DNA from: Candidatus Poribacteria bacterium
GTDB taxonomy: Bacteria > Poribacteria > WGA-4E > WGA-3G
Assembly (NCBI GenBank): GCA_963663765.2
Contig: CAXXUA010000004.1
Span: 480,001-544,000, forward strand
Length of the DNA stretch: 64,000 nt
Direction: 5' to 3'
In this document: piece by piece, positions 1-64,000 of the stretch
Layout of the letters: every line of letters begins with the position of its first letter
How positions within the stretch are numbered: position 1 is the stretch's first letter
Position numbers and translations under genes: made by a program
The notes under the pieces: generated by a model
The model's database searches: none
The model's input: only the letters and a program-made list of their open reading frames with translations
Told to the model about the DNA's origin: nothing

Positions 1-1
1 C

Positions 2-370
2 GAAGAAGGGAACTATCTTGACGTTGTTGAATGGTGGGTGGCACAGATAACGGTGATAAACGTTGAAAATGGAAGCTCCTCAGATGATGATGGACTCTGT
101 GGTGACGAGACAATATGGGGTACAACTTACGGCACATCAGGATGTGGCAATCCGCGAAACGAAAACTCTTGCACACATCCGTATATTGTTGACCATTATA
201 CAATCATGTGGTGTGAAGACTGTAATCAGTACTACCGTTAGTGTTCGCCGCCAGACTACTGTTCAGCTGATCATAGGAATGCATACGAAATTGAATGTTT
301 AGATGCTACACCAAATTGTGATGATTGCTATGATGGAAGGTCAGATTGTACAAATGCAAGTGCCCATTAA
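2..370 (+). pseudogene. 3' part of a Cys-rich protein gene entering from the left edge, with an in-frame TAG at 239-241
   Basis: Frame 2 is open from the window start. After the TAG the Cys-rich sequence continues (CSPPDYCSADHRNAYEIECLDATPNCDDCYDGRSDCTNASAH) to TAA 368-370, followed by a terminator. Confidence 0.5.
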
Positions 371-389
371 AGTCATTCTATCAACAATG

Positions 390-423
390 AGGCAGGTATC
401 CTTTTTGGGTATCTGCCTTTTTT
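390..423 (+). terminator. Intrinsic terminator
   Basis: AGGCAGGTATCC-loop-GGGTATCTGCCT followed by a T-run; near-identical copy at 2340-2373. Confidence 0.75.
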
Positions 424-655
424 CTTCGGAATAAGTTCTTACTGAAATTTTATATAAAACTTAACATACTGATGCGTTGATTTAGAGATTGCATCATTGG
501 ATAACATATAGTTTTATATTTACAATATTTCACAAAGGAGATATATTGGTAACCATATAATTCCTGACCGGGGGATCATCAACCCGTAGCAATTGAACCT
601 TGCCAACAAGACACATTAAGTTCGCAAGGGGACACACAAATAAGGAGGTATTGAC

Positions 656-1192
656 ATGCCAAAACAATTACAGTGGGCAATAGGCGGACTCGCCTTACTT
701 ATAGTCGGTTTCGTGGCATTTCAAATCTATGACCAATTTTATATTCAATTAGGTTTGAAACCACCGCCACAAGGATATGAATATAGATGGGCGGATAAAA
801 ATGTCCCACTCCTAGATGAGAACGGCAACCCTGTTTTACACAAAATCGGGGACCCTTATGTAGATATTGCCATAGAAGTTGGGTTTGCTCCGACGAAAGA
901 AGAATACGAACAACTCAACCAACTCAAAATAGATAAGCTTCAAGCTGAATTCAGAGGTTCGGTAGACAAACTTGCAGTCATTACAGAAGAAATTGAACAA
1001 CTGGAAGCAGCCGTTCAACGCGAACGTCCTGTTCTAAAAACTACTATGTGGATGGGGGAGGAGGGGACATATGATAGAGAACGCACTCGGAGAATGGCGC
1101 GTGAACAGTTGAATGAAGCACTGAGGTCATACAATTTAGAACACTTAATAGAAGAGGGTCCACCAGTACTAATAAAGGATCTACCACGTTAA
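656..1192 (+). CDS. Hypothetical protein with N-terminal membrane anchor
   Basis: 178-aa ORF, strong RBS (AAGGAGG), hydrophobic N-terminal segment; no recognisable family. Confidence 0.7.
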   Translation: MPKQLQWAIGGLALLIVGFVAFQIYDQFYIQLGLKPPPQGYEYRWADKNVPLLDENGNPVLHKIGDPYVDIAIEVGFAPTKEEYEQLNQLKIDKLQAEFRGSVDKLAVITEEIEQLEAAVQRERPVLKTTMWMGEEGTYDRERTRRMAREQLNEALRSYNLEHLIEEGPPVLIKDLPR

Positions 1193-1222
1193 TAACTAAT
1201 TTCATTACTTGGAGGTTTTATC

Positions 1223-2243
1223 ATGAAAACATATAAATGGAGAATTCCATTACTAATCACAGTTTTAGGTTTTATAGTTGTTTTAGTGACTATAAAGAAT
1301 ATAGTGGCACATCAAGAAGCACGTGCATTGTTGGAATTGGGTGATCATGCGGTATCAAATCCTTTTTTTGAGAGCACTACACCAGAAATTACATGCAACA
1401 TTGATGGCAGAACCTTTACTTATGTCCGACAGTTTTACTGTGACGGTATACTAATACGGGATTATTGGCACGATCCAGGTTTAGTTAACCATCCTGAAGT
1501 AACAATGAAATTTGAATTACATGGAGCAGGGTGGCTACGAACGAAAATCTAGGGTAGTTTAGATGGCGAGTTAAAAGGAAATCATAACTTTAGCTCCCCA
1601 AAAAAAGTAGGATGGTGAGTTGCTGTTATTGTACCGGTTCTCGATTTTGTACACAACAAAGAAATTAAGTTATCGTTTGAAGGTAACCTGAAGAAAGATA
1701 CAAAAACGTATCAATGGAGTGCTAATGGAGAGGTAGAGTTAACTCCAATGTATTGGCATCGTAGATTTGGATTACACATAGGTACATCTGCACAGGGTTT
1801 AGCTCTGACCGGTTCGTGGAAAGAAGGAATGGTACAAACTTATACCCCCTTGCCCAATAATCAATCCGTTACAGGATCTTGGGAAGTAAAAACGAAAGAT
1901 GAATTTTCAGACGTTAGCAGTACTGGTGATCCATGTCCAAATGATGCCGAAGAAGATGAGATGGAAGAGGGTGTCTTTGTTAACGATACAAGTTTCGATG
2001 TTTATGAAACCTTAACAGTCACAGGAAAAAGAAAGGACTGCGCCGAGCTAAGTTGACTGTAGGTGGAAATATTGTTGAAACGGTAACCGCGTCAGGGATA
2101 CCGCTACTTTGTCGCATACGTTTTCCTCTCAAGATATTGGATCCGATCAAAATATATGGATTGATATTGTTTACGTGCCCGAAAACTCCGTAAGAGATGT
2201 TATTGCTAGTGAATACTATTATAAGATTATTTCTGTAGAATAA
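1223..2243 (+). pseudogene. Degraded gene for a secreted or membrane-anchored protein
   Basis: ORFs 1223-1552 and 1748-2056 share one frame and are separated by in-frame TAG (1550) and TGA (1616). Coding-like sequence continues in shifted frames to about 2243. RBS GGAGG and a signal-like N-terminus are present. Confidence 0.55.
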
Positions 2244-2339
2244 TCCATTCTACTTTTTAAATAGTTTTAGCACGAGCATTATAACGGGATCCAAGACGGT
2301 CACCACGCGATAGTTGCTTTCCCCTTTTACTTTACTTAC

Positions 2340-2373
2340 AGACAGGTATCCTTATTTGGGTATCTGCCTTTTT
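2340..2373 (+). terminator. Intrinsic terminator (paralog of 390-423)
   Basis: GACAGGTATCC-loop-GGGTATCTGCC plus T-run. Confidence 0.65.
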
Positions 2374-2393
2374 CTTTTTGTGAGTTCCATCAG

Positions 2394-2517
2394 CTTTACG
2401 CGGGCGAGGAGACCTCGCCCCTACGATGTCCACAGTTCCCTTACGTCAAGCAATATTTGATAGAAACTGGACGGACTTCTTTTAATATCAAGCTTTTTAC
2501 AAAAACTTTACACACCC
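2394..2517 (-). mobile_element. Partial MITE sharing the ISKra4-like terminal repeat and containing a GTAG REP
   Basis: Close reverse-complement match to 34636-34757; ends in AAAAACTTTACACACCC. Confidence 0.7.
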
Positions 2518-2523
2518 CCAAAC

Positions 2524-3981
2524 GGGTGTGTAAAGTTTTTGTCACTAAGTGTTATGCGGCTTTTGTGTCTGGATACCAATATCTGTCCCAGGCATTATTC
2601 TTCAACAGACATCTCCAACTTAGAACAGCATTAATACCCGGTTTCTCCCATCTCATAGAAGCTTGTTTACACCTTTGTCCCACAACATGTTTACACGCAC
2701 TCTCAATCACACCACTCCCAACCTGATACCCCTTATCTCTAAACGTTTTATATTGCATCCGTTTCGCGTGTTTTTCAAAATAACCTGTTTCTCTTACTAA
2801 AATCTCACAAACGTCTGGGTGCTGTGTGGCTAAAGCACGGATACGTGAGACAACTTCTGGAATGTTGCCATCAAAAAGAAAGGGTTCTGTCTCTGTGACC
2901 CAAGTTTCTACGTCTTCTGTTTCTGTCTCACCAAAGGCAACTTTAGCCACATCATAAAGATGTGATTTGGCATGCATGTAATCCACAATCTCTACAGCAT
3001 TCGGGAAGTATTCAGCCGCTAAGTTCCATATCCACGCCGCTCCATCTCCGATAAACACGACCTCTTGCGTGCCTATATCTTCTTGATAGATGCCGCTCTG
3101 CGTTGCTAACTTATACAACGCTTTACCGAAATGAGCAGCATTCTCACGCTCCGCAACATAACGAATGCTTGGTGTTCTCGCACTCGGTGTCGCACCAGAA
3201 CTATTTGGAGGTTGTGGATAATCTCTATAAATACAACCAACTTTGGTTTCTTTCCACCCCTCTTGTGAGTTGGTGTGGCATCCATCACAACTCACATACC
3301 AACGCTGATTTGCCTCAAGTTTTTGTGTTTCCACTTGTTGTGAATCCCGCAACGCTTTTGACCATTCACGCACATTTTGATTGAGGGTCGTATGACTGAC
3401 TTCTATCCCTTGACGAAACAACTCCTCTGCTGCCTCCCTGAAGTCAAGACGCGCAGACATACGACACATCACTTCAGCTACACGATGTGTGTATTGACCT
3501 TTCAACTTTTCTTTCGTATCCCACGGAAAATGATAATGACCCGAAGCACAACGATACACCCAACGGTCAACACGAATAACACCACATAGCGTCGTAATAC
3601 GGCGTTCTCTTTTACGATACGGACGACACGCTTGTTGACATTGTGGACATTCAACAGATCCAGAAACTTGTTCAACGGAATGTTTGAGAACACCCATTTC
3701 TAACATCATTTGACCTAACGAACGCATCGTCTCTAAGGCTATTATCTCCATAGCGTCTACATAAAGACTGTCTGAACTAAGGGTGTGTAAAACATTATTG
3801 ATCTTTTCTACAAAATGGATTGCATCTTCTCTAAACTCTTCGACTTCACAACTTGCTAATGATATACTAAACATTGGTATCCTCTCTGATAAAAAAGTGT
3901 TTTTTAGAAGGATACCATTTAACCTAATACTAAGCAAGATCTGTATTCAGTACATTCTTGTGACAAAAACTTTACACACCC
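2524..3981 (-). mobile_element. ISKra4/ISLre2-like insertion sequence
   Basis: Terminal inverted repeats GGGTGTGTAAAGTTTTTGTCAC / GTGACAAAAACTTTACACACCC; flanking direct repeat CCCCAAAC (2516-2523 and 3982-3989); internal transposase. Confidence 0.9.
2552..3874 (-). CDS. ISKra4-family (UPF0236-like) DDE transposase
   Basis: Motifs CDG, FIGDGAAWIW, VDYMHA, GSGVIESACKHVVGQRCKQASMRW and an N-terminal CPQC zinc motif. ATG 3874 has an RBS; the ORF is open to 3937. Confidence 0.88.
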   Translation of the reverse strand: MFSISLASCEVEEFREDAIHFVEKINNVLHTLSSDSLYVDAMEIIALETMRSLGQMMLEMGVLKHSVEQVSGSVECPQCQQACRPYRKRERRITTLCGVIRVDRWVYRCASGHYHFPWDTKEKLKGQYTHRVAEVMCRMSARLDFREAAEELFRQGIEVSHTTLNQNVREWSKALRDSQQVETQKLEANQRWYVSCDGCHTNSQEGWKETKVGCIYRDYPQPPNSSGATPSARTPSIRYVAERENAAHFGKALYKLATQSGIYQEDIGTQEVVFIGDGAAWIWNLAAEYFPNAVEIVDYMHAKSHLYDVAKVAFGETETEDVETWVTETEPFLFDGNIPEVVSRIRALATQHPDVCEILVRETGYFEKHAKRMQYKTFRDKGYQVGSGVIESACKHVVGQRCKQASMRWEKPGINAVLSWRCLLKNNAWDRYWYPDTKAA

Positions 3982-4054
3982 CCCCAAACTGATTCCTTGA
4001 ATTTAATAGTACTTTATAGTATGATATTCACAACCTGAATAAAGGAGAGAATAC

Positions 4055-5560
4055 ATGAGCTTATTAGGTATAGACGTTGGCACAACAGGATGTAAAGTGA
4101 TCGCATTCCGAGAGGATGGTGAGATCCTTGCACAAGCGTATGGTGAATATCCTTTGATACATCCACAACCGGGTTGGTCTGAACTGGATTCCAACATAGT
4201 TTGGGAAAATGTATCAAACGGTATACGTGAAGTCGCAGTACAAACAAAATCGGAGCCAATTGAAGCAATCAGTGTTGCATCACAAGGAGAAGCGGTCACA
4301 CCTGTGTGGGGTAACTGTGACGTATTAGCAAATGCTATAACCACTTTTGATTCACGCACGACAGGAATCTGTGATGAAATCCTACAAGGAATAAGTCCAA
4401 TTGAAGTGATGCAAATCACAGGAATGCCGCCAAGCGATATACATACACTTGCGAAACTGGTCTGGATACAGCGGAACGACCCAGATTTGTATAAAGAGGT
4501 ATGGAAGTTTTTCGGTTATGAGGATTTCATTAATTTCAGGTTAGGTGTGCAACCAGTTGTTGACTATTCTCTCGCAGCTCGAACCATGGCATTTGATATT
4601 ATTGAAAAATGTTGGTCAGAAAGAATGCTCGGATTGGCAAATGTGGATGTCTCCATCTTACCTGACACAGTCCCTTCAGGAACTATCATAGGAGAAATTG
4701 GCACTAAAGTATCAGGAGAACTCAATCTACCGAAAGGCGTTGTTGTTGTTGCGGGAGGGCATGACCAACCTTGTGGTGCGTTAGGTGCCGGCATTATTCG
4801 CGGTGGAGAAGTTATGGACGCTACCGGCACGGTGGAATGTATTGCACCTGCATTTCCTGAACCTGTGGCAAATCAACAGATGATAGATGGTAACTTTTCT
4901 TGCTATCCTCATGTGGTTGAAGGACTCTATGTTACATTAGGATTTGTCTCAAGTGGTGGCGTTGTACTTCGATGGTTTCGTGATACTTTAGCACAAGCAG
5001 AATTAGCCGAAGCTGAAACGTCAGGACAGGATATATACGATATACTCCTTGATGATATTCCGGATACACCCGGTACAGCCATGTTACTTCCGCACTTTAC
5101 AGGTTCTGGTACACCCCATCTTGATTTAGGTTCTAAAGGGGCAATAATAGGACTGTCGCTTTCTACCACCAAAGGTGAACTCGTCAAGTCTATACTTGAA
5201 GGTATCAGTTATGAAATTAAGCAAAATCTGACGATGTTAGAAGCAGCAGGAGTAGAGATCAATGAAATTCGTGCCATCGGTGGCGGCGCGAAATCTGAAA
5301 AATGGCTGCAATTAAAAGCAGATATGTTCGGGAAAAAAGTCATTGCACTTGACATATCAGAAGGTGTTTGCTTGGGTACAGCAATTCTCTCAGGAACAGC
5401 AATTGGGAAGTATAACTCAATTGAGGAGGCAGTTGACCTGTTGGTGAAACCACAAAAGACCTACTATCCACGTGAGGACATTTCACAAGAGTATGATGAG
5501 AAATTAAAGACGTATGAACAGATATATCCTGCACTGCGTGATATAAACAATCAACTGTAA
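4055..5560 (+). CDS. FGGY-family carbohydrate kinase (xylulokinase-like)
   Basis: GIDVGTTGCK, GGHDQ, GGGAKS motifs; 501 aa. Confidence 0.9.
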   Translation: MSLLGIDVGTTGCKVIAFREDGEILAQAYGEYPLIHPQPGWSELDSNIVWENVSNGIREVAVQTKSEPIEAISVASQGEAVTPVWGNCDVLANAITTFDSRTTGICDEILQGISPIEVMQITGMPPSDIHTLAKLVWIQRNDPDLYKEVWKFFGYEDFINFRLGVQPVVDYSLAARTMAFDIIEKCWSERMLGLANVDVSILPDTVPSGTIIGEIGTKVSGELNLPKGVVVVAGGHDQPCGALGAGIIRGGEVMDATGTVECIAPAFPEPVANQQMIDGNFSCYPHVVEGLYVTLGFVSSGGVVLRWFRDTLAQAELAEAETSGQDIYDILLDDIPDTPGTAMLLPHFTGSGTPHLDLGSKGAIIGLSLSTTKGELVKSILEGISYEIKQNLTMLEAAGVEINEIRAIGGGAKSEKWLQLKADMFGKKVIALDISEGVCLGTAILSGTAIGKYNSIEEAVDLLVKPQKTYYPREDISQEYDEKLKTYEQIYPALRDINNQL

Positions 5561-5701
5561 TTGTTTCATTCTTTTGAGTTCTGATTCGGTGGGAAGTTTC
5601 TTGACAGCTCAACTCTATTTAAGGTATACTTGTTCAGAAAGTTAATATACATCGTATAAGAATCTTAACTTACCTTTCATGCTATTCTGGAGTTAGGAAA
5701 A

Positions 5702-7249
5702 ATGAGAAGCCAGAAAACTCTAATAATTATCTCATTTCTTTTCATCGTCTGCATATTCAATAGCAGTCTATTGTATGCAGAAGAATCCGCTTTGGTCTAT
5801 GTTATTGACATCCGCACTGAAATTGGAGGTGGTGTCCATACTTACATTAAGAAAGGTATCCAAAAAGCAGAGGATATGAAGGCAGATGTGATTATATTTG
5901 ATATTGATACACCTGGTGGAAAAGTTGACTCAGCTGTAAAAATTGTGAGATCCATTCAAGACACGAAAATTCCTACGATTGCTTTCGTAAACAAGCAAGC
6001 GATTTCTGCCGGTGCGATGATTTCTACTACATGCACCCAAATTGTAATGACATCCGGATCAACTATCGGTGATGTTGCACCTGTAGACATTCAAGGAAAC
6101 GAAGCAGGTGAAAAAATAATCTCATATATTAGAACAACCTTTCGGTCAATTGTTGAGGATCAGCAGATAAGTCCAAGAAATCCTGATATAGTAGAGGCAA
6201 TGGTAGACAAGAAACTTGTACTTGTTAGATTAGAAAATGGTGATATAATAAAGTTGCGACCTGAAGAGTACTATAATGCACAAGAAACCGGAGAACAAAT
6301 GCAAGTGTTGTGTGCGGAAGGAGAACTGCTGACACTAACAACTCGGCAAGCTCTTGAATATAAATTCGCTGAAGCTCAAGCAGAAACAATGAAAGAACTC
6401 TTGTCAAAATACCAAATAATTCAGGTCGGACGTAGTTATCTTAAAGATGACAATGATGTCGTTACAATGGCACTGACAGAGGAAGACTTTCTTAGTAAAC
6501 AGGAAGAACTCGGTATTGCACAAGTAAAAGTTATTAAGACATTGGAAAATGCTAAGATTTCTAAATTTGTAGTTACACTGGCAGACCGTCTCGTATTTTT
6601 TATCACAAGTCCTTACATCAGTGCATTGCTTCTTTCTCTTGGTGGACTCGGGCTCCTTGTAGAGATTCGCACGCCTGGATTCGGAATTCCAGGTATGCTC
6701 GGAATGCTATTCATCGGTCTGTTCTTTGGTGGACATATGCTAAACCAGATTCCTCATCCTTGGATGCCGGTTATCTTTGTAATCGGGTTGGCATTCATAG
6801 TGTTAGAAGTGTTTGTAATTCCAGGCTTTGGCATTGCAGGAATTCTCGGTTTGGTCTTTATGTTAGGTAGTGTCTTCTATGTGTTTTTTCAAAGCACAGA
6901 CGACATAGCAACTGCGTTGTTATGGCTTTCTATCTCAGTGATCTTGACATCAATATTAGGTATACTCACAACAATCTACCTTCCGAAATCCACACCATTT
7001 CAAAGGTTCGCTCTGTCCACAGTGATGAGTACTGACGAAGGATATCATTCCGCTGGAACTGAAGATTTTCAAAGTTTTCTCGGAAAAACTGGGGTCGCTT
7101 TAACTCCATTACGTCCTGCCGGTACAGCAAGAATTGATAATAAACGTCTGGATGTTGTCACAGTGGGTGACTTCATTGCACAGAATTCCCCTGTAAGAGT
7201 TCTTGAGGTTGAGGGTTCTAAGGTTTCTGTTGAAGCACTTGAAGAATAA
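5702..7249 (+). CDS. nfeD: Long NfeD protein (ClpP-like S49 domain, membrane domain, OB fold)
   Basis: IDTPGG, AISAGA, EIRTPGFG and C-terminal TPLRPAG...VEGSKV motifs. Confidence 0.9.
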   Translation: MRSQKTLIIISFLFIVCIFNSSLLYAEESALVYVIDIRTEIGGGVHTYIKKGIQKAEDMKADVIIFDIDTPGGKVDSAVKIVRSIQDTKIPTIAFVNKQAISAGAMISTTCTQIVMTSGSTIGDVAPVDIQGNEAGEKIISYIRTTFRSIVEDQQISPRNPDIVEAMVDKKLVLVRLENGDIIKLRPEEYYNAQETGEQMQVLCAEGELLTLTTRQALEYKFAEAQAETMKELLSKYQIIQVGRSYLKDDNDVVTMALTEEDFLSKQEELGIAQVKVIKTLENAKISKFVVTLADRLVFFITSPYISALLLSLGGLGLLVEIRTPGFGIPGMLGMLFIGLFFGGHMLNQIPHPWMPVIFVIGLAFIVLEVFVIPGFGIAGILGLVFMLGSVFYVFFQSTDDIATALLWLSISVILTSILGILTTIYLPKSTPFQRFALSTVMSTDEGYHSAGTEDFQSFLGKTGVALTPLRPAGTARIDNKRLDVVTVGDFIAQNSPVRVLEVEGSKVSVEALEE

Positions 7250-7281
7250 AACTAAACATAAAACGTCTGGAGGAAATAGCA

Positions 7282-7764
7282 ATGTTGTGGGTTCCAACTA
7301 TTCTGATTGCAATCGGAATTCTACTAATATTTGTTGAGGTTTTAATTCTACCTGGATTTGGTGCTGCCGGTATACCAGGTCTTCTAATTTTCTTGGTTGG
7401 TATCGGTATGATATGGGCAGAATCTGGGTACGTTACTGCTCTCATCTATGCAAGTGTTGCTCTCGTTTTCGTTATTCCGATGTCAATCATAGGATTAAAT
7501 CTGCTTAAAGACTCATCCATTGGTAAAAGTCTCATACTCAGTGCTTCAGAAAATTCTGAAAAAGGTTTTCAAGCAGCCCCACAGGAACTAAAAGCACTCG
7601 TAGGAAAATCAGGGAAAACTGTAACACCGTTGCGTCCTGCTGGTGTTGCTAACATCAACGGTCAACGTGTAGATATCGTTACGCAAGGGGAGTTTGTAGC
7701 ACCAGAAACTGAGGTAGAAGTTATTCTGGTGGAAGGGAGTCGTGTCGTCGTCCGAAGTTTGTAA
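7282..7764 (+). CDS. nfeD: Short NfeD protein (membrane domain plus OB fold)
   Basis: EVLILPGFG and TPLRPAG...VEGSRVVV. Confidence 0.85.
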   Translation: MLWVPTILIAIGILLIFVEVLILPGFGAAGIPGLLIFLVGIGMIWAESGYVTALIYASVALVFVIPMSIIGLNLLKDSSIGKSLILSASENSEKGFQAAPQELKALVGKSGKTVTPLRPAGVANINGQRVDIVTQGEFVAPETEVEVILVEGSRVVVRSL

Positions 7765-7824
7765 AATCAAGGAAAAAAGAGTTGTTATTCATTTTAATAT
7801 ACACAAATTAAAAGGAGATCTGAT

Positions 7825-8745
7825 ATGGGAGAATTTACGTCAGTAACATTTCCAATCATTGCTGTCATTGTTCTCATTGGTATCTTTATATTCTTTTGGT
7901 TCGTCCCAGTTGGGTTGTGGATTGCTGCGATTGCAGCGGGTGCACCCCTTCGCATTTCTGAACTCATCGGAATGCGGTTAAGACGAGTCAACCCAAATGT
8001 CATAGTCAAAGCGTTAATTAGTGGCCACAAAGCGGGATTGAAAGTAGTAACTAACGAATTAGAGGCACACTATCTCGCGGGAGGGAATATACTAAATGTT
8101 GTCAGCGCACTTATTGCAGCTGATAAAGCAAAAATTGACCTTACTTTTCAAAGAGCATCGGCGATTGACCTTGCAGGTAGAGATGTCTTTGAAGCGGTTC
8201 AAGTCAGTGTAAATCCGCGTGTCATTACAACACCAAGGATCAGTGCACTTGCACTTGATGGTGTTGAACTCATTGCGACCGTTCGCATTACAGTACGAAC
8301 CAATATCAATAGACTCGTTGGGGGGGCAGGTGAAGATACCATCATTGCACGAGTAGGTGAAGGGATTATCAGTGCTATCGGTGCATCTGAAACTTATGAA
8401 GATGTTCTTGAGAATCCAGACATTATCTCTAAAACCGTGTTGGATCGCGGTCTTGATGCTGGTACTGCTTTTGAGATTCTATCCATTGATATCGCAGATG
8501 TAAATGTTGGTAAAAACATCGGTGCAGAACTACAGGCAGAACAAGCAGAAGCGGATCTTGTAGTCGCTCAAGCAAAAGCGGAAGAACGCCGTGCGCTCGC
8601 AGTTGCTCGAAAACAACAGATGACAGCAAACGTGCAGGAGATGCGTGCAAAAGTTGTTGAAGCTGAAGCAACTGTACCGCGAGCATTAGCTGCTGCTTTC
8701 CGTGAAGGAAATTTAAATATCACACCATTCAGAGAAGGAGAATAA
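7825..8745 (+). CDS. floA: Flotillin-like FloA/YqfA protein, copy 1
   Basis: [44 protein letters not shown]. Confidence 0.9.
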
Positions 8746-8747
8746 AT

Positions 8748-9779
8748 ATGTTTCCAGTTATTCCCGCAATAATTGCTGTTTGTATACTGCTATTTATTAT
8801 CGTTATTGCATGGTTCGTACCACTCGGATTGTGGATTACTGCAATAGCTGCAGGTGTTAAAGTAGGGATTTTCGATCTCGTCGCGATGCGTCTTCGTCGC
8901 GTACCACCTTCTGGTATTGTTGAACCACAGATTAACGCGACAAAAGCAGGATTGAGTCTCTCACTTGATGAACTTGAAGCACATTTCCTTGCTGGTGGAC
9001 GTGTTGGAAGCGTTGTGGCTGCACTCATCGCTGCTGATAAAGCTAACATCCAACTTGGGTTTGCACAAGCAGCTGCCATTGATCTGGCAGGTAGGGATGT
9101 CTTACAGGCTGTACAAGTTAGCGTTACCCCGGAGATCATTGATATACCAAGTAGAGAAGACCCAAATACTGGAATCACGGCAGTTGCACGCGATGGAATC
9201 CAATTGATTGTAAAAGCACGTGTCACCGTGAGAGCAAATATTGACCGTCTTGTTGGCGGTGCGACTGAAGAAACGATCCGCGCAAGAGTCGGGGAAGGTA
9301 TTATCACTACGATCGGTTCTTCAGGAAATCATAAGCAGGTATTGGAGAATCCAGTTAGAATCTCTGAAACAGTGCTTGAAAAGGGACTTGAAGCAGGCAC
9401 AGCTTTTGAAATTCTCTCAATTGATATTGCGGACATCAACGTAGGTGAGAACGTCGGTGCAAAACTGCAAACTGATCAAGCACAAGCTGAACTGAAGATT
9501 GCACGCGCAAAAGCAGAGGAGCAACGTGCCAGAGCAGAAGCTGAAGAAGAAGAAAACAAGGCTCTTGTAGAAGAGATGACTATCAAACTAATTGAAGCAG
9601 AAGCAGAAATTCCTCTTTCTATATCTGATTCATTTAATTCCGAAAGAATGAGCGTCATGGATTATTACACGCTTCGTAATATCTTAGCTGATACAGAGAT
9701 GCGTCAGTCTATTGCATCACCTGGTGATACAACTGATTCTGACACAACTCGTTCAACACACTCATTAGGATTGTCGTAA
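8748..9779 (+). CDS. floA: Flotillin-like FloA/YqfA protein, copy 2
   Basis: Same FloA motifs, plus the C-terminal VMDYY...[12 protein letters not shown] motif. Confidence 0.9.
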
Positions 9780-9800
9780 TCTCTACTAAAGGAGAATAAG

Positions 9801-10265
9801 ATGGATCTTGATCTTCAGACATTAATACCGATAATTCTTGCAATTCTATTCATTGTCTTCGGTGGTTCACGTCGTCGCAAACCTGAGCAGCGACCACAAC
9901 CACAACCTGGTAACAACACAGAAGCGGATGTACAACCCGATGGTGATGTCGTGTTCCCTCCTTTCATGGAGAGTTTTGACAATTTTCCAGCAGAAAATGA
10001 GATGTCTCAAGAGGTAGTAGAGACCAACGAAGCGGAAATATCCGCAGTAACACAGGAAGTTGTACCAGATACTCCTCAAGAAACAATTCCAGAGAGAAAG
10101 CAAAGTGAACCACCTCCGGTGCCAGTGGATTCTCCAACAAGGTTACCCATAAAGTCGATACCTTTAACTTCACTGATTGATCCATCACCAGAGACTTTTC
10201 GTCAAGGTATAATTCTTGCTGAAATACTTGGTCGTCCCAAGACGCTTCGCAATAAGCGACGTTAA
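9801..10265 (+). CDS. YqfB-like membrane-anchored protein of floA operons
   Basis: N-terminal TM, low-complexity middle, C-terminal RQGIILAEILGRPK; position after floA. Confidence 0.7.
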   Translation: MDLDLQTLIPIILAILFIVFGGSRRRKPEQRPQPQPGNNTEADVQPDGDVVFPPFMESFDNFPAENEMSQEVVETNEAEISAVTQEVVPDTPQETIPERKQSEPPPVPVDSPTRLPIKSIPLTSLIDPSPETFRQGIILAEILGRPKTLRNKRR

Positions 10266-10377
10266 TTATAGATTCTGTTTTTTTACGTAGTTTTCAAAAT
10301 TGACTTGATTCCACATATTTGAATTATATTTGGAATCAAGTCAATTTATATTGTTCCTCTTCCTTACCAACAATCTT

Positions 10378-12537
10378 ATGTTTCGCAGAATGTCTGTTCG
10401 ATTTTTTGTCTTTTCCACCTGTCTATTGTTATTTGCGATCTTTCCTATTTACTCTCAAGACAACACATTAGAACAACCTGAACAAAAACCAGACGAGAGT
10501 AAACTCCCACCTTATTCGCGCTTTCTGAATGGAATTAAAATATGTCTTGATCCAGGTCATGGTGGACAAGGACACATTCCAGACTACAAACGCGGACCCA
10601 CGGGTCTGCGTGAAGCGGAAATCAATCTAAAGGTCGCAAAGTATCTAAAAACTTTGTTGGAGCAAGCAGGAACTACAGTCATTTTGACACGCATTGATGA
10701 TACTTATGTGAGTTTAGCAAGACGTAGTGAAATTGCAAATGAAAATGAAGTGGATTTCTTCATTTCCCTACATCACAACGGAATTGACAACAATCCAGAG
10801 GTAAATTTTACATCAACGTGGTATCACGGTGATGCAGACGAATCCCGCACAAGTTTGGACCTTGCGCGCTATATACAGAAAGGTGTATCAGACGCGTTGT
10901 CCTTGCCTAAATCAACTCCCGCTGGTCTCTTTTCTGATAAGTTGATTGTGTCATCTGGTTTCGGAGTTTTACGTTTAACAAAATGTCCTGCGATTGTTTG
11001 TGAAGCATCTTTTTATACGAACCCAGAAGAAGAGGCACGATTGAAAAATGAAGAATACCTCAAAAAGCAAGCTTATGGATACTTTCTTGGAATTGCCCGT
11101 TATGTTGAAGCCGGATTTCCAAAAGGAGTTCTAATAACACCGAAACACGAAACCAAAATTCAGACGAAAACTCCTACAATCAAGATACAAGTAAATGACG
11201 GATTACATGAAAGAGGAGCGTGGATGTTAAAACGTCAACAGGTTTTTACAGACACAATCAAAGTCAAAATAAATGGTGTCAATTCTCCTTTTGAATATGA
11301 CCGAGAGACAGATATTATCACAGTAAACATCAAGGAACCGTTGCCCAACGGTATCAATACGGTTCAAACTGAAATGGTGAATCTATATGGAAACCATAGT
11401 TTACCAAAGTCTGAGCATTTTATAGTCGCACCCCCCGCGGATGAATTGCAACTAAATGTGTGGACAGATACGATGCCTTATAATGGCAAGGGATACGTTG
11501 GTATAGGGGTTACTGCACTTGATGCTGATAGACAACCGATTGCTAATGGTGAAATTATTACAGTAAAGACTTCAAAAGGCACAATCTCAGATACAGAAGT
11601 GGTTACTTTAGATGGAAAATCGCACTTTTATCTAAATGCTCCCAATACACCTGGGACTGCTTTGATAGAAGCGACTTATGGTGATACTCGTAATACTCAT
11701 TATATTTATTTCACAGATATTGGGAATGGAATTCTTCAAGGTCAGGTAATAGATGCAGAAACCAACGAACCAATTTCAGCAGCTATATTACAAGCCGAAC
11801 CCAACCTTATCACTATATCGGATAGTATGGGACATTATCTTACAAAAACTGATCCTGCCGCAGAACATCCCTATGAAACTGCCGTCCATCTGTCAAAAAA
11901 GGGGTTTTATCCTGCAACAAAACATATACTCATAAAGGCAAATAATGCAAATATCCTCAATTTGAAACTACATGCAATTGCGGATGGCGTATTCGAAAAC
12001 TTTGTTATAATTCTTGATTCACAGACACATTCACCAAGAATTAATCAACTAATTGGAAACTTAAATGATATGTTGGAGCTTGCTGGTGCTACGGTGTATA
12101 ATATCCATTCACCTGAACAGCAGATGTCAACGGAGGAGAGAATAAAATTAGTCAACAATATCAATGCAGAAGGTTACTACCTACAAATCAATCATTCATC
12201 AGCAGTAGAAGGTGTGTCTTCAGTAATTGCTAAACACAATCGCGGAAACCGAGATACTGAGATGCTATTGAAAGAAATACTTAAACAGTACAACTATACG
12301 TTCATTAAGACACCGATTGTCACGGTGCAGGATAGAGATACACCTATAATACAACAGACAAACAAATTGGCAATGACGTTTGAAATCCGATCTTTAGAAA
12401 AAACTGATACAGTCCCAGAACAAGAAGCGACTGCTATATTCATCGGTGCATGGTTGTTTTTAAAAGAGGAAACTGAGATTGAAAAAGAAAAAATAGAACG
12501 TTTTATGGTATATTATAACAGAATACGGGGTGAGTAA
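10378..12537 (+). CDS. Secreted N-acetylmuramoyl-L-alanine amidase (Amidase_3) with Ig-like domains and a degenerate second amidase-like domain
   Basis: CLDPGHGG, E(A)EINL, ISLHHN, CEASF motifs; signal peptide. Start uncertain (10330/10378/10390). Confidence 0.85.
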   Translation: MFRRMSVRFFVFSTCLLLFAIFPIYSQDNTLEQPEQKPDESKLPPYSRFLNGIKICLDPGHGGQGHIPDYKRGPTGLREAEINLKVAKYLKTLLEQAGTTVILTRIDDTYVSLARRSEIANENEVDFFISLHHNGIDNNPEVNFTSTWYHGDADESRTSLDLARYIQKGVSDALSLPKSTPAGLFSDKLIVSSGFGVLRLTKCPAIVCEASFYTNPEEEARLKNEEYLKKQAYGYFLGIARYVEAGFPKGVLITPKHETKIQTKTPTIKIQVNDGLHERGAWMLKRQQVFTDTIKVKINGVNSPFEYDRETDIITVNIKEPLPNGINTVQTEMVNLYGNHSLPKSEHFIVAPPADELQLNVWTDTMPYNGKGYVGIGVTALDADRQPIANGEIITVKTSKGTISDTEVVTLDGKSHFYLNAPNTPGTALIEATYGDTRNTHYIYFTDIGNGILQGQVIDAETNEPISAAILQAEPNLITISDSMGHYLTKTDPAAEHPYETAVHLSKKGFYPATKHILIKANNANILNLKLHAIADGVFENFVIILDSQTHSPRINQLIGNLNDMLELAGATVYNIHSPEQQMSTEERIKLVNNINAEGYYLQINHSSAVEGVSSVIAKHNRGNRDTEMLLKEILKQYNYTFIKTPIVTVQDRDTPIIQQTNKLAMTFEIRSLEKTDTVPEQEATAIFIGAWLFLKEETEIEKEKIERFMVYYNRIRGE

Positions 12538-12539
12538 GT

Positions 12540-13541
12540 GTGCGTGTCTCATCAAAAATCACCAGATTGTATCTCAAGCATCCGTTCAAGATTTCACGTA
12601 GGGAAACAGACGCATTCCGTGAAGTGGTTTCCGTTGAAATAGACGGTGGGATTGGAGAAGCATCTCCAGCTAAGTTCTATGGTGAAACTGTACAATCTGC
12701 AGCAAATGCCTTTGAGAGTTGTTCATCAGCATTTGACGGTAACCTTGATCATATTCAAGATGTGATGCGAGAAATTGAATCAATGCTTGAAGGGAATTAC
12801 GCTGTAAAATCAGCAATTGATATGGCATTGCACGACAGGTTGGGCAAGAAACTTGGTGTTCCTCTTTACAACCTTTGGGGACTTAACCCCCAAAACACAC
12901 CATGCACATCCTTCACCATCGGTCTTGACGAACCAAATGTGATGGCTGAAAAAGCACGACAAGCTGAAAAGTATTCAATACTTAAAGTTAAACTTGGCAC
13001 TAATCGTGATATAGAGATTCTTCAAACATTGCGTAGAGTCACCGACAAACCGATATATGTTGACGCAAACACTGCATGGACACCGAAAGAAGCTGTGCAA
13101 AAAATAAGACAACTTGAAGAATATGGCGTTGAATTGATCGAACAGCCGACAAAGTCCGATGATATTGAAGGACTTAAATATGTCCGAGAGAATTCAGAAC
13201 TGCCCATTATTGCTGATGAAAGTGTAAAAAAAGTAAGTGATATTCCTGATTTAGTTGAAGCAGTCGATGGTATCAACATCAAATTGGTTAAATGTGGAGG
13301 TATTTCAGAAGCATTACGGATGATACATATTGCACGTGCCCACGGTTTGCTTGTTATGATCGGTTGCATGATTGAAAGTTCGCTTGGGATTACTGCTGCC
13401 GCACACCTGTCACCGCTCGTAAATTATGCCGACTTGGATGGTAACTTGTTGATTTCAAATGACCCGTATAGTGGTGTAACACTTGATAGTGGCAAATTGA
13501 TTTTACCTAATCGTCCAGGTATTGGTGTTTTAGCAACATAA
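12540..13541 (+). CDS. L-Ala-D/L-Glu dipeptide epimerase (enolase superfamily)
   Basis: KVKLG, VDAN, IEQP, ADES, NIKLVKCGG, GCMIES, DLDG motifs. Confidence 0.9.
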   Translation: MRVSSKITRLYLKHPFKISRRETDAFREVVSVEIDGGIGEASPAKFYGETVQSAANAFESCSSAFDGNLDHIQDVMREIESMLEGNYAVKSAIDMALHDRLGKKLGVPLYNLWGLNPQNTPCTSFTIGLDEPNVMAEKARQAEKYSILKVKLGTNRDIEILQTLRRVTDKPIYVDANTAWTPKEAVQKIRQLEEYGVELIEQPTKSDDIEGLKYVRENSELPIIADESVKKVSDIPDLVEAVDGINIKLVKCGGISEALRMIHIARAHGLLVMIGCMIESSLGITAAAHLSPLVNYADLDGNLLISNDPYSGVTLDSGKLILPNRPGIGVLAT

Positions 13542-13572
13542 TTAGAAGGATATACATTTCAAAGTAGAAAAT

Positions 13573-14529
13573 ATGAGATTATACAAAAAACAAATTACAT
13601 CCAGTGAAAAACCGATTGCGAGTGGGCAATACGACATCGTATCAAAAACTGTCATTCAACAAAATCCTAAGGATTGGCTTCAGTTTGGTCTCGGCATTAG
13701 AGATGTTCAATTCGTACAGCTTCTTGAAACTGAACAACCTACTGTTAGATCAAATCGAGCTGATAGTTTTATTCAAGCGAATGTAAACGGTAAAGATGCT
13801 ATCATACATTTTGAATTTCAGACACGTGATAGTACAGAAAAACAGATGGAACACCGAATTGCCGGTTACGTAGGAAGAGGAATTGAAACCTATGGCATGC
13901 CGGTTTATTCACATGTCGTCTATTTGCACCCTGATGCGGGACGAAACGACCCCGGTGAATATAGACAAAAGGGACATGGATATAACATACATATCCAATA
14001 TAAGGTGATTAGACTCTGTGATTTGGATGGACAAAATATTCTTGATGCCAAAATCAAAGGATTAATTCCGTTCACACCTCTTATGAAGACTCCAGAAAAT
14101 ATAGGTACTGAAGAATGGTTTCGGCATTGTGTTCAAATCGCTACGTCAATTACAAAAAACGAGTCAGAACAGGCAGATTATCTTACCAACCTTGGCATAC
14201 TTAGTGGTATAATATTAGACTATGAAATAATAAGAAAAATCATAATGGAGGAAACCATGCAAGAATCTTCTGTGATCCAACACTTTACACAACAAGGTAT
14301 TGAACAAGGTATTGAACAAGGTATTGAACAAGGTATTGAACAAGGTATACGTGAAGGGACTATTGAAGCAATTCTTGAAGTTCTTGAGGAACAATTTCAA
14401 TCCAACGATGTTCAGTCATTGAAACCTATACTTAAAAATATTGAAGAACTACAACGTCTAAAGCAAATACTTCGCAAGGCAGCACGGGCAACAAGTCTTG
14501 AAACCTTCAAACAAACTTTAGAGGAATAG
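13573..14529 (+). CDS. Rpn/YhgA-like PD-(D/E)XK recombination-promoting nuclease (putative transposase)
   Basis: YDIVSK, RADS...IHFEFQ, and C-terminal EQGI repeats. Confidence 0.8.
   Translation: MRLYKKQITSSEKPIASGQYDIVSKTVIQQNPKDWLQFGLGIRDVQFVQLLETEQPTVRSNRADSFIQANVNGKDAIIHFEFQTRDSTEKQMEHRIAGYVGRGIETYGMPVYSHVVYLHPDAGRNDPGEYRQKGHGYNIHIQYKVIRLCDLDGQNILDAKIKGLIPFTPLMKTPENIGTEEWFRHCVQIATSITKNESEQADYLTNLGILSGIILDYEIIRKIIMEETMQESSVIQHFTQQGIEQGIEQGIEQGIEQGIREGTIEAILEVLEEQFQSNDVQSLKPILKNIEELQRLKQILRKAARATSLETFKQTLEE
14291..14348 (+). repeat. 12-bp coding tandem repeat (AACAAGGTATTG, about 4.8 copies)
   Basis: Directly visible; encodes the EQGI repeats typical of Rpn proteins. Confidence 0.9.
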
Positions 14530-14539
14530 GGGTTGAAAA

Positions 14540-15253
14540 GTGAAAACTATAAATCGCAATGTCCTTATCACAGGCGGCACAGGTATACTGGGTAGTGCAG
14601 TAACAAAAGCTTACCTTGCAAAAGGTAACACCGTTGCTGTAACATATCTGTTTGATAATGAGGTGGAACGTTTCAAGGAGTACAATCCTGAACTTAGCAA
14701 TGATGTTACTTTCCTTTTTGCAAACGTTACTGATGAAGCAGAGGTACAGCAAACCATCAAAACTTTCATCACGCAATTTGGCAATCTTGATATTTTGGTG
14801 AATATCGTTGGTGGATTTGTCGGTGGCATCCCAACTGCAGAACTTGATGAGGACAAATGGAACTTCATGATGAATCTCAACCTAAAAAGCGTTTACCTCT
14901 GTTGTAAGGCAGCTATTCCATATATGACAGAACAAAGTTATGGTAAGATCGTTAATGTATCTGCACGTGCTGGTTTGAAAGGTGAAGCGGGTTTGAGTGC
15001 ATATTGCGTGTCAAAAGGGGGAGTGCGGACATTGACCGAATCATTGGCTGCAGAAGTAATGGATTCTGGTATCAATGTCAATTGCATCATGCCGAGTATT
15101 ATGGACACGCCAATGAACAGAGAAGCAATGCCAGATGAAGATCATGACCGTTGGGTCAAACCTGAGGATGTCGCCAAAGTAATTTATTTCCTTACCTCTG
15201 ATGATGCATCTATAATCAACGGTGCTGCTATTCCTGTTTATGGTAGGGCTTAG
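14540..15253 (+). CDS. SDR family oxidoreductase
   Basis: TGGTGILG and YCVSK catalytic motif. Confidence 0.9.
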   Translation: MKTINRNVLITGGTGILGSAVTKAYLAKGNTVAVTYLFDNEVERFKEYNPELSNDVTFLFANVTDEAEVQQTIKTFITQFGNLDILVNIVGGFVGGIPTAELDEDKWNFMMNLNLKSVYLCCKAAIPYMTEQSYGKIVNVSARAGLKGEAGLSAYCVSKGGVRTLTESLAAEVMDSGINVNCIMPSIMDTPMNREAMPDEDHDRWVKPEDVAKVIYFLTSDDASIINGAAIPVYGRA

Positions 15254-15384
15254 AGTCTGTTTTCTAATCTTAGATATGTCCACGTCATAATCCCAATCAG
15301 GCCGTGGATTAACATTAACACCTTCCATTACCTGTGGAGGTTACTGTTTGTTTTTATCCATCCAAAATTCTCATCCCACCAAGT

Positions 15385-15532
15385 TATAGTGAATTCTAAA
15401 TTTACCTTTACAGTTCTTTTTGTGTTTGATAGGTTGTAGTCGAGCAATTCAATGCACCTCTTACATTGACCGGTAGGCGAGGTTTCTAACCTCGCCTGTT
15501 GCAGTGTATAAGTAATGATAAAATCTACTATA
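15385..15532. mobile_element. MITE-like element with TATAGT termini carrying a GTAG REP
   Basis: Imperfect terminal inverted repeats TATAGTGAATTCT / AAAATCTACTATA; internal GGTAGGCGAGGTT-TCT-AACCTCGCC hairpin; similar right end near 39327-39356. Confidence 0.5.
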
Positions 15533-15541
15533 ATTTCCTAA

Positions 15542-15580
15542 TGCCAAAAAAATAAGAATTTACTGCGTAAAAAATAAGCA
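15542..15580 (+). promoter_or_regulatory. Two NtrC-like enhancer sites (TGC-N11-GCA type)
   Basis: TGC-CAAAAAAATAA-GAA (15542-15558) and TGC-GTAAAAAATAA-GCA (15564-15580), 22 bp apart, about 75-110 bp upstream of a sigma54 motif. Confidence 0.6.
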
Positions 15581-15653
15581 ACTTAAATTTTAATTATTGT
15601 TTTCAATCCTTGAAATCATTGTGAATGCTTGCTATTAACCATTTCTAAGTACT

Positions 15654-15669
15654 TGGCACTAATTTTGCT
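15654..15669 (+). promoter_or_regulatory. Sigma54 (-24/-12) promoter of the nitrate assimilation operon
   Basis: TGGCAC-TAATT-TTGCT matches the TGGCAC-N5-TTGC consensus. Confidence 0.8.
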
Positions 15670-15747
15670 ATATGATTTATGTCTTAGGCTTAATTATGAG
15701 TTTACACTCACATAGTATCGGATTTAGAAAGGTTTAAATTCAACAGG

Positions 15748-16350
15748 ATGGAAGCAGTCGCTGAAACACAGAATGTATTAATCGTTGATGAAGATGTGAA
15801 TCGGATAAATCAGTTAGACCAAGTCTTTGAGGCAAGCAGATATAACGTCATAGCGCATCTGACGCTACAGCAAGGTCTTCTGCAACAGGTCAAACAAGCA
15901 AATCCGGACATCATTCTGATTGGTGTGGAATCGCCTTGCGATAAGACTTTAGAAACCGTTTCTTCAATCAACCAAAATCATCCTTGCCCGATTGTAATGT
16001 TTGCACAAGATGCGCGATCTGAAACAATTCAAAACGCCACATTGGCGGGTGTATCCGCGTATGTTGTTGGAAAGCTTAGTAAGGAGCGGATCGAAACAAT
16101 AATAAAAGCAGCTGTTGCTCGCTTTTGTAAGTTCCAAGCACTGCAACAAGAACTTGAAAAAACGAAAACAAGTCTCGCTGAACGAAAAGTCATTGAACGA
16201 GCAAAGGAAATCGTTGCCCAACAACGCGGGACTACCGAGGCAGAAGCATATCAAACATTACGGAAAATTGCGATGGATCGCAGAAAACGACTCGCAGAAA
16301 TTGCCCAAGATGTCTTGTCAATCGCAGAAGTATTGACAAACAAGACATAA
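15748..16350 (+). CDS. nasT: NasT-like ANTAR antiterminator (pseudo-receiver plus ANTAR)
   Basis: Receiver-like N-terminus, ANTAR motif LAERKVIERAK...EAYQTLRKIAMD, upstream of nitrite and nitrate reductases. Confidence 0.88.
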   Translation: MEAVAETQNVLIVDEDVNRINQLDQVFEASRYNVIAHLTLQQGLLQQVKQANPDIILIGVESPCDKTLETVSSINQNHPCPIVMFAQDARSETIQNATLAGVSAYVVGKLSKERIETIIKAAVARFCKFQALQQELEKTKTSLAERKVIERAKEIVAQQRGTTEAEAYQTLRKIAMDRRKRLAEIAQDVLSIAEVLTNKT

Positions 16351-16441
16351 GAAATCTAATCATTACATTTTAGATTGAGATAAAGTGCTCGTTCAACGTT
16401 GAACGATGTTGCTAAATAAAAAGAGAATAACAAAGATATCC

Positions 16442-16516
16442 AACCAATGTTGGTTTGGGTTCGGACAGAGGTGTCCATCTGGCAAAAGCATTACGCTTTC
16501 TGATGGACGCTTTTTT
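16442..16516 (+). promoter_or_regulatory. ANTAR dual-hairpin RNA element overlapping an intrinsic terminator
   Basis: P1 AACC-AATGTT-GGTT and P2 GGAC-AGAGGT-GTCC (hexaloops with A1/G4). P2 overlaps the 5' arm of terminator GTGTCCATC...GATGGACGC-TTTTTT. Confidence 0.85.
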
Positions 16517-16610
16517 GTTTTAACTTTTCATCAGTATTCATAAGATAGCAAATTCATATTCAGGTGCAATACTGACCGGATGCCACAGTATTAAAATTGG
16601 AGATTCAAAG

Positions 16611-18164
16611 ATGACCCAACTTGAAAAGAAAAAACCGAGATTGAAGAGAACAGGTTCCCCAAAGAAGGACAAATCCAAACTTCATCCCGCTGAAGCACTC
16701 AAACGTGAAAAAAACGGTCTTGAAGTGATAGATGACATTCCACACTACGTCCGGAATGGGTGGGAGTCAATTCCGCCAGAAAAACGCGACAGACTTAAGT
16801 GGGTAGGAGTGTTCTACCGTCGACAAACTCCGGGTGCATTTATGATGCGTTTACGAATGTCAAGCGGATTAAGCAACGCTGATCAATTTCGGACTATCGC
16901 TTCAATCAGTGATGCACATGGACCAGGGTTTGTTGACCTCACCACTCGTCAGCAGATACAACTACGCGGATTTACTATTGAAACCGTGCAGAACATCTGG
17001 AACCAACTTGAAGAGGTCGGGTTAAACTCACTTCAAACCGGATTTGACAATATCCGGGGTGTTACAGGTTGTCCCGTTGCTGGACTGACACCCAATGAGT
17101 TGTTGGATGCTTCACTTGTTGCAAAGAAGTACACTGATATAATCGTAGGCAATAAGGAATTTACCGATCTTCCGCGTAAGTTCAATGTTGGCATTACAGG
17201 ATGTTTGGACAACTGCACACACGCAGCATCTCAGGATATAGCGCTTACTCCTGCAGTTAAAGAGGTTGATGGTCAAGAAACAAAAGGCTTTAATGTCTTG
17301 GTCGGAGGGAAAATGGGTTCTGGCGGTTATACCCTTGCGGAAGACCTTGATGTGTTTGTTTTACCTGAAGATGCTGCGGCGTTGTGTGCTGAAATAACAT
17401 TGATTTTTAAAGATCACGGTCCACGCACAGTTCGGAACAAATCACGAATGGCTTTTTTAATTGCTGACTGGGGAGTGGAGAAGTTCAGGAAAGAGTTAGA
17501 GTTTCGGTACGACAAATCACTTTTAACAGCAGGCATAGATATGCGCGGTAAGAAGAAAACAGACCATACAGGCATTTTCTCACAGAAGCAGAAAACACTT
17601 AACTATGTAGGACTTGTTGTACCAGTTGGACGCATGACAACAGCACAACTTTATGAAGTTGCACGCCTTGCTGATGAATACGGTTCAGGAGATATACGGT
17701 TAACCCAAGGACAGAATCTAATTATTCCCAATGTGCCGGATGCAAGAATTGGCGAGTTAACGGCTGAACCGCTCCTACAAGAATTACGCTATGATCCGTC
17801 AGAGGTTATGCGTGGAATGGTCAGCTGCACAGGTATTGACTACTGCCACTTCTCTCTCATTGAGACCAAAGAACGTGCAATGGAAGCCATCCGACACTTG
17901 GAAGCGAAACTCGGCAATACCAAGCCTCTTACCGTACATTGGTCAGGGTGTCCAAACGGATGTGGTAACCACGCTGCTGCTGATATTGGACTTCTCGGTA
18001 GAAAAACCAAAATCAATGGCGTCGTTACTGATGCTGTTGATGTATTTGTAAAAGGCGATACCGGTCCAAATCCAAAAATTGCAGCAAAGTTATTAGAAAA
18101 TGTACCTTGCGATGATTTACCACAAGTACTTGAAGGACTTGTACCTTACCTATCAAAAAAATAA
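16611..18164 (+). CDS. nirA: Ferredoxin-nitrite reductase
   Basis: TTRQQIQLR, LPRKFN, SCTGIDYC and HWSGCPNGCG siroheme/4Fe-4S motifs. Confidence 0.92.
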   Translation: MTQLEKKKPRLKRTGSPKKDKSKLHPAEALKREKNGLEVIDDIPHYVRNGWESIPPEKRDRLKWVGVFYRRQTPGAFMMRLRMSSGLSNADQFRTIASISDAHGPGFVDLTTRQQIQLRGFTIETVQNIWNQLEEVGLNSLQTGFDNIRGVTGCPVAGLTPNELLDASLVAKKYTDIIVGNKEFTDLPRKFNVGITGCLDNCTHAASQDIALTPAVKEVDGQETKGFNVLVGGKMGSGGYTLAEDLDVFVLPEDAAALCAEITLIFKDHGPRTVRNKSRMAFLIADWGVEKFRKELEFRYDKSLLTAGIDMRGKKKTDHTGIFSQKQKTLNYVGLVVPVGRMTTAQLYEVARLADEYGSGDIRLTQGQNLIIPNVPDARIGELTAEPLLQELRYDPSEVMRGMVSCTGIDYCHFSLIETKERAMEAIRHLEAKLGNTKPLTVHWSGCPNGCGNHAAADIGLLGRKTKINGVVTDAVDVFVKGDTGPNPKIAAKLLENVPCDDLPQVLEGLVPYLSKK

Positions 18165-18186
18165 ACTGAATATAACGATCAAATAT

Positions 18187-18480
18187 TGGTAGGGTTGAGT
18201 AGAGTGAAACCCATAACTGTAAATTTAGCGAACACCAATAAGGTAGATACGGTTTCCTAACCGTACCTGGTTTATTCTGTTCTTGTAGGTTGGGTTGAGG
18301 AATGAAACCCAACCTACAAGAACATGAAGACCTAAATTGACGCTTATAGGTAAAGCAGAGCGAAACCCAGGGTTATTTAGTTATAGGTATTTTAGCTATT
18401 TCCTGAGAAAATCGCGACCGGCAAATCAACGGTATGAATGCCTGATGGCATTCCCCGGGTCGCTCCTACCGCGGGGTTTC
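18187..18480. repeat. Cluster of GTAG-type REP hairpins between nirA and the transporter
   Basis: For example TGTAGGTTGGGTT...AACCCAACCTACA, GGTAGATACGGTT-TCCT-AACCGTACC, and a CGCGACC...GGTCGCTCCTACC REP interrupted by the mini-element at 18422-18456. Confidence 0.7.
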
Positions 18481-18575
18481 TTTTTTTAAAAATCCAAAAA
18501 TTAGGAAAACTGAATAATCCTGGCGAAATCCAACAACTACTGACAACTGAAAGGAAAATATAAAATAGGTGAAAA

Positions 18576-19931
18576 ATGGATATTAAAAATAAAGCAACAC
18601 AAATTAAACTGTTTAGTTTAAAAACGGTTCAGATGCGGACGTTTCATACGACATGGTTTGCCTTTTTCTTAGCCTTTTTCGGATGGTTCGGTATTGCTCC
18701 TCTTATGGCAATTGTCCGTGAAGATTTGATGTTAACGAAGACACAAGTTGGTAACACAATAATTGCCTCTGTTGCAATTACAGTGTTGGTCAGAGTTCTC
18801 ATTGGTCCGCTTTGTGACCGAATCGGGTCTCGAAAGACGTATACGTGGCTGCTCATTCTCGGTTCAATACCGGTGATGGGTATCGGACTTGCACAGGATT
18901 ACAAGACGTTCCTGCTATTCCGTTTAGCAATTGGCGCTATTGGTGCATCATTTGTTATCACGCAGTATCACACCTCAGTCATGTTCGCGCCGAATTGTAT
19001 CGGGACTGCAAATGCTACTACTGCAGGTTGGGGAAATCTGGGAGGTGGTGTTACCCAGATGGTTATGCCGCTTATTTTTTCGGTTGTCTTGAGCTTTGGA
19101 GTGAATGAATTTCTTGGTTGGCGATTGGCTATGATTGTTCCAGGAATTGCCCTCTTTATCATGGGATTCGTCTATTACTTCTCTACCCAAGATGCACCAG
19201 ATGGCGACTATAAGGAACTTCGCGAGCGAGGTGACCTTGAACCTGCTGAAGGCAAAGGTATGGAATCTTTCTTGCTTGCAATTACAGATTATCGCGTTTG
19301 GGCACTATTTTTTATTTATGCTGCATGTTTCGGCTTAGAACTTACCATTAACAATGTTGCCGCACTTTACTACCATGACCGCTTCCAATTAAATGTCCAC
19401 ACAGCGGGACTCATTGCAGGTTTGTTCGGACTGATGAACATTTTTGCACGCACTGTCGGCGGTGTTTTCTCTGATTTCTTTGCGAAAAACATGGGGCTAC
19501 GAGGACGTGTCCTGTTTTTGTTTATTGTCCTATTAGGTGAAGGTATTATGCTTATGCTGTTCTCGCAGATGGCACTCCTCATTTTTGCTATTCTAACTAT
19601 GCTTGTCTTTAGTTTTTTTGTCCAAATGGCCGAAGGCGCAACGTATGGTATTGTCCCATTTATTAACAGGAAAGCATTAGGAGCAGTTGCTGGTATTGTC
19701 GGTGCTGGTGGAAATGCAGGAGCAGTTGCTGCAGGCTTCCTTTTTCGGGCAGAAAGTATCACAACACAGCAGGCATTCCTTTTCCTTGGTGGAATGGTAA
19801 TTGTTGGTGCATTTGGAACGGCTTTAGTGCGGTTCTCGCCCGCAGTACAAGACGCCGAAAAAAGAGCATTTAATGCTGCACTTGCAGAAAAACAACGTCT
19901 GAAGGCAGAAACAGGGAATGTCCATGCCTAA
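18576..19931 (+). CDS. Nitrate/nitrite MFS transporter (NRT2/NarK family)
   Basis: AGWGNLGGG and GIVGAGGNAG nitrate signature motifs; FGLMNIFAR. Confidence 0.92.
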   Translation: MDIKNKATQIKLFSLKTVQMRTFHTTWFAFFLAFFGWFGIAPLMAIVREDLMLTKTQVGNTIIASVAITVLVRVLIGPLCDRIGSRKTYTWLLILGSIPVMGIGLAQDYKTFLLFRLAIGAIGASFVITQYHTSVMFAPNCIGTANATTAGWGNLGGGVTQMVMPLIFSVVLSFGVNEFLGWRLAMIVPGIALFIMGFVYYFSTQDAPDGDYKELRERGDLEPAEGKGMESFLLAITDYRVWALFFIYAACFGLELTINNVAALYYHDRFQLNVHTAGLIAGLFGLMNIFARTVGGVFSDFFAKNMGLRGRVLFLFIVLLGEGIMLMLFSQMALLIFAILTMLVFSFFVQMAEGATYGIVPFINRKALGAVAGIVGAGGNAGAVAAGFLFRAESITTQQAFLFLGGMVIVGAFGTALVRFSPAVQDAEKRAFNAALAEKQRLKAETGNVHA

Positions 19932-20019
19932 TAATGTGCTTAGTCTCAATTAGCGATTGAGGTTAAAAAGCAAATAGTTAATGAAATTGTGAATTTACCT
20001 CTATTCATGGGAGATATTA

Positions 20020-22164
20020 GTGAAAAGTTCAACAGGAAAAGCCGTTTGTCCTTATTGTGGCGTCGGTTGTGTTATCCGCGCGAAAGTTCAAGAAAACAAG
20101 ATCACGAGGATTTCAGCAGACGACGATGTAGCACCAAATTTCGGTATGCTTTGCCCAAAAGGCGCCCATCTCAAACAAGTATTTCAAAATCACGATGGTA
20201 GACTTGCTTATCCGATGATTCGGGAGCGCAAGGGTGAAGCACCGCGTCAAGTTTCGTGGGAACAAGCCATCGCCTTTACAGCGAATCGTCTTCAGGAGAT
20301 TCGGTTAGAACACGGTAAGGATGCTCTTGCCTTATACGGGTCAGGACAATTGGACACCGAAACCTCATACACTTTCAATAAGTTATTCAAAGGATTTCTG
20401 CGAACGAATAATATCGACACGAATAGTCGACTCTGCATGTCTTCTGCAGTTGTTGGTTATAATCAAGCGTTCGGTTCAGATGGACCACCGACCTGCTATG
20501 ATGATATCCAGCATGCGGATGTATTTCTAATCATCGGGGCGAACATGGCGGCAAACCATCCTGTTCTATTTCAAATGATTAGAAAACGACGGGCATCAGA
20601 ACCCAATGTGCGAATTATCGCAGTAGACCCGCGACGTACCCAGACAGCAGAATTTTCTGATGTACATGTCCCACTTGCACCGGGAAGCGATGTCGCTTTC
20701 CTGCAACTTATTGCAAAACGTCTGCTCGCAATGGGACGTGTTGATAAACGTTTTGTCCAAAGAAATACGGAAAACTTTAGCGCTTATAAAAATCATCTTG
20801 AAAGTCTTGACGAAGAAAAACTTCTCTCTATTTGTGATGTCCATCCAGGTCGTATTGACGAAATTGTCGAATTTTTATCAAAACCGAGCAATCGTCTACT
20901 TAGTTTTTACTGTCAAGGCACAAATCAAAGCACAAGCGGGGTTGATAAAAATGTTGCACTTATCAATCTTCATCTTCAGTTAGGTGAGGTAGGAATAAAG
21001 GGTGCCGGTCCCTTCTCATTGACAGGACAACCGAATGCTATGGGTGGTAGAGAGGTTGGATATCTGTCACATCAATTACCGGGCTATCGCGTTGTTACCA
21101 ATGATATGCACCGCGCTTATCTTGAAGGGGCGTGGAGAATTCCACCCGGAAGTATTGATCCTGAACCAGGATTAACGGCTGTGCCAATGTTTGAAGCTGC
21201 CGATGCAGGGGATGTCCGTGCACTCTGGATTGTATGTACAAATCCTGCTGTAAGTATGCCCGATACAAAGGTATCTCAATCGGGACTAAAACGTGCTGAC
21301 TTTGTAATCGTGCAGGATTGTTATTATCCGACAGAAACAGCGGAATATGCTGATGTGCTACTTCCCGCTGCGCAGTGGGGTGAAAAACGTGGCACAATGA
21401 CAAATAGTGAACGTCTGGTTGTCCGAAGCGATAAATTTCTGGATCCGCCTGGAGAAGCGAGACCCGATTGGTGGATATTCTCACAAATTGCCAAGGTGAT
21501 GGGATTCAAACGTGATTTTGATTTTCACAACCACGAGGAAATTTGGGACGAATATCGTTTGTTGACCGCAGGAACACCGTGTGACCAGATAGGGATGACG
21601 AATGAACGGCTTGAAAAAACGTCACTCCGATGGCCTTGTCCTAACCCGCGACACCCTGGAACGCTTCGTCGTTATACACGCAGAAAATTTTACACACCAT
21701 CTGGAAAGGCACAATTTAAAACGCCTGTCTATCAACCACCCAATGAAATAACAGATGAAGAATTTCCATTCGGTTTGACAACTGGGCGCGTTGCGAGTCA
21801 ATGGCATACACGAACCCGTACTGGCAAAGTGCCACAATTGACACGAAAAGACCCTGAACCTTTCGTTGAAATTCATCCTGACGATGCAGCGGAAAATAAG
21901 GTTGAAGACGGAGATTGGATTTATCTTGTTGGACGACGTGGGAGATGTTATGCGCGTGCACGCGTTACAGATACTATTCGGCGCGGATTGTTGTTCACAC
22001 CGTTCCATTGGGGCGATCTTTTTCACGCGGAGACGAATGCGAATTATGTAACAAATTCGGCGTTTGATCCGGTGTCTAAGCAACCGGAGTTAAAATACTG
22101 TGCTGTGCGGATTGAAACTGCAGGACAGCACGAAGATGCCGCACCTATAACACAGATTTCCTGA
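20020..22164 (+). CDS. narB: Assimilatory nitrate reductase, molybdopterin, NarB/NasA type
   Basis: CPYCGVGC...LCPKG, NSRLCMSS, SLTGQPNAMGGRE, DPVSKQPELK; no C-terminal BFD domain. Confidence 0.9.
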   Translation: MKSSTGKAVCPYCGVGCVIRAKVQENKITRISADDDVAPNFGMLCPKGAHLKQVFQNHDGRLAYPMIRERKGEAPRQVSWEQAIAFTANRLQEIRLEHGKDALALYGSGQLDTETSYTFNKLFKGFLRTNNIDTNSRLCMSSAVVGYNQAFGSDGPPTCYDDIQHADVFLIIGANMAANHPVLFQMIRKRRASEPNVRIIAVDPRRTQTAEFSDVHVPLAPGSDVAFLQLIAKRLLAMGRVDKRFVQRNTENFSAYKNHLESLDEEKLLSICDVHPGRIDEIVEFLSKPSNRLLSFYCQGTNQSTSGVDKNVALINLHLQLGEVGIKGAGPFSLTGQPNAMGGREVGYLSHQLPGYRVVTNDMHRAYLEGAWRIPPGSIDPEPGLTAVPMFEAADAGDVRALWIVCTNPAVSMPDTKVSQSGLKRADFVIVQDCYYPTETAEYADVLLPAAQWGEKRGTMTNSERLVVRSDKFLDPPGEARPDWWIFSQIAKVMGFKRDFDFHNHEEIWDEYRLLTAGTPCDQIGMTNERLEKTSLRWPCPNPRHPGTLRRYTRRKFYTPSGKAQFKTPVYQPPNEITDEEFPFGLTTGRVASQWHTRTRTGKVPQLTRKDPEPFVEIHPDDAAENKVEDGDWIYLVGRRGRCYARARVTDTIRRGLLFTPFHWGDLFHAETNANYVTNSAFDPVSKQPELKYCAVRIETAGQHEDAAPITQIS

Positions 22165-22178
22165 ATCAAAAAAGAGAA

Positions 22179-22200
22179 GGGCAGGTAGGAATGCCTGCCC
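22179..22200. terminator. Terminator hairpin between convergent narB and VIT genes
   Basis: GGGCAGGTA-GGAA-TGCCTGCCC preceded by an A-run (T-run on the minus strand). Confidence 0.65.
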
Positions 22201-22244
22201 ATAACATTCACCGGACACGAACGCCGGTTTCGAAAATCTAAAAG

Positions 22245-24341
22245 TTACACTTTGGGTGGTGTAATCTCATAGTTTACACTTTTATTGCAGATAATCATGG
22301 AGTGGGCACCTTTAGCAAGTTTAGAGTATTTTGCCAAGTCTGGCAGATGGTTCATCAACTCGTAAAAGTCTTTGCTATCAAACTCAACCTGTTTCCGTTC
22401 GGATTTCCCATCATATTCGCTATCTACCCACATGCTGCCGTGGCGATGGAACGTCTTACGACCAACGTGTTTCGTGTCAGCATACTGTCTCTTGGACCGA
22501 AGGATTTTCCGTTCTTCTAATTCCCGGTTGTCTCTAATCCTCTCGTGGATAGGTATCGCTTCCGTGTAGGCATCTGAAATCCGTGAATCATCATACACTT
22601 TTCGTAGTGAACCATCGTCTGCATCAACAAATGATGTGTAAGGTGTGGGTACCCCGTATTTCTTACTAAGGCGTTTAATCTCATTATAAAGTTCGTCGCT
22701 TCCATCACCCAGTGCAGCTTGGTCCACCAGTTCCGCTATTCTACCTTGCGCCCAGAGGTGCGGCAAATAATCGTGGTCCGGTTCAAGCTTAGAGAAGTGA
22801 ACGTTTTTGGAGAATTCATACCCTCCGCTGCCGATGATCCCGCTAAGTTTGAGGACAGTGTCGCCGTGGTCTTCATAGCGTCCGAGGATTGTTAACTGCT
22901 CCTCACGGAACAGGTCTGGCAGGTTTTTTGGGGTTAATTCTTTCGTAATAATCCGTCCGAAATTAATTCCAACATCCACCAGTACTGGTTCATTCATTTT
23001 TCTGAAGAGAGAGGACACAGCATCTTCAATGTTTTCGTTTGGCGTTACATAGTTACGTGTACCACCGTTATCTGCCGCCATTTTGTCAAGTAAATGGTCA
23101 TTCACATCGTACCCAACACCAAATACGAAAATGCGAGATTGATTTTTATTTGCCTTCGCGACATTTTCAAGGATTCTCGCTGCGTTCGTTACACCCACAG
23201 TTGGTCGTCCATCCGTAAGGAATACGATGATCCTTGGACGGTTTGGATCCGGGTTCTCCGCTAACGCAGTACGAAGTGCATCATTAATGTTTGTCATACC
23301 GCGTCCTTCAATATCGTTAATGAACGCGAAGGCTTTTTCACGACCATTTATCACATCAATGAGCTTGTCGGACAAAACTGTGGAGTCGGGCCAACGTTCG
23401 CCACCAAACCATTCTTCGCCTCTGTTCAACCTATCAGTTAAGGAAGTCATATCTTCGTTGAACAGGATAAGATTGAACCGATCACCTTCGTTCAGATTCT
23501 GGACACAATAGCGGAGTGCTTCTTTCACTTGTGTGACTTTTCGACCCGCCATGCTGCCAGAATGGTCTAAGACGAAGATGAAATCCTTCTCAACAATTTC
23601 TGTCTGTTTCACCTCGTACTTAGGCGAAACGAGCAGCATAAAGATTCCATCTTCTTTCTCATCGGTGCGATGGGTGAGTAAGGTAATCCCAAAATTTTCG
23701 TCCGAAACCGAATAATAACAGAGAAAATCGTCGTCTGGATCTACATCCGTGGCTTCATAACTGACCCGTACGTGGTGATCGTCCTTGCGGTCGATGGTGA
23801 CCTCGTGTGAGGGTGAATGCATCATCCTGAGCGCGTCATCACTTTTAATCTCCATTTCAATATGGAGATTTCCGATCGGGGCAGATGCCGATTTCGCGAG
23901 CGATAAAGGATAGGTATATTTTGCATGATCGCTATCCATGGAAATAATCTGAGAATATTCAAATTGAACACGTCGTTCACCGTATGCTGGAATTCCAGGT
24001 ACCTTTGCTACAAACGCCTGCATTCCGATATGCTCCAGAATAGCCTTGTTATCACCGTAGCGGGCACTGTCCCAATAAATCCGGTGGGATTCTTCTTGAG
24101 AGAGGAGTTTTCCGCTTACCAATTCTCCATCAATGGAGAGTGCAAGTTTTGAGATGACTGCATCATCTGGCACAGGGAAGATATACATACCGTTTACTTC
24201 ACAGCTGTTCGGATTGACGAAAACCTGGTCTATCTTCGTTGTCGTGAGTTGGTTTTTAATGCCGATCTTGATGAGGTGGCGATCAATTTTTAAGGGGATC
24301 GCACGACCCCCTGCATGTTGAAGAGAAACTATAGTTAACAT
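22245..24341 (-). CDS. VIT plus vWA domain protein (inter-alpha-trypsin-inhibitor-like)
   Basis: VIT N-terminus (QVFVNP...YIFPVP), MIDAS LDHSGSM, FLTDG, FGVGYDVN, HLWAQ, TPYTS. ATG 24341 has RBS AAGGAG. Confidence 0.88.
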   Translation of the reverse strand: MLTIVSLQHAGGRAIPLKIDRHLIKIGIKNQLTTTKIDQVFVNPNSCEVNGMYIFPVPDDAVISKLALSIDGELVSGKLLSQEESHRIYWDSARYGDNKAILEHIGMQAFVAKVPGIPAYGERRVQFEYSQIISMDSDHAKYTYPLSLAKSASAPIGNLHIEMEIKSDDALRMMHSPSHEVTIDRKDDHHVRVSYEATDVDPDDDFLCYYSVSDENFGITLLTHRTDEKEDGIFMLLVSPKYEVKQTEIVEKDFIFVLDHSGSMAGRKVTQVKEALRYCVQNLNEGDRFNLILFNEDMTSLTDRLNRGEEWFGGERWPDSTVLSDKLIDVINGREKAFAFINDIEGRGMTNINDALRTALAENPDPNRPRIIVFLTDGRPTVGVTNAARILENVAKANKNQSRIFVFGVGYDVNDHLLDKMAADNGGTRNYVTPNENIEDAVSSLFRKMNEPVLVDVGINFGRIITKELTPKNLPDLFREEQLTILGRYEDHGDTVLKLSGIIGSGGYEFSKNVHFSKLEPDHDYLPHLWAQGRIAELVDQAALGDGSDELYNEIKRLSKKYGVPTPYTSFVDADDGSLRKVYDDSRISDAYTEAIPIHERIRDNRELEERKILRSKRQYADTKHVGRKTFHRHGSMWVDSEYDGKSERKQVEFDSKDFYELMNHLPDLAKYSKLAKGAHSMIICNKSVNYEITPPKV

Positions 24342-24389
24342 TGTTCGCTCCTTTTGTTTATCATTAAATCTATTATTATAGTATATATA

Positions 24390-24470
24390 CATATAATATA
24401 TTACTATATGTAGTATACTACATGACGTGTTTGAAAGTCAAATCTATTTTTTAATGTGTAAATATTTTAG
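24390..24470 (-). promoter_or_regulatory. AT-rich promoter block, copy A
   Basis: Minus strand TTGACT...TATACT; near-identical block at about 28510-28594. Confidence 0.5.
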
Positions 24471-24502
24471 TCGTTGTAGTTGGATCATGATCGCCTATAA
24501 TC

Positions 24503-24763
24503 TCAATAGTAGCTTGATTTTTCAGTCAAAAGTTGTTCGATGGTGGTACCAAAAACTTTGGCTATCAGGTAGCATCTCCAAACCGAAGGTGAATCTTTTC
24601 CTTTCTCAAAACGGGAAACCATCATTTGCGATGTACCGATCTCCTTAGCAAGTTCGGCTTGGGTCATCTTTCGGATAACGCGTTCCCTTCGGATGTTTTC
24701 GCCGAGCGTTTCTCGAATGTGTTGCGGAATGCCGGATCTACCTTTTCTCATGAGATTCTCCAA
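24503..24763 (-). CDS. XRE-family HTH transcriptional regulator, copy A
   Basis: LGENIRRER...MTQAELAKEIG...VSRFEKG; paralog at 30144-30404 differs at 2 aa. Confidence 0.85.
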   Translation of the reverse strand: MENLMRKGRSGIPQHIRETLGENIRRERVIRKMTQAELAKEIGTSQMMVSRFEKGKDSPSVWRCYLIAKVFGTTIEQLLTEKSSYY

Positions 24764-24845
24764 TATTGATCTATATAATAAATTATTTGTAAAACTAATA
24801 ATTTATTATACTGTATTTCCTGCCTTAAGTCAATTTATTTTATTG

Positions 24846-25457
24846 TTAATCGGATGGAAGTCTGTCTGTGACCGGTTCTTGCACCATAGGAATAACGTAA
24901 CTCCGAATCATCAACCCATCTATCGTCTCTGTCTCTGTGCGCGGTTCTGGCGGCTCGCGATGATCGAATACTACGTAGTAACCCGCCGCTACACATTCTG
25001 TTGATAGATACGCGGAGAGTTGTTTCTTCCCTACGGCATAGTGCCGGGCACTTCGCCATATCTTTGTTTCAATGACATATTTTCTCTGATTGTGAAAAAT
25101 AATCAGATCCATTCTGCCGCGCCCTGTTGGAACTTCCATATACATTACCCCGTTCACGCTGGTAACGAACTAGCCCAGATAAGCAAAGAGCAAGTGCTGT
25201 CCGATGAATTCTTGAGGGGTTTCGGGGACTTGTAGAATCCTGAATCCAACGCGGGCAATAAAGTCTCGGAAGTTATCCAAAAGCCGCTCCATCTGTATCT
25301 GTCCGAAGTCGGTTAGGTACTCAAACCTATCGGTATCTTCGGGGAAGTAGTCACGCTCCAATCCGTTGACTAATGGTTTGAATGCTTGGATAATACGGTA
25401 TAGGTAAATCGGGTTGACAATCTCACACTTTCTGTCAACCCCTTTCGTGATGACCCC
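24846..25457 (-). pseudogene. 3' remnant of an AAA-ATPase/PD-(D/E)XK nuclease gene, copy A
   Basis: In-frame fragments split by TAG at 25170-25172; MEVPTGRGRMDL...VIETKIW nuclease motif; 5' part removed at the ISAs1 end. Confidence 0.75.
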
Positions 25458-26793
25458 CAGAGGCATTCAATTGTCGATGTTTGCTCCTAAGAGTGCAAGT
25501 GCTTCTTTAGGTCTTGCTGCAAAATAGCGGAACGCATAAGCTATTTTAGTGTTTTGCGAAGTGCGCAACAGAGTAAGGGTCGCATTCCGTAATGCACACA
25601 TCACTTGAGGTATGTTGCCATCCCGCACTTGAGACGCATCCTCATCAAATAACACATCCCGCGTGCGATGCGACAGGTTCTCTATCGCCCAATGTCCACG
25701 ACGGATCATCAAAATCCGTTCTGCTGAGCCACACTCGGGTGTCAAACTTGTTATGCCATATTGTGTCATACTGGTCTTTTTCCCGGATCGGGTATGTTCT
25801 CGTTCTGTCTTGTATTGATACACTTGTGCAAGCCCCGGCCACTCTTCATAACCTGAATCTATCATGATTGTACTGACAAGATTGTGCTGGTCGTCATCGT
25901 GCGCTGTTGGATCCAGCCATTTTCTTTTTCAATAGTGCTGCACGTATCTGTATGTGCGCCGATATCCTTATGTAAGCATTCATAAGTGTTTTCGTGAGGG
26001 GACAAGATGCCAGGTTCAAAGACGGTGCGAATACCTTCTAAAAGTTTAGGTTGGTTCTCTTTGACAGGCATGACATAATCCGCATCCGCATCACATAAAT
26101 CTTGACAGAACTTGCGTTGTGTCAGAAGCGCATCTGTTGTCACCACCTTTCCTGCGACATCAAACGCTTCAAGGATGCGTGAAGCAATAGGGATTTCATT
26201 AGTTTTGTCAGACACGGGACGCTGTGTGAGGGTTATGCCGAGTTGATGCGTTACAACAGATAATAGGTGTGTGATTTGAGCATCTTGAGTGAGACTTCCA
26301 CATAAGATTTTGCCATCTATGGCGACTGCGTCCTTATCTTCTGTGTCAATAGTATCGAACACATCAGCTGCCAACTCGCTGAGTGTTTTTTCTAAAGCAC
26401 TGATGTCTAACTTTTTGAAACAATAATGGAGTGTTGAGGCACAGGGTGTCTTCTGATGGGTGAACCCAAGGGCTACAGCGAGTTCGGGCGGATAAGTGCG
26501 CCCCCATTCAGCGATGGCACTATAACTATGATATCCACACATCATAGCGACCACAGAAAGACCTAAAATAGCGGGTAGCGGATGTCGTTTTCCTCGTGGG
26601 TTGCGTTTATCAGGAACTTCTGCTAACATATCAAGTAGATGGCGAGATTCTTTTTTCGTCATTTTTACCTCCAAAGCATAAATGCTTATATATATTTTGA
26701 GGTAAAGTATATCAGAAATAGCGTGAGAAGTCACGCTATTTCTGATATATACAGACATACGCCCAAACTAATATCGACAATTGAATGCCTCTG
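25458..26793 (-). mobile_element. ISAs1-family insertion sequence (no target duplication)
   Basis: Terminal inverted repeats CAGAGGCATTCAATTGTCGAT / ATCGACAATTGAATGCCTCTG; transposase inside. Confidence 0.88.
25467..26662 (-). pseudogene. ISAs1 transposase, frameshifted near 25865
   Basis: VPDKRNPRGKRHPL, AIDGK, KTNEIP, TTDALLTQ, VKENQP in one frame; RGHWAIEN...RDVLFDED in the next frame. Confidence 0.8.
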
Positions 26794-27144
26794 GATTCCA
26801 GACACTTCTGCAACAAACGCACGTGTCCTGATATGTTCAAGGATTGCTGTATTATTACTCAAACGAGCACTTAATCTATAAATCTCATGCGATTCCTCAT
26901 GAGAATACAATTTACCTTCTACCGGCTTTCCATCAATAGAAAGTGTAAAGTTAGAATGCTCTGTATCGTCTGGGACAGGGAAGATATAAGCACCTTCTAT
27001 TGTAAAAATGTTCGGATTGATAAAAACTTGGTTAATTTTTGTAGTTGTCAGTTGATTATTGACTGTGATATTGATATGGTACCGATCAATTTTAAACCGG
27101 ATTGCGCGACCATTGCTCTGTTCAATGTTTAATATAGTCAGCAT
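26794..27144 (-). pseudogene. 5' fragment of a second VIT-vWA gene truncated by ISAs1
   Basis: MLTILNIEQSNGRAIRFKIDR...YIFPVPD aligns with the N-terminus of 24341-22245; similarity stops at the IS end. Confidence 0.8.
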
Positions 27145-27875
27145 GTTTTTCTCCTTTCTGTAGCGGCATTGATAAAGGCTTCAAATAATTTTATTGCATG
27201 TTTAAGAAACCCTCCATTAGGGTACGGAGAGGTATATTTATTTCCCATTCGTTCAGGATGGTATTGTACAGCAATAACAAACGGCTTTGCTGGATATTCT
27301 ATTGCTTCAATGATTCCATCTTCTGATTGAGCAGTTACAATAAGACCTTCGCCGATAGTTTTCACAGCTTGATGATGGGCTGAATTGACTTCTGTGAAGC
27401 TATCATCAGTAAATTGGTTAAGCAGGCTACCTGGTTGAATCTTAATATTATGCCAAGCATCATATTTACTTTGCTCATCTTTATGAAGTAAACAGTTATT
27501 AAGTTGCGTGTGAATATCTTGGTAGAGGCTGCCACCCGTTGCAACATTCAGTATCTGAATCCCGCGGCATATACCAAAGACAGGTATATCGACTTCTAAT
27601 GCCTTCAGACATAATTGTAACTCTGATGTATCGCGCGACCTGCTAACGCCTTTGATCTTGCTAATACCCTTAACATGGTACCGAGATTCATTATAACGGC
27701 GCGGATCAATATCACCTCCGCCAGGAAGTAAAAGTCCATCAAGATCAGCAACAATTTTTTCTGCAGCTCTATTGTCACGGATAAATAATTCTTTAACTCT
27801 TCCTCCATGTTTCTCAATCGCATATACATAATTTTCAGAGTTATAGCATTCTGTAATTCCAATTATGGGTTCCAT
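27138..27875 (-). CDS. Gamma-glutamyl-gamma-aminobutyrate hydrolase family (peptidase C26)
   Basis: GLLLPGGGDIDP, GICRGIQ, VNSAHHQAV, VQYHPE. Confidence 0.9.
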   Translation of the reverse strand: MEPIIGITECYNSENYVYAIEKHGGRVKELFIRDNRAAEKIVADLDGLLLPGGGDIDPRRYNESRYHVKGISKIKGVSRSRDTSELQLCLKALEVDIPVFGICRGIQILNVATGGSLYQDIHTQLNNCLLHKDEQSKYDAWHNIKIQPGSLLNQFTDDSFTEVNSAHHQAVKTIGEGLIVTAQSEDGIIEAIEYPAKPFVIAVQYHPERMGNKYTSPYPNGGFLKHAIKLFEAFINAATERRKTC

Positions 27876-27925
27876 TTTGATTTTCTCCTTTTTATAGTTT
27901 TGAACAATTAGTTACTAAAAGTTCT

Positions 27926-28216
27926 TTATTTTAGCAGTGTTGCGCGGTTAATCATTCTTTGTAGATATGGTATGATTCGGTCATTCGTGGTTTCTTGATT
28001 AGATACTGGACAAATATGGATAAGTGTTTCACCATCTACTAAGTAAAAATCTTGAGCCACCAATACAATATTGCCATTCCTAAATCCAACAGCTTCGTCA
28101 AAAATGACAATTTTCCAGTTTTCATGCGTTGGATCATCCTCGTAGAGATTGCGATATTGGATGAGGTTTATAGAGATATTTCGGTCACGGAGAACTGAGA
28201 CATTTAGGTTTTTCAT
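27926..28216 (-). CDS. Hypothetical protein
   Basis: 96-aa ORF with RBS AAGGAGGA; co-oriented with C26. Confidence 0.55.
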   Translation of the reverse strand: MKNLNVSVLRDRNISINLIQYRNLYEDDPTHENWKIVIFDEAVGFRNGNIVLVAQDFYLVDGETLIHICPVSNQETTNDRIIPYLQRMINRATLLK

Positions 28217-28276
28217 TTTAGATGTCCTCCTTCGGCGTGCTATGTTATAGAAAATGGACTATCCGCATTCTTGCAC

Positions 28277-28374
28277 TCCAGCGGTGTGCTATGTGCGGTT
28301 CCCACGTCCCCGCTCCGCTGGAGCGGGGACGTGGACTGACAATGTGACTATAACCATATTGCTCCGCTGGAGCA
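28277..28374. repeat. REP-like hairpins with a GCTCC-GCT-GGAGC core
   Basis: CCACGTCCCCGCTCC-GCT-GGAGCGGGGACGTGG and TTGCTCC-GCT-GGAGCAA. Confidence 0.55.
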
Positions 28375-28509
28375 AAGAAAATTTCTGTTTTGGTCGTTGT
28401 GTCTTGATTTGGTAACATAAACGGTGAACCAATTTCTTATCAACACATGTTTGAAAAAAAATTGTCCAAACTATGGTTATATTTATCATTTAAAATTATA
28501 TTATAATAC

Positions 28510-28594
28510 ATAATATAATAATATATTACTATAAGTAGTGTACTGCCTAAAACTTTTAAAGTCAAATTTATTTTTGAATGTGTAAATATTTTAG
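28510..28594 (-). promoter_or_regulatory. AT-rich promoter block, copy B
   Basis: Shares ATATATTACTAT...AAAGTCAAAT...AATGTGTAAATATTTTAG with 24390-24470. Confidence 0.5.
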
Positions 28595-28639
28595 ACCTCT
28601 CAGCCGGACAGGGTGTAGACTTCTGATAAAAAATGTGGC

Positions 28640-29461
28640 TTATTTGTAATCAATCCGAAGCATCTTTTCAATCACTTCAAGGATATCCGGAGCATCGGTG
28701 AGATATCGATTTTTTGTTTGTTCAATGAGATCGCTAGGAATGCCGTGCAACGCTTCAGCAACAGGCCCAGCGATAGCAGCGAGTGTGTCGGAATCACCAC
28801 CAAGAGAGATAGCATTTCGCACTGCATCTTCGTAACTCACTGACTCCAGGGCACATGTTATTGCTTGTGGAACAGACCCCATGCAGGTCACGGGTCCAGG
28901 GAATCCGGGCGTAAATACTAGCGGGTACTCTGGTGGGTAATCGGAACGGATTTCGTCTACTGTCTGTGTCAAGTCATAACCGTATTCAGTAGCGATAATT
29001 TGGCGAATGTCTGCAGAGTTTTTGCCATGAAACGCGAGCCAGATAGTGTGTGTCGTTGCCCGCGCGCCTTTCATGCCTTCTGCGTGGTTGTGTGTGATCT
29101 CGGTGACCTTATCGGAAGCGGAGAGAGCAGCTTCCAGATCGTCACGGTTCAGGAACGCCGCTGGAGAAACACGCATCGCTGCACCGTTGCCGTAACTGTT
29201 GTAAGGCTCAGGTACATCGGAATCTCTCCATTTCCGAAACATTCCACCGTAGCCTCGACCATGATAGCGACGGCACCACGCCTGCATCGTCTCTGCTGGC
29301 GGAAGGTCATGCAGCAGAATATCCGCGACTGCGATTGTGCAGACAGTATCATCTGTGAAACGGCAATATTTACCGAAAAACGGAACATCCTTTGTCTTAA
29401 TTCGGTATCGTTTGTGTTCATACATGGAACCAGCAATGTCGCCTATGATTGCACCTAACAT
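28640..29461 (-). CDS. ADP-ribosylglycohydrolase family protein
   Basis: MLGAIIGDIAGS, FTDDT, SYGNGAAMRVSP, GGDSDTLAAI. Confidence 0.92.
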   Translation of the reverse strand: MLGAIIGDIAGSMYEHKRYRIKTKDVPFFGKYCRFTDDTVCTIAVADILLHDLPPAETMQAWCRRYHGRGYGGMFRKWRDSDVPEPYNSYGNGAAMRVSPAAFLNRDDLEAALSASDKVTEITHNHAEGMKGARATTHTIWLAFHGKNSADIRQIIATEYGYDLTQTVDEIRSDYPPEYPLVFTPGFPGPVTCMGSVPQAITCALESVSYEDAVRNAISLGGDSDTLAAIAGPVAEALHGIPSDLIEQTKNRYLTDAPDILEVIEKMLRIDYK

Positions 29462-29649
29462 GTTTGCTCCTTTTTCAGGGTGGTTCTAAAACTCTACACG
29501 TCTGCTGACGCACTCGTAGGATCGCAAGCACCGCTAAACTTAAGACTTTGTACCCCTATATCCACATAAGCACTAAAGTGTGTATCGTCATGATTTTCAG
29601 CAACATCAATTTGCGTGGATCCATATCCGATCTTTTCGAGAAAAAGAAA

Positions 29650-29972
29650 AATAATAATTTTCAACGCCTCGGGTGTGATAATCGTAGCACGCTTTAATCG
29701 GACTAACTTTTTTTCCCTTACTAAGGCTTGGATCTCATGATTTACTTGTTCTCCCCAGAGATTTACACTTGCATTTCTTCTGTTTTTGAGCTCTTTTGCT
29801 CACCTGATAAACAAAACTGATCTGCTAATTGGTTCTTGGCCTCTATATTTGAAATGGCACCGTTTGAATAGTCAAGATTAAGCAAGGCCTGTCTAATAAC
29901 ATTAAGGGTTGGAAGCTTGATTGTAGTTGTATTGCCAACTTCGTCAAAACCATCTATTTCGCGCAACTCCAT
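29650..29972 (-). pseudogene. Frameshifted remnant resembling an Mrr N-terminal winged-helix domain
   Basis: LPTLNVIRQALL...QLADQFCLSGEQKS continues in another frame as NLWGEQVNHEIQALVREKKLVRLKRATIITPEAL. Confidence 0.45.
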
Positions 29973-30143
29973 GATAAAAACCTCCCGATATATTTCAAAA
30001 CTATATGTGCTAAAATACTTATTTAGTATCTATAGTAATAATTATACATTAAAAAGAAATAAATTGCAAATATTTCTTTAAAACCGTTGAGATACCAATA
30101 CCTACAAGTACTCGTTGTAGTTGGATCATGATCGCCTATAATC

Positions 30144-30404
30144 TCAATAGTAGCTTGATTTTTCAGTCAAAAGTTGTTCGATGGTAGTACCAAAAACTTT
30201 GGCTATCAGGTAGCATCTCCAAACTGAAGGTGAATCTTTTCCTTTCTCAAAACGGGAAACCATCATTTGCGATGTACCGATCTCCTTTGCAAGTTCGGCT
30301 TGGGTCATCTTTCGGATAACGCGTTCCCTTCGGATGTTTTCGCCGAGTGATTCTCGGATGTGTTGCGGAATGCTGGATCTGCCTTTTCTCATGAGATTCT
30401 CCAA
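30144..30404 (-). CDS. XRE-family HTH transcriptional regulator, copy B
   Basis: 84/86 aa identical to 24503-24763. Confidence 0.85.
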   Translation of the reverse strand: MENLMRKGRSSIPQHIRESLGENIRRERVIRKMTQAELAKEIGTSQMMVSRFEKGKDSPSVWRCYLIAKVFGTTIEQLLTEKSSYY

Positions 30405-30502
30405 TATCGATCTATATAATAATTTATTAGCAAATATAATAATTTATTATATCATATTTACTGCCTTAAGTCAATTTTTTTGTTAATCGGATGGAAACCT
30501 GT

Positions 30503-31200
30503 CTATGGACGTTCTTGTACCACAGGAATAACGTAACTTCGAATCATCAATCCATCTATCGTCTCTGTTTCTGTGCGCGGTTCTGGCGGCTCGCGATGAT
30601 CGAATACCACGTAGTAACCCTCCGTTACGCCTTCTGTTGATAGATACGCGGTGAGTTGCTGCTTTGCTTCGCCATAGTGCCGGGTACTTCGCCATATCTT
30701 TGTTTCAATGACATATTTTCTCTGATTGTGAAAAATAATCTGATCCATCCTGCCGCGGTCTGTTGGGACTTCCATATACATTGACATGTTCACGCGGGTA
30801 ATACCTTTTTCATGTGATAATGTCTCATTAGCAGCGGAAATCTGGTAGGAGCGACCTCCCGGTCGCGACCGGGAGGTCGCTCCTACCGAAGAGAGTAACC
30901 CCCTGCCAGTAAACAGTAGAATTCCTTAATGAGACAAGATTTATTTGAATTGGTATAATAAACTGGTCCAGATAAGCAAAGAGTAAGTGCTGTCCGATGA
31001 ATTCTTGAGGGTTTTCGGGGACTTGTAGAATCCTGAATCCAACTCGGGTAATTAGGTCAGGTCTTCAGCAGTAAGGGCTGCAACAGCGCGTTGGAAAAAA
31101 GTTGTCTTGCCCGATTCTCGGGGTGCAAAGATGACAATATAACGTCCCTCTTTGACGCGCTTGACGAATTCTGTGAGTTCTTCCGTTAGTGAGACAATTT
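30503..31200 (-). pseudogene. AAA-ATPase/PD-(D/E)XK nuclease gene remnant, copy B
   Basis: Walker A IFAPRESGKTT near 31105-31135, a large internal deletion near 31050, an insertion at about 30801-30958, then the same C-terminal nuclease part as copy A. Confidence 0.75.
30801..30958. mobile_element. Nested MITE/REP insertion within the AAA pseudogene
   Basis: Absent from copy A. Inner inverted repeat TGTCTCATTA / TAATGAGACA (30821-30936) encloses the palindrome GGTAGGAGCGACCTCCCGGTCGCGACCGGGAGGTCGCTCCTACC. Confidence 0.7.
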
Positions 31201-31221
31201 AATTCCCTTCATTAGAAGGCG

Positions 31222-32682
31222 TCACTCCATCTGCGGTTTTTCAAAACTTATTTTCAGCCCTTGATCGCGGAGCGTCTTTTGGATTACTGCTGCGGTTTTC
31301 TCAATTGAATCCATCTGAGCCACCGTGGTGTGAAACTGTTTGACGAAATCTGCCTGCTGGGGGGGCGTGAGTGCGTTGAGACGTTCGACATTAGGTTTGA
31401 CGACAGTTTTCTTGTTCAGGGTAAGTATGTTGTCGTTTTCAAGTTGAAAGAGGTAACGAACAAGCCCGGTGTGGTCTTTTATTTCACATTTGTGTTCTGT
31501 GCATTCGCGATATTTTTTCGGTAGCGTACACAATGGGTTATCACAGGTGAGTATTGTGCTGTGCCGGGGCTCACATGTGAAGAATGTTTCACCGCATCCC
31601 CCCACGTCCATCCTATAGCCACATAATAAGAAGCTATCGCCAGCACATGTCGGGTCTCCACATCTGGGGCAGGTATCAATCTCCGCGAGAGAACTTTTCA
31701 GTTTGTAGTATTTTATAAAAGCTGCTGTTGATATATCTGCAAGGGTGTCCCCCCATTCCGCTGCGGTGATGTCTCGTAGCGCGGATACCATCTGTTTAGG
31801 ATTTTGATTGATGCCTAAACCCATATCTGGATTTTTCTCTATTTTTCGGTATGTGAGAATTGCTGGAATAATCGGATACTGTTGGAGGAACGTCTCGGGA
31901 TAACGCGTGTGAAAATCTACGAGTGTCGGAAATGAGGAACATATTTCTTTTAGTATCTTTCGGGTTTCTATTTTGAGGCTTTGTAACAGACGGCGGGTCT
32001 CTACTGAAACGATGTCACAGAATTCTTGAAGATTAGACCGTTTTCGAGGATAGACGGTGCATGTTTTTTCGCCGGGGGTTCGGACGTGTTCCACACATAA
32101 AGCATGGTTCTCTCCACAAACGTCACAAGTGTTTTCCCCGGTATAATGATTGATGTATCCCTTATCACAGGCCAAGATGAGCTGATGGCACCTTGAACAT
32201 ATCGGGTAGTTTTTTGGCCTGCAAAATTTATCTCCGCATTTGGGGCAGGCGTCAATATCGCTTTCTGTAAAATGGAGTCCAAGTTTGTCTATTAAATACG
32301 AGGCCATGTCTCCTTGGAAAACACGTTTACAATTTATTAACGTACCTCTTCGGATACTGATGTTATTTCCGTTGACGCGTTGCGGAATAAAATCTAATGC
32401 GATCTCTGTGATATACCGGAGTAGGTCCTTCTGTTCGTTTTCTGGCAGGTTTGCAATCGGTTTTCGAAGTTTGAGAAACGGTGTAACATCATCTAGGCGT
32501 ACCTCTTTACTGACGGTCAAGAAAATGGGTATGATTGGATCATGCTCAAGCAGTTCTAAAGGGGTTTTAACTCCAAAATCGGTAAGGGTAGGATAGGGGT
32601 CTCTCCCTTTCTCAAGCTTTTCCTTGTATTGATTTTCAAGGGTTCTGATGGGGTCAATCTGTATCTGCATCTCAAGGTTCAT
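31222..32682 (-). CDS. Hypothetical protein with two tandem helical plus Cys-rich (putative zinc-binding) modules
   Basis: 486-aa ORF with RBS GGAGG; the internal repeat PTLxDF...PIIP...IDxCPxCGDxxC...CxEH occurs twice. Confidence 0.7.
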   Translation of the reverse strand: MNLEMQIQIDPIRTLENQYKEKLEKGRDPYPTLTDFGVKTPLELLEHDPIIPIFLTVSKEVRLDDVTPFLKLRKPIANLPENEQKDLLRYITEIALDFIPQRVNGNNISIRRGTLINCKRVFQGDMASYLIDKLGLHFTESDIDACPKCGDKFCRPKNYPICSRCHQLILACDKGYINHYTGENTCDVCGENHALCVEHVRTPGEKTCTVYPRKRSNLQEFCDIVSVETRRLLQSLKIETRKILKEICSSFPTLVDFHTRYPETFLQQYPIIPAILTYRKIEKNPDMGLGINQNPKQMVSALRDITAAEWGDTLADISTAAFIKYYKLKSSLAEIDTCPRCGDPTCAGDSFLLCGYRMDVGGCGETFFTCEPRHSTILTCDNPLCTLPKKYRECTEHKCEIKDHTGLVRYLFQLENDNILTLNKKTVVKPNVERLNALTPPQQADFVKQFHTTVAQMDSIEKTAAVIQKTLRDQGLKISFEKPQME

Positions 32683-32985
32683 TTTAGGAATCCTCCAATC
32701 CTCTACCCATAGGCGTCGACTTAAGAAAAAAGTGTTGGTGTTGATTCACTTCCACAATAGGTCAAAATCCTTAAGTATTGACGCATGTGGTGCAACCCGG
32801 GGATTACCGTTGGGTGAATGGGTTTGGTAGAATACGAGTATAGCATTCTACATGATTTGCTATGATTTATACCTTTGATTTCTTGATTTTCCGGTCCTTA
32901 CGACATAAATTAATAATCCACAATTTTATTCTATCTCAGAATATTTATTGAGGACAATTGCATCTAAAATCTACCAAAATTGAGT

Positions 32986-34524
32986 TTACGGTGATACGGT
33001 AGCAAGCGATTGTAACTCTTTGCCAATATATAAAAGCATCTTATCAAGACTCTGGTACATCTGAATAGTCTTGTTAACTTCACCAACTTTTATTATACGA
33101 ATTGCTTCTTGGAGTTGTGTATCAAACCTTAAGTCCACAATCTGTTCAATACCTACGTTGAGGTTAAAGAGTTGTTGCGCACGAAGTGTCATCCAACGTA
33201 GACTTACTCGATATCCATTCTGCATAAGTGTTTGTCGAAATGCTGGTAGTTCCTTTTCAAGCAAACTAAAATCTCTCGGAAGTTCTCCAGTACGCATAAC
33301 CTCCTGCTCAATCCAATTCGCAACAAAATCCTCTACCGAATCCTTTTCTATAACAAGTCTCTGCATAATCTGTTCCAATTTTTCAGGTTGTTCTTCGGCA
33401 ATTTCTACTTGAGGTGTAATACCAGATTTGTCAATAGATGTACCATTCGGTGTATAGTATGAGGAGATCGTAAGGGACATAGCACCAATCCCAGTAAGAG
33501 GATACCGTTTTTGAACTACACCTTTCCCATAGGTTTTTGTTCCAACAAGAATACCACGACCAGTGTCTTTTATCGCCCCCGCAACAATTTCAGAAGCACT
33601 CGCACTATATTGATCAACAAGCACAACAAGCGGTATTTTAGGATCACACAAGACTGCGGAATGTGCAGGATACTCGCCATCAAATACTGACTTTCTACCC
33701 TTCGTTGAAACAATCACACCTTCGTCAATAAACGCATCCGCGATATGATACGCGGTCTCAAGTAGTCCACCTTTATTACTACGCAAATCCAAAATCAAGG
33801 CTTTCATTCCTGCTTTTACATGTGCTTCAAGTGCGTTGTTGAATTCCTCTTCTGTTCCTCCAACTCGATCCTTTCCAATAAACTCAATAATTCGAATATA
33901 CCCAATCTTGTTATCAAGCATCGTTGACTGTACGCTGGAGATAGATATTTTGGCACGTGTCAATTTTACATCAAAGGGTTCAATAAATTTTCTCTGAACA
34001 GTGATCGTCACCTCAGAATCAACTTCACCTCTTAGTAAATCAACGACATCATCAATCGTCATACCCGATCTTTCACCCAAATATATCTGTTTCCCATTTA
34101 CCTTCGTGATATAATCTCCAGCTTTTAATTGCGCTGATTCAGCAGGGGTGCCAGGAATCGGTTTAGATATCTTAATAAATCCACGATGATCCGGGTAAAT
34201 GTTAATACCAAGTCCCCCAAATTCCGCATTGTATAAATTCTCAACTGATCGTTGATGGTCACGTTCTGATATGAAAAAGGTGTACGGATCACCTATTGCT
34301 GCAAATGCCCCTTTAATTGCTCCTAAATACATCTCGTCTCTGTCAATGGGTTTATAATAGTTTTTCTCTACAGTATATAAAGCCCTCTCAAGTGCTTCAT
34401 TCAACATTCTAAGTGTTATACGTTCTTTTTCATTTGCCGCATCTTTTTCACTTGAATGTATGAGAAGGAGTGGAACGCCAATTGCAATCACTAAAACGAA
34501 GATGGAGAGAGTGAATCTTTTCAT
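32986..34524 (-). CDS. ctpA: Carboxy-terminal processing protease (S41A, PDZ)
   Basis: DPYT, FGGLGI, ILDLRSNKGG, SASASEI, TYGKGVVQ. Confidence 0.9.
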   Translation of the reverse strand: MKRFTLSIFVLVIAIGVPLLLIHSSEKDAANEKERITLRMLNEALERALYTVEKNYYKPIDRDEMYLGAIKGAFAAIGDPYTFFISERDHQRSVENLYNAEFGGLGINIYPDHRGFIKISKPIPGTPAESAQLKAGDYITKVNGKQIYLGERSGMTIDDVVDLLRGEVDSEVTITVQRKFIEPFDVKLTRAKISISSVQSTMLDNKIGYIRIIEFIGKDRVGGTEEEFNNALEAHVKAGMKALILDLRSNKGGLLETAYHIADAFIDEGVIVSTKGRKSVFDGEYPAHSAVLCDPKIPLVVLVDQYSASASEIVAGAIKDTGRGILVGTKTYGKGVVQKRYPLTGIGAMSLTISSYYTPNGTSIDKSGITPQVEIAEEQPEKLEQIMQRLVIEKDSVEDFVANWIEQEVMRTGELPRDFSLLEKELPAFRQTLMQNGYRVSLRWMTLRAQQLFNLNVGIEQIVDLRFDTQLQEAIRIIKVGEVNKTIQMYQSLDKMLLYIGKELQSLATVSP

Positions 34525-34635
34525 GAGTATACTCCAAACTTATGTATTGGTCAGACTGTTTTCTAATGTTGTGTTATCTGGATGATCATATATTATCACA
34601 ATCCCATTATATCTTCAATTGATTTTTGTATTGAT

Positions 34636-34818
34636 GGGTGTGTAAAGTTTTTGTAGAAACTCTGATATTAAAAGAAGTGCGTCCAGTTACTATCAAAGCT
34701 TGCTTGACGTTAGGGAACTGTGGACATCGTAGGGGCGAGGTTTCCTCGCCAGCGTAAGACTTCTTTTCGTGCGTGGAGACCCCGCCCCTACGCACAGTAA
34801 CCAAAACTTTACACACCC
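34636..34818 (+). mobile_element. 183-bp MITE with the ISKra4-like terminal repeats and REP cargo
   Basis: GGGTGTGTAAAGTTTT...AAAACTTTACACACCC, flanked by the 9-bp direct repeat TGTATTGAT; two GTAG REP-like hairpins inside. Confidence 0.88.
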
Positions 34819-34881
34819 TGTATTGATTCCCAATGACTCCATTTTGTTGGATGGTTGAAACTCAGATTTCCCCGTTTCACA

Positions 34882-35787
34882 TCATTTCGTATTCGGTCTC
34901 GTTTTCCATCTATTGTGTAACCAAAGCCATTGCTCCGGATATTCAATGATGTATCCCTCTAACGTTTCCATTAACTTTCTCGTCCATTTTTCAATATCTT
35001 TCTCAGTATCGTTTGTTTTTTCCAAGTGAATAGGGGGAGAAATATAAACACGATGTTTGTCATTAGGAAGGCGAATATCCAATGAGAAAATTATGGGTGC
35101 TCCTGTTTTCAAAGCAAGAGCTACAGGTCCTCTTGCAGTAGAAGCGAGTTTACCAAAAAAATCAACAAACACACCCTGTTCTCCAGCATTCTGATCGGCG
35201 AAAAATCCTACTGCATTTTTGTCTTTTAGTGTTCGTAACGTTTCACGAACTGCCTGCTGTTTTGGGATTATTTCTAAACTTAGAAGTTCACGCCGTCTCC
35301 AAATAAATGTATTTAACTTTTCATTCTTCAATGGAAATGCTATTGCTTTCCCACGATTTGGAATGAGAACTCCGTATACAAGCGAAAGTAGCTCCCAATT
35401 CCCAAAATGTGGTAAAAACACGATGACACCTTTCTCTTCAGATAATGCATTATAAAGATGTTCTCTACCTTCAACGGACACTTCATCCCAGATGTTATCA
35501 GCATTCAATTTTGTGAAACGCAGAAACTCAATAATTGTCTTACTGAAATTGACAAAACTCGCTCTACATATTTCAGTCCGATTTTCGTCACTTAGGCCGT
35601 TTCCAAAAGCGATCTGTAAATTATTAAGTGCTATTTCCCTCCGTTTCTTGAGAGTCATATAAAGCATTCTACCGATTCCGGTTGCAAGTATGATTGATAA
35701 CTTTTTAGGCAGCACATTACAGACCCAACTGAACGTCAACACCATCAGATACACGAAACTATCTTTCCATTTACTTCTTGTGGACAT
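34882..35787 (-). CDS. Lipid A lauroyl/lysophospholipid acyltransferase (HtrB/LpxL family)
   Basis: HFGNWE, ADQ, FVDFFG, PEQWLWLHNRWK. Confidence 0.88.
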   Translation of the reverse strand: MSTRSKWKDSFVYLMVLTFSWVCNVLPKKLSIILATGIGRMLYMTLKKRREIALNNLQIAFGNGLSDENRTEICRASFVNFSKTIIEFLRFTKLNADNIWDEVSVEGREHLYNALSEEKGVIVFLPHFGNWELLSLVYGVLIPNRGKAIAFPLKNEKLNTFIWRRRELLSLEIIPKQQAVRETLRTLKDKNAVGFFADQNAGEQGVFVDFFGKLASTARGPVALALKTGAPIIFSLDIRLPNDKHRVYISPPIHLEKTNDTEKDIEKWTRKLMETLEGYIIEYPEQWLWLHNRWKTRPNTK

Positions 35788-35791
35788 AACA

Positions 35792-37672
35792 TTACCTGTC
35801 CAATACCTCATCTAATTGCCATAGATAACCAAGACCGTCCCAACCACCTGTTGCTAACTTTTTTCCATCTGGACTGAAACTTACTGCTTTCACTCCTCCA
35901 ATATGAGCTAAACAAGTATTTATGTGTTGTCCTGATTCTATATCCCAGAGTTGGGTTCCTGCACCCCAACATGCAAGTGCTATGGTTTTTCCATCAGGAC
36001 TAAAAACGAGATCTTCAACAAGAGATATTCTAATGTCAATTGTTTTCTTGATTGTTTGGGTTTGGACATCCCAAAGTATAACTGTTCTATCTCTACTGTA
36101 ACTTGCAAGAGTCTTACCATCCGGACTAAAACTGACACAATTAACTTCTTTTGTATGTCCCTCAAGAGTCATTATATAATTACCAAATTGCATATCCCAG
36201 AGACGAACGTTCGTATCATTGCTTGCACTTGCTAATAGTTTCCCATCAGGACTAATACTTACTGCATTAACTGTCTGTGAATGTCCTTCTAATATACGGT
36301 TATCTCTTTCAATATCTAAATCCCAAATTCTCACAACACTATCACTACTTCCACTTACGACCTTCTTACCATTTGGTGAAAAAGCTACACACATAACAGG
36401 ACCATCATGATTACTGAAAATATGCTTTTGAGTTCCACTGGAGATATCCCAAATAATTACATTTCTAGCCCAACCCGCACTTGCGATATGCTTGCCATCT
36501 GGACTGAAACTACATGCCAAAACATATTCTTTATGCTTTGAAAGTGTTTTGATTAATTCTCCTGAATCAGAATCCCAAATACAAAGAGTTCCTTGGTCTC
36601 TATTAGCAGTAACCACAGATTTGCCATCTGGACTAAAACTAATGTCTCTTACCACACTTGTATGTCCTTCAATTGTATTTAAATGTGCTTCGTTTTCATA
36701 ATCCCAAAATCGTATTGTGCCATCTCTACTTCCCGTTACAATCGTTTTTCCATCTGGACTAAAATTGATACTTACAAGAGTCAATGTGTGACCAGTAAAA
36801 GCTATAAGACGTGTTCCCGTTTTTACATCCCATAATCGTAGTGTTCCATCTGTATGACCAGAGAGCAACATATTTCCATCGGGACTAAAACATATCGTTT
36901 GAACTAGTGATGCACCATTTGTAGGGAAAACATTAGATTTGCCAGATGCTACATCCAACAGCATAATCGCTCGTTCATTGAATGCACTTGCAATCGTCTT
37001 TCCATCCGGACTAAAACTAATGTTATTCACACTACGTGAATGTTTAGGAAACACATGTTTGATAGCACCTGATTCTGCATCCCACAGTCGAACTGTCTGA
37101 TCCCAACTTGCACTCGCAATCGTTTTCCCATCCGGACTATAACTAACATCATCTATAATGCCGGTATGTCCAGAGAGTATTCTAATTGTTTTACCCGATG
37201 CGACATCCCAGAGTCTGAGAGTTGGTTCTCCTTGTCCGCCGCCTGTTACAATCGTCTTACCATCCGGACTATAATTAACACTCCAGACGGTATCTTTGTA
37301 GCCAATCAAAACATCCTGAATTTCACCAGATTTCGCATCCCACAAAATCACTTTTCGTCCACTTCCTACACTTGTAATCGTCTTTCCATCCGGACTATAA
37401 CAAAAATCGCTACATGTTCCATCGTGGGCAGTTAGTAATGTAATTAACTCTAATGTATTAACATCATAGATCCAAATACAGAATTGTGTTCCAACTGCAA
37501 CTTGTTTACCATCGTGAGAAAACGCAACATCTTTTACAAAACTCTTACCAAGTCTGGCGTAAGTGCCTTGTGGCAAATTCATTTGAGTTATATCAGCTGC
37601 ATGAGCTATAGATGAAATAACAATTATAGCAATAAAGAGTATTAAAGAGAAATAGATGTGGTTGGTTTTCAT
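35792..37672 (-). CDS. Secreted WD40-repeat protein
   Basis: Signal peptide and about 13-14 GH...FSPDG...WD repeats. Confidence 0.9.
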   Translation of the reverse strand: MKTNHIYFSLILFIAIIVISSIAHAADITQMNLPQGTYARLGKSFVKDVAFSHDGKQVAVGTQFCIWIYDVNTLELITLLTAHDGTCSDFCYSPDGKTITSVGSGRKVILWDAKSGEIQDVLIGYKDTVWSVNYSPDGKTIVTGGGQGEPTLRLWDVASGKTIRILSGHTGIIDDVSYSPDGKTIASASWDQTVRLWDAESGAIKHVFPKHSRSVNNISFSPDGKTIASAFNERAIMLLDVASGKSNVFPTNGASLVQTICFSPDGNMLLSGHTDGTLRLWDVKTGTRLIAFTGHTLTLVSINFSPDGKTIVTGSRDGTIRFWDYENEAHLNTIEGHTSVVRDISFSPDGKSVVTANRDQGTLCIWDSDSGELIKTLSKHKEYVLACSFSPDGKHIASAGWARNVIIWDISSGTQKHIFSNHDGPVMCVAFSPNGKKVVSGSSDSVVRIWDLDIERDNRILEGHSQTVNAVSISPDGKLLASASNDTNVRLWDMQFGNYIMTLEGHTKEVNCVSFSPDGKTLASYSRDRTVILWDVQTQTIKKTIDIRISLVEDLVFSPDGKTIALACWGAGTQLWDIESGQHINTCLAHIGGVKAVSFSPDGKKLATGGWDGLGYLWQLDEVLDR

Positions 37673-37866
37673 TTACGAATCCTTATCTACATGGAGAATA
37701 AGAGTGGAAGTACTTAGATTTATATTCTATATAAATATTGGATAGATGTCAATATTAACCCTATCCTTGCGCGGTTATTCAGTTTTGAGAATCTATCGTT
37801 ATACCAGTTAACTTTGGGTTAAGATTAGTGAAATATATATAGGAATTTTTGTGGTATTCTTGTTTA

Positions 37867-38015
37867 TTGTCTGAACCAGGATTTTCAGGATTAGCAGATT
37901 TTCAGGATTTACCTCATCATGGGTTTTTGATATGCGTTTATGCTCTCTTTTGGAATAGGATTGGATGAGAAAAATCTTGATAATCTGCTAATCCTGAAAA
38001 TCCTGGTTCAGACAA
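37867..38015. repeat. Long inverted repeat built of about 9-bp subrepeats
   Basis: TTGTCTGAACCAGGATTTTCAGGATTAGCAGATT... mirrored by ...AATCTGCTAATCCTGAAAATCCTGGTTCAGACAA. Confidence 0.8.
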
Positions 38016-38080
38016 AGAATAAATATACTACCCAGATACTCTAAAAAACTACAAGACAAGATATTACCCGATTATTTAAT

Positions 38081-38238
38081 CAGGACTTACGCAGTTTTCA
38101 TGATCCAATCAAGAATTAAGACGAAAACGATGTAATTTTCAGCATTTTTTAGGTTTCCGGCGCGCTTACAAAGCACCAAATCAACGGTATGAATGCCATT
38201 TAGGCATTCCCCGCCTACCGTTGGGTGCGTAAGTCCTG
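38081..38238. mobile_element. MITE with CAGGACTTACGCA terminal repeats, carrying a REP and the mini-element
   Basis: CAGGACTTACGCA / TGCGTAAGTCCTG with a flanking TTAAT direct repeat. Confidence 0.75.
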
Positions 38239-38588
38239 TTAATTTATCTTCATGCGGGACTGAAGAGTATGGTTGATATTAACAATATTTCCTTATATTG
38301 ACACCTATGGGTCTCTGTGTCCCGTAATCTCTGTTTAATCAGTTGCGGCGGGGCACAGAGACCCGGCGAATGCCTTTGGGCGAATGCATGTATGGTATTC
38401 GCCACGATTCATACCGTTGATTTCGCACTACAATGGAGAATGAGCAGTTTGTGCAAATACTTTACACACTACCACAACTCTGAATTATTCATTGAATCAT
38501 AATCGCACTTTTGGTATACTTTCTATACGAACATAATTCTGCGGTTGGATATGTATAAGGAAAATCAGAAGAAGTGAGGAGAAATGTT

Positions 38589-39242
38589 ATGAAAAACCTA
38601 ATCGTTATTGCAATAATTACACTTATGGTATCATCTGCGTTTGCTCACACCGCAGAAACACAGATGGTTCAAGGAGAGTATATTGAAGCACGGTCAGTCA
38701 GTGTATATGTCGGTGCATGTCATTTCGGAGCAGAATACGTTGAAGGTGGTAAAGAAGCAACGTTAATTTGGAACATCCATAGCGGAAGTTGGAACAATGT
38801 CTCTTTGGACGGATTAACCGTTGTTGCTGTCGTAAGTGCAAAAAACAATCTTGCTCTTGATACAAAAACACGAAAAAGCGTGTTGTACATAGACTCAAAA
38901 GCAACTAAGAAACAACGTACTGCTATCACCAACATGTTGATAACAAAACATGCCGATGCTCTTGGAAAAGTCGTTTCTACAATAACTTCACCAGTCACAT
39001 TCCAAAAGAATGGCACGAAATATGATGTCGCAGTTAGCAAAGTATTGGCATTGTCAGTAAATCGTTACCCTTGTGCAAAATGCACACAACCCCATAAAAT
39101 TTGGTATGAACCCTTAACAAAAATTGGGAATGCAATCGTTGGAAAATCTGTCATCTATCGTTACAAAGACAAATATCTGCCAGTAAAGTGGCAACAAGGC
39201 GATGAAATTAACAATGTTTTCGTAGGTAGTTTTTCAATTTGA
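38589..39242 (+). CDS. Secreted DUF1326-like protein
   Basis: Signal peptide; GEYIEARSVSVYVGACH and GSWNNVSLDGLTVVAVV motifs. Confidence 0.65.
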   Translation: MKNLIVIAIITLMVSSAFAHTAETQMVQGEYIEARSVSVYVGACHFGAEYVEGGKEATLIWNIHSGSWNNVSLDGLTVVAVVSAKNNLALDTKTRKSVLYIDSKATKKQRTAITNMLITKHADALGKVVSTITSPVTFQKNGTKYDVAVSKVLALSVNRYPCAKCTQPHKIWYEPLTKIGNAIVGKSVIYRYKDKYLPVKWQQGDEINNVFVGSFSI

Positions 39243-39394
39243 AGATTTACACACAGAAGTGTAGACATACACCCAAACAATAGGTAGGCGGGGAATACCA
39301 TAGTGCATTCTCCACCTACCTATTAAGTGTGTAATTAATACCAAAATCTACCATAAACGAAACATATTACCTATACCCTATTCAGAATAGCATT

Positions 39395-40042
39395 CTACAT
39401 TGTATCTCTTAATCCAGCAATAGCACCTATCATCCTTACTCCCATTTGCTGATATTTCTCGCGTTTCACATCTGATTCTACTATGTCAGTAAAGTCAATC
39501 GGTTCCCCAAACCTTACTTTCAGTTGTGTGCGTCTCAGACGTTTCTCACCACGTGGTAACATCTTTTCTGCTCCTAAGTGATATGCCGGAATCGTGGGAA
39601 CTTTAGCGTGGTCTGCAATAAAACACGCACCATCATGTGCCTTACCCAAAGTTCCATCAAAACTGCGAGTTCCCTCCGGAAAAATTAGTACAACATTACC
39701 ATCCTTCAGAAGTGAGATAGTATTTCGCAATGCCCCTAAATCGGGTTTACCCCTATTCACAGGGTATGCATTAAATGTTGAAATCAGTTGACTCAATCCC
39801 GGCACTTCAAATACATTGCTACGTGCCATAAAATGTATCTCACGATTCGCCGCAGAACCAACAATAACTGGATCTATCAAACTGATATGGTTTGCAACAA
39901 TCAACACACCACCTTCTCTTGGAATACGAATAGCACCTTCAACTTCAAGATTTCCCACAACTTTACAGAATAAGTTTGTCAGTCTATGTGCCCAACGATA
40001 TAGTCGATTAGGAGTCCAGAATTGTTGGTTGGTATACCACAT
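39395..40042 (-). CDS. plsC: 1-acyl-sn-glycerol-3-phosphate acyltransferase
   Basis: NHISLID and IFPEGTRS motifs; downstream of cmk. Confidence 0.88.
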   Translation of the reverse strand: MWYTNQQFWTPNRLYRWAHRLTNLFCKVVGNLEVEGAIRIPREGGVLIVANHISLIDPVIVGSAANREIHFMARSNVFEVPGLSQLISTFNAYPVNRGKPDLGALRNTISLLKDGNVVLIFPEGTRSFDGTLGKAHDGACFIADHAKVPTIPAYHLGAEKMLPRGEKRLRRTQLKVRFGEPIDFTDIVESDVKREKYQQMGVRMIGAIAGLRDTM

Positions 40043-40083
40043 AAAAATCTTATAGTTTAATGTGTAAAGCAATCAGTTAATTA

Positions 40084-40755
40084 TTATGTTTCATTATTGA
40101 CTCTTGATACTATATAATCAACAACGTCGTCTATCGTCTTGCCCGTTGAGTCAACTACTATTGCGTCTTTGGCAGTTCTCAATGGACTATGTTCCCGTGA
40201 TTTATCCTTCTTATCGCGTTCACTAATTTCTTTCTCTACAGCATCCAACGTTGTATCTACATCCTGTGCTTTAAGATCAGCAAATCTACGTTTCGCTCGT
40301 TCCTGAACAGACGCATCAAGGTAGAATTTAAAATCCGCATTTGGAAAAACTATAGTTGTCAAATCACGACCTTCTGCGATGATATTTCCTTTTTCACCAA
40401 TACGCACTTGATGCGCAACAATTTCTTGACGTATCTCAGGTACTTTCGCAATGTCAGCAACTAATAGATTGATTTCTTGAGAACGTATCCTTTCTGAGAC
40501 ATCCTCGTTATTCAGAAAAATCGTTTTACCATTATTCTCAAATTCTATATTACACTTTTTAACAAGTTCAATCAGTTTTGTTCTATGATTTTCAACTTTG
40601 TTATCAATAGCAAGCACTGTAACTGCCCTGTACATCGCTCCAGAATCGAGGTATAGCAATCCAAGTCGATCTGCAACACACCGAGCGACGGTGCTTTTCC
40701 CAGACCCAGCTGGACCGTCCATCGCTATTGTCACACACTTTGTTTTCTTTTTCAT
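40084..40755 (-). CDS. cmk: Cytidylate kinase
   Basis: DGPAGSGKST, LDSGAMYRA, EGRD, RDKKDKSREHSPL. Confidence 0.95.
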   Translation of the reverse strand: MKKKTKCVTIAMDGPAGSGKSTVARCVADRLGLLYLDSGAMYRAVTVLAIDNKVENHRTKLIELVKKCNIEFENNGKTIFLNNEDVSERIRSQEINLLVADIAKVPEIRQEIVAHQVRIGEKGNIIAEGRDLTTIVFPNADFKFYLDASVQERAKRRFADLKAQDVDTTLDAVEKEISERDKKDKSREHSPLRTAKDAIVVDSTGKTIDDVVDYIVSRVNNET

Positions 40756-40757
40756 TT

Positions 40758-41690
40758 CTAATGTTTATTTTCTCTTTGTTTTAATACAATTTCCTGTGCT
40801 TCTATCAGCAACTTTTGAATCTCTTTGATGTCGTTCTTTTCTAACAGTGCCTTGAATTCAATCATATTTTCAACCATCATATCAATATGTGAAATAAGAA
40901 CCTTTCTGTTCTGTAGGAAAATTCCAGACCACAATTCTGCAGAACCAGCAGCGATTCGCGTTGTATCCCGAAAACCCGTAGCCGTGAAGTCTAATGCATT
41001 CCCTCCTTGAGTGCCGACATTTGCAACTGTTCTTGCAAGGACACTTGCAGTCAAATGTGGCAGATGGCTTGCAGCACCAATGATGATATCGTGTTCCTTA
41101 GGTGAGCATATATACACATCCGAACCAACAAATTCCCATAGTTTTCTTACCAACTCTAATGCGTCAGCATCTGTGTCCTCAGTTGGCGTTAATATACAAT
41201 GAGCGTTTTCAAATAGATTGGCACGTGACGCATCAACTCCTGACTGATGCGAACCTGCCATCGGATGACCCCCAACAAAGGATATACCAAAAGACTCTGT
41301 ATCGTTTATCTGCCTTTCAACAGCATCTACAATAACTGATTTCGTGCTACCGACATCAGTAACCACCAGACTTTTCTGTTGTTTTCCAATCAACTCAATA
41401 ATCTCGGATACAAACATTGGTACAAGTGTAACAGGAGGACAAAGTACAATTAAATCACTTTCTTGGATTGCATAAGATAAATCAGTCGTTATATCATCTA
41501 CAGCATCAAGTTGTTTAGCTTTTTCAAGTCTACCGATATTCCGTCCTAATCCAATACGATGTCCCTGAAATCCGTTCCTTTTCAGTGATAGACCAAGCGA
41601 CCCACCTATTAAACCGACACCCCATATCGTTACCTGCCGCAGTTCATGTATATTTTGTGTAGTTACTTTCGGTTTAGATTTAGCAAACAT
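40758..41690 (-). CDS. tyrA: Prephenate/arogenate dehydrogenase
   Basis: GVGLIGGS, DVGSTK, GHPMAG, SHLPH, GFRDTTRIA. Confidence 0.92.
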   Translation of the reverse strand: MFAKSKPKVTTQNIHELRQVTIWGVGLIGGSLGLSLKRNGFQGHRIGLGRNIGRLEKAKQLDAVDDITTDLSYAIQESDLIVLCPPVTLVPMFVSEIIELIGKQQKSLVVTDVGSTKSVIVDAVERQINDTESFGISFVGGHPMAGSHQSGVDASRANLFENAHCILTPTEDTDADALELVRKLWEFVGSDVYICSPKEHDIIIGAASHLPHLTASVLARTVANVGTQGGNALDFTATGFRDTTRIAAGSAELWSGIFLQNRKVLISHIDMMVENMIEFKALLEKNDIKEIQKLLIEAQEIVLKQRENKH

Positions 41691-41863
41691 ACAGCAGAAT
41701 TCCTAAAGTTGAGTTTATTCAATTCTATGTTAAAACTTATCAATGTGTCAAGTGAAATCATCAAGCAAATTATTCCTATTTTTCAAAATATCCTTGAAGA
41801 ATTATACACCAACTGATAGAATAAAATAGATTTTTTCCTCAACTGATTTCAATTTTTGTAAAG

Positions 41864-43849
41864 ATGAAAATGGACACAATAAAAGAAGCACGTTACAATC
41901 TTGGGATTGCATATTTAGACGATGCACAGTATAAAGAAGCAATATCTGAATTTGATGCTATCATCAAGATGGATTCAGAATTCATTGATGCGCATTGTGG
42001 ACTCTGCCGCGCTTATTTAGGATTGAATGAACTGGATAACGCGGAAGATACTGCCAAAACAGCAATAGCATTGAATTCTGATTATGCACCAGCAATTTCA
42101 TTGATTGATGAGATAACAAATGGTCACTACAATAACGGTATAACCAATTTAAACAATCAAAGATACTATGATGCTGTTACCACTTTTCAAAAAGTCACCT
42201 CCTTGAAATCAGATTACAAAGAGGTTAACTATTATCTTGGACGCACCTATATTGAACTTAAGCAATTTGACAATGCCATTAGTTTTCTACAATCCGCATT
42301 AGATTCAGGCAAAGCAATGAACGATGTTCATTATCATCTTGGTCGCGTTTATGTTGAACAAAGAGAATTTGACAAAGCAATTCATCATCTTGAACAATCC
42401 ATCCAATATGACCCAAATCTCAAAGAAGCACACTACAATCTCGCGCATGCTTATAGAGAAACCGGGAATTTAGAAGCCGCAACCAATGCCGCAAATGAAA
42501 CATTAAGATTAGATTCAAACTATCAACCAATCCATAATCTTGTAGAAGGAATAAAACAGACACACTATAACAAGGGTATCGCATATCTTAAGGATGAACG
42601 ATATAGCGATGCTGTCGCATCATTTCAAAATGTAATAACACTTGATTCAGGTTATACTGCAGCACAATTTAATCTCGGTATTGCATACCTGAAATTGGAA
42701 AACTACTCGCGTGCTGTTGATGTACTGCAGAAAACAATCAGCCTTGACCGGACACATAAAGCCGCATACCATGCACTCGCCCTCGCACATTTCGGGCAGC
42801 ATGAGTTAGAAAAAGCAAGAAACGCTGCAAAAGAAGCATTAGATATTGATCCAAATTATCAACCGGTACGTTCATTTTTAGAAGCAATTGACCCCACTTT
42901 CACACATTTAACTATACCTAATACTAAAGAACCGGATGATGCTATCAAGTCAACAGATATAGACGACACTGGTGAAAAAACCCAAACTGCGGATGAAATA
43001 ATAGAGGAAATTGATGAAGATAACCCAATTGAAAAAGATACTCAACCGACACAAAAAACAACAAATCCCCAGAAAACCTCTGATGAAAATCCTGATATTT
43101 CAAAGGAATTATATCGTGGTAAGATATATTTAAACAGTAGTCAATATAACCAAGCTGTAGATGCATTTAAACGGATAATAAAAACAGATCCAAATTGTAT
43201 TGATGCGTACTACGGTTTGGGAAAGGCATATTTAGAGAGCGGCGCATTTGATGATGCAAAAGCTGCTGCTGAAGCAGCGTTACAACTAAATCCTCAGCAT
43301 CAACCTTCACGCGAACTACTGCGGGGGATTAAATACATTGAGAATTTGAATAGGAAACAGAAAAAAAGAAGAAAAATTGTCATTGTAGGTCTAATCGTAT
43401 TGTTAACTGCTTTTGCTGCGTTTGCAGCGTATAGTTTTGTGATTATCCCATTTATGAAACAGAGTAAACCAAGAGAAAATGGTCCCATCACTCCAAAATT
43501 ATCTGTCAATTCTAAATTAGTAGAACAATCAGGTAATGGATTCATTGATGCTGGTGAAGAAGCTCAATTAATCTTAACAGTCTCAAACAAAGGTAGTATA
43601 GCAAAAAATGTTAAGATCATGTTAAATTCAATGTCATTCAAGGGTTTAGAATTTGATTTATCAGAAAACAGGTATGATATTAAAACAAATAAAATTATCA
43701 GAATACCGATTACTGCAGATAGAAACTTGAAGGGATATAGAAAGACCTTAGATGTTGATATGCTGGATAACAAAGGAAAAACGCTTGCAGAAACAAGTAT
43801 ATCAATCGTGACGCAACCAAAAGTACCAGGGCCTGACCCCCAAAGATAA
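41864..43849 (+). CDS. TPR-repeat protein with a C-terminal TM helix and Ig-like domain
   Basis: Many AxYNLG/YHLG TPR motifs, a hydrophobic segment after KKRRK, and GNGFIDAGEEAQLILTVSNKG. Confidence 0.85.
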   Translation: MKMDTIKEARYNLGIAYLDDAQYKEAISEFDAIIKMDSEFIDAHCGLCRAYLGLNELDNAEDTAKTAIALNSDYAPAISLIDEITNGHYNNGITNLNNQRYYDAVTTFQKVTSLKSDYKEVNYYLGRTYIELKQFDNAISFLQSALDSGKAMNDVHYHLGRVYVEQREFDKAIHHLEQSIQYDPNLKEAHYNLAHAYRETGNLEAATNAANETLRLDSNYQPIHNLVEGIKQTHYNKGIAYLKDERYSDAVASFQNVITLDSGYTAAQFNLGIAYLKLENYSRAVDVLQKTISLDRTHKAAYHALALAHFGQHELEKARNAAKEALDIDPNYQPVRSFLEAIDPTFTHLTIPNTKEPDDAIKSTDIDDTGEKTQTADEIIEEIDEDNPIEKDTQPTQKTTNPQKTSDENPDISKELYRGKIYLNSSQYNQAVDAFKRIIKTDPNCIDAYYGLGKAYLESGAFDDAKAAAEAALQLNPQHQPSRELLRGIKYIENLNRKQKKRRKIVIVGLIVLLTAFAAFAAYSFVIIPFMKQSKPRENGPITPKLSVNSKLVEQSGNGFIDAGEEAQLILTVSNKGSIAKNVKIMLNSMSFKGLEFDLSENRYDIKTNKIIRIPITADRNLKGYRKTLDVDMLDNKGKTLAETSISIVTQPKVPGPDPQR

Positions 43850-43863
43850 AGGAGTCAATAACT

Positions 43864-45762
43864 ATGGAATCAAGAGATTGGGGAATTATCGGTGGAGCAG
43901 TACTTGTACTTGGATTATTATACTTTTTTATGGGTAGTTCAAAGAGTGTGGAAGTTCACTATCAAGATGCTGAAAACTTATATAAGCACAGAAATTACAA
44001 GCAAGCCATAGAAAATTATAACAAAGCAATTAAGCTGTCTAAGAAAATTGGTACCAGATCTGAAATAATTGATAGAGATTTTCCCGCTTTAGCGAACTAC
44101 AAAATTGCACTTTGTTATGACAAACTCGCTGAGACAACAAAAGAGGGGAATTATCATGAAAAAGCAATATCGCATATTCGAAAAACGTTAAATGAAACGG
44201 ATGCTTACAAACACAGAGAAAACTTATACTATCTCTGGGCACAAGTACTGTACAAAAGCAACAGTTTTCAAGAGGCAGAAGCAAAATTCTCATATTTTAT
44301 TAATGAATATCCAAATAGTATAAATGTTGTAGAAGCTCTAAATTACATTGGTACGATAAATCTTAATTCCGCTAACAACTCAAAAGCACAAGCAGCTTTT
44401 AACAGAATCATAGATGAATTTCCTACTTCAAAATATCGTAATGATGCTGAAAACCATGTCGCTCAATTGTTAGTTGAAAATAAAAATATTCCGCTCCCAT
44501 ATCCAGAAGATGAGAAAATGTACACTGCTGCCCTTGAGGAATTCAAAAAGAATGCACACTATGAAGCATATAGACTTTTCTTCACTATTATAAAACAGTA
44601 TCCTAATAGTAAATATGTTACTTTTGCCTATGAGGGAATCGGAGATATTTATTCTGAAGCAGAAAATTTTGTTAAAGCGAGAGAGTTCTATGATAATGCC
44701 AAGAATAAGACATCTGACATAAATAGAATTGATAAGTTAGGAAATAAGAAAGATCGTACCTTTCTTGTTCCAGCGACATCAGATTTAAAAATTCAACCAA
44801 AACTAAATTCGGAAATGTTCATAAAACCAATACTACTCCGAAAAGAAGGTAAATACTTTGAAGCCGCACTTTTATTTGAACAACTTTCAAAGAGTGAAAT
44901 ACCCTCTGAAGATGTAATATATGCACTCTATTGGGGTGGTTACTGTTATTATAAGTATTATAAGGTTGATACGTTAGATCAAAATATGTTAAGCAAATCT
45001 GCTGAGTTATTCAGTAGAATCACAAGAGAATATGGAGATAGATTAGAAAGTACACAAACATACTATTATCTTGCTTCTGTATATTCAGACTGGGGTAAAA
45101 TACTTGGTGGTGACATATCAAAATATCAATTGGTTATCCAAACTGTGAATATGGCAGAGGAGAAATTTGGTGATAATCTGAATTCATCTGATCAGAAATG
45201 GATGAGGGAAATGAAAAAATTCAAACAGGAAGCACTAACAAAAATTGATCCGCCTGAACCTTCCGAACCAGATTCTGTTCCGGTTATAGTAAATTTAGTA
45301 AGCGAAGGATACAAATTTCTAAATCAAGGTAATCTTGACTCTGCAGAAAAGATGGCATTAGATGCTTTGAATGCGGATCGTAATAATAAAAGAGCGTATC
45401 AGCTATTATCCGACATAAAAACTAAACACTATGATTTAGGTTGGGATTTTCTTGATGCAGAAGAATACAAAGCGGCAATTGCTAAGTTTGAAAATTGTAT
45501 AAGAATAGATCCTGAATTTAAAAAAGCATATTGTAACTTAGGAGTGACTTTCATATATCAAGAAGAATATAGTAAAGCTATAAATGAACTTAATATGGCT
45601 ATATACATTGACTCAGAGTACAAAGAAGCTTATTTCAATATTGGTCTTGCCTATTTAAGACTCGGTATGTTTGATAACGCAAAAAATGCTGCGGAAAAAG
45701 CATTAGAAATCGATCCTAAATATGAAGCAGCAAGAGTTCTAAGGAATTCAATCGCAGATTAA
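43864..45762 (+). CDS. Membrane-anchored TPR protein (BamD/YbgF-like repeats)
   Basis: N-terminal TM; repeated YPNS/FPTS motifs and C-terminal TPRs. Confidence 0.8.
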   Translation: MESRDWGIIGGAVLVLGLLYFFMGSSKSVEVHYQDAENLYKHRNYKQAIENYNKAIKLSKKIGTRSEIIDRDFPALANYKIALCYDKLAETTKEGNYHEKAISHIRKTLNETDAYKHRENLYYLWAQVLYKSNSFQEAEAKFSYFINEYPNSINVVEALNYIGTINLNSANNSKAQAAFNRIIDEFPTSKYRNDAENHVAQLLVENKNIPLPYPEDEKMYTAALEEFKKNAHYEAYRLFFTIIKQYPNSKYVTFAYEGIGDIYSEAENFVKAREFYDNAKNKTSDINRIDKLGNKKDRTFLVPATSDLKIQPKLNSEMFIKPILLRKEGKYFEAALLFEQLSKSEIPSEDVIYALYWGGYCYYKYYKVDTLDQNMLSKSAELFSRITREYGDRLESTQTYYYLASVYSDWGKILGGDISKYQLVIQTVNMAEEKFGDNLNSSDQKWMREMKKFKQEALTKIDPPEPSEPDSVPVIVNLVSEGYKFLNQGNLDSAEKMALDALNADRNNKRAYQLLSDIKTKHYDLGWDFLDAEEYKAAIAKFENCIRIDPEFKKAYCNLGVTFIYQEEYSKAINELNMAIYIDSEYKEAYFNIGLAYLRLGMFDNAKNAAEKALEIDPKYEAARVLRNSIAD

Positions 45763-45861
45763 CACTCCATTTTGCAACAAATATATTTACAAAAAGACTT
45801 ATTTAGATACATTAGATCATCAAATAGATTCTAATCATAATCCATTTAAGGAGTTCACTCA

Positions 45862-48345
45862 ATGCATAAATATTACAAATTTTTCGTTGTATTTCTATTA
45901 ATAGTTTTTACACCTTTACATACAGTGAATAGTCAAGAGGCAACACGGTATAATTTACCAGATGGTGCAATTGAACGTTTTGGAAAAGGTTGGGTTAGAG
46001 ACATAGAATTTTCTCCAAATGGAGAGAAATTTGCTGTAGCTACTACAATTGGTATTTTGATTTACGACAGTCGCACTGGTCAAGAAAAAATCTTAATTGA
46101 AGATTCAATGAGTTCCGGAGCTGAAGCACTCTCATATTCACCAACTGGTAATATCCTTGCAGTTGCTCATGAAGATTATACTATACGTCTATGGAATCCA
46201 AACTTTCAAAACCAGCAAAAACCAATCCCTACATTAAGAGGACATACAGACAGAATTCTCGCAATTAGATTCTCACCTGATGGGAAAATATTAGCAAGTG
46301 CAAGTGCAGACAGTTCTATTCGCCTTTGGAATCCGTATGGTCTTACTGATGAAGATAAACTCATAGCAATATTACCTTATAAAGCACCAGTTCGAGCAAT
46401 AGCATTCTCACCTGATAACCAACTGTTGGTGGGAGGGAGCGACGATGGAAAAATTCAAGTATGGGATTCTGGTACTGGTGATCTAATCTATAACTTCAAA
46501 GGACATGAAGAAGCTGTCCAAGCTGTCGATTTCTCAACGACTCGAACTGAACTTGCAAGTGCAGGAATTAATGGAAGAGTATTCTTGTGGAGTTTAATTG
46601 GAGAAGGTGTAAGACAAAACACCACTATACAACACAATACGGATATTTATGATTTGAAATTTTCTCCTGATGGTAATATACTTGCAACTGGTGCTGCTGA
46701 CAGATTAATTAGAATATGGAACAAGAATGCTCCAAATAAAAACACACCCCTAAAAGGACACGAAGACATTGTTTCCAATTTAGATTTCTCACCCGATGGT
46801 ACGGCGATCGTGAGCGGTAGTCCTGATGGAAGAATTCTTTTTTGGGATAGAATTGGTGAGCGAATTCGATATAAAATACTCGGACATACGGGAGGTATAA
46901 AAGCGTTAACCTACACAAACGATAACCGTATCCGAGCATGTGGCGCGGGCATAGATGGAAAACTACGTATATGGGATGCTGGGACCAGTAGCTCACTTTC
47001 AATTCTTCGTGAACATATTGGACTTACACAGGCAGTTACATTCTCAAACGATGGAAAAACCATTGCATCCGGCGGCAGTCAGGATGGAACTATTTTCTTA
47101 TCTAATGTATCTAAAGTCCTTGAATCAAGAGTTGAATTTAATGATGATAGTTTACTCAAGATATTAACCGGAAATAGACACGGAATCACTGCACTTGCGA
47201 TTACACCAGAAAATAAAACGATTGCAACAGGGGGCGATGATGGGAGAATACACATAATTGACCATGAATCTAATAAGAAATTGGTAGAACTGAAGGGACC
47301 TCAGTACAGGATTTCTGCATTGACATTTGGACTTGATAGTACCCGTCTATTCAGCGGCGAAGAAAACGGAACCGTTCGACAATGGAACAGCCTTACAGGA
47401 GAAGAAATTGGTGACGGTTTTAACGGTTCTTTTGGTGCAATTTCTGCTTTAGCATACTCGACTATCAGTAAATATCTTGCTGTTGGTGATAGAAATGGTA
47501 AGATACAATTCTATAATCCTGTCACTAATAACAGAAAAAAGATGGAATTCCAAACTCCACATCGCAGTAAAGTAACCGTTCTCATTTTTTCTAAAGACGG
47601 TAATACATTGGTGAGTGGTAGCGAAAACGGTACCATCATTCTGTGGGATATGAAAAGGGTCAATCATAGTCCTGAAGAAGTTGCTAAAATTGCGCCAAAA
47701 GGTAGAATCCATCCCATAAATGAACGAATAAACATTCCTAACAAGAATGAATTGACTGCAACAAAAATCGCTAAGATAGCTCGCTCTGCAACAGTAAATA
47801 TAATTACGCTTAATGTTAACAAAGATACTATAGGACAAGGAAGTGGATTTTTCATTAGTAATAACAAAATCGCAACTAACTATCATGTGGTTGATGGCGC
47901 GTCTTCAATATATGTTCGAATAGTTGACAAAGAAAGGTTGTACCGTGTAGAAAGTATCGTTGCTACGGACAAACCGCATGATCTTGCTATTTTAAAAGTT
48001 ACTGGTATAACTGTTCCAGTACTGACACTTGCTAATAGTGATAGTATTGAAATTGGTGAAAATGTCTACGCTGTGGGGAATCCTGGAGGATTAGAAGGCA
48101 CATTTTCACAGGGGATTATAAGCAGTATCCGCGGAAAAAATCCTAACAAATGGATCCAAATTACTGCAGCAATTTCACCAGGAAGTAGTGGTGGTGCTGT
48201 TCTCAACAGTAAAGGTGAAGTAATTGGAATAGCAACATCAGCGCACTTCAATATTGATCCAAAATTGAAAGTTAATCGTTCTCAAAATATAAATTTCGCA
48301 GTTCCTTCAAATTACCTAAAAACATTGCTTAGTAAAGTAAAATGA
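45862..48345 (+). CDS. Secreted WD40 protein fused to a trypsin-like (S1) serine protease domain
   Basis: WD40 repeats, then GSGFF, TNYHVV, DLAIL, ISPGSSGG (catalytic H/D/S). Confidence 0.88.
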   Translation: MHKYYKFFVVFLLIVFTPLHTVNSQEATRYNLPDGAIERFGKGWVRDIEFSPNGEKFAVATTIGILIYDSRTGQEKILIEDSMSSGAEALSYSPTGNILAVAHEDYTIRLWNPNFQNQQKPIPTLRGHTDRILAIRFSPDGKILASASADSSIRLWNPYGLTDEDKLIAILPYKAPVRAIAFSPDNQLLVGGSDDGKIQVWDSGTGDLIYNFKGHEEAVQAVDFSTTRTELASAGINGRVFLWSLIGEGVRQNTTIQHNTDIYDLKFSPDGNILATGAADRLIRIWNKNAPNKNTPLKGHEDIVSNLDFSPDGTAIVSGSPDGRILFWDRIGERIRYKILGHTGGIKALTYTNDNRIRACGAGIDGKLRIWDAGTSSSLSILREHIGLTQAVTFSNDGKTIASGGSQDGTIFLSNVSKVLESRVEFNDDSLLKILTGNRHGITALAITPENKTIATGGDDGRIHIIDHESNKKLVELKGPQYRISALTFGLDSTRLFSGEENGTVRQWNSLTGEEIGDGFNGSFGAISALAYSTISKYLAVGDRNGKIQFYNPVTNNRKKMEFQTPHRSKVTVLIFSKDGNTLVSGSENGTIILWDMKRVNHSPEEVAKIAPKGRIHPINERINIPNKNELTATKIAKIARSATVNIITLNVNKDTIGQGSGFFISNNKIATNYHVVDGASSIYVRIVDKERLYRVESIVATDKPHDLAILKVTGITVPVLTLANSDSIEIGENVYAVGNPGGLEGTFSQGIISSIRGKNPNKWIQITAAISPGSSGGAVLNSKGEVIGIATSAHFNIDPKLKVNRSQNINFAVPSNYLKTLLSKVK

Positions 48346-48356
48346 ACCTTAAAACA

Positions 48357-48402
48357 ATCAAAGGTAGAGTTGGATGTTTATCATTCCTACTCTACCTTTG
48401 AT
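48357..48402. terminator. Bidirectional terminator hairpin
   Basis: ATCAAAGGTAGAGT...ACTCTACCTTTGAT between convergent genes. Confidence 0.7.
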
Positions 48403-48441
48403 ACAGATTCTCTGAAATTATAGTTTTTTAGTACATCTACA

Positions 48442-49212
48442 CTACTCCTTAATCACAAAGAACTTCTCCTCCTTAATCTGTTCTTCTGAGAACCGCGCAC
48501 GCGTCCATATCGCCTTAGAATTCTCAATCATCTGTGGATGTCCGCATGCATACACAACCGAATTTGTATGGTCAAAACCCATCTGATCCCCATATTTCCG
48601 TATAACATCCTCTGCACGTCCACTTTCACCTTCCCAATCTGTATCTTCCCAAGGACGACTCACCGTCGGAACAAACGAAAACCACTCCTCCTGTGCAGCA
48701 AGCTCATTCATTTCATCCATATAATACCCCAGTTCCCATGAACGACTCGCACCAACAATCACAAGAATCTGATGTGGACTTGATTTTCCCTGTTCCTGCT
48801 CAATTTTCTGAGTGCGTGCAATACTAATATAGGGTGCAGCTCCAGTGACCGTACCTGCCATTACGTGACGCGTCATACCGCTTTCCGTATCCATTACAAA
48901 CTTTCCAACAAGACGATCCCTAATGAACACTTTATCACCAAGTTTCAATTCCCAAAACAGAGGAGTCGTCGCACCCTCAGGCACCAGCTCCACAAATACT
49001 TCCATAAATGGTTCGTGCGGAGACGAGACAATTGAATAGGGACGTTGTACAATCTTTTCATTAATCTCAAATCCAATTGTAGCATATTGTCCCGGAATGA
49101 AAGGGAGTTGTTGGTCAGTCTTGAATTTAAAAGCAGCTAAATCTTCCGAAAAATCTTCACGTTCAATAAGTTCACCCATACAGTAACGCGATCTGGAACT
49201 TCTTCTTTGCAT
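48442..49212 (-). CDS. fpr: Ferredoxin--NADP+ reductase (bacterial FPR type)
   Basis: PGQY, RPYSIVS, TGAAPY, YACGHPQMI, EEKF. Confidence 0.85.
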   Translation of the reverse strand: MQRRSSRSRYCMGELIEREDFSEDLAAFKFKTDQQLPFIPGQYATIGFEINEKIVQRPYSIVSSPHEPFMEVFVELVPEGATTPLFWELKLGDKVFIRDRLVGKFVMDTESGMTRHVMAGTVTGAAPYISIARTQKIEQEQGKSSPHQILVIVGASRSWELGYYMDEMNELAAQEEWFSFVPTVSRPWEDTDWEGESGRAEDVIRKYGDQMGFDHTNSVVYACGHPQMIENSKAIWTRARFSEEQIKEEKFFVIKE

Positions 49213-49557
49213 ATTCTCTTCCTTGATAGTTTTAGTTTGTGGTTTCTATTTACCTCCCATATATTATACTTAAAACACTATTCTTTATCAAATATTTTTT
49301 AACAGGGTTATTAAGTTTTCCTAATGTTCAGATTATATAAAAAGAGAAATCCCCTCGGTAGGAGCAACCTACCGGTCGCGATTTACACATCTAACGCGTA
49401 AAACGCGTAAAACTAAATAAACCTGATTTATTAATAACAGGACATACGTAAAAACGGTAGGCGCGCTTTGATGAAGATAAAAAAATACTTGGGTAATTCT
49501 CCTAATCCAGCCACGGTAGGCGTGCTTTGTAAACGAGTGGACACATCAAGTCCTAAG

Positions 49558-50193
49558 AGCGCGCTTACAAAGCACGCCTACAATCGGGGGCGCGCTTACA
49601 AAGCACGCCTACAATCGGGGACGCGCTTACAAAGCACGCATACAATCGGAGACGCGCTTACAAAGCACGCCTACAATCGGGGACGCGCTTACAAACCACG
49701 CCTACAATCGGGCGCGCTTACAAAGCACGCATACAATCGGGGACGCGCTTACAAACCACGCCTACAATCGGGCGCGCGCTTACAAACCACGCATACAACC
49801 GGGGACGCGCTTACAAACCACGCATACAATCGGGGACGCGCTTACAAACCACGCATACCAGCGGGGACGCGCTTACAAACCACGCATACAATCGGGGACG
49901 CGCTTACAAACCACGCATACAATCGGGGACGCGCTTACAAACCACGCATACAATCGGGGACGCGCTTACAAACCACGCATACCAGCGGGGACGCGCTTAC
50001 AAACCACGCATACAATCGGGGACGCGCTTACAAACCACGCATACAATCGGGGACGCGCTTACAAACCACGCATACAATCGGGGACGCGCTTACAAACCAC
50101 GCATACAATCGGGGACGCGCTTACAAACCACGCATACCAGCGGGGACGCGCTTACAAACCACGCATACAATCGGGGACGCGCTTACAAAGCAC
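49558..50193 (-). repeat. Tandem array of 21 REP-like 31-bp units
   Basis: Unit GGGGACGCGCTTACAAACCACGCATACAATC. The reverse complement of the leftmost copies is GTAG followed by a GCGTGCTT-TGT-AAGCGCGC hairpin; no unique spacers. Confidence 0.92.
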
Positions 50194-50567
50194 CAAATCA
50201 ACGGTATGAATCATGGAGCATGCCACACGCGCATGCTTCCTTAGGCATTCCCCGCCTAACGTCTGAAAAATATTTATTACCCGATTAATAAATTAATCTT
50301 CATACGGGATAATAAATTAATCTTCATACGGGAGTAAAAAGCGATGTTTATGTTTCAATAATCTAAAATTGATGTATAAAGTTCGGTTAGGAAAATGTAC
50401 CTGTGTATTAACTTTCAGTAATTCTCAATAACAGAAAACTCTTAAAACTGAATAACCTTGCGAGATTGCCATATTACTTGAGAACTAATAAACACTATGA
50501 TATACTTTAGCACAATTGAAGTGAAACAAAACCGTAGGATCTCAACCACCCATAAAGGAATCTATAG

Positions 50568-52160
50568 ATGAAGAATAGATTATTCAAGATGTTAGGATTG
50601 TTGATTGTAATCTTTGCAATTAAGACCCTTGGTTATGCACAAGACTACTCACAATGGCATCTACCACACGGTGCAACATTACGCATCGGCAAAGGGGAAA
50701 TCAACGATGTCGCATTTACCTCAGATGGAAATAAATTAGCAATCGCATCAGACATCGGTGTATGGATTTACAACGCACATACAGGTGCAGAAATTATAAT
50801 GTTGAAAGTACGTCCTCGTGGTGTTAATACGGCACATTGTATCACTTTTTCACCAGATAACAAAACGCTTGCAATTGGAAACTATGTGTTTGGGGGTGCT
50901 GTCGAATTGTGGGACACCGAGAAAGGAGAACTTATCTCTGTATTAAATGAAGATGTAGGAAGTGTGGAGGAATTAGTGTTTTCACCTGATGGCAAAATGC
51001 TTGCTTGTGCAAGTTGGTACCGCAATGTCATTTACCACATGTGGGAAGTAGAATCTGGTCGTGAGATGTTTCATTTTGTTGGGGAACAAGACACACTATA
51101 TAACGGATTAGCACTATCACCTGATGCGTTCTCTGTTGCAAGTGCTGCTAAAGAGGGTGTATATCTTTGGGATGCGACCAAAGGACAACTTAAACACACA
51201 TTAGTTCCTGGACAAGCGTGGTCATTAGGTTTCTCAACAGATAGTAAAACGCTTATCGGTGGGAGAACAACCCTAAACTCCTGGGATGTTGAATCAGGTA
51301 AGGAATTAACTGAATATAAAGAACATACTCGAAATGTTGAAGATATCGTCTTTTCTCCTGATGGCAAAACGTTCGCAAGTGGCGATACCGGCGGAAATAT
51401 CATCTTATGGAAGTTTGATCAACCTAATAAACAGATAGTTGACAAGGCAAAGAAACTTTCACTACCCAAAGTCCTAAAACCATTCACAGGTGACAAAAAG
51501 CAAAAAAACGACAATAAACTAATTAGACATAAGTTGACTGGACATACACTTCCAATCAGTGGATTAGATTTTACAGCAGATAGCAAAAAACTTGCTAGTG
51601 GTTCTGATGACGGAACTGCAAAGATTTGGAATGTTACAACAGGAAAAGAAATCCTAACAATTCAAGGACATACAGGCACAGTGAATATGTTGAAGATTTC
51701 TGCTGATGGAAAAACACTTTATTCTGCTTCGTCAGATGGAATCATAAGGTTGTATAATTTAGAGACCCAAGACGAACAACTCATACAAACCAAACAACCA
51801 TGGCATGCCTGGGATGCTGCTATCTCAAACGATGAAAAGTTAGTAGCAACAGGATGTTGGGGGGAAGTTAGAATCTGGGACATAGAAAAACAGGAATTCT
51901 ACGAACCGATGAAAAAAGATGGTAATTTTGCAACCGCAATTGCATTCTCTCCCGATAACAAAATTATTGCAAGTGGCCACTGGAAGGGAAAAGTTAGATT
52001 ATGGGATGTTGAAAACCTGCGTTTACACACCGAACTTGATGGACATACGGAAGACATCAACGATGTAGTATTTTCACCAGATGGTAAGAGTTTCGCAAGT
52101 GCAAGTAAAGATGGTACTGCATATATGTGGAATCTTGAAACTATGAAGGGAATTCTCTAA
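50568..52160 (+). CDS. Secreted WD40 protein, truncated by the tnpB element
   Basis: Signal peptide and WD40 repeats; ends abruptly at the IS left end; WD repeats resume at about 53524. Confidence 0.8.
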   Translation: MKNRLFKMLGLLIVIFAIKTLGYAQDYSQWHLPHGATLRIGKGEINDVAFTSDGNKLAIASDIGVWIYNAHTGAEIIMLKVRPRGVNTAHCITFSPDNKTLAIGNYVFGGAVELWDTEKGELISVLNEDVGSVEELVFSPDGKMLACASWYRNVIYHMWEVESGREMFHFVGEQDTLYNGLALSPDAFSVASAAKEGVYLWDATKGQLKHTLVPGQAWSLGFSTDSKTLIGGRTTLNSWDVESGKELTEYKEHTRNVEDIVFSPDGKTFASGDTGGNIILWKFDQPNKQIVDKAKKLSLPKVLKPFTGDKKQKNDNKLIRHKLTGHTLPISGLDFTADSKKLASGSDDGTAKIWNVTTGKEILTIQGHTGTVNMLKISADGKTLYSASSDGIIRLYNLETQDEQLIQTKQPWHAWDAAISNDEKLVATGCWGEVRIWDIEKQEFYEPMKKDGNFATAIAFSPDNKIIASGHWKGKVRLWDVENLRLHTELDGHTEDINDVVFSPDGKSFASASKDGTAYMWNLETMKGIL

Positions 52161-53523
52161 CAATCCCAAGTCTTTAGACTTGGGTCAAAAAACGTTGACA
52201 TTTTTATGTCTTCTATGGAATCCGTATAGGACTGACTCAGTGATAGGTGTTGACACACCTATCACACCACGTCAATGGAAGTCAGCACCCTACAGGAATC
52301 AGGTATGTCCTACAAAACACACAAGATTACATTGAATCCGAACAACAAACAACGCACATGGTTTACTCAGCAATGTGGTTATGCGAGGTTTGCCTACAAT
52401 CAAGCTTTGTCAGATTTTAAGGTAGGATTAGATAATGATAACTTCCAGTCGTGGCGCACCCTTAATAACAACTTCAACAAAGCGAAAAAGGGTTATGATT
52501 GGACACGTTCCCAAGATCAACGTGCAGCGTTATATGCGATCAAGAATTTGGGTCAAGCGATTACGAATTGGGTTAGCAAACGTGCGAGGTTTCCTCGATT
52601 CAAAAAGCGTGGGATTCGGGACGCATGGACAACAGACGAACAATCTGTGAAAGTTGAAGGCAAGAGGGTCCGGTTGCCTAAGGTTGGTTGGGTCAAAATG
52701 CGTCAAGCATTGCGTTTTGTAGGGAAGATTATCAGCGTGACGATCTCAAGGACAGCACATCGTTGGTTTATATCTATCACTGTAGAAACAGAGGACACCG
52801 AAGTCGTTGACAATTCAACGCACCCTGTTATCGGTATAGATGTAGGCATTAACACCCTTGCCACCTTGAGTAATGGCACGAAATATGATAATCCAAGACC
52901 TCTGAAACGCTATGAGAGAAAACTAAAGAGGGAACAACGCAAGTTGAGTCGGCGTGTTTTCAAGTCTAAAAACTGGTTCAAGCAGAAACACAAGTTAGAA
53001 CGTATCCACTATCGTATCGCTTGTATCCGAAATGATGCACACCACAAAGCAACTACAGAGATCGTCAACCTTGCATCTACTATCAGCATTGAGACACTAA
53101 AAATAACGAACATGCTAAAGAATAGAAAACTCGCGAAGGCATTATCGGATTCAGCGTTAGGTGGGTTTCTCAATAAGCTAAAAACGAAAGCAGATGCTTT
53201 CGGAATACCTGTATTACAAGCACCGCAATTCTATGCTTCAAGCAAAACTTGTAGTCGATGTAGACACAAGAAAGATGATTTGACACTATCAGAGAGAACT
53301 TATCATTGCAGTCAATGCGACTATCAAATAGATAGAGACATAAATGCTGCAATCAACCTAAGAACCCTCGCTGTCGGATAGACAGAGAGCATAAACGCTT
53401 GTGGAGTCCGAATAAGACCTCACGCGGTTCAGGATAGAGGCATGAGAGACGGAAGCAGGAATCACACAGAGGAGAGTTATGTGTTTCAAAGAAGCACACG
53501 ACTTTAGTCGTCGTGAGTATCAC
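52148..53523 (+). mobile_element. IS200/IS605-family tnpB-only (IS1341-like) element; boundaries approximate
   Basis: Left hairpin CCCAAGTC-TTTA-GACTTGGG; right hairpin CACGAC-TTTA-GTCGTCGTG followed by AGTATCAC; no tnpA. Confidence 0.8.
52305..53381 (+). CDS. tnpB: RNA-guided endonuclease TnpB
   Basis: N-terminal HTH, RuvC GIDVG / SIETL / DRDINAA, zinc finger CSRC...CSQC. The ORF is open from 52275. Confidence 0.92.
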   Translation: MSYKTHKITLNPNNKQRTWFTQQCGYARFAYNQALSDFKVGLDNDNFQSWRTLNNNFNKAKKGYDWTRSQDQRAALYAIKNLGQAITNWVSKRARFPRFKKRGIRDAWTTDEQSVKVEGKRVRLPKVGWVKMRQALRFVGKIISVTISRTAHRWFISITVETEDTEVVDNSTHPVIGIDVGINTLATLSNGTKYDNPRPLKRYERKLKREQRKLSRRVFKSKNWFKQKHKLERIHYRIACIRNDAHHKATTEIVNLASTISIETLKITNMLKNRKLAKALSDSALGGFLNKLKTKADAFGIPVLQAPQFYASSKTCSRCRHKKDDLTLSERTYHCSQCDYQIDRDINAAINLRTLAVG

Positions 53524-53543
53524 TAAAACATCCTTACCAATGG
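53370..53543 (+). ncRNA. Putative TnpB omegaRNA (right-end scaffold plus flanking guide)
   Basis: AACGCTTGTGGAG...GAAGCAGGAA scaffold motifs and the right-end hairpin. The guide would be the flank TAAAACATCCTTACC...; extent inferred. Confidence 0.55.
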
Positions 53544-53920
53544 GAGATAGTCGAGGAGTGGAAGCTTTAGCATTTTCTCCCGATAGCAGCATTCTCATAA
53601 CTGCAAGATGGAATGGTAGCATGCAAATTTGGGATACAAAGACACACCAACACATCGCGGAATTCATAAATGCAAGAGGAACTGTTGCTGGAATGGTCCT
53701 ATCACCTGACGGAAAAACTCTGGTAACGGGGTACCATGGTGGATTAGTTAGACTCTGGGATGTAGATACAAGATCACTTCGGTCCGAATTCAATACAGGA
53801 GATGCAGATGCACCAACACATTTCGCATTTTCATCAGATGGTAAGACACTTGTCAGTGGTAGTCGCAACGGCACAATCCTAATCTGGGATTTAGAAGAAA
53901 TGGGTATTGCAAATAGATAG
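53513..53920 (+). pseudogene. Orphaned C-terminal part of the WD40 gene at 50568
   Basis: Three WD repeats ending GTILIWD, no signal peptide; starts inside the IS right end. Confidence 0.75.
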
Positions 53921-53960
53921 CTTGAATATCAGATACCCAAGATATAACAGGAGTTAAACT

Positions 53961-56075
53961 ATGATATTCTCAAACAACTACCAAAATAAAACAATATCAA
54001 CATGCTTACTGATATGTCTATTTTACCTCACACATTGTGTTAGTGTACCCTCAAAACTATATGCAGCAGAAACAACGTATACTCAATGGAACTTACCCGA
54101 AGGCGCGAAAATGCGACTCGGAAAAGGAAGAATTAACGATATTGTCTACTCACCAGATGGGAAAAAGTTTGCTGTAGCAACAGCAATCGGGATATGGATT
54201 TACAGTGCAGACAGAGCAAAAGAACTCACACTAATAACTGGACATGACATAGAGATAGAAACCGTCGCGTTTACACAAGACGCACAATATATCATCAGTG
54301 CGGATTCAGAGGGAAAATGTCTAAAATGGGATGTCGCATCAGGAGAACTAATTGAGGTTATTGCTGAAGGAAACGTCATTTTCAATAAAGTTGATATTTC
54401 TGATAACGGTACAACTCTTGTTACATACGACCAGAATAGCAAATTTCATATAAAAAACATAAACGATCCCGATGCTGAACACAATGTTTTTGATGATACG
54501 GAGCGAGATCCAAGAATATTGAAAGTCTCTCCCAACGGAAGGACGATTGCAACTGCAAAAACACCTTTTTCTTCGTCTTCTGAAATTGCACCAAAGAACT
54601 ACAGACTCCAAGTTTGGGATACTAAAACACAATCATTACTCATTAATCTTCAAGGAGAAGACCCATATATACATGGCATCGAATTCACACCAGATGGTAA
54701 AAATGTAGTAACTTCGGATATTGATGGTGATATTCAGTTTTGGAATGTTGCAACTGGAACAACGACACATACATTCAAAGCAAATAATAGAGGAACAACT
54801 GCTATTGCCTTTGCACCCAAAGGTAAAATACTTGCAACAGGCGATTTTGAAAAAAATACGTTACAACTGTGGAAAATGCCTTCCACATCTAAACAACCCA
54901 AGTCCATTCAGACATTAAAAGGACACAAATCTTACATAAGAAATTGTGTATTTTCACCTGATGAGAAAACTATTCTCACCGCAAGCCAAAATGGGATAAT
55001 AATGGCTTGGGATGTTGTCACAGGTAAGCAAAAATACAATATCACAGGCCATGTCGGACGTATCCTTGAACTTACTCATACTGATTCCGATAACAATATT
55101 ACCAGTGCAAATTCCAATGTATATGTATGGTCTCATCCTGTTACACATTTACGCAATTGGGATATAAAAACTGGTAGTCTAACGTCAACTGCCCTTGTAG
55201 AATTGATAAAAATAGAAACAGTGTCACCCAATTGTAAGACAATAGTTTATACAAAAGAGGATAAAAAAATCCACTTGTGGGATACAGAAACAATGAAAAA
55301 CAGACTCACAATTACAGCAGATGAGGAATACAAACTCGGCGAATATTACATCCTCTCTTCAAATGAAGAGTTTCTGGCTATTAGTAGCACCGAGGAACCA
55401 ATCTATGTGTGGAACATATCTGATGAATCTGAAACAAGAAAACCGTGGAAATCTCTAATTACAGACTCAAAATCTCCTCATATAATGACTTTCTCACCGG
55501 ACGGTAAGTTTTTAGCAAGTGATGATGGTTTATATACTATACATCTATGGAATGTGGAGATGGAAGAAATTCTATCTACTTTTACAATACATGACAATCA
55601 CGGTGATAAAAAATGGACATACTATAGGAATAACTCAAAAGGTCTTGCTATTTCTCCAGATGGTAAAAAACTTGCATGTGGGAGAGAAGATGCAATTTAC
55701 TTATGGAATACAATTACAGACGATGAAATAAGTGTTTTAATTCCAGAACGACTTTCCGACAATTATATGACATTGCTGTTTTCACCAGATAGCAACATCC
55801 TATTGAGTGCATGCAACGGAATAATTATCAAATACGCTCCCGGTCAGATAGTAAAACCAGATGGTGGTAATGTCACGAAATCTTCCAGTATGTATGGTGG
55901 AGGTACATTTCAACTGTGGGATGCCAACTCAGGTGAATTGATAACGACACTAACTGGACATAGCGATGTTATTGACGCATTTACGTTTTCAAAAGATGGA
56001 AAAACACTCGCAACTGGCAGTTGGGACGGCACAATTCTATTCTGGGATTGGGAAAAAATCTCATCTTTGCGTTAG
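53961..56075 (+). CDS. Secreted WD40 protein, array member 1
   Basis: Signal peptide, QWNLPEGAKMRLGKG, WD40 repeats, ends GTILFWDWEKISSLR. Confidence 0.9.
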   Translation: MIFSNNYQNKTISTCLLICLFYLTHCVSVPSKLYAAETTYTQWNLPEGAKMRLGKGRINDIVYSPDGKKFAVATAIGIWIYSADRAKELTLITGHDIEIETVAFTQDAQYIISADSEGKCLKWDVASGELIEVIAEGNVIFNKVDISDNGTTLVTYDQNSKFHIKNINDPDAEHNVFDDTERDPRILKVSPNGRTIATAKTPFSSSSEIAPKNYRLQVWDTKTQSLLINLQGEDPYIHGIEFTPDGKNVVTSDIDGDIQFWNVATGTTTHTFKANNRGTTAIAFAPKGKILATGDFEKNTLQLWKMPSTSKQPKSIQTLKGHKSYIRNCVFSPDEKTILTASQNGIIMAWDVVTGKQKYNITGHVGRILELTHTDSDNNITSANSNVYVWSHPVTHLRNWDIKTGSLTSTALVELIKIETVSPNCKTIVYTKEDKKIHLWDTETMKNRLTITADEEYKLGEYYILSSNEEFLAISSTEEPIYVWNISDESETRKPWKSLITDSKSPHIMTFSPDGKFLASDDGLYTIHLWNVEMEEILSTFTIHDNHGDKKWTYYRNNSKGLAISPDGKKLACGREDAIYLWNTITDDEISVLIPERLSDNYMTLLFSPDSNILLSACNGIIIKYAPGQIVKPDGGNVTKSSSMYGGGTFQLWDANSGELITTLTGHSDVIDAFTFSKDGKTLATGSWDGTILFWDWEKISSLR

Positions 56076-56218
56076 TTTAAGTCTTGTCATTTTTGTAAAT
56101 GAGGCATGACTAATTCAACATTTTATATGGAGTTTGTATATGAAAAAGTTTTTAATGTTTTACTTTCTATCCTTGCTAATTTCAATCCAATTTCTACCAA
56201 ATGGATATGCTCAAGACT
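56028..56218 (+). repeat. Conserved WD40-array junction J1
   Basis: Near-identical to 58141-58331 and 59999-60189. Confidence 0.9.
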
Positions 56219-58188
56219 ATACTACACGATGGAACGTGCCTGAAGAAGCTATCGTGCGTCTCGGTAGGGGAATTATTTACGATATCAAATATTCTCAAGA
56301 CGGGTCCAAATTTGCTGTCGCTACATCTATAGGGATTTGGATTTATGATGCCCTCACAGGAAGAGAGCTTAAGTTTCTTAATACACCAAGCAATCTCATT
56401 AAAATAATAGAGTTCTCACCCGACGACAACATTATCGCTGGTGCATCCTCGGATGAGGTCCTATTGTGGAATATGGATACAGAAAAACTATCTACAACTT
56501 TACCTGCCCCGAAGGGTATTAAGATCTTATATTTCTCCGTAGATGGATCAAAACTCACTTGTATTGGAAATGAAGGGCAGATTCGCGTATGGAATCTCAT
56601 GGCTGAAAAAACGAATATGGAATTTAAGGATATAAAGTTTGGTTCAGAATATTTAAAAGGTTCAAGCTCTTATTCGTTTGCGATATCGCCAGATAGACAC
56701 TTATTAGCTGCTGTATTTTATGCACAGCGTACGTACCAATTTCGAGTATGGAACATTAACACTGGAAAGTATATCAGAGCAGCAGCCGGCGATTGGGGGT
56801 ATGGATCAAAACTTGTATTTTCACCAAACAGTAAATTCCTTGCAAGTGTCCGCGGATTTAGATCTATTGGAATTTGGGAAGTGGGAACGGACAGTCGTGA
56901 GGAAACTTTTATTGGTTCTTCTCATAGTGGAATTGTCACATTAGTTTTTTCACCAAAAGGTAAGTTCCTCGCTGCTGCAAATAGGGTTGGCGTGCGGTTA
57001 TATAACAAAGCAATTGCACGGCATCCACCATGGACATTACTAGAACGTAATGATGGTTTTCCACTAATTCTCAACAAAGGTAAAAGCGATATTTATTTGC
57101 TTGCGTTTTCTCCTGACGAAGGCACGCTCCTTGCAGTCAGTAGTAACGGTACAATCAGTGCATGGAATACTATAACTTGGGACCAAGCGTTCAGTATAAC
57201 AGAACATCCAAGCTACATAAAAGGCCTTAAGTTTACCAAAAAAGATGGCACATTAACCAATACACTCACAAGTTATTCTGGTTTTAGAAACATCCGAATA
57301 CAACTATGGGATCTAAATCTGGGAAAACAACTTAAGGCAGAATACTTAGATGTCAGGGGTAGCGGGGTAGTTGAACCTTATGGTGGGACTGTCGTTAGTA
57401 CTAATAACGATGGTACTATAAAAGTATGGGATGTTAAAACCAAAAAGCCGATCGCTATTTTGAAAGGACAACCCACAGCAGACCCATATAATCGATTGAC
57501 CATTTCACATGGAGGTGAAATCGTTGCAAGCGGCGGAAAAGACACATTTGTTAGAGTGTGGAATACTCGTAATCTTAAACAAAACACACCTCAATTCACA
57601 CTTAAAGGACATACTTCACCAATTGAAAATTTAACATTTTCACCTGATGGAAAGACTTTAGCTTCCAGCAGTTATGATACTACAAATAGGAAGTATATAA
57701 TTCGCTTGTGGAACATGACCAATGGAAAACTATTATCTAATATCACACCGAACAAAAATATAGTTAAGACATTAGCATTTTCTCCAGATGGTAAAATACT
57801 CGTGACTGCCTCAGGTGACGATAGTCTTCGTCTATGGAACATAACTAACGCCACTCAAATTTCGGTTATCAAAAACCAAAAGGGCGTAAGTACTATACAG
57901 TTTGCTCCAGATGGTAAGACATTGGTAATTGGTAAGTGGAATGGAACAATAAATGTTTGTAGGTTAGACACTAACTATAATGTACCTCTTATTAATACGT
58001 TATCATCAATGCTTAGTGGAATGAAGAATTCCATCACGAAGGAAGAAACATCTAATCCATATTTTAGAGGACATACGTTTGCGGTTTCAGTGTTAGAATT
58101 CTCTCCTAACGGAAAAACGCTCGCAAGCGGTAGCAAAGACGGCACAATTCTACTCTGGGATTGGAAAAAAATTACATCTTTGCGTTAG
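56140..58188 (+). CDS. Secreted WD40 protein, array member 2
   Basis: MKKFLMFYFLSLLISIQFLPNGYAQD signal peptide; ends GTILLWDWKKITSLR. Confidence 0.9.
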   Translation: MKKFLMFYFLSLLISIQFLPNGYAQDYTTRWNVPEEAIVRLGRGIIYDIKYSQDGSKFAVATSIGIWIYDALTGRELKFLNTPSNLIKIIEFSPDDNIIAGASSDEVLLWNMDTEKLSTTLPAPKGIKILYFSVDGSKLTCIGNEGQIRVWNLMAEKTNMEFKDIKFGSEYLKGSSSYSFAISPDRHLLAAVFYAQRTYQFRVWNINTGKYIRAAAGDWGYGSKLVFSPNSKFLASVRGFRSIGIWEVGTDSREETFIGSSHSGIVTLVFSPKGKFLAAANRVGVRLYNKAIARHPPWTLLERNDGFPLILNKGKSDIYLLAFSPDEGTLLAVSSNGTISAWNTITWDQAFSITEHPSYIKGLKFTKKDGTLTNTLTSYSGFRNIRIQLWDLNLGKQLKAEYLDVRGSGVVEPYGGTVVSTNNDGTIKVWDVKTKKPIAILKGQPTADPYNRLTISHGGEIVASGGKDTFVRVWNTRNLKQNTPQFTLKGHTSPIENLTFSPDGKTLASSSYDTTNRKYIIRLWNMTNGKLLSNITPNKNIVKTLAFSPDGKILVTASGDDSLRLWNITNATQISVIKNQKGVSTIQFAPDGKTLVIGKWNGTINVCRLDTNYNVPLINTLSSMLSGMKNSITKEETSNPYFRGHTFAVSVLEFSPNGKTLASGSKDGTILLWDWKKITSLR

Positions 58189-58380
58189 TTTAAGTCTTGT
58201 CATTTTTGTAAATGAGGCTTGAATGATTCAACATTTTATAAGGAGTTTATATATGAAAAAGTTTTTAATGTTTTACTTTCTATCCTTACTAATTTCAATC
58301 CAATTTCTACCAAACGGATACGCTCAAGACTTTACACAATGGAACTTACCCGAAGGCGCGAAAATGCGACTCGGAAAAGG
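58141..58380 (+). repeat. Conserved WD40-array junction J2
   Basis: Near-identical to J1 and J3; its last 44 bp are identical to 54084-54127. Confidence 0.9.
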
Positions 58381-60046
58381 TGAGATAAACGATATTAAGT
58401 TTTCGCCTGATGGCAATCTGTTAGCCGTGGGTACCAGCATTGGGATTTGGATCTATGATGTACAAACGCGTAAAGAAGTCAACTTTTTGAAATCAAATAA
58501 ATATCAGATAGACGCATTAATGTTTATAGAAAATGGAAAAAAAATAGTAAGTGCTGGTGTAGACGGTCCAAGTAGCAGGATTATAACTTGGGAGGCGAAA
58601 ACAGATTCTTCACTGGACAAACTTATCATGCAAAAATATGGTGAACGATTATCTGGTACTGGTTATATTTGGTCATCGGCACTATCACATAACGGCAATC
58701 TGTTAGCGGTTGGAAATGGAAGCGGTTCAATTCATTTGGTTGACACACGTACGGGTAACCGAATCTCAACCTTTAAAGCACATTCGGACAGTGTAAATGG
58801 TTTAGCATTTTCACTGGACAGCAGCACTCTGGTAAGTGGAAGTACGGACTCAAAAATTTACATGTGGGACGTTGCCACTCAAAAACGTCAGCAAACCCTA
58901 ACCCGGTTATCTGAGACTCACGCGATAGCATTTAGTCCTGATGGAAAAAGAGTCGCGAATGGGAATTTTGGTGGTGGTCTATACATATGGGACATAGAAT
59001 CAAAACAAAAACTCATGACATTCAAAGGACATACGGATGCTATAAGAACGTTAGCATATTCCCCTGATGGTAAAATGTTAGCAAGTGGTAGTTGGGACAA
59101 AACAATTCGCTTGTGGGACACTAAAACGGGAAATCAAATTGCAATTATAAATGGACATCCCCATTTTGTAGAAAGAATGGCTCTTGCACCTGATGGAAAC
59201 TACGTATCTGGTACAGCTCGAGGTTTAATCAATATTTGGGATACAAGAACACGTCAAGAAATCCATTCACAGACGAGAAATGAATACAGTTTAGTCAGAG
59301 GTTTAGCATTTACAAACAATTCTACACAACTATATAGTGTGAATGTAGGATTTGAACTTGCTCTTACAGATGCATCAAACAACCAAAAATTGTTTACCAA
59401 ACAATTTAAAGGACACAAGGGAGCTAATTGGGCAATTTCTTTTAACCCAAGCAGAACAATAATCGCAAACGCCTACAGAGATATGAATATCCGTCTGTGG
59501 AATGTTAATACAGGAATAGAACTTACTGCAATTCATTCCGGTTTTAAGGAAGCAATCATTGACTTGACTTTTTCTGCTGATGCAAAAATGTTAGCAGGAG
59601 CAGGAAAGGAAGGAGATATTCGAATTTGGAACACAAGCAATGGAAAGTTGTTATTCACACTGACTGGACACGCAAAAAGGGTTGAATCCTTAGCATTTTC
59701 TCCTAATGGCAAAATGTTAGCAAGTGCCAGTTGGGATGGTACAATGCGTCTGTGGGACATAGAAGCGGAAAGACAAATCTCACAACACGCAAATGGTCGT
59801 ATAGGAGGAATTATTGAAGTAGTGTTTTCATTAGATGGTAAGACAATCGTAAGCACGAGTACTTCAAGACAGATTCAATTGTGGAAGATATACGATAATC
59901 GTCAGATGCCTGCGGTTACGCTCACTGGACACAACGGATGGATTAGAACTCTTGAATTCTCCGAAGATGGTAAAACGCTTGCAAGCGGAAGCGATGATGG
60001 CACTATTCTACTCTGGGATTGGGAAAAAATTACATCTTTGCGTTAG
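58253..60046 (+). CDS. Secreted WD40 protein, array member 3
   Basis: Same signal peptide; RBS AGGAG before ATG 58253; ends GTILLWDWEKITSLR. Confidence 0.9.
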   Translation: MKKFLMFYFLSLLISIQFLPNGYAQDFTQWNLPEGAKMRLGKGEINDIKFSPDGNLLAVGTSIGIWIYDVQTRKEVNFLKSNKYQIDALMFIENGKKIVSAGVDGPSSRIITWEAKTDSSLDKLIMQKYGERLSGTGYIWSSALSHNGNLLAVGNGSGSIHLVDTRTGNRISTFKAHSDSVNGLAFSLDSSTLVSGSTDSKIYMWDVATQKRQQTLTRLSETHAIAFSPDGKRVANGNFGGGLYIWDIESKQKLMTFKGHTDAIRTLAYSPDGKMLASGSWDKTIRLWDTKTGNQIAIINGHPHFVERMALAPDGNYVSGTARGLINIWDTRTRQEIHSQTRNEYSLVRGLAFTNNSTQLYSVNVGFELALTDASNNQKLFTKQFKGHKGANWAISFNPSRTIIANAYRDMNIRLWNVNTGIELTAIHSGFKEAIIDLTFSADAKMLAGAGKEGDIRIWNTSNGKLLFTLTGHAKRVESLAFSPNGKMLASASWDGTMRLWDIEAERQISQHANGRIGGIIEVVFSLDGKTIVSTSTSRQIQLWKIYDNRQMPAVTLTGHNGWIRTLEFSEDGKTLASGSDDGTILLWDWEKITSLR

Positions 60047-60238
60047 TTTAAGTTTTGTCATTTTTGTAAATGAGGTCTGACTAATTCAACATTTTATATG
60101 GAGTTTATATATGAAAAAGTTTTTAATGTTTTACTTTCTATCCTTGCTAATTTTAATCCAATTTCTACCAAACGGATACGCTCAAGACTTTACACAATGG
60201 AACTTACCCGAAGGCGCGAAAATGCGTATCGGCAAAGG
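59999..60238 (+). repeat. Conserved WD40-array junction J3
   Basis: Near-identical to J1 and J2. Confidence 0.9.
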
Positions 60239-62102
60239 AAGAGCAAATGACATCACTTTTACACCAGATGGCACCCAAATTGCTGTCACGACCAGTATCG
60301 GCATTTGGATTTATGATGCTGAGTCAGGTATAAAAGTTGCATTTCTTAAACAAGCTGGACAGGGTTTTGGTAAAGTTGCAATTTCACCAGATGGACACAC
60401 GTTAGCATGTTCAACTGGCAGAAACGGACGTGGAGAAGTCCAACTTTGGGACATCACAGAACGTAAAATTATTACAACTTTAAGTTCACCTATTGGAATA
60501 TCTTCACTGTTTTTTTCAAAAGATGGGACAATACTTGCTTGTGCCGGGTATTTTGGACGTGTTTATGTGTGGGAATTAGGAGCTAACAATACAAACACGC
60601 TTATTACAGATACAAGATTAAATGAAACAAGCTGGGATACAAACAGTTTGGTTGAATTGTCTCCAGATAGACGTTTTCTGGCAGTCTCTTCCGCGGATTG
60701 GCAAAATAGAAACTTTCAAATTGAAATATACAATGCAGCCAATGGGAAACTACTACATACCCTAACTGGACATACACGATGGATCAGATGCCTCGCTTTT
60801 TCTCCAGATAGTAAGACAATAGTGAGTGGAGATGAATATGAATCGCTCCGTATGTGGGATACTGAAACAGGGAAACTAAAATCAACTATGCAATGGAGAC
60901 GTGGTATTTCAACCTATTCGCTGGTTTTTTCTCCGAAGGGAAGTTTTCTTGCTACTGGACATCGTGATGGTATTCGCTTGTGGCATTCTAATACTGAAGA
61001 AGGACAACAGCAGCGGATCTATACCATCGGTACGTATCAAAATATTGTAAATTTAAGGGAGCAAAAAGATTACATTTACCGATTTACGTTTTCCCCTGAC
61101 GAAACAATGCTGCTTTCAGGTAGCAAAGATGGAACGATTACTGCCTGGGATACGACTAGTGGAAACGAAGTGTTTACAATCAATGGTCACCTTGAAGGTG
61201 TTCGAGTTATTGCACTCTCTGAAACTGGGGATACACTTACAACTTTGAATCAGCCATACAATCCTCCTGGAAAAATTCAACAGCGACATTGGGATGTCAA
61301 TACAGGTGAATTGCTGTCTACCGTCTTCTCAAGAGAATCAGAAGGAGGACACATGGTAATCTCACCGGATGGGAAAACGCTTGCTACACACAGTGTATCT
61401 GGTAACTGTTCTTTATGGAATATAAAAACTGATCCTCCACAGAGGGTTTCTTCGTTTGCCTTAGAAGGATATCCAAGATCAGGTTTGAATGTTAGATTCG
61501 CATTCTCCTTAGATGGATCTATGATGGCTGCTGGCGGCGAGGATCATGCAGTTCACGTCTGGAGTTTAAGTGATAATGCAAGTTCACTTCAGCATCAGTT
61601 CACTGCAAAAGAACATACAGAAAATGTCTGGGCGTTGGCATTTTCACCCGATGGCACAAAGCTTGCTACTGGTGGTAGAGACAAAGAGTTTCATATTTGG
61701 AATGTGGCAGATGGTAAAACGATACAAACACTATCAGGACATAGTTGGCGAGTGAACTGTTTTGCGTTTTCACCGAATAATCAAGTTTTAGCAAGTGGAA
61801 GTTATGAACTATTTCTATGGCATGTCAAGTCCGGTATGCAGATTAAACACATCAAACAACACCAGAATGCAATTATAGAAGCATTGACTTTTACACCAGA
61901 CAACAACTTACTTATTATTGCAGCTCGTGATGGATTAAAGTTGTATGAACTGCAAACGGAACGACTTATCACAATAAACCAAGACTACACAAGTCTACTC
62001 AAATTGTCAGTGGTTGACAACCTGCTCATAAGTGTAAGTAGATATGATGAAATCTTAATCTGGGATTGGCAGAAAGTGCTTGAACGGTTGAAGGACAATT
62101 AG
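60111..62102 (+). CDS. Secreted WD40 protein, array member 4
   Basis: Near-identical signal peptide, WD40 repeats, unique C-terminus ILIWDWQKVLERLKDN. Confidence 0.9.
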   Translation: MKKFLMFYFLSLLILIQFLPNGYAQDFTQWNLPEGAKMRIGKGRANDITFTPDGTQIAVTTSIGIWIYDAESGIKVAFLKQAGQGFGKVAISPDGHTLACSTGRNGRGEVQLWDITERKIITTLSSPIGISSLFFSKDGTILACAGYFGRVYVWELGANNTNTLITDTRLNETSWDTNSLVELSPDRRFLAVSSADWQNRNFQIEIYNAANGKLLHTLTGHTRWIRCLAFSPDSKTIVSGDEYESLRMWDTETGKLKSTMQWRRGISTYSLVFSPKGSFLATGHRDGIRLWHSNTEEGQQQRIYTIGTYQNIVNLREQKDYIYRFTFSPDETMLLSGSKDGTITAWDTTSGNEVFTINGHLEGVRVIALSETGDTLTTLNQPYNPPGKIQQRHWDVNTGELLSTVFSRESEGGHMVISPDGKTLATHSVSGNCSLWNIKTDPPQRVSSFALEGYPRSGLNVRFAFSLDGSMMAAGGEDHAVHVWSLSDNASSLQHQFTAKEHTENVWALAFSPDGTKLATGGRDKEFHIWNVADGKTIQTLSGHSWRVNCFAFSPNNQVLASGSYELFLWHVKSGMQIKHIKQHQNAIIEALTFTPDNNLLIIAARDGLKLYELQTERLITINQDYTSLLKLSVVDNLLISVSRYDEILIWDWQKVLERLKDN

Positions 62103-62139
62103 GTAACAGATTACGTGGAGTTTATGTCCATCCACTAAC

Positions 62140-63576
62140 CTACATCTCCGCCAACTTCCTCTGTAACCACTTTGTCATCGGTGCATAGCTCGGATCACAG
62201 ACCTCAAGCAAATGTCCCGGTAGCGGTTGTCCGATCACTGCTTCAACATCGCGCCGTCGTTCCGATACGACTTCAGGGTGATCACTCGCTACATTGTTCT
62301 TTTCTTCAGGGTCATTTATAACATCAAAGAGTTCATCTCCTTTTTCATCTATAAAACCAACAGAAGTGCAGAAGTTCCAATGATCGTCGCGCACACTCAC
62401 ACGTCCAACAGCATTACCTGTAGTGAAACCTGCCCAGCCATTGATAATCCGTTCGCGGAGAAACGCTTTCTCTTGTGTCACAAGTTGCCACATATCTTCA
62501 CCATCTGTCCAATCACACGGAATATCAACAAGATTTAGCAGTGTCGGCATTATATCATGGTTCTGCACAAACGCTGAAATGTCCTTGTCGTGCGGTCCAT
62601 CAGGATGACGTATCATCAAGTTCAACTGAGTATTATATGGATGTAACTTGTTCGCACCTTTACCAAAACTACCATGGTCTCGCAGTTGCGTGCCGTGGTC
62701 TGACATCAGCATTACAAGCGTCTCATCGTGAATGTCTAATGACTCAATCTTGTCCAACAACGCACCGACCCATTTGTCAACAAATGTTACTTCTCCCAGA
62801 TAAAGTGCTTCAATTCGGTTAAGTTCCTCTTCAGAAGGTCTCCCACCTTCATTTGCACTACCACGTGAGATGAAATCTTTACCAGAATAATCAGGTGAGT
62901 AGATATCAGCATAGGATTTCGGTGGATCCCAAGGTTCATGTGGATCGAAACTATCTACCCACAGGAAAAATGGTCCGACTGTGTGATTATCTTGCAACCA
63001 ATCCGCAGCAGAACGGAACACACGCGCACAACTATAGTCATCATCTGTTTGACGATGACGTTGACCCAATAGATAGTTCACAAGTCCTGCATGCCGTTTC
63101 CAATTGATAGGTTCACGTACATGGTTTCGCAGCGTATCCTCAATCAACCGTGGATCCCCACTCTGCCAATTGTCTGATTCCTGACCACGGATAAAGTCAA
63201 AATGTGCAAACCCACGTGAGAAATTCATAGTCGGTTTGAACATGTGGTACGTATCTGCGATGATAGCAGTAAGATAGCCGCGTTCCAGAAGCACTTCTGC
63301 AATCGTATCCTGTTCCGGCGGTATCTTGTGCCAACCAGCAGCGTGATGCCAATGTCCACGTCGATCAAAGTTATATCTCCACGGAAAAGTCCGCATCCCA
63401 GTGAAGTTACCACGACGTACCTGTAATGTGGGTTGACATTCACCATAAGCACGGGTGAAACGCACGCTTTCTGATGCAAACGCATCAAGGTTCGGCGTTT
63501 GCACATGGCTATACTTCTTACCTTCACCAATGATGTCCGCACGAAATGTGTCTAAACAGATACAAATAATATTCAT
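62140..63576 (-). CDS. Sulfatase/alkaline-phosphatase superfamily hydrolase
   Basis: NIICICLDTFRAD, TPNLD, FDPHEPW, MSDHG, DIMPT, ELFDVINDPEE. Confidence 0.85.
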   Translation of the reverse strand: MNIICICLDTFRADIIGEGKKYSHVQTPNLDAFASESVRFTRAYGECQPTLQVRRGNFTGMRTFPWRYNFDRRGHWHHAAGWHKIPPEQDTIAEVLLERGYLTAIIADTYHMFKPTMNFSRGFAHFDFIRGQESDNWQSGDPRLIEDTLRNHVREPINWKRHAGLVNYLLGQRHRQTDDDYSCARVFRSAADWLQDNHTVGPFFLWVDSFDPHEPWDPPKSYADIYSPDYSGKDFISRGSANEGGRPSEEELNRIEALYLGEVTFVDKWVGALLDKIESLDIHDETLVMLMSDHGTQLRDHGSFGKGANKLHPYNTQLNLMIRHPDGPHDKDISAFVQNHDIMPTLLNLVDIPCDWTDGEDMWQLVTQEKAFLRERIINGWAGFTTGNAVGRVSVRDDHWNFCTSVGFIDEKGDELFDVINDPEEKNNVASDHPEVVSERRRDVEAVIGQPLPGHLLEVCDPSYAPMTKWLQRKLAEM

Positions 63577-63580
63577 AAAG

Positions 63581-64000
63581 TTATGCTCCTTTCATTTCAT
63601 CTATAATTCTTTCAGCTGCTTGAAGCGGATCCTCCGCTTCAATAATCGGTCTACCGACAACTATATAATCTGCACCTCGATTAATTGCTTCTGCTGGAGT
63701 TGTGATTCTCTTTTGATCACCTACGTCTGCCCATTTCGGACGGATGCCAGGGGTGACAATCAAGAAGTTGTCTCCACACGTTTTTCGTATCGGTTCAATT
63801 TCCAATGGAGATGCAACAACTCCGTCTAAACCTGCTTCTTTTGCTTGCTTCGCCAGATAAACAACCTGCTCTGTGAGTTGTCTTTCTGAACCGAAGTTTG
63901 ATTGAAAACCTGCTTCATCCATACTTGTCAGAATTGTTACACCAAGAAGAATAGGTTTCGGTATTCCCGAATCATTAGCAGCATCGTCAGCACGGATGCT
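63581..64000 (-). CDS. pyrF: Orotidine-5'-phosphate decarboxylase (3' part; runs off the window)
   Basis: GVTILTS, DGVVAS, VTPGIRP, DQKR, IVVGRPI. Confidence 0.92.
   Translation of the reverse strand, partial: SIRADDAANDSGIPKPILLGVTILTSMDEAGFQSNFGSERQLTEQVVYLAKQAKEAGLDGVVASPLEIEPIRKTCGDNFLIVTPGIRPKWADVGDQKRITTPAEAINRGADYIVVGRPIIEAEDPLQAAERIIDEMKGA

Follow-up and report, generated by a model that had tools for sequence, protein, structure and literature searches.

How REP-like repeats, and repeats smaller still, spread through bacterial genomes is a long-standing open question. Members of the GTAG-REP superfamily are marked by a GTAG tag, IS110/IS1111 elements target REP-like hairpins without generating a target duplication, and the IS608 model describes single-strand transposition of elements of more than 100 nt with two different ends. 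The pneumococcal BOX elements and the E. coli BIMEs are modular mosaics. Closest to the element described here are the small dispersed repeats (SDR families) of Nostoc punctiforme and its relatives, which Elhai et al. reportedly described in 2008 as units of about 21–27 nt, present in hundreds of copies, in tandem and nested within other repeats and hairpins. To our knowledge these are the only described elements of such size, and we know of no mechanism offered for them since 2008. The Nostoc repeats are cited in passages of PMC5861425, PMC3116915 and PMC2884548, and it is on citing papers of this kind that our comparison draws; among titles and abstracts, no paper on such repeats in Poribacteria was found.

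Here we describe repeats that, on balance, we take to be a family of very small, non-coding and non-autonomous mobile modules of the Nostoc small-dispersed-repeat kind, likened to these by description and not by sequence, and present in two sister genera of Candidatus Poribacteria. The window analysed is a stretch of 64 kb from a Candidatus Poribacteria assembly, that of a sponge symbiont, which is 97.8% complete. A first-pass annotation had recognized four copies of the element in it, and all four read exactly as described in position, length and strand. Copy 1 (18422..18456, plus strand) is a short form of 35 nt, comprising a C, the head AAATCAAC and a 26-nt hairpin unit with the loop TGAT. 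It sits in the loop of a REP-B-like hairpin (18411..18470, plus strand; ..TCGCGACCGG[E]GGGTCGCTCCTACC, where [E] is the element) belonging to flank cluster 3, which has 26 members; the empty counterparts of this host have the loops GGGA (346 copies), AGGA (100) and GTGA (43). Copy 2 (38177..38212, plus strand), a short form of 36 nt with the loop ATTTA, lies between AAAGCAC and GCCTACC of REP-A, which is carried by a full MITE-A (38081..38238, plus strand) with 13-nt inverted ends (CAGGACTTACGCA) and a length of 122 nt minus the element. Copy 3 (38365..38424, minus strand) is a long form of 60 nt in which the head is followed by a hairpin unit that encloses GGCGAATAC..GCATTCGCC as an inner hairpin, and its host is a GTAG(G/T)GC hairpin (GTAGTGC-G[E]G-GGTCTCTGTGCCCCGCC). 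Copy 4 (50194..50253, plus strand), likewise a 60-nt long form of head and hairpin unit, has the inner hairpin GGAGCATGC..GCATGCTTC, and its host is a tandem REP-A array with a 31-nt period (49561..50193, plus strand), of which it occupies the last unit. As the annotation had it, three host types are interrupted: REP-B-like (site 1), REP-A (sites 2 and 4) and the GTAG(G/T)GC hairpin (site 3). Copies 2 and 4 have a common target position and differ in form (36 versus 60 nt) and in setting (MITE versus tandem array). Absent from the earlier list is a fifth, decayed copy (32799..32890, minus strand), in which two heads (AAAATCAAG AAATCAAA) precede a doubly nested long hairpin unit and which matches the 17-mer AAATCAACGGTATGAAT with 2 mismatches. 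This 17-mer occurs in the window four times exactly and six times at up to 3 mismatches, against a mean of 0.52 in shuffled sequence, where none of 100 shuffles reached six.

Across the genome the element is modular, and can be written as x(AAATCAA-G)n AAATCAA-C followed by at least one bulged hairpin unit of 26–27 nt, with G as separator. The 8-nt head often has copies of AAATCAAG before it, and the hairpin unit has the pattern GG-TAT-GAATGCC, loop, GGCATTC-CCC. There are 622 units of 26–27 nt, in chains of up to 7 units, and arrays of 8 and of 10 abutting head-plus-hairpin units are also present. Short units are preceded by G-GTAT in 515 of the 622 cases, GTAG being part of the hosts. The stem is preserved by compensatory variants, namely GAATGCT/AGCATTC (31 copies) and GAATACC/GGTATTC (22 copies). 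The GAATGCC/GGCATTC pair, which had been compared to the subterminal inverted repeats of IS1111 elements, is the element's one hairpin and not a pair of repeats belonging to two ends. With its single internal hairpin, asymmetric head, and neither terminal inverted repeats nor a target duplication, the element falls outside the classical definition of a MITE. When folded as DNA, the short copies in the window reach −6.9 kcal/mol (z −3.1 and −3.8), and copy 2 in its MITE-A host forms the top of a long predicted hairpin (−18.2 kcal/mol, z −3.3); the long copies as wholes fold no better than shuffles (z −1.9 and −0.6). The inner hairpins of the two 60-nt forms do represent real families, of 40 and 11 copies, all 51 of which lie within an outer hairpin, and by direct reading the two families differ by two compensatory pairs. 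No Rfam model matched the window at gathering scores, or positions 38050–38460 at E-values up to 1.

The whole genome contains 466 exact copies of the 17-mer and 604 at up to 2 mismatches. Our counts rest on 538 head-bearing chains; the head-less set (86 chains in one listing, 84 single-unit ones in another table) was left out because it includes many regular-expression false positives in coding DNA. Repeated DNA flanks the element on both sides in 438 of the 538 chains, and rare 11-mers do so in 13. The earlier claim that the element occurs only inside REP hairpins was therefore nearly right, though too narrow, for MITEs, a second head-plus-hairpin family and other hairpins also act as hosts. 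The insertion point is the loop in some hosts and the stem in others. Of 624 chains, 61 lie wholly within long open frames, which make up 75.5% of the genome, and each of the 23 heads without a right arm either is truncated or continues into another small repeat.

Many unrelated hairpin repeats have fixed points at which the head-plus-hairpin block either occurs in full or is missing altogether, with a precision of one or two bases. In this same genome, the REP-A flank pair ACAAAGCAC|GCCTACCGT occurs filled 74 times and empty 135 times, the pair CAAATGCGC|GTATGGCAT 48 and 57 times, the pair TCGTAGGTC|GGGTAGAGC 3 and 21 times, and TTGTAGGGC-GG-GGTCTCTG 10 and 7 times. The REP-A core is found 170 times with a head and 1076 times empty, and the REP-D composite host, between the same outer anchors, 20 times filled and 37 times empty. 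Among 274 full copies of MITE-A, 159 are empty, 98 hold one element chain, 16 hold two and one holds three. That removal of the element restores the host is borne out by exact empty paralogues of the restored sequences, except that site 1 is off by one base (empty REP-B loop GGGA, filled GG[E]G); the proposed lack of target duplication also held, none being present in the flanks of any host class examined. Some events were not clean, with 2 nt lost in the REP-D host and 1 nt in the REP-B loop, and at the second MITE-A site GCTTAC is changed to GCCTAC. To the left of virgin host sites there is no common sequence, although a C often precedes the element and a G often follows it; a target logo, being dominated by REP-A variants, was not used.

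Orthologous sites in related genomes, where the annotation had suggested looking for filled and empty alleles, yielded none. The relatives are about 85–90% identical and have other repeats at the two intergenic sites examined: 12 relatives at the region of site 1, and one (G042) at those of sites 2 and 3, hold other repeats, so that a filled/empty comparison is impossible there. Contigs from four sponge-metagenome runs aligned with positions 31000–50999 did not bridge any copy, ending at 37829 and restarting at 38428. Skips of 36 nt (38175>38212) and 59 nt (38364>38424) were considered as alleles and set aside as most likely paralogues, their sides being at most 31 nt because short-read contigs break at repeats. 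A search of the metagenome collection through a neighbouring gene gave no contig of the same species, the best match having 92% amino-acid identity.

These data are best read as spread of the element mainly through its host repeats, on which it rides. Which loop variant is present depends on the host family, with ATTTA in 56 of 83 single units of host A and ATTAA in 27 of 39 of host C, and such variants are common to most copies of a host family; hence much of the copy number comes from riding on amplifying hosts (MITE-A, REP-A arrays and the REP-D composite), and the number of copies may greatly exceed that of independent insertions. The same variants favour a more extreme account, which we regard as unlikely, whereby the module is passive cargo that long ago came into a small number of repeat families and is now immobile, if it was ever mobile, its numbers and contexts resulting from MITE and REP amplification together with homologous recombination, gene conversion and deletion among some 600 copies, which shuffled the flanks. 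The 20 filled REP-D copies have long identical flanks and the same 2-nt loss, and look like one event followed by amplification. The flank contexts of the head-bearing chains fall into 119 clusters, of which 95 are singletons, and many of these are chimeric combinations of known left and right host halves; moreover, no mobilising enzyme was found. However, recombination requires flanking homology, and cannot place a block with the same cut into unrelated hosts, of which there are at least 10 families here and mostly different ones elsewhere. Furthermore, of 91 filled MITE-A copies compared without the element, 13 match an empty copy at 99% identity or more, and 39 have their nearest neighbour among the empty copies. 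On a tree of 231 such element-free MITE-A sequences, filled and empty together, the state changes number 65, close to the 71 ± 3.9 of shuffles; this tells against the mobile reading but may be noise, because the alignment has 122 nt and the tree is too weak for event counting.

Other genomes add to the case against immobility, with species-specific sequence variants and copy numbers that differ more than 100-fold among congeneric genomes. The exact 17-mer is present in all 37 other genomes of genus g1 (1–404 copies), in 27 of 57 of g9, in 1 of 20 of g6 and in none of 36 other genomes of the phylum, and the hairpin core in 37 of 37, 47 of 57, 1 of 20 and 0 of 36, respectively. Different hosts are occupied in different species: 91 complete chains in the loci fetched from other Poribacteria species have 59 flank pairs, only 6 of them in common with the genome studied. 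The genome G018 has 20 exact copies versus 92 at up to 2 mismatches, and GAATCAAC occupies 28 of the 30 one-mismatch places listed. As controls, all 7 non-Poribacteria loci with the 17-mer lacked the hairpin arm, as did all 21 viral contigs with the 17-mer, where the matches are coding DNA. The annotation's idea of an extremely small element that encodes nothing, is nested in repeats and is moved, if at all, by something encoded elsewhere gains support from the exact empty paralogues, the 119 flank contexts, the different contexts in other species and the range of 1 to 466 copies per g1 genome.

The order of units within chains also speaks against passive cargo, since foreign units are added in one direction only, next to the head. 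Added units always come right after AAATCAAC. In 18 chains of hosts A and C a unit with a TTTT loop comes first and the host-typical loop last, the reverse order never being seen, and twelve U1 units have a second-family unit immediately before them. As new hairpin units, including those of the second family, are added directly after the head, chains grow from the head–hairpin junction. Against the mobile-module reading, an arrangement of two heads followed by two hairpin units (H-H-U-U) cannot be made by one contiguous insertion into H-U.

With regard to the mobiliser, the annotation had pointed to the IS110/IS1111 family, on account of REP-like targets entered without target duplication, a behaviour that the poribacterial element does display. 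The genome, at 97.8% completeness, nevertheless has no match to DEDD_Tnp_IS110 (PF01548) or Transposase_20 (PF02371), both of which were matched in control genomes; the long copy with the same ends enclosing a transposase that the annotation envisaged was not found, and there is no repeated gene between neighbouring copies. The mobiliser is not an IS110-type enzyme. Matches to the integron integrase model TIGR02249 were four, all weak and none above the cut-off. The IS91-type Y2_Tnp had no match in the genome, a result of little weight as the control genomes had none either.

The element might instead be of REP type and mobilised by an enzyme of the HUH Y1 class (a RAYT or the TnpA of IS200/IS605), with the hairpin and its 5' GTAT plus head as recognition and cleavage sites and copies in genomes without the gene as leftovers. 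The hairpin does follow a fixed short sequence, there is no target duplication, and new units arrive 3' of a fixed octamer. Such features typify IS608, with its single-strand HUH transposition, and RAYT–REP systems. The genome encodes one intact RAYT, one broken RAYT-like copy and one short fragment, together with three full IS200/IS605 copies (about 98% alike) and one rearranged. Yet the intact RAYT (C4:621598-622077) lies between REP-D arrays and is not flanked by the element; the broken one, at the end of contig C10, adjoins a REP-A array, with a single element copy about 420 nt upstream. The closest RAYT orthologues (88–94% identity) occur in G005, G056 and G007, genomes with 53, 4 and 14 element copies, and RAYT presence does not track element copy number. 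The RAYT query had no match in 11 of 39 g1 genomes, including G014 (232 copies) and G048 (131), and Y1_Tnp (PF01797) none in G048, which is closed, with 131 exact copies, or G001 (4 contigs, 96 exact copies). G014 and G013, both without a RAYT-query match, have the highest fractions of exact copies, 232/268 (0.87) and 107/128 (0.84); the fraction is 0.60 in G048 and 0.58 in G001, and as a sign of decay in HUH-less genomes it is inconsistent. The ends of the resident IS200/IS605 elements, considered as a source, are unrelated (target TTAAC, other hairpins), with no element motif within 1.5 kb of these IS. Besides, the tetranucleotide is GTAT, not GTAG. No association of either RAYT or HUH enzymes with the element was found; an HUH enzyme is not needed for copies to be present, and we consider movement by one to be quite improbable.

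Under the mobile-module reading, a trans-acting enzyme may recognize the block as folded single-stranded DNA and cut before or after the head, the piece then being joined to a second hairpin, in its loop or beside it, mostly with a G following. Later units would thereafter dock at the head, in a manner resembling the insertion of IS200/IS605 elements 3' of a fixed short sequence. It is possible, and we put it forward tentatively, that the mover is outside all known transposase families, being either a conserved enzyme of the cell that works on single-stranded DNA in its folded state or template switching at hairpins during replication, with the octamer head as a landing pad on which 27-nt units are stacked. 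Template switching with no dedicated enzyme at all, in which a host hairpin stalls the nascent strand and microhomology (the head or C) lets it jump to another copy, which it copies to the end of the hairpin before returning at G or GG, is in our view very unlikely. It agrees with insertion points in or beside hairpins, with the C before the head in 457 of the 538 chains of the genome studied and the G as first base after the element in 80 of the 91 chains of other species, with the unclean junctions (1–2 nt lost or flanks converted) and with the presence of the element in genomes without an HUH transposase, and H-H-U-U would fit a left junction within the head and a right junction at GG. One-base microhomology, however, should scatter the left boundaries along with donor flank, whereas the left boundary is identical in unrelated hosts, and a near-invariant 17-mer across species about 80–90% identical suggests protein recognition.

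Set against the known systems, the poribacterial units resemble the Nostoc repeats in size (26–27 nt), in being both dispersed and tandem, in lacking coding capacity and in being nested within other repeats that have matching empty copies; they differ, compared by description, in sequence, in the array-forming octamer head, in the bulged hairpin and in growth at the head–hairpin junction. They share with REP/REPIN–RAYT systems, as treated in passages of PMC3116915, the combination of a short hairpin and a fixed 5' tag, a high copy number, a mostly intergenic location and clustering into repeat mosaics, but the tag is GTAT plus the octamer head, no RAYT is flanked by the element, genomes without a Y1 enzyme contain it, and it lies inside REPs rather than beside them. 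Hairpin dependence, lack of target duplication and insertion right 3' of a fixed short sequence (here, units after the head) recall IS200/IS605 and its miniature derivatives; in contrast, the element is one hairpin of 27–36 nt with ends unlike those of the resident IS and no consistent strand bias. Its orientation is clustered along the genome (208 switches versus 306 ± 12 in shuffles) and has no link to the strand of long ORFs. Orientation and local GC skew, which is weak in this genome, are related with an odds ratio of about 2 over all copies, not significant when copies within 3 kb are counted once, and in the closed genome G048 element strands are mixed along the chromosome. IS110/IS1111 elements are set apart by the missing domains and long copy. 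As in BOX elements and BIMEs, modules vary in number from copy to copy, but here they are smaller, added in one direction and nested in unrelated hosts.

At 35 bases and hundreds of copies, the element is apparently among the smallest mobile DNA elements known, and Poribacteria would be a second, unrelated bacterial group with an element of this kind. Its clear grammar of head, hairpin, fixed separators and one-way growth constrains any model of its movement, and since copy numbers range from 0 to 466 over the 94 genomes sampled from two sister genera, the mobiliser can be sought by comparison. Should the mover indeed be outside the known transposase families, this would be the smallest self-defining mobile DNA, with a mechanism not yet described. 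In the Poribacteria themselves the space between genes is filled with these repeats, which renew it at a pace exceeding species divergence and are the exact places at which short-read assemblies break.

On reading the window, the four element copies proposed in the first-pass annotation proved exactly right in their coordinates. Each consists of an 8-nt head followed by a bulged hairpin unit of 26–27 nt or a longer form of it, and the head(s) and unit(s) at one place are here termed a chain. The first copy (18422-18456, plus strand, 35 nt) reads C AAATCAAC GGTATGAATGCC-TGAT-GGCATTCCCC, and the second (38177-38212, plus strand, 36 nt) reads like it except for the loop ATTTA. The two 60-nt copies (38365-38424, minus strand, and 50194-50253, plus strand) carry a second hairpin in the loop of the outer hairpin. 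The 17-mer AAATCAACGGTATGAAT occurs exactly 4 times in the window and matches at 6 places with up to 3 mismatches, a number reached in 0 of 100 shuffles. Among the mismatched matches was found a decayed fifth copy (32799-32890, minus strand), with two heads and double nesting. For the short copies the predicted DNA fold has -6.9 kcal/mol (z -3.1 and -3.8), and the long copies as wholes fold no better than shuffles; Rfam gave no match for the window.

The source assembly (6.35 Mb, 41% G+C, 15 contigs, 97.8% complete), in which the window is C4:480001-544000, contains 466 exact occurrences of the 17-mer (219 plus, 247 minus) and 604 at up to 2 mismatches; the HIP1 motif, at 58 copies, is not enriched, so that a cyanobacterial source is excluded. 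Element orientation is regionally clustered, with no clear strand bias, and a link to replication was not convincing. Parsing of the genome yielded 772 hairpin units and 624 chains, of which 61 lie wholly within long open frames, such frames covering 75.5% of the genome. A head is present in 538 chains; the head-less ones were contaminated with chance matches in coding DNA and were excluded from subsequent counts. Most units measure 26–27 nt (n=622), with further groups at 51 nt (n=59) and 37 nt (n=21).

Chains follow the grammar x (AAATCAA G)n AAATCAA C (U G)m, where U is a unit. The first x is C in 457/538 chains, inner head separators are G, the letter preceding the first unit is C, and the between-unit letter is G at 138 of 148 junctions. 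Head and unit numbers go together, more than one unit being present in 6/315 one-head chains versus 86/171 two-head chains. The inner hairpins of the two long forms (40 and 11 copies) lie within the outer hairpin in all 51 cases, so that the long form is a subfamily and not a separate mobile piece. Compensatory variants maintain the 7-bp stem (GAATGCT/AGCATTC, 31 copies; GAATACC/GGTATTC, 22), and broken stem pairs are also many (137 of 233 changed cells), the copies being kin by descent. A second hairpin family shares the head (AAATCAAC-GCC(A/G)AATGC..., 138 copies), and at 12 places one of its units is directly followed by a first-family unit. Arrays of 8 and 10 head-plus-hairpin units occur in the window's genome, and the closed genome of a relative, G048, which has no Y1 transposase, contains seven at an exact 35-nt spacing (C1:1044373-1044599). 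A GTAGGTCC/GGACCTAC hairpin at C4:107366 of the window's genome encloses a palindromic variant with a mirror image of head and left arm (AAATCAACGGTATGAAT..ATTCATACCGTTGATTT).

The order of units within chains points to a direction of growth. Unit loops were compared between two classes of flank context, hosts A and C, whose single units have typical loops (ATTTA in 56/83 and ATTAA in 27/39, respectively). In multi-unit chains of these hosts a TTTT-loop unit stands first and the host-typical unit last in 18 cases, the reverse being found in 0, which implies that new units arrive beside the head. The passage from a simple head-unit chain to the observed head-head-unit-unit arrangement with its separators is impossible by one contiguous insertion. 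One rival account of the element is enzyme-free template switching at hairpins.

The element was first described as lying only inside REP hairpins. If a flank is called repeated when its 11-mer has at least 4 genomic copies, both flanks are repeated in 438 of the 538 chains, one side only in another 87, and both are rare in 13. Seven chains have flanks that both occur at most twice; these are mostly in diverged copies of known hosts, with one in a seemingly unique hairpin. The preference for repeats thus stands, while the restriction to REPs does not, the hosts including MITE-A, a 122-nt MITE that carries the hairpin REP-A, and a second hairpin family. REP-A is occupied alone, in tandem arrays and within MITE-A; other hosts comprise the loop of the second hairpin family, the REP-B hairpin, a REP-D composite, a GTAGGGC hairpin and more. 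The insertion point falls in the predicted loop of some hosts and in the stem of others. The flanks form 119 clusters (200, 61, 38, 26, 18, 17, 17, 15 and smaller), 95 of them singletons, and many singleton contexts are chimeric, a left half from one host being paired with a right half from another. A further rival account is passive cargo shuffled by recombination. In the window, 49561-50193 is a tandem array of about 21 REP-A units (31-nt period), overlain by a mechanical 258-aa ORF (49468..50244) that is probably no gene. Two neighbouring copies of another small repeat (..TAATAAATTAATCTTCATACGGGA) lie at 50283-50335; elsewhere in the genome this repeat breaks into the loop of the element's hairpin unit.

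Exact empty paralogues exist for the hosts ACAAAGCAC/GCCTACCGT (74 filled, 135 empty), CAAATGCGC/GTATGGCAT (48 and 57) and TCGTAGGTC/GGGTAGAGC (3 and 21), and provide evidence that the block probably comes and goes. The REP-A core is filled in 170 and empty in 1076 cases, and the REP-D composite with the same outer anchors in 20 and 37. No target duplication was seen at filled hosts, in agreement with the first-pass annotation; two bases are lost in the filled REP-D host and one in the filled REP-B loop, and at the second MITE-A site GCTTAC has become GCCTAC in most filled copies. Among 274 full MITE-A copies, 159 are empty, 98 have one chain, 16 two and 1 three. With the chains removed in silico, 13/91 filled copies match an empty one at 99% identity or more, and the nearest neighbour is empty in 39/91. 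A tree of the 122-nt sequences has 65 state changes versus 71 ± 3.9 with shuffled labels, a signal too weak for counting. The window has a complete MITE-A at 38081-38238, with 13-nt inverted ends CAGGACTTACGCA. In MITE-A copies (e.g. window 38213-38225) the element's CAACGGTA, where head meets hairpin, has its complement in the host's TACCGTTG, which lies immediately to the right of the insertion point; for the filled MITE one long hairpin is predicted (-18.2 kcal/mol, z -3.3).

At no orthologous site were both a filled and an empty allele seen; the closest genomes are ~85–90% identical in flanking genes. In these genomes the same intergenic gaps are occupied by other repeats, and short-read contigs end at the repeats; no same-species contig was found in the metagenome collection. 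Gaps between conserved genes (window 17700-19000 and 37250-38950) hold wholly different repeat sets in congeneric species, which indicates that repeat content turns over faster than species diverge.

Across the phylum (151 genomes, the window's included), the exact 17-mer and the hairpin core both occur in 37/37 other genomes of the window's genus, g1, the former at 1–404 copies compared with 466 in the window's genome. In the sister genus g9 they occur in 27/57 (mostly 1–2 copies, maximum 69) and 47/57, respectively, in genus g6 each in 1/20, and in the remaining genomes each in 0/36. Variants are species-specific: genome G018 has its own (20 exact versus 92 near-exact copies), its one-mismatch places reading GAATCAAC in 28/30 among the matches listed. 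Poribacteria loci from other species provided 91 complete chains with 59 flank pairs, only 6 of them shared with the window's genome, and in 80 of these 91 chains the next base after the element is G. Public genomes with the 17-mer are almost all titled Candidatus Poribacteria, and sequencing runs containing the region include a sponge metagenome. The hairpin arm was absent in all 7 non-Poribacteria loci and 21 viral contigs with the 17-mer, which are therefore chance or coding matches.

As to the mobiliser, the suggested IS110/IS1111 enzyme found no support, neither of its two Pfam domains being detected in the 97.8%-complete genome. Nor was a repeated gene found between neighbouring copies in the genome, or an integron integrase above the cut-off; the Y2 transposase search gave no match, as did its control. 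The genome does encode HUH enzymes. An intact 159-aa RAYT-like gene (C4:621598-622077; locus L099, 1438-1917), ~78 kb beyond the window, is flanked on both sides by arrays of GTAG-tagged REP-D units. A second, frameshifted and cut by the end of contig C10 (C10:24997-25277; L100), directly follows a REP-A array. IS200/IS605 is represented by three full copies (L095, L096 and L097 on C5 and C3; 1.75 kb, tnpA + tnpB, ~98% identical) and one rearranged, with insertion after TTAAC. No association of these enzymes with the element was found, the RAYTs bordering REP-D and REP-A arrays and the IS hairpins being unrelated to the element's. Y1_Tnp has no match in closed G048 (131 exact copies) or in G001 (96), and three in G003 (1 copy), so no HUH gene is needed for copies to be present. 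The RAYT query found no match in 11 of 39 genomes of the genus, including G014 (232 copies), and the closest orthologues are in genomes with 4–53 copies; RAYT does not track element copy number. A rival reading holds that mobilisation is by an HUH enzyme and that copies in genomes lacking such a gene are relics.

Unit addition at the head resembles IS200/IS605 elements, which insert after a fixed short sequence, but membership of IS200/IS605, REP/RAYT or IS110 was not supported by the tests. In the literature collection searched, no paper described such repeats in Poribacteria. The closest known things are the small dispersed repeats of Nostoc, reportedly treated by Elhai et al. 2008. Most likely, the element is a mobile module of very small size that is not autonomous. 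A trans-acting function would insert it in or next to the loops of other repeats that form hairpins, after which it would multiply chiefly along with these hosts, and the head would be the site where further hairpin units get added.

Follow-up and report, generated by a model that had tools for sequence, protein, structure and literature searches.

Organization of the WD40 array

The window analysed here is a stretch of 64,000 nucleotides (480,001 to 544,000 of the forward strand of contig CAXXUA010000004.1) from a Candidatus Poribacteria MAG (assembly GCA_963663765.2). At 53961..62102 of the window lie four consecutive genes for secreted WD40 proteins (g1 to g4), joined by three junctions (J1 to J3) that overlap the ends of the genes on either side. 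The locus and its flanks are organized as follows.

48442..49212, minus strand: FNR-like oxidoreductase, left synteny anchor of the variable locus (Pfam FAD_binding_6 and NAD_binding_1)
50568..52148, plus strand: 5' part of g0, a fifth secreted WD40 gene, IS-interrupted (Pfam WD40; 85% DNA match to g0 of the related genome G016)
52149..53536, plus strand: IS200/IS605-family element inside g0, tnpB only (ORF 52275-53381; Pfam OrfB_IS605, Cas12f1-like_TNB and HTH_OrfB_IS605)
53537..53920, plus strand: 3' part of g0, the last three WD repeats and its own tail (in DNA, 88% match to g0 of G016 at the 3' end; Pfam WD40)
53961..56075, plus strand: g1, secreted WD40 gene whose signal peptide is unique and whose tail is of the junction type (ORF call of 704 aa; Pfam WD40)
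54084..54127, plus strand: 44-nt perfect match between the N-terminal motif of g1 and the same motif in J2 (alignment; 98% over 48 nt by genome search)
56028..56218, plus strand: J1, the g1 tail, stop, 64-nt spacer, RBS and g2 signal peptide (179/191 identical to J2, 180/191 to J3)
56140..58188, plus strand: g2, secreted WD40 gene with the array-type signal peptide in place of its native one (682 aa from ATG, 684 from TTG at 56134; body clade g2)
58141..58380, plus strand: J2, the g2 tail, spacer, g3 signal peptide and N-terminal motif (227/241 identical to J3; 95% by genome search)
58253..60046, plus strand: g3, secreted 13-blade double WD40 propeller (597 aa from ATG; body clade g3)
59999..60238, plus strand: J3, the g3 tail, spacer, g4 signal peptide and N-terminal motif (by alignment; 227/241 identical to J2)
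60111..62102, plus strand: g4, secreted WD40 gene whose head is of the array type and whose terminal tail is its own (663 aa; body clade g4)
62140..63576, minus strand: sulfatase, right synteny anchor (Pfam Sulfatase)

All four genes are WD40 by Pfam (E=1e-48 to 1e-87). They are complete, co-oriented ORFs, each with a start, an RBS and a signal peptide, and are not silent cassettes. The true upstream start of the array is g0 (50568-52148 plus 53537-53920), a fifth gene split by an IS: the intact g0 of G016 encodes 657 aa, the DNA match of the window g0 runs up to 52148, and relative to G016 the insert measures 1388 nt. Four other copies of this IS are found in the genome at 93% identity or more, and about 25 at 78-80%. 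The WD40 family to which the array belongs comprises 40 ORFs in this one genome, some with Por-type C-terminal sorting tails. A consensus scan of 49000-62300 found 43 promoter-like sites (38.0 +/- 4.9 in shuffled sequences) and 8 terminator-like sites (8.7 in shuffles), numbers that are uninformative on transcription units; no site of either kind fell inside any junction.

The putative Sec-type (SPase I) signal peptide of the array, read by eye, consists of MKK, a 16-residue hydrophobic stretch and G-Y-A followed by QD. An AlphaFold model of g3 (pLDDT 86.5, pTM 0.84) has 52 strands, corresponding to 13 blades, and begins with a helix at residues 2-17 followed by a disordered linker. The best Foldseek match is 2YMU (E=7e-42), and eukaryotic double propellers also match. 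Strand counting in the model suggests that strand 36-40 pairs with the last blade in a "velcro" closure.

Junctions are nearly identical, bodies are not

The sequence-only reading had described near-identical junctions between divergent gene bodies, and this description proved accurate. Over a core of 191 nt the three pairs of junctions are identical at 179, 180 and 181 positions (93.7-94.8%), with the copies equidistant (10-12 differences per pair), as against a protein identity among bodies of 25-34% (blastp); between bodies no DNA match of at least 85% was found. Particulars of that reading also held: its junction coordinates are off by no more than a few bases, stop and ATG are separated by 64 nt at every junction, J2 and J3 do extend into the motif QWNLPEGAKMR(L/I)GKG, and the outer ends are unique (the signal peptide of g1 and the terminal tail of g4). 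The perfect 44-bp stretch shared by g1 and J2 reappeared in our alignment; it could be a motif that is conserved or a small patch of conversion separate from the others.

The boundaries of the identical tract are sharp. When the stretch between -40 and +139, counted from the stop, is cut into 20-nt windows, all three pairs agree at 16-20 of 20 positions, against 2-10 of 20 deeper in the bodies; at the tract ends agreement falls from 18-20 to 4-9 of 20 within one or two windows. For J1 the likeness ends directly after the signal peptide, between AQD and YTT. Positions at which change should be nearly neutral follow the same pattern. Copies of the non-coding spacer differ at 4-6 of 64 positions (58-60 identical; about 91-94%), and all four-fold sites compared in the junctions are identical, both in the signal-peptide segment (8/8 for g2-g3, 7/7 for g2-g4 and 7/7 for g3-g4; 22/22 in total) and in the tails (3/3, 3/3 and 5/5; 11/11 in total), whereas four-fold sites in the bodies are saturated, with only 13/53 to 23/81 in agreement. 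The earlier claim that bodies are less alike than junctions thus extends to synonymous sites. By comparison, the sulfatase of this genome agrees with that of the two nearest species, G016 and G045, at only 65-69% of four-fold sites.

The whole 6.35-Mb genome contains three copies of the junction only, and no near-identical copy of any body was found elsewhere in it. Within the window, repeats are confined to the junctions and generic WD units.

Heads and bodies have different histories

Comparisons between species were based on 40 related genomes, one genome per species. A tree of 36 bodies and a tree of heads (spacer plus signal-peptide DNA) gave conflicting pictures. In the body tree each body of the window falls in a different clade together with orthologues from other species (SH-aLRT 100 for five clades and 99 for that of g4). 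Within its clade, the g1 body is sister to a gene of G005 (76% identity across 554 tree columns; blastp and tblastn give 74%), the g4 body is 84% identical (aa) to a gene of G014, and g2 sits on a long branch (0.42 vs 0.06-0.13 for its closest orthologues). In the head tree, on the other hand, g2, g3 and g4 group together in a single clade (SH-aLRT 100). AU tests, for which the groups were chosen after the trees had been seen, rejected each head grouping with the clade of its body (p=1.3e-5, 6.7e-4 and 7e-3, the first being g2) and rejected the bodies of g2, g3 and g4 as a single clade (p=2e-55). The head segment includes positional non-coding DNA, so that some clustering by position is to be expected among heads. 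The clade to which the window heads belong has 12 members, every one of them from a non-first gene, with four different body types.

Orthologues of g2 in G014, G005, G021 and G043 share another signal peptide, and the point at which the window gene switches lies exactly at the cleavage region. The heads of g2 to g4 are more alike within this genome than each is to the heads of its orthologues, and the clustering of heads against body clades is the signature of junction-restricted gene conversion. No sequence resembling the junction at 85% or more over its length was found in the 40 relatives: the best whole-junction match is 68% (G014), and elsewhere the last WD repeat alone matches. At the protein level the closest signal peptide by eye is that of a g3 orthologue, P0003. 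By this sequence comparison, the junction is specific to the lineage.

The FNR-sulfatase locus varies among species

The FNR-like orthologue lies beside the locus in most relatives (86-97% aa) and the sulfatase is present in 31/31 genomes of the genus (85-95% aa). Between these anchors the 40 related genomes carry from 0 to 5 WD40 genes, whose content and order vary, and the bodies of relatives sit at this same locus. The order is g2-g1 in G005, G015 and L033 and g1-g2 in the window; the tail of g4 is of the type found in the last genes of G014 and G015. Some genes of the locus are chimeras of head, body and tail: in G021, for example, a g2 body is joined to a g4-type tail. The junctions following g2 in G014 (where g4 comes next) and in G005 (where g1 does) are alike by eye despite the different downstream body. 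In the two nearest species (95-96% complete) no g1- or g2-type body was found genome-wide at E<=1e-60, which leaves room for a gain in the window lineage. Homogenised junctions were absent from 5/5 related arrays with at least three genes (two or more junctions).

A comparison of cassette number and order had been proposed as a check on the sequence-only reading. Run between species, it bears out that over evolutionary time bodies disappear, change places and acquire other heads and tails by recombination. This marks the gap between FNR and sulfatase, across a genus of sponge symbionts, as a hypervariable site for eukaryote-like WD40 proteins that are secreted. Such proteins are standing candidates for symbiont-host recognition, and a defined locus at which their repertoire turns over offers a concrete place for comparing strains and hosts.

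Within-species data

Within the species, the data were Logan contigs of four runs, which break inside the junction repeats (breakpoints at 56091-56153, 58204-58351 and 60129-60197 in all four) and so do not themselves confirm the gene order; no long piece spanning a junction was found among them. In three runs from two studies all four bodies are present with 0 differences and at equal depth, the same as that of the flanking sulfatase (166-184 in run X2, 56-76 in X3). Run X1, from a third study, contains pieces of all four bodies from a strain that is 93-99% identical. Each contig passes from a body into copy-specific junction bases. The earlier suggestion that alternative orders might be seen at the junctions was followed up in these contigs, in which rare variants are invisible: there were no reliable alternative joints. 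The 15 listed joints have sides of 20-45 nt that link WD repeats, and were treated as noise from paralogs or other organisms.

Explanations for the pattern

Ordinary homologous recombination (gene conversion, unequal crossover and deletion) at the conserved gene termini of a birth-and-death array is probably what lies behind the identity pattern, the identity at neutral sites, the conflict between trees and the variability between species. According to this explanation, ancient and long-diverged paralogs for secreted double WD40 propellers would reside in a recombination-prone locus of a poribacterial sponge symbiont. In the lineage of the window a module of about 190-240 nt – the last strand of the upstream gene, stop, 64-nt spacer, RBS and downstream signal peptide, plus the N-terminal motif in two copies – would have been copied non-reciprocally between neighboring junctions by general (RecA-type) homologous recombination, overwriting the heads native to g2, g3 and g4 and the tails native to g1, g2 and g3. 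Two stretches of DNA conserved throughout the family would set the bounds of the tract: on the left the last WD repeat, on the right the QW-LPEGA-RLGKG motif. Over evolutionary time deletions, unequal crossovers and chimeras may arise by crossing over at the same termini, so that gene number, gene order and combinations of head, body and tail would come to differ between species. Dependence on RecA and the direction of copying are what such a model implies, and selection for diversification would not be needed. The equidistance of the three copies suggests a single episode in the past, with no hint that homogenisation continues; an array put together at that time through insertions at the junction would be equally expected to show it.

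In that last scenario, foreign or ectopic units of body plus junction, for example circles from the array of another strain, could have been inserted recently by single crossovers; each insertion duplicates the junction, and the junctions would then be the homology arms of an exchange pool among conspecific strains. Besides equidistant copies, as after a single duplication burst, this account draws on the lack of any g1 and g2 bodies in the nearest species, the long branch of g2, and array content and order that vary in nearly every species. We nevertheless consider it unlikely: no donor was found, either as a junction-like sequence in the 40 relatives or as a near-identical body elsewhere in the genome, the bodies of relatives are all at this locus, the strain in X1 carries pieces of the same four bodies, and most patterns are explained by differential loss from a larger ancestral array. 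A related and rather more doubtful idea is that the junction is a selected portable adaptor, providing the downstream body with an export signal (and, in J2 and J3, a velcro strand) and the upstream body with the matching last-blade strand, while strains exchange units of body plus junction. If this were so, any body placed between two junctions would be exported and correctly closed, and symbiont populations would share a reshufflable pool of secreted host-facing propellers. That purifying selection alone, with no recombination, has prevented change in a signal peptide and regulatory spacer that are old and shared is hardly credible: signal peptides and ribosome-binding regions are functionally constrained, but the contrast in four-fold sites between junctions and bodies, and the different heads borne by g2 and g4 orthologues in other species, refute it on synonymous and phylogenetic grounds alike. 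It is likewise highly improbable that the assembly fused contigs from different strains at a 190-nt repeat common to them, giving a four-gene order that exists in no cell. Contigs of all four runs do break within the junction repeats; however, the genome is assembled in 15 contigs for 6.35 Mb (this one of 1.19 Mb), a repeat of 190-240 nt with 94% identity would pose no difficulty if the reads were long, and the exact matches and sulfatase-like depth of the bodies in three runs, together with the passage of contigs from bodies into copy-specific junction bases, speak against such an artefact.

A further proposal is a programmed system of diversification or phase variation, like Mycoplasma vsp/vpma, pilS or the vls type, in which the junction would be the site of a dedicated recombinase and propellers would be switched at high frequency. 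The general architecture fits, since in vpma/vsp a conserved 5' region and signal peptide precede variable mature parts (PMC2268961), and the products are secreted and of a class proposed for host interaction (PMC3909097). Such a system is very unlikely all the same. A Pfam scan that covered 41 ORFs, 28 of them upstream of the array (150 aa or longer) and the other 13 within or around it, detected no integrase, Xer, invertase or reverse transcriptase; as to recombination machinery, it returned only the IS605-type TnpB in g0 and a DDE_Tnp_1-associated ORF about 25 kb away. The genes share one orientation, are complete and have their own RBS; inverted repeats are neither required nor seen, and neither a single expression site with silent or promoterless cassettes nor invertible segments are present at the array. 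Equal depth of the four bodies, the lack of reliable joints in four runs and the unhomogenised junctions of 5/5 related arrays point the same way. Integron-type cassettes were rejected (no integrase in the scanned ORFs of the window, and a junction that is coding on both sides), as was a diversity-generating retroelement (no RT domain in the scanned ORFs, and repeats that are junctions and generic WD units). The suggestion of the sequence-only reading that the array is a diversification system is not supported in the sense of a dedicated or currently active one, given no recombinase in the scanned ORFs, complete genes, unhomogenised related arrays, equidistant copies and no reliable alternative joints in the contigs. 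Its alternative wording, that junctions are homology arms or are homogenised by conversion, survives in the second part, on the strength of synonymous and non-coding identity and of the conflict between head and body trees, and not as a dedicated exchange system.

Relation to known systems

Segmental gene conversion is known between bacterial paralogs, for example babA/babB of Helicobacter pylori and tufA/tufB. As in those cases, the WD40 array has a short non-reciprocal tract between paralogs, recognizable by neutral-site identity and by conflict between the trees of tract and gene; it differs in that the tract crosses a gene boundary, has reached three junctions and is flanked by bodies that are far more diverged (25-34% aa).

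The tandem paralog cluster lpl of S. aureus is closer in one respect: its unit, as described by Tsuru and Kobayashi (2008, PMC2568036), comprises the 3' region of one ORF, the intergenic stretch and the next ORF's 5' region, a junction-spanning unit that is met again in the WD40 array. The lpl genes, too, stand in tandem, are of a secreted or lipoprotein-like kind and are presumed to have a part in host interaction, and recombination at conserved intragenic DNA shuffles their parts and alters gene number (PMC2568036). In lpl, however, the conserved site lies mid-ORF and the junction units are variable (PMC2568036), whereas in the WD40 array the junctions are homogenised and the central bodies variable: a conserved central crossover region is replaced by bodies that share no DNA match of at least 85%, with the conserved DNA at ORF ends. 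The variation in lpl is among strains of one species (PMC2568036), that of the WD40 locus among species of a genus. A junction-spanning evolutionary unit is, on this account of lpl (PMC2568036), already in print, and the WD40 array does not represent a new bacterial recombination mechanism.

The vpma cluster of M. agalactiae and the vsp cluster of M. bovis are clustered families with conserved 5' untranslated and signal-peptide regions and differing mature parts (PMC2268961), a feature shared by the WD40 array. They are switched by site-specific inversion through an adjacent Xer1 at a single promoter (PMC2268961), whereas the WD40 array has no recombinase among its scanned ORFs, is co-oriented and complete, includes the upstream tail in its conserved block and shows no population heterogeneity in contigs. 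Poribacteria are described as having abundant WD40 genes, often with export signals or Por-type C-terminal sorting domains, which have been proposed as mediators between symbiont and host (Kamke et al. 2014, PMC3909097). The section of that paper on eukaryote-like repeats deals in domain counts; tandem arrays, a hypervariable locus and junction conversion are not described there. Among the titles and opening lines of abstracts in the listed matches for gene conversion, signal peptides and tandem paralogs, no bacterial case was found.

The array is a clean and extreme case in which recombination confined to termini gives export signals, spacers and closing strands a history uncoupled from that of the bodies. 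For annotation this carries a warning: neither the 5' nor the 3' end of these WD40 genes allows orthology to be called. An all-against-all search of family paralogs in this genome gave 21 pairs with head-only or tail-only likeness, 16 of them outside the array, and in these outside pairs the termini are 88-100% alike in DNA and the bodies 47-83% in protein.

Organization of the array

The array consists of four tandem genes (g1-g4), which together with a fifth, interrupted gene upstream (g0) lie between two conserved anchors:

48442-49212, FNR-like oxidoreductase, left side of the array
53961-56075, g1, co-oriented with g2-g4, WD40 by Pfam, putative N-terminal export signal
56140-58188, g2, co-oriented with g1, g3 and g4, WD40 by Pfam, putative N-terminal export signal
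58253-60046, g3, co-oriented with g1, g2 and g4, WD40 by Pfam, putative N-terminal export signal
60111-62102, g4, co-oriented with g1-g3, WD40 by Pfam, putative N-terminal export signal
62140-63576, sulfatase, right side of the array

Alignment of the three junctions (J1, g1 to g2; J2, g2 to g3; J3, g3 to g4) shows a nearly base-for-base match. In 20-nt windows, all three junction pairs share 16-20 of 20 bases from -40 to +139 nt around the stop; deeper inside the bodies (the central propeller parts) the same windows share 2-10 of 20. Within a 191-nt core 179, 180 and 181 positions are identical between copies, the likeness of J2 to J3 extends to 227 of 241 positions, and the spacer is 64 nt long at every junction. 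The bodies are 25-34% identical (blastp), and body-versus-body DNA comparison gave no match of 85% or more. The sequence-only reading, which had described near-identical junctions with 64-nt spacers joining divergent bodies, was thus correct. The genome search that it proposed (6.35 Mb) found the junction three times and nowhere else: the further matches are one of 48 nt, in g1, and nine short ones (75-88%) that fall in other paralogs, at their N-terminal motif.

Neutral sites and phylogeny

The four proteins were aligned, their codons compared, and four-fold degenerate codons encoding the same amino acid counted. In the bodies the third base agrees at 22/67, 15/48, 17/64, 22/57, 23/81 and 13/53 sites: these sites are saturated. 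Agreement is complete both over the signal peptides of g2, g3 and g4 (8/8, 7/7, 7/7) and in the tails (last strands) of g1, g2 and g3 (3/3, 3/3, 5/5); in the non-coding spacer 4-6 of the 64 positions differ between copies. The four-fold and spacer identities together make protein-level selection impossible as the cause. Bodies as alike as junctions at synonymous sites, the expectation that the sequence-only reading attached to simple recent duplication, were not found.

A maximum-likelihood tree of 36 bodies, with heads (spacer and signal-peptide starts) and tails trimmed off, comprises six clades (SH-aLRT 100 for five, 99 for the g4 clade); each window body falls in a separate clade, beside genes of other species. 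In the tree of head DNA (spacer plus signal peptide) the heads of g2, g3 and g4 unite with support of 100, inside a group of 12 heads (support 90), every one from a non-first gene and with bodies of four types. AU tests reject the placement of each head with the clade of its own body (g2, p=1.3e-5; g4, p=6.7e-4; g3, p=7e-3) and of the three bodies as a single clade (p=2e-55), the groups having been named post hoc, with the trees already seen, and the head segment including positional non-coding DNA. Judged from these trees, the bodies are old and the heads young. The g2 orthologues of four relatives (G014, G005, G021 and G043) have a different signal peptide in common; in the window's g2 the array-type peptide gives way to sequence of the g2 type precisely where cleavage is expected, at the cleavage region.

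The FNR-sulfatase locus in related genomes

Searches of 31 genomes of the genus recovered the sulfatase from all 31. Its side of the locus was compared in 20 species representatives and 24 further contigs of Poribacteria, which are sponge symbionts; four of these contigs are the same records as four representatives, giving 40 distinct relatives, whose WD40 genes were typed by best blastp match to the window bodies. Between zero and five WD40 genes occupy the gap. The FNR-like gene directly adjoins the sulfatase in G001, G009, L043, L044 and L050; one WD40 gene is present in G010, G022, G008, G021 and others; two are present in G014 (g2, g4), G005 (g2, g1), G002, G012 and G007 (g1-like, g3) and G016 (g0 plus a broken g3); three in L036, L037 and L072; four in G015, and four plus a fragment in L034. 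G005, G015 and L033 have the order g2-g1, as against g1-g2 in the window. Variation in cassette number and order, which the sequence-only reading had proposed to compare between strains, is seen between species. No g1- or g2-type body was recovered from either of the two nearest species, G016 and G045 (95-96% complete), at E<=1e-60 with the window queries; such bodies may have been lost there or gained in the window.

Some genes at this locus show signs of disruption. Two overlapping ORFs, through frameshift or decay, make up g3 of G016 (L012 7891-9668) and likewise g2 of G043 (L016 13885-15937). In L034 the start of a g0-like gene, 408 nt long and comprising the head plus the first ~100 codons, occurs a second time upstream of a 182-aa fragment (3303-3710 and 5293-5700, 84% identical), as what is left of a partial duplication at the locus.

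Origin of the junction identity

The best full-length match to the junction among the 40 relatives is 68% (G014), and the remaining matches cover the last WD repeat only: the junction as such is lineage-specific. J1, J2 and J3 are equidistant (10-12 differences), a pattern that points to a single episode, after which the copies drifted independently. Four-fold sites of the sulfatase are 65-69% alike between the window and the nearest species; on this comparison the episode is younger than their split.

General homologous recombination is, in our view, the probable explanation of the array. Gene-conversion tracts of ~190-240 nt would begin and end in two family-conserved DNA stretches and be copied across junctions within the window lineage; deletions, unequal crossovers and chimeras would arise by crossover at the same conserved termini, and so could remodel the array between species. 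Of the earlier proposal that junctions act as homology arms or are homogenized by conversion, the homogenization is supported; a dedicated payload-swapping system is not. Among 41 window ORFs a Pfam scan found no integrase, invertase or reverse transcriptase, the mobile-element ORFs being limited to a TnpB inside g0 and a distant transposase-associated ORF, and a promoter/terminator scan found no such site in the junctions. Self-comparison of 12 related arrays, five of which have at least two junctions (L015, L034, L036, L037, L072), gave no junction-to-junction match of 80% or more: the sole repeats are the partial gene duplicate of L034 and an internal repeat in L037. With no machinery among these ORFs, no homogenization in related arrays and no support for shuffling from contigs (below), a programmed system is very improbable. 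Assembly of the array by insertion of units (body plus junction) from conspecific strains is a better candidate, albeit an unlikely one.

The array stretch is present in six sequencing runs of three studies, and contigs of four were compared. Every body is covered by contigs of X2, X3 and X6 (from two studies) that show 0 differences from it and end inside the junction repeats; depth is equal over bodies and flank in the two deep runs (X2, 166-184; X3, 56-76), X6 being about 4-5 deep. X1, from the third study, holds pieces of g1, g2, g3 and g4 from a strain 93-99% identical. An assembly artefact is slightly less probable still than a programmed system, and selection alone, given the neutral sites, is the least probable of all. 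Contigs are incapable of showing gene order or rare variants: a fixed array is not proven by these data, and active shuffling gains no support from them. The alternative joints listed in the runs have sides of 20-45 nt that link WD repeats and were distrusted.

Recombination at gene ends in the wider family

The window's genome contains 40 ORFs with a common signal peptide and QW-LPEGA-RLGKG motif followed by WD40 repeats. In 21 family-gene pairs heads or tails are at least 88% alike in DNA; 16 of these lie outside the window array, with bodies of 47-83% protein identity and some on separate contigs. A gene of G021 (L024 15596-17653) is a chimera of g2 body and g4-type tail. The ending WDWEKI[AS]S[VML]R closes internal genes of several species irrespective of body, while last genes of arrays have other tails; by eye, the junctions of G014 (g2 to g4) and G005 (g2 to g1) look alike, with different bodies downstream. 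The chimeras and the pairs restricted to heads or tails indicate that terminus-confined recombination is a habit of the family, with the window array as the extreme case.

The 40 ORFs (contigs C3, C5, C6, C7, C13 and C15) include subgroups with near-identical heads or tails across contigs; C13_41563 and C5_1102648 have heads 100% identical over 147 nt and bodies 78% identical (aa). The C-terminal ends are of three types: plain WD, dockerin-like (D-x-N-G-D-G) tails and tails like Por/T9SS sorting domains. The last agrees with a remark on Por-type domains in excerpts of PMC3909097, which also report abundant WD40 proteins and export signals in Poribacteria; no description of the FNR-sulfatase WD40 locus was found in those excerpts. 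From excerpts of PMC2568036, the closest described case is the lpl cluster of S. aureus, where the unit of evolution spans the junction. The geometry is inverted: in lpl the crossover site is the conserved centre of the ORF, and it is the junction unit that varies. The Mycoplasma vpma/vsp genes, as excerpted from PMC2268961, resemble the window array in their conserved 5' region and signal peptide, but use the Xer1 recombinase.

Predicted structure of g3

g3 was modelled with AlphaFold from 18 orthologues (pLDDT 86.5, pTM 0.84). Residues 2-17, the putative signal peptide, form a helix, and a disordered linker follows. Of the 52 strands one (36-40) belongs to the N-motif; 12 blades of four strands each come next, and a last blade of three strands ends at 585-589. 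Its fold matches tandem WD40 propellers (best 2YMU, E=7e-42). Counted in this way, the last blade lacks a fourth strand, which the N-motif strand would be expected to supply (velcro closure). By this layout each junction carries the strand that closes the upstream protein, and J2 and J3 add the downstream protein's complementary N-terminal strand; the latter lies outside J1, so the pairing is not a rule.

g0 and neighboring features

Four further features lie in or to the left of the array:

35792-37672, minus strand, WD40 gene outside the variable locus; its repeats are very regular (PF00400, E=8e-119, nine matched stretches)
45862-48345, gX, secreted WD40 propeller with C-terminal trypsin-like peptidase domain (PF13365, E=5.5e-33)
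49560-50193, 31-nt tandem repeat (20.5 copies, 94% matches), between the FNR-like gene and g0
52149-53536, IS200/IS605-family element with tnpB only (ORF 52275-53381), inside WD40 gene g0

The fifth array gene, g0, is interrupted by this IS605-type element of 1388 nt; g0 of G016 is intact. The genome has other copies as well, four of 93% identity or higher and about 25 of 78-80%, numbers and identities that mark the IS family as active or recently active. Related tnpB genes occur near the same locus in G007 (69% aa) and in L048 (88%). In four runs contig depth over the 31-nt repeat exceeds the flanking depth 50-100-fold, and the unit is thus multi-copy. A 258-aa ORF over the repeat (49468-50244) has no Pfam match and is probably spurious. 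At the corresponding position G007 also carries a tandem repeat (L026 11084-11525). Several relatives have a conserved gX (44-62% aa) upstream of their FNR gene.
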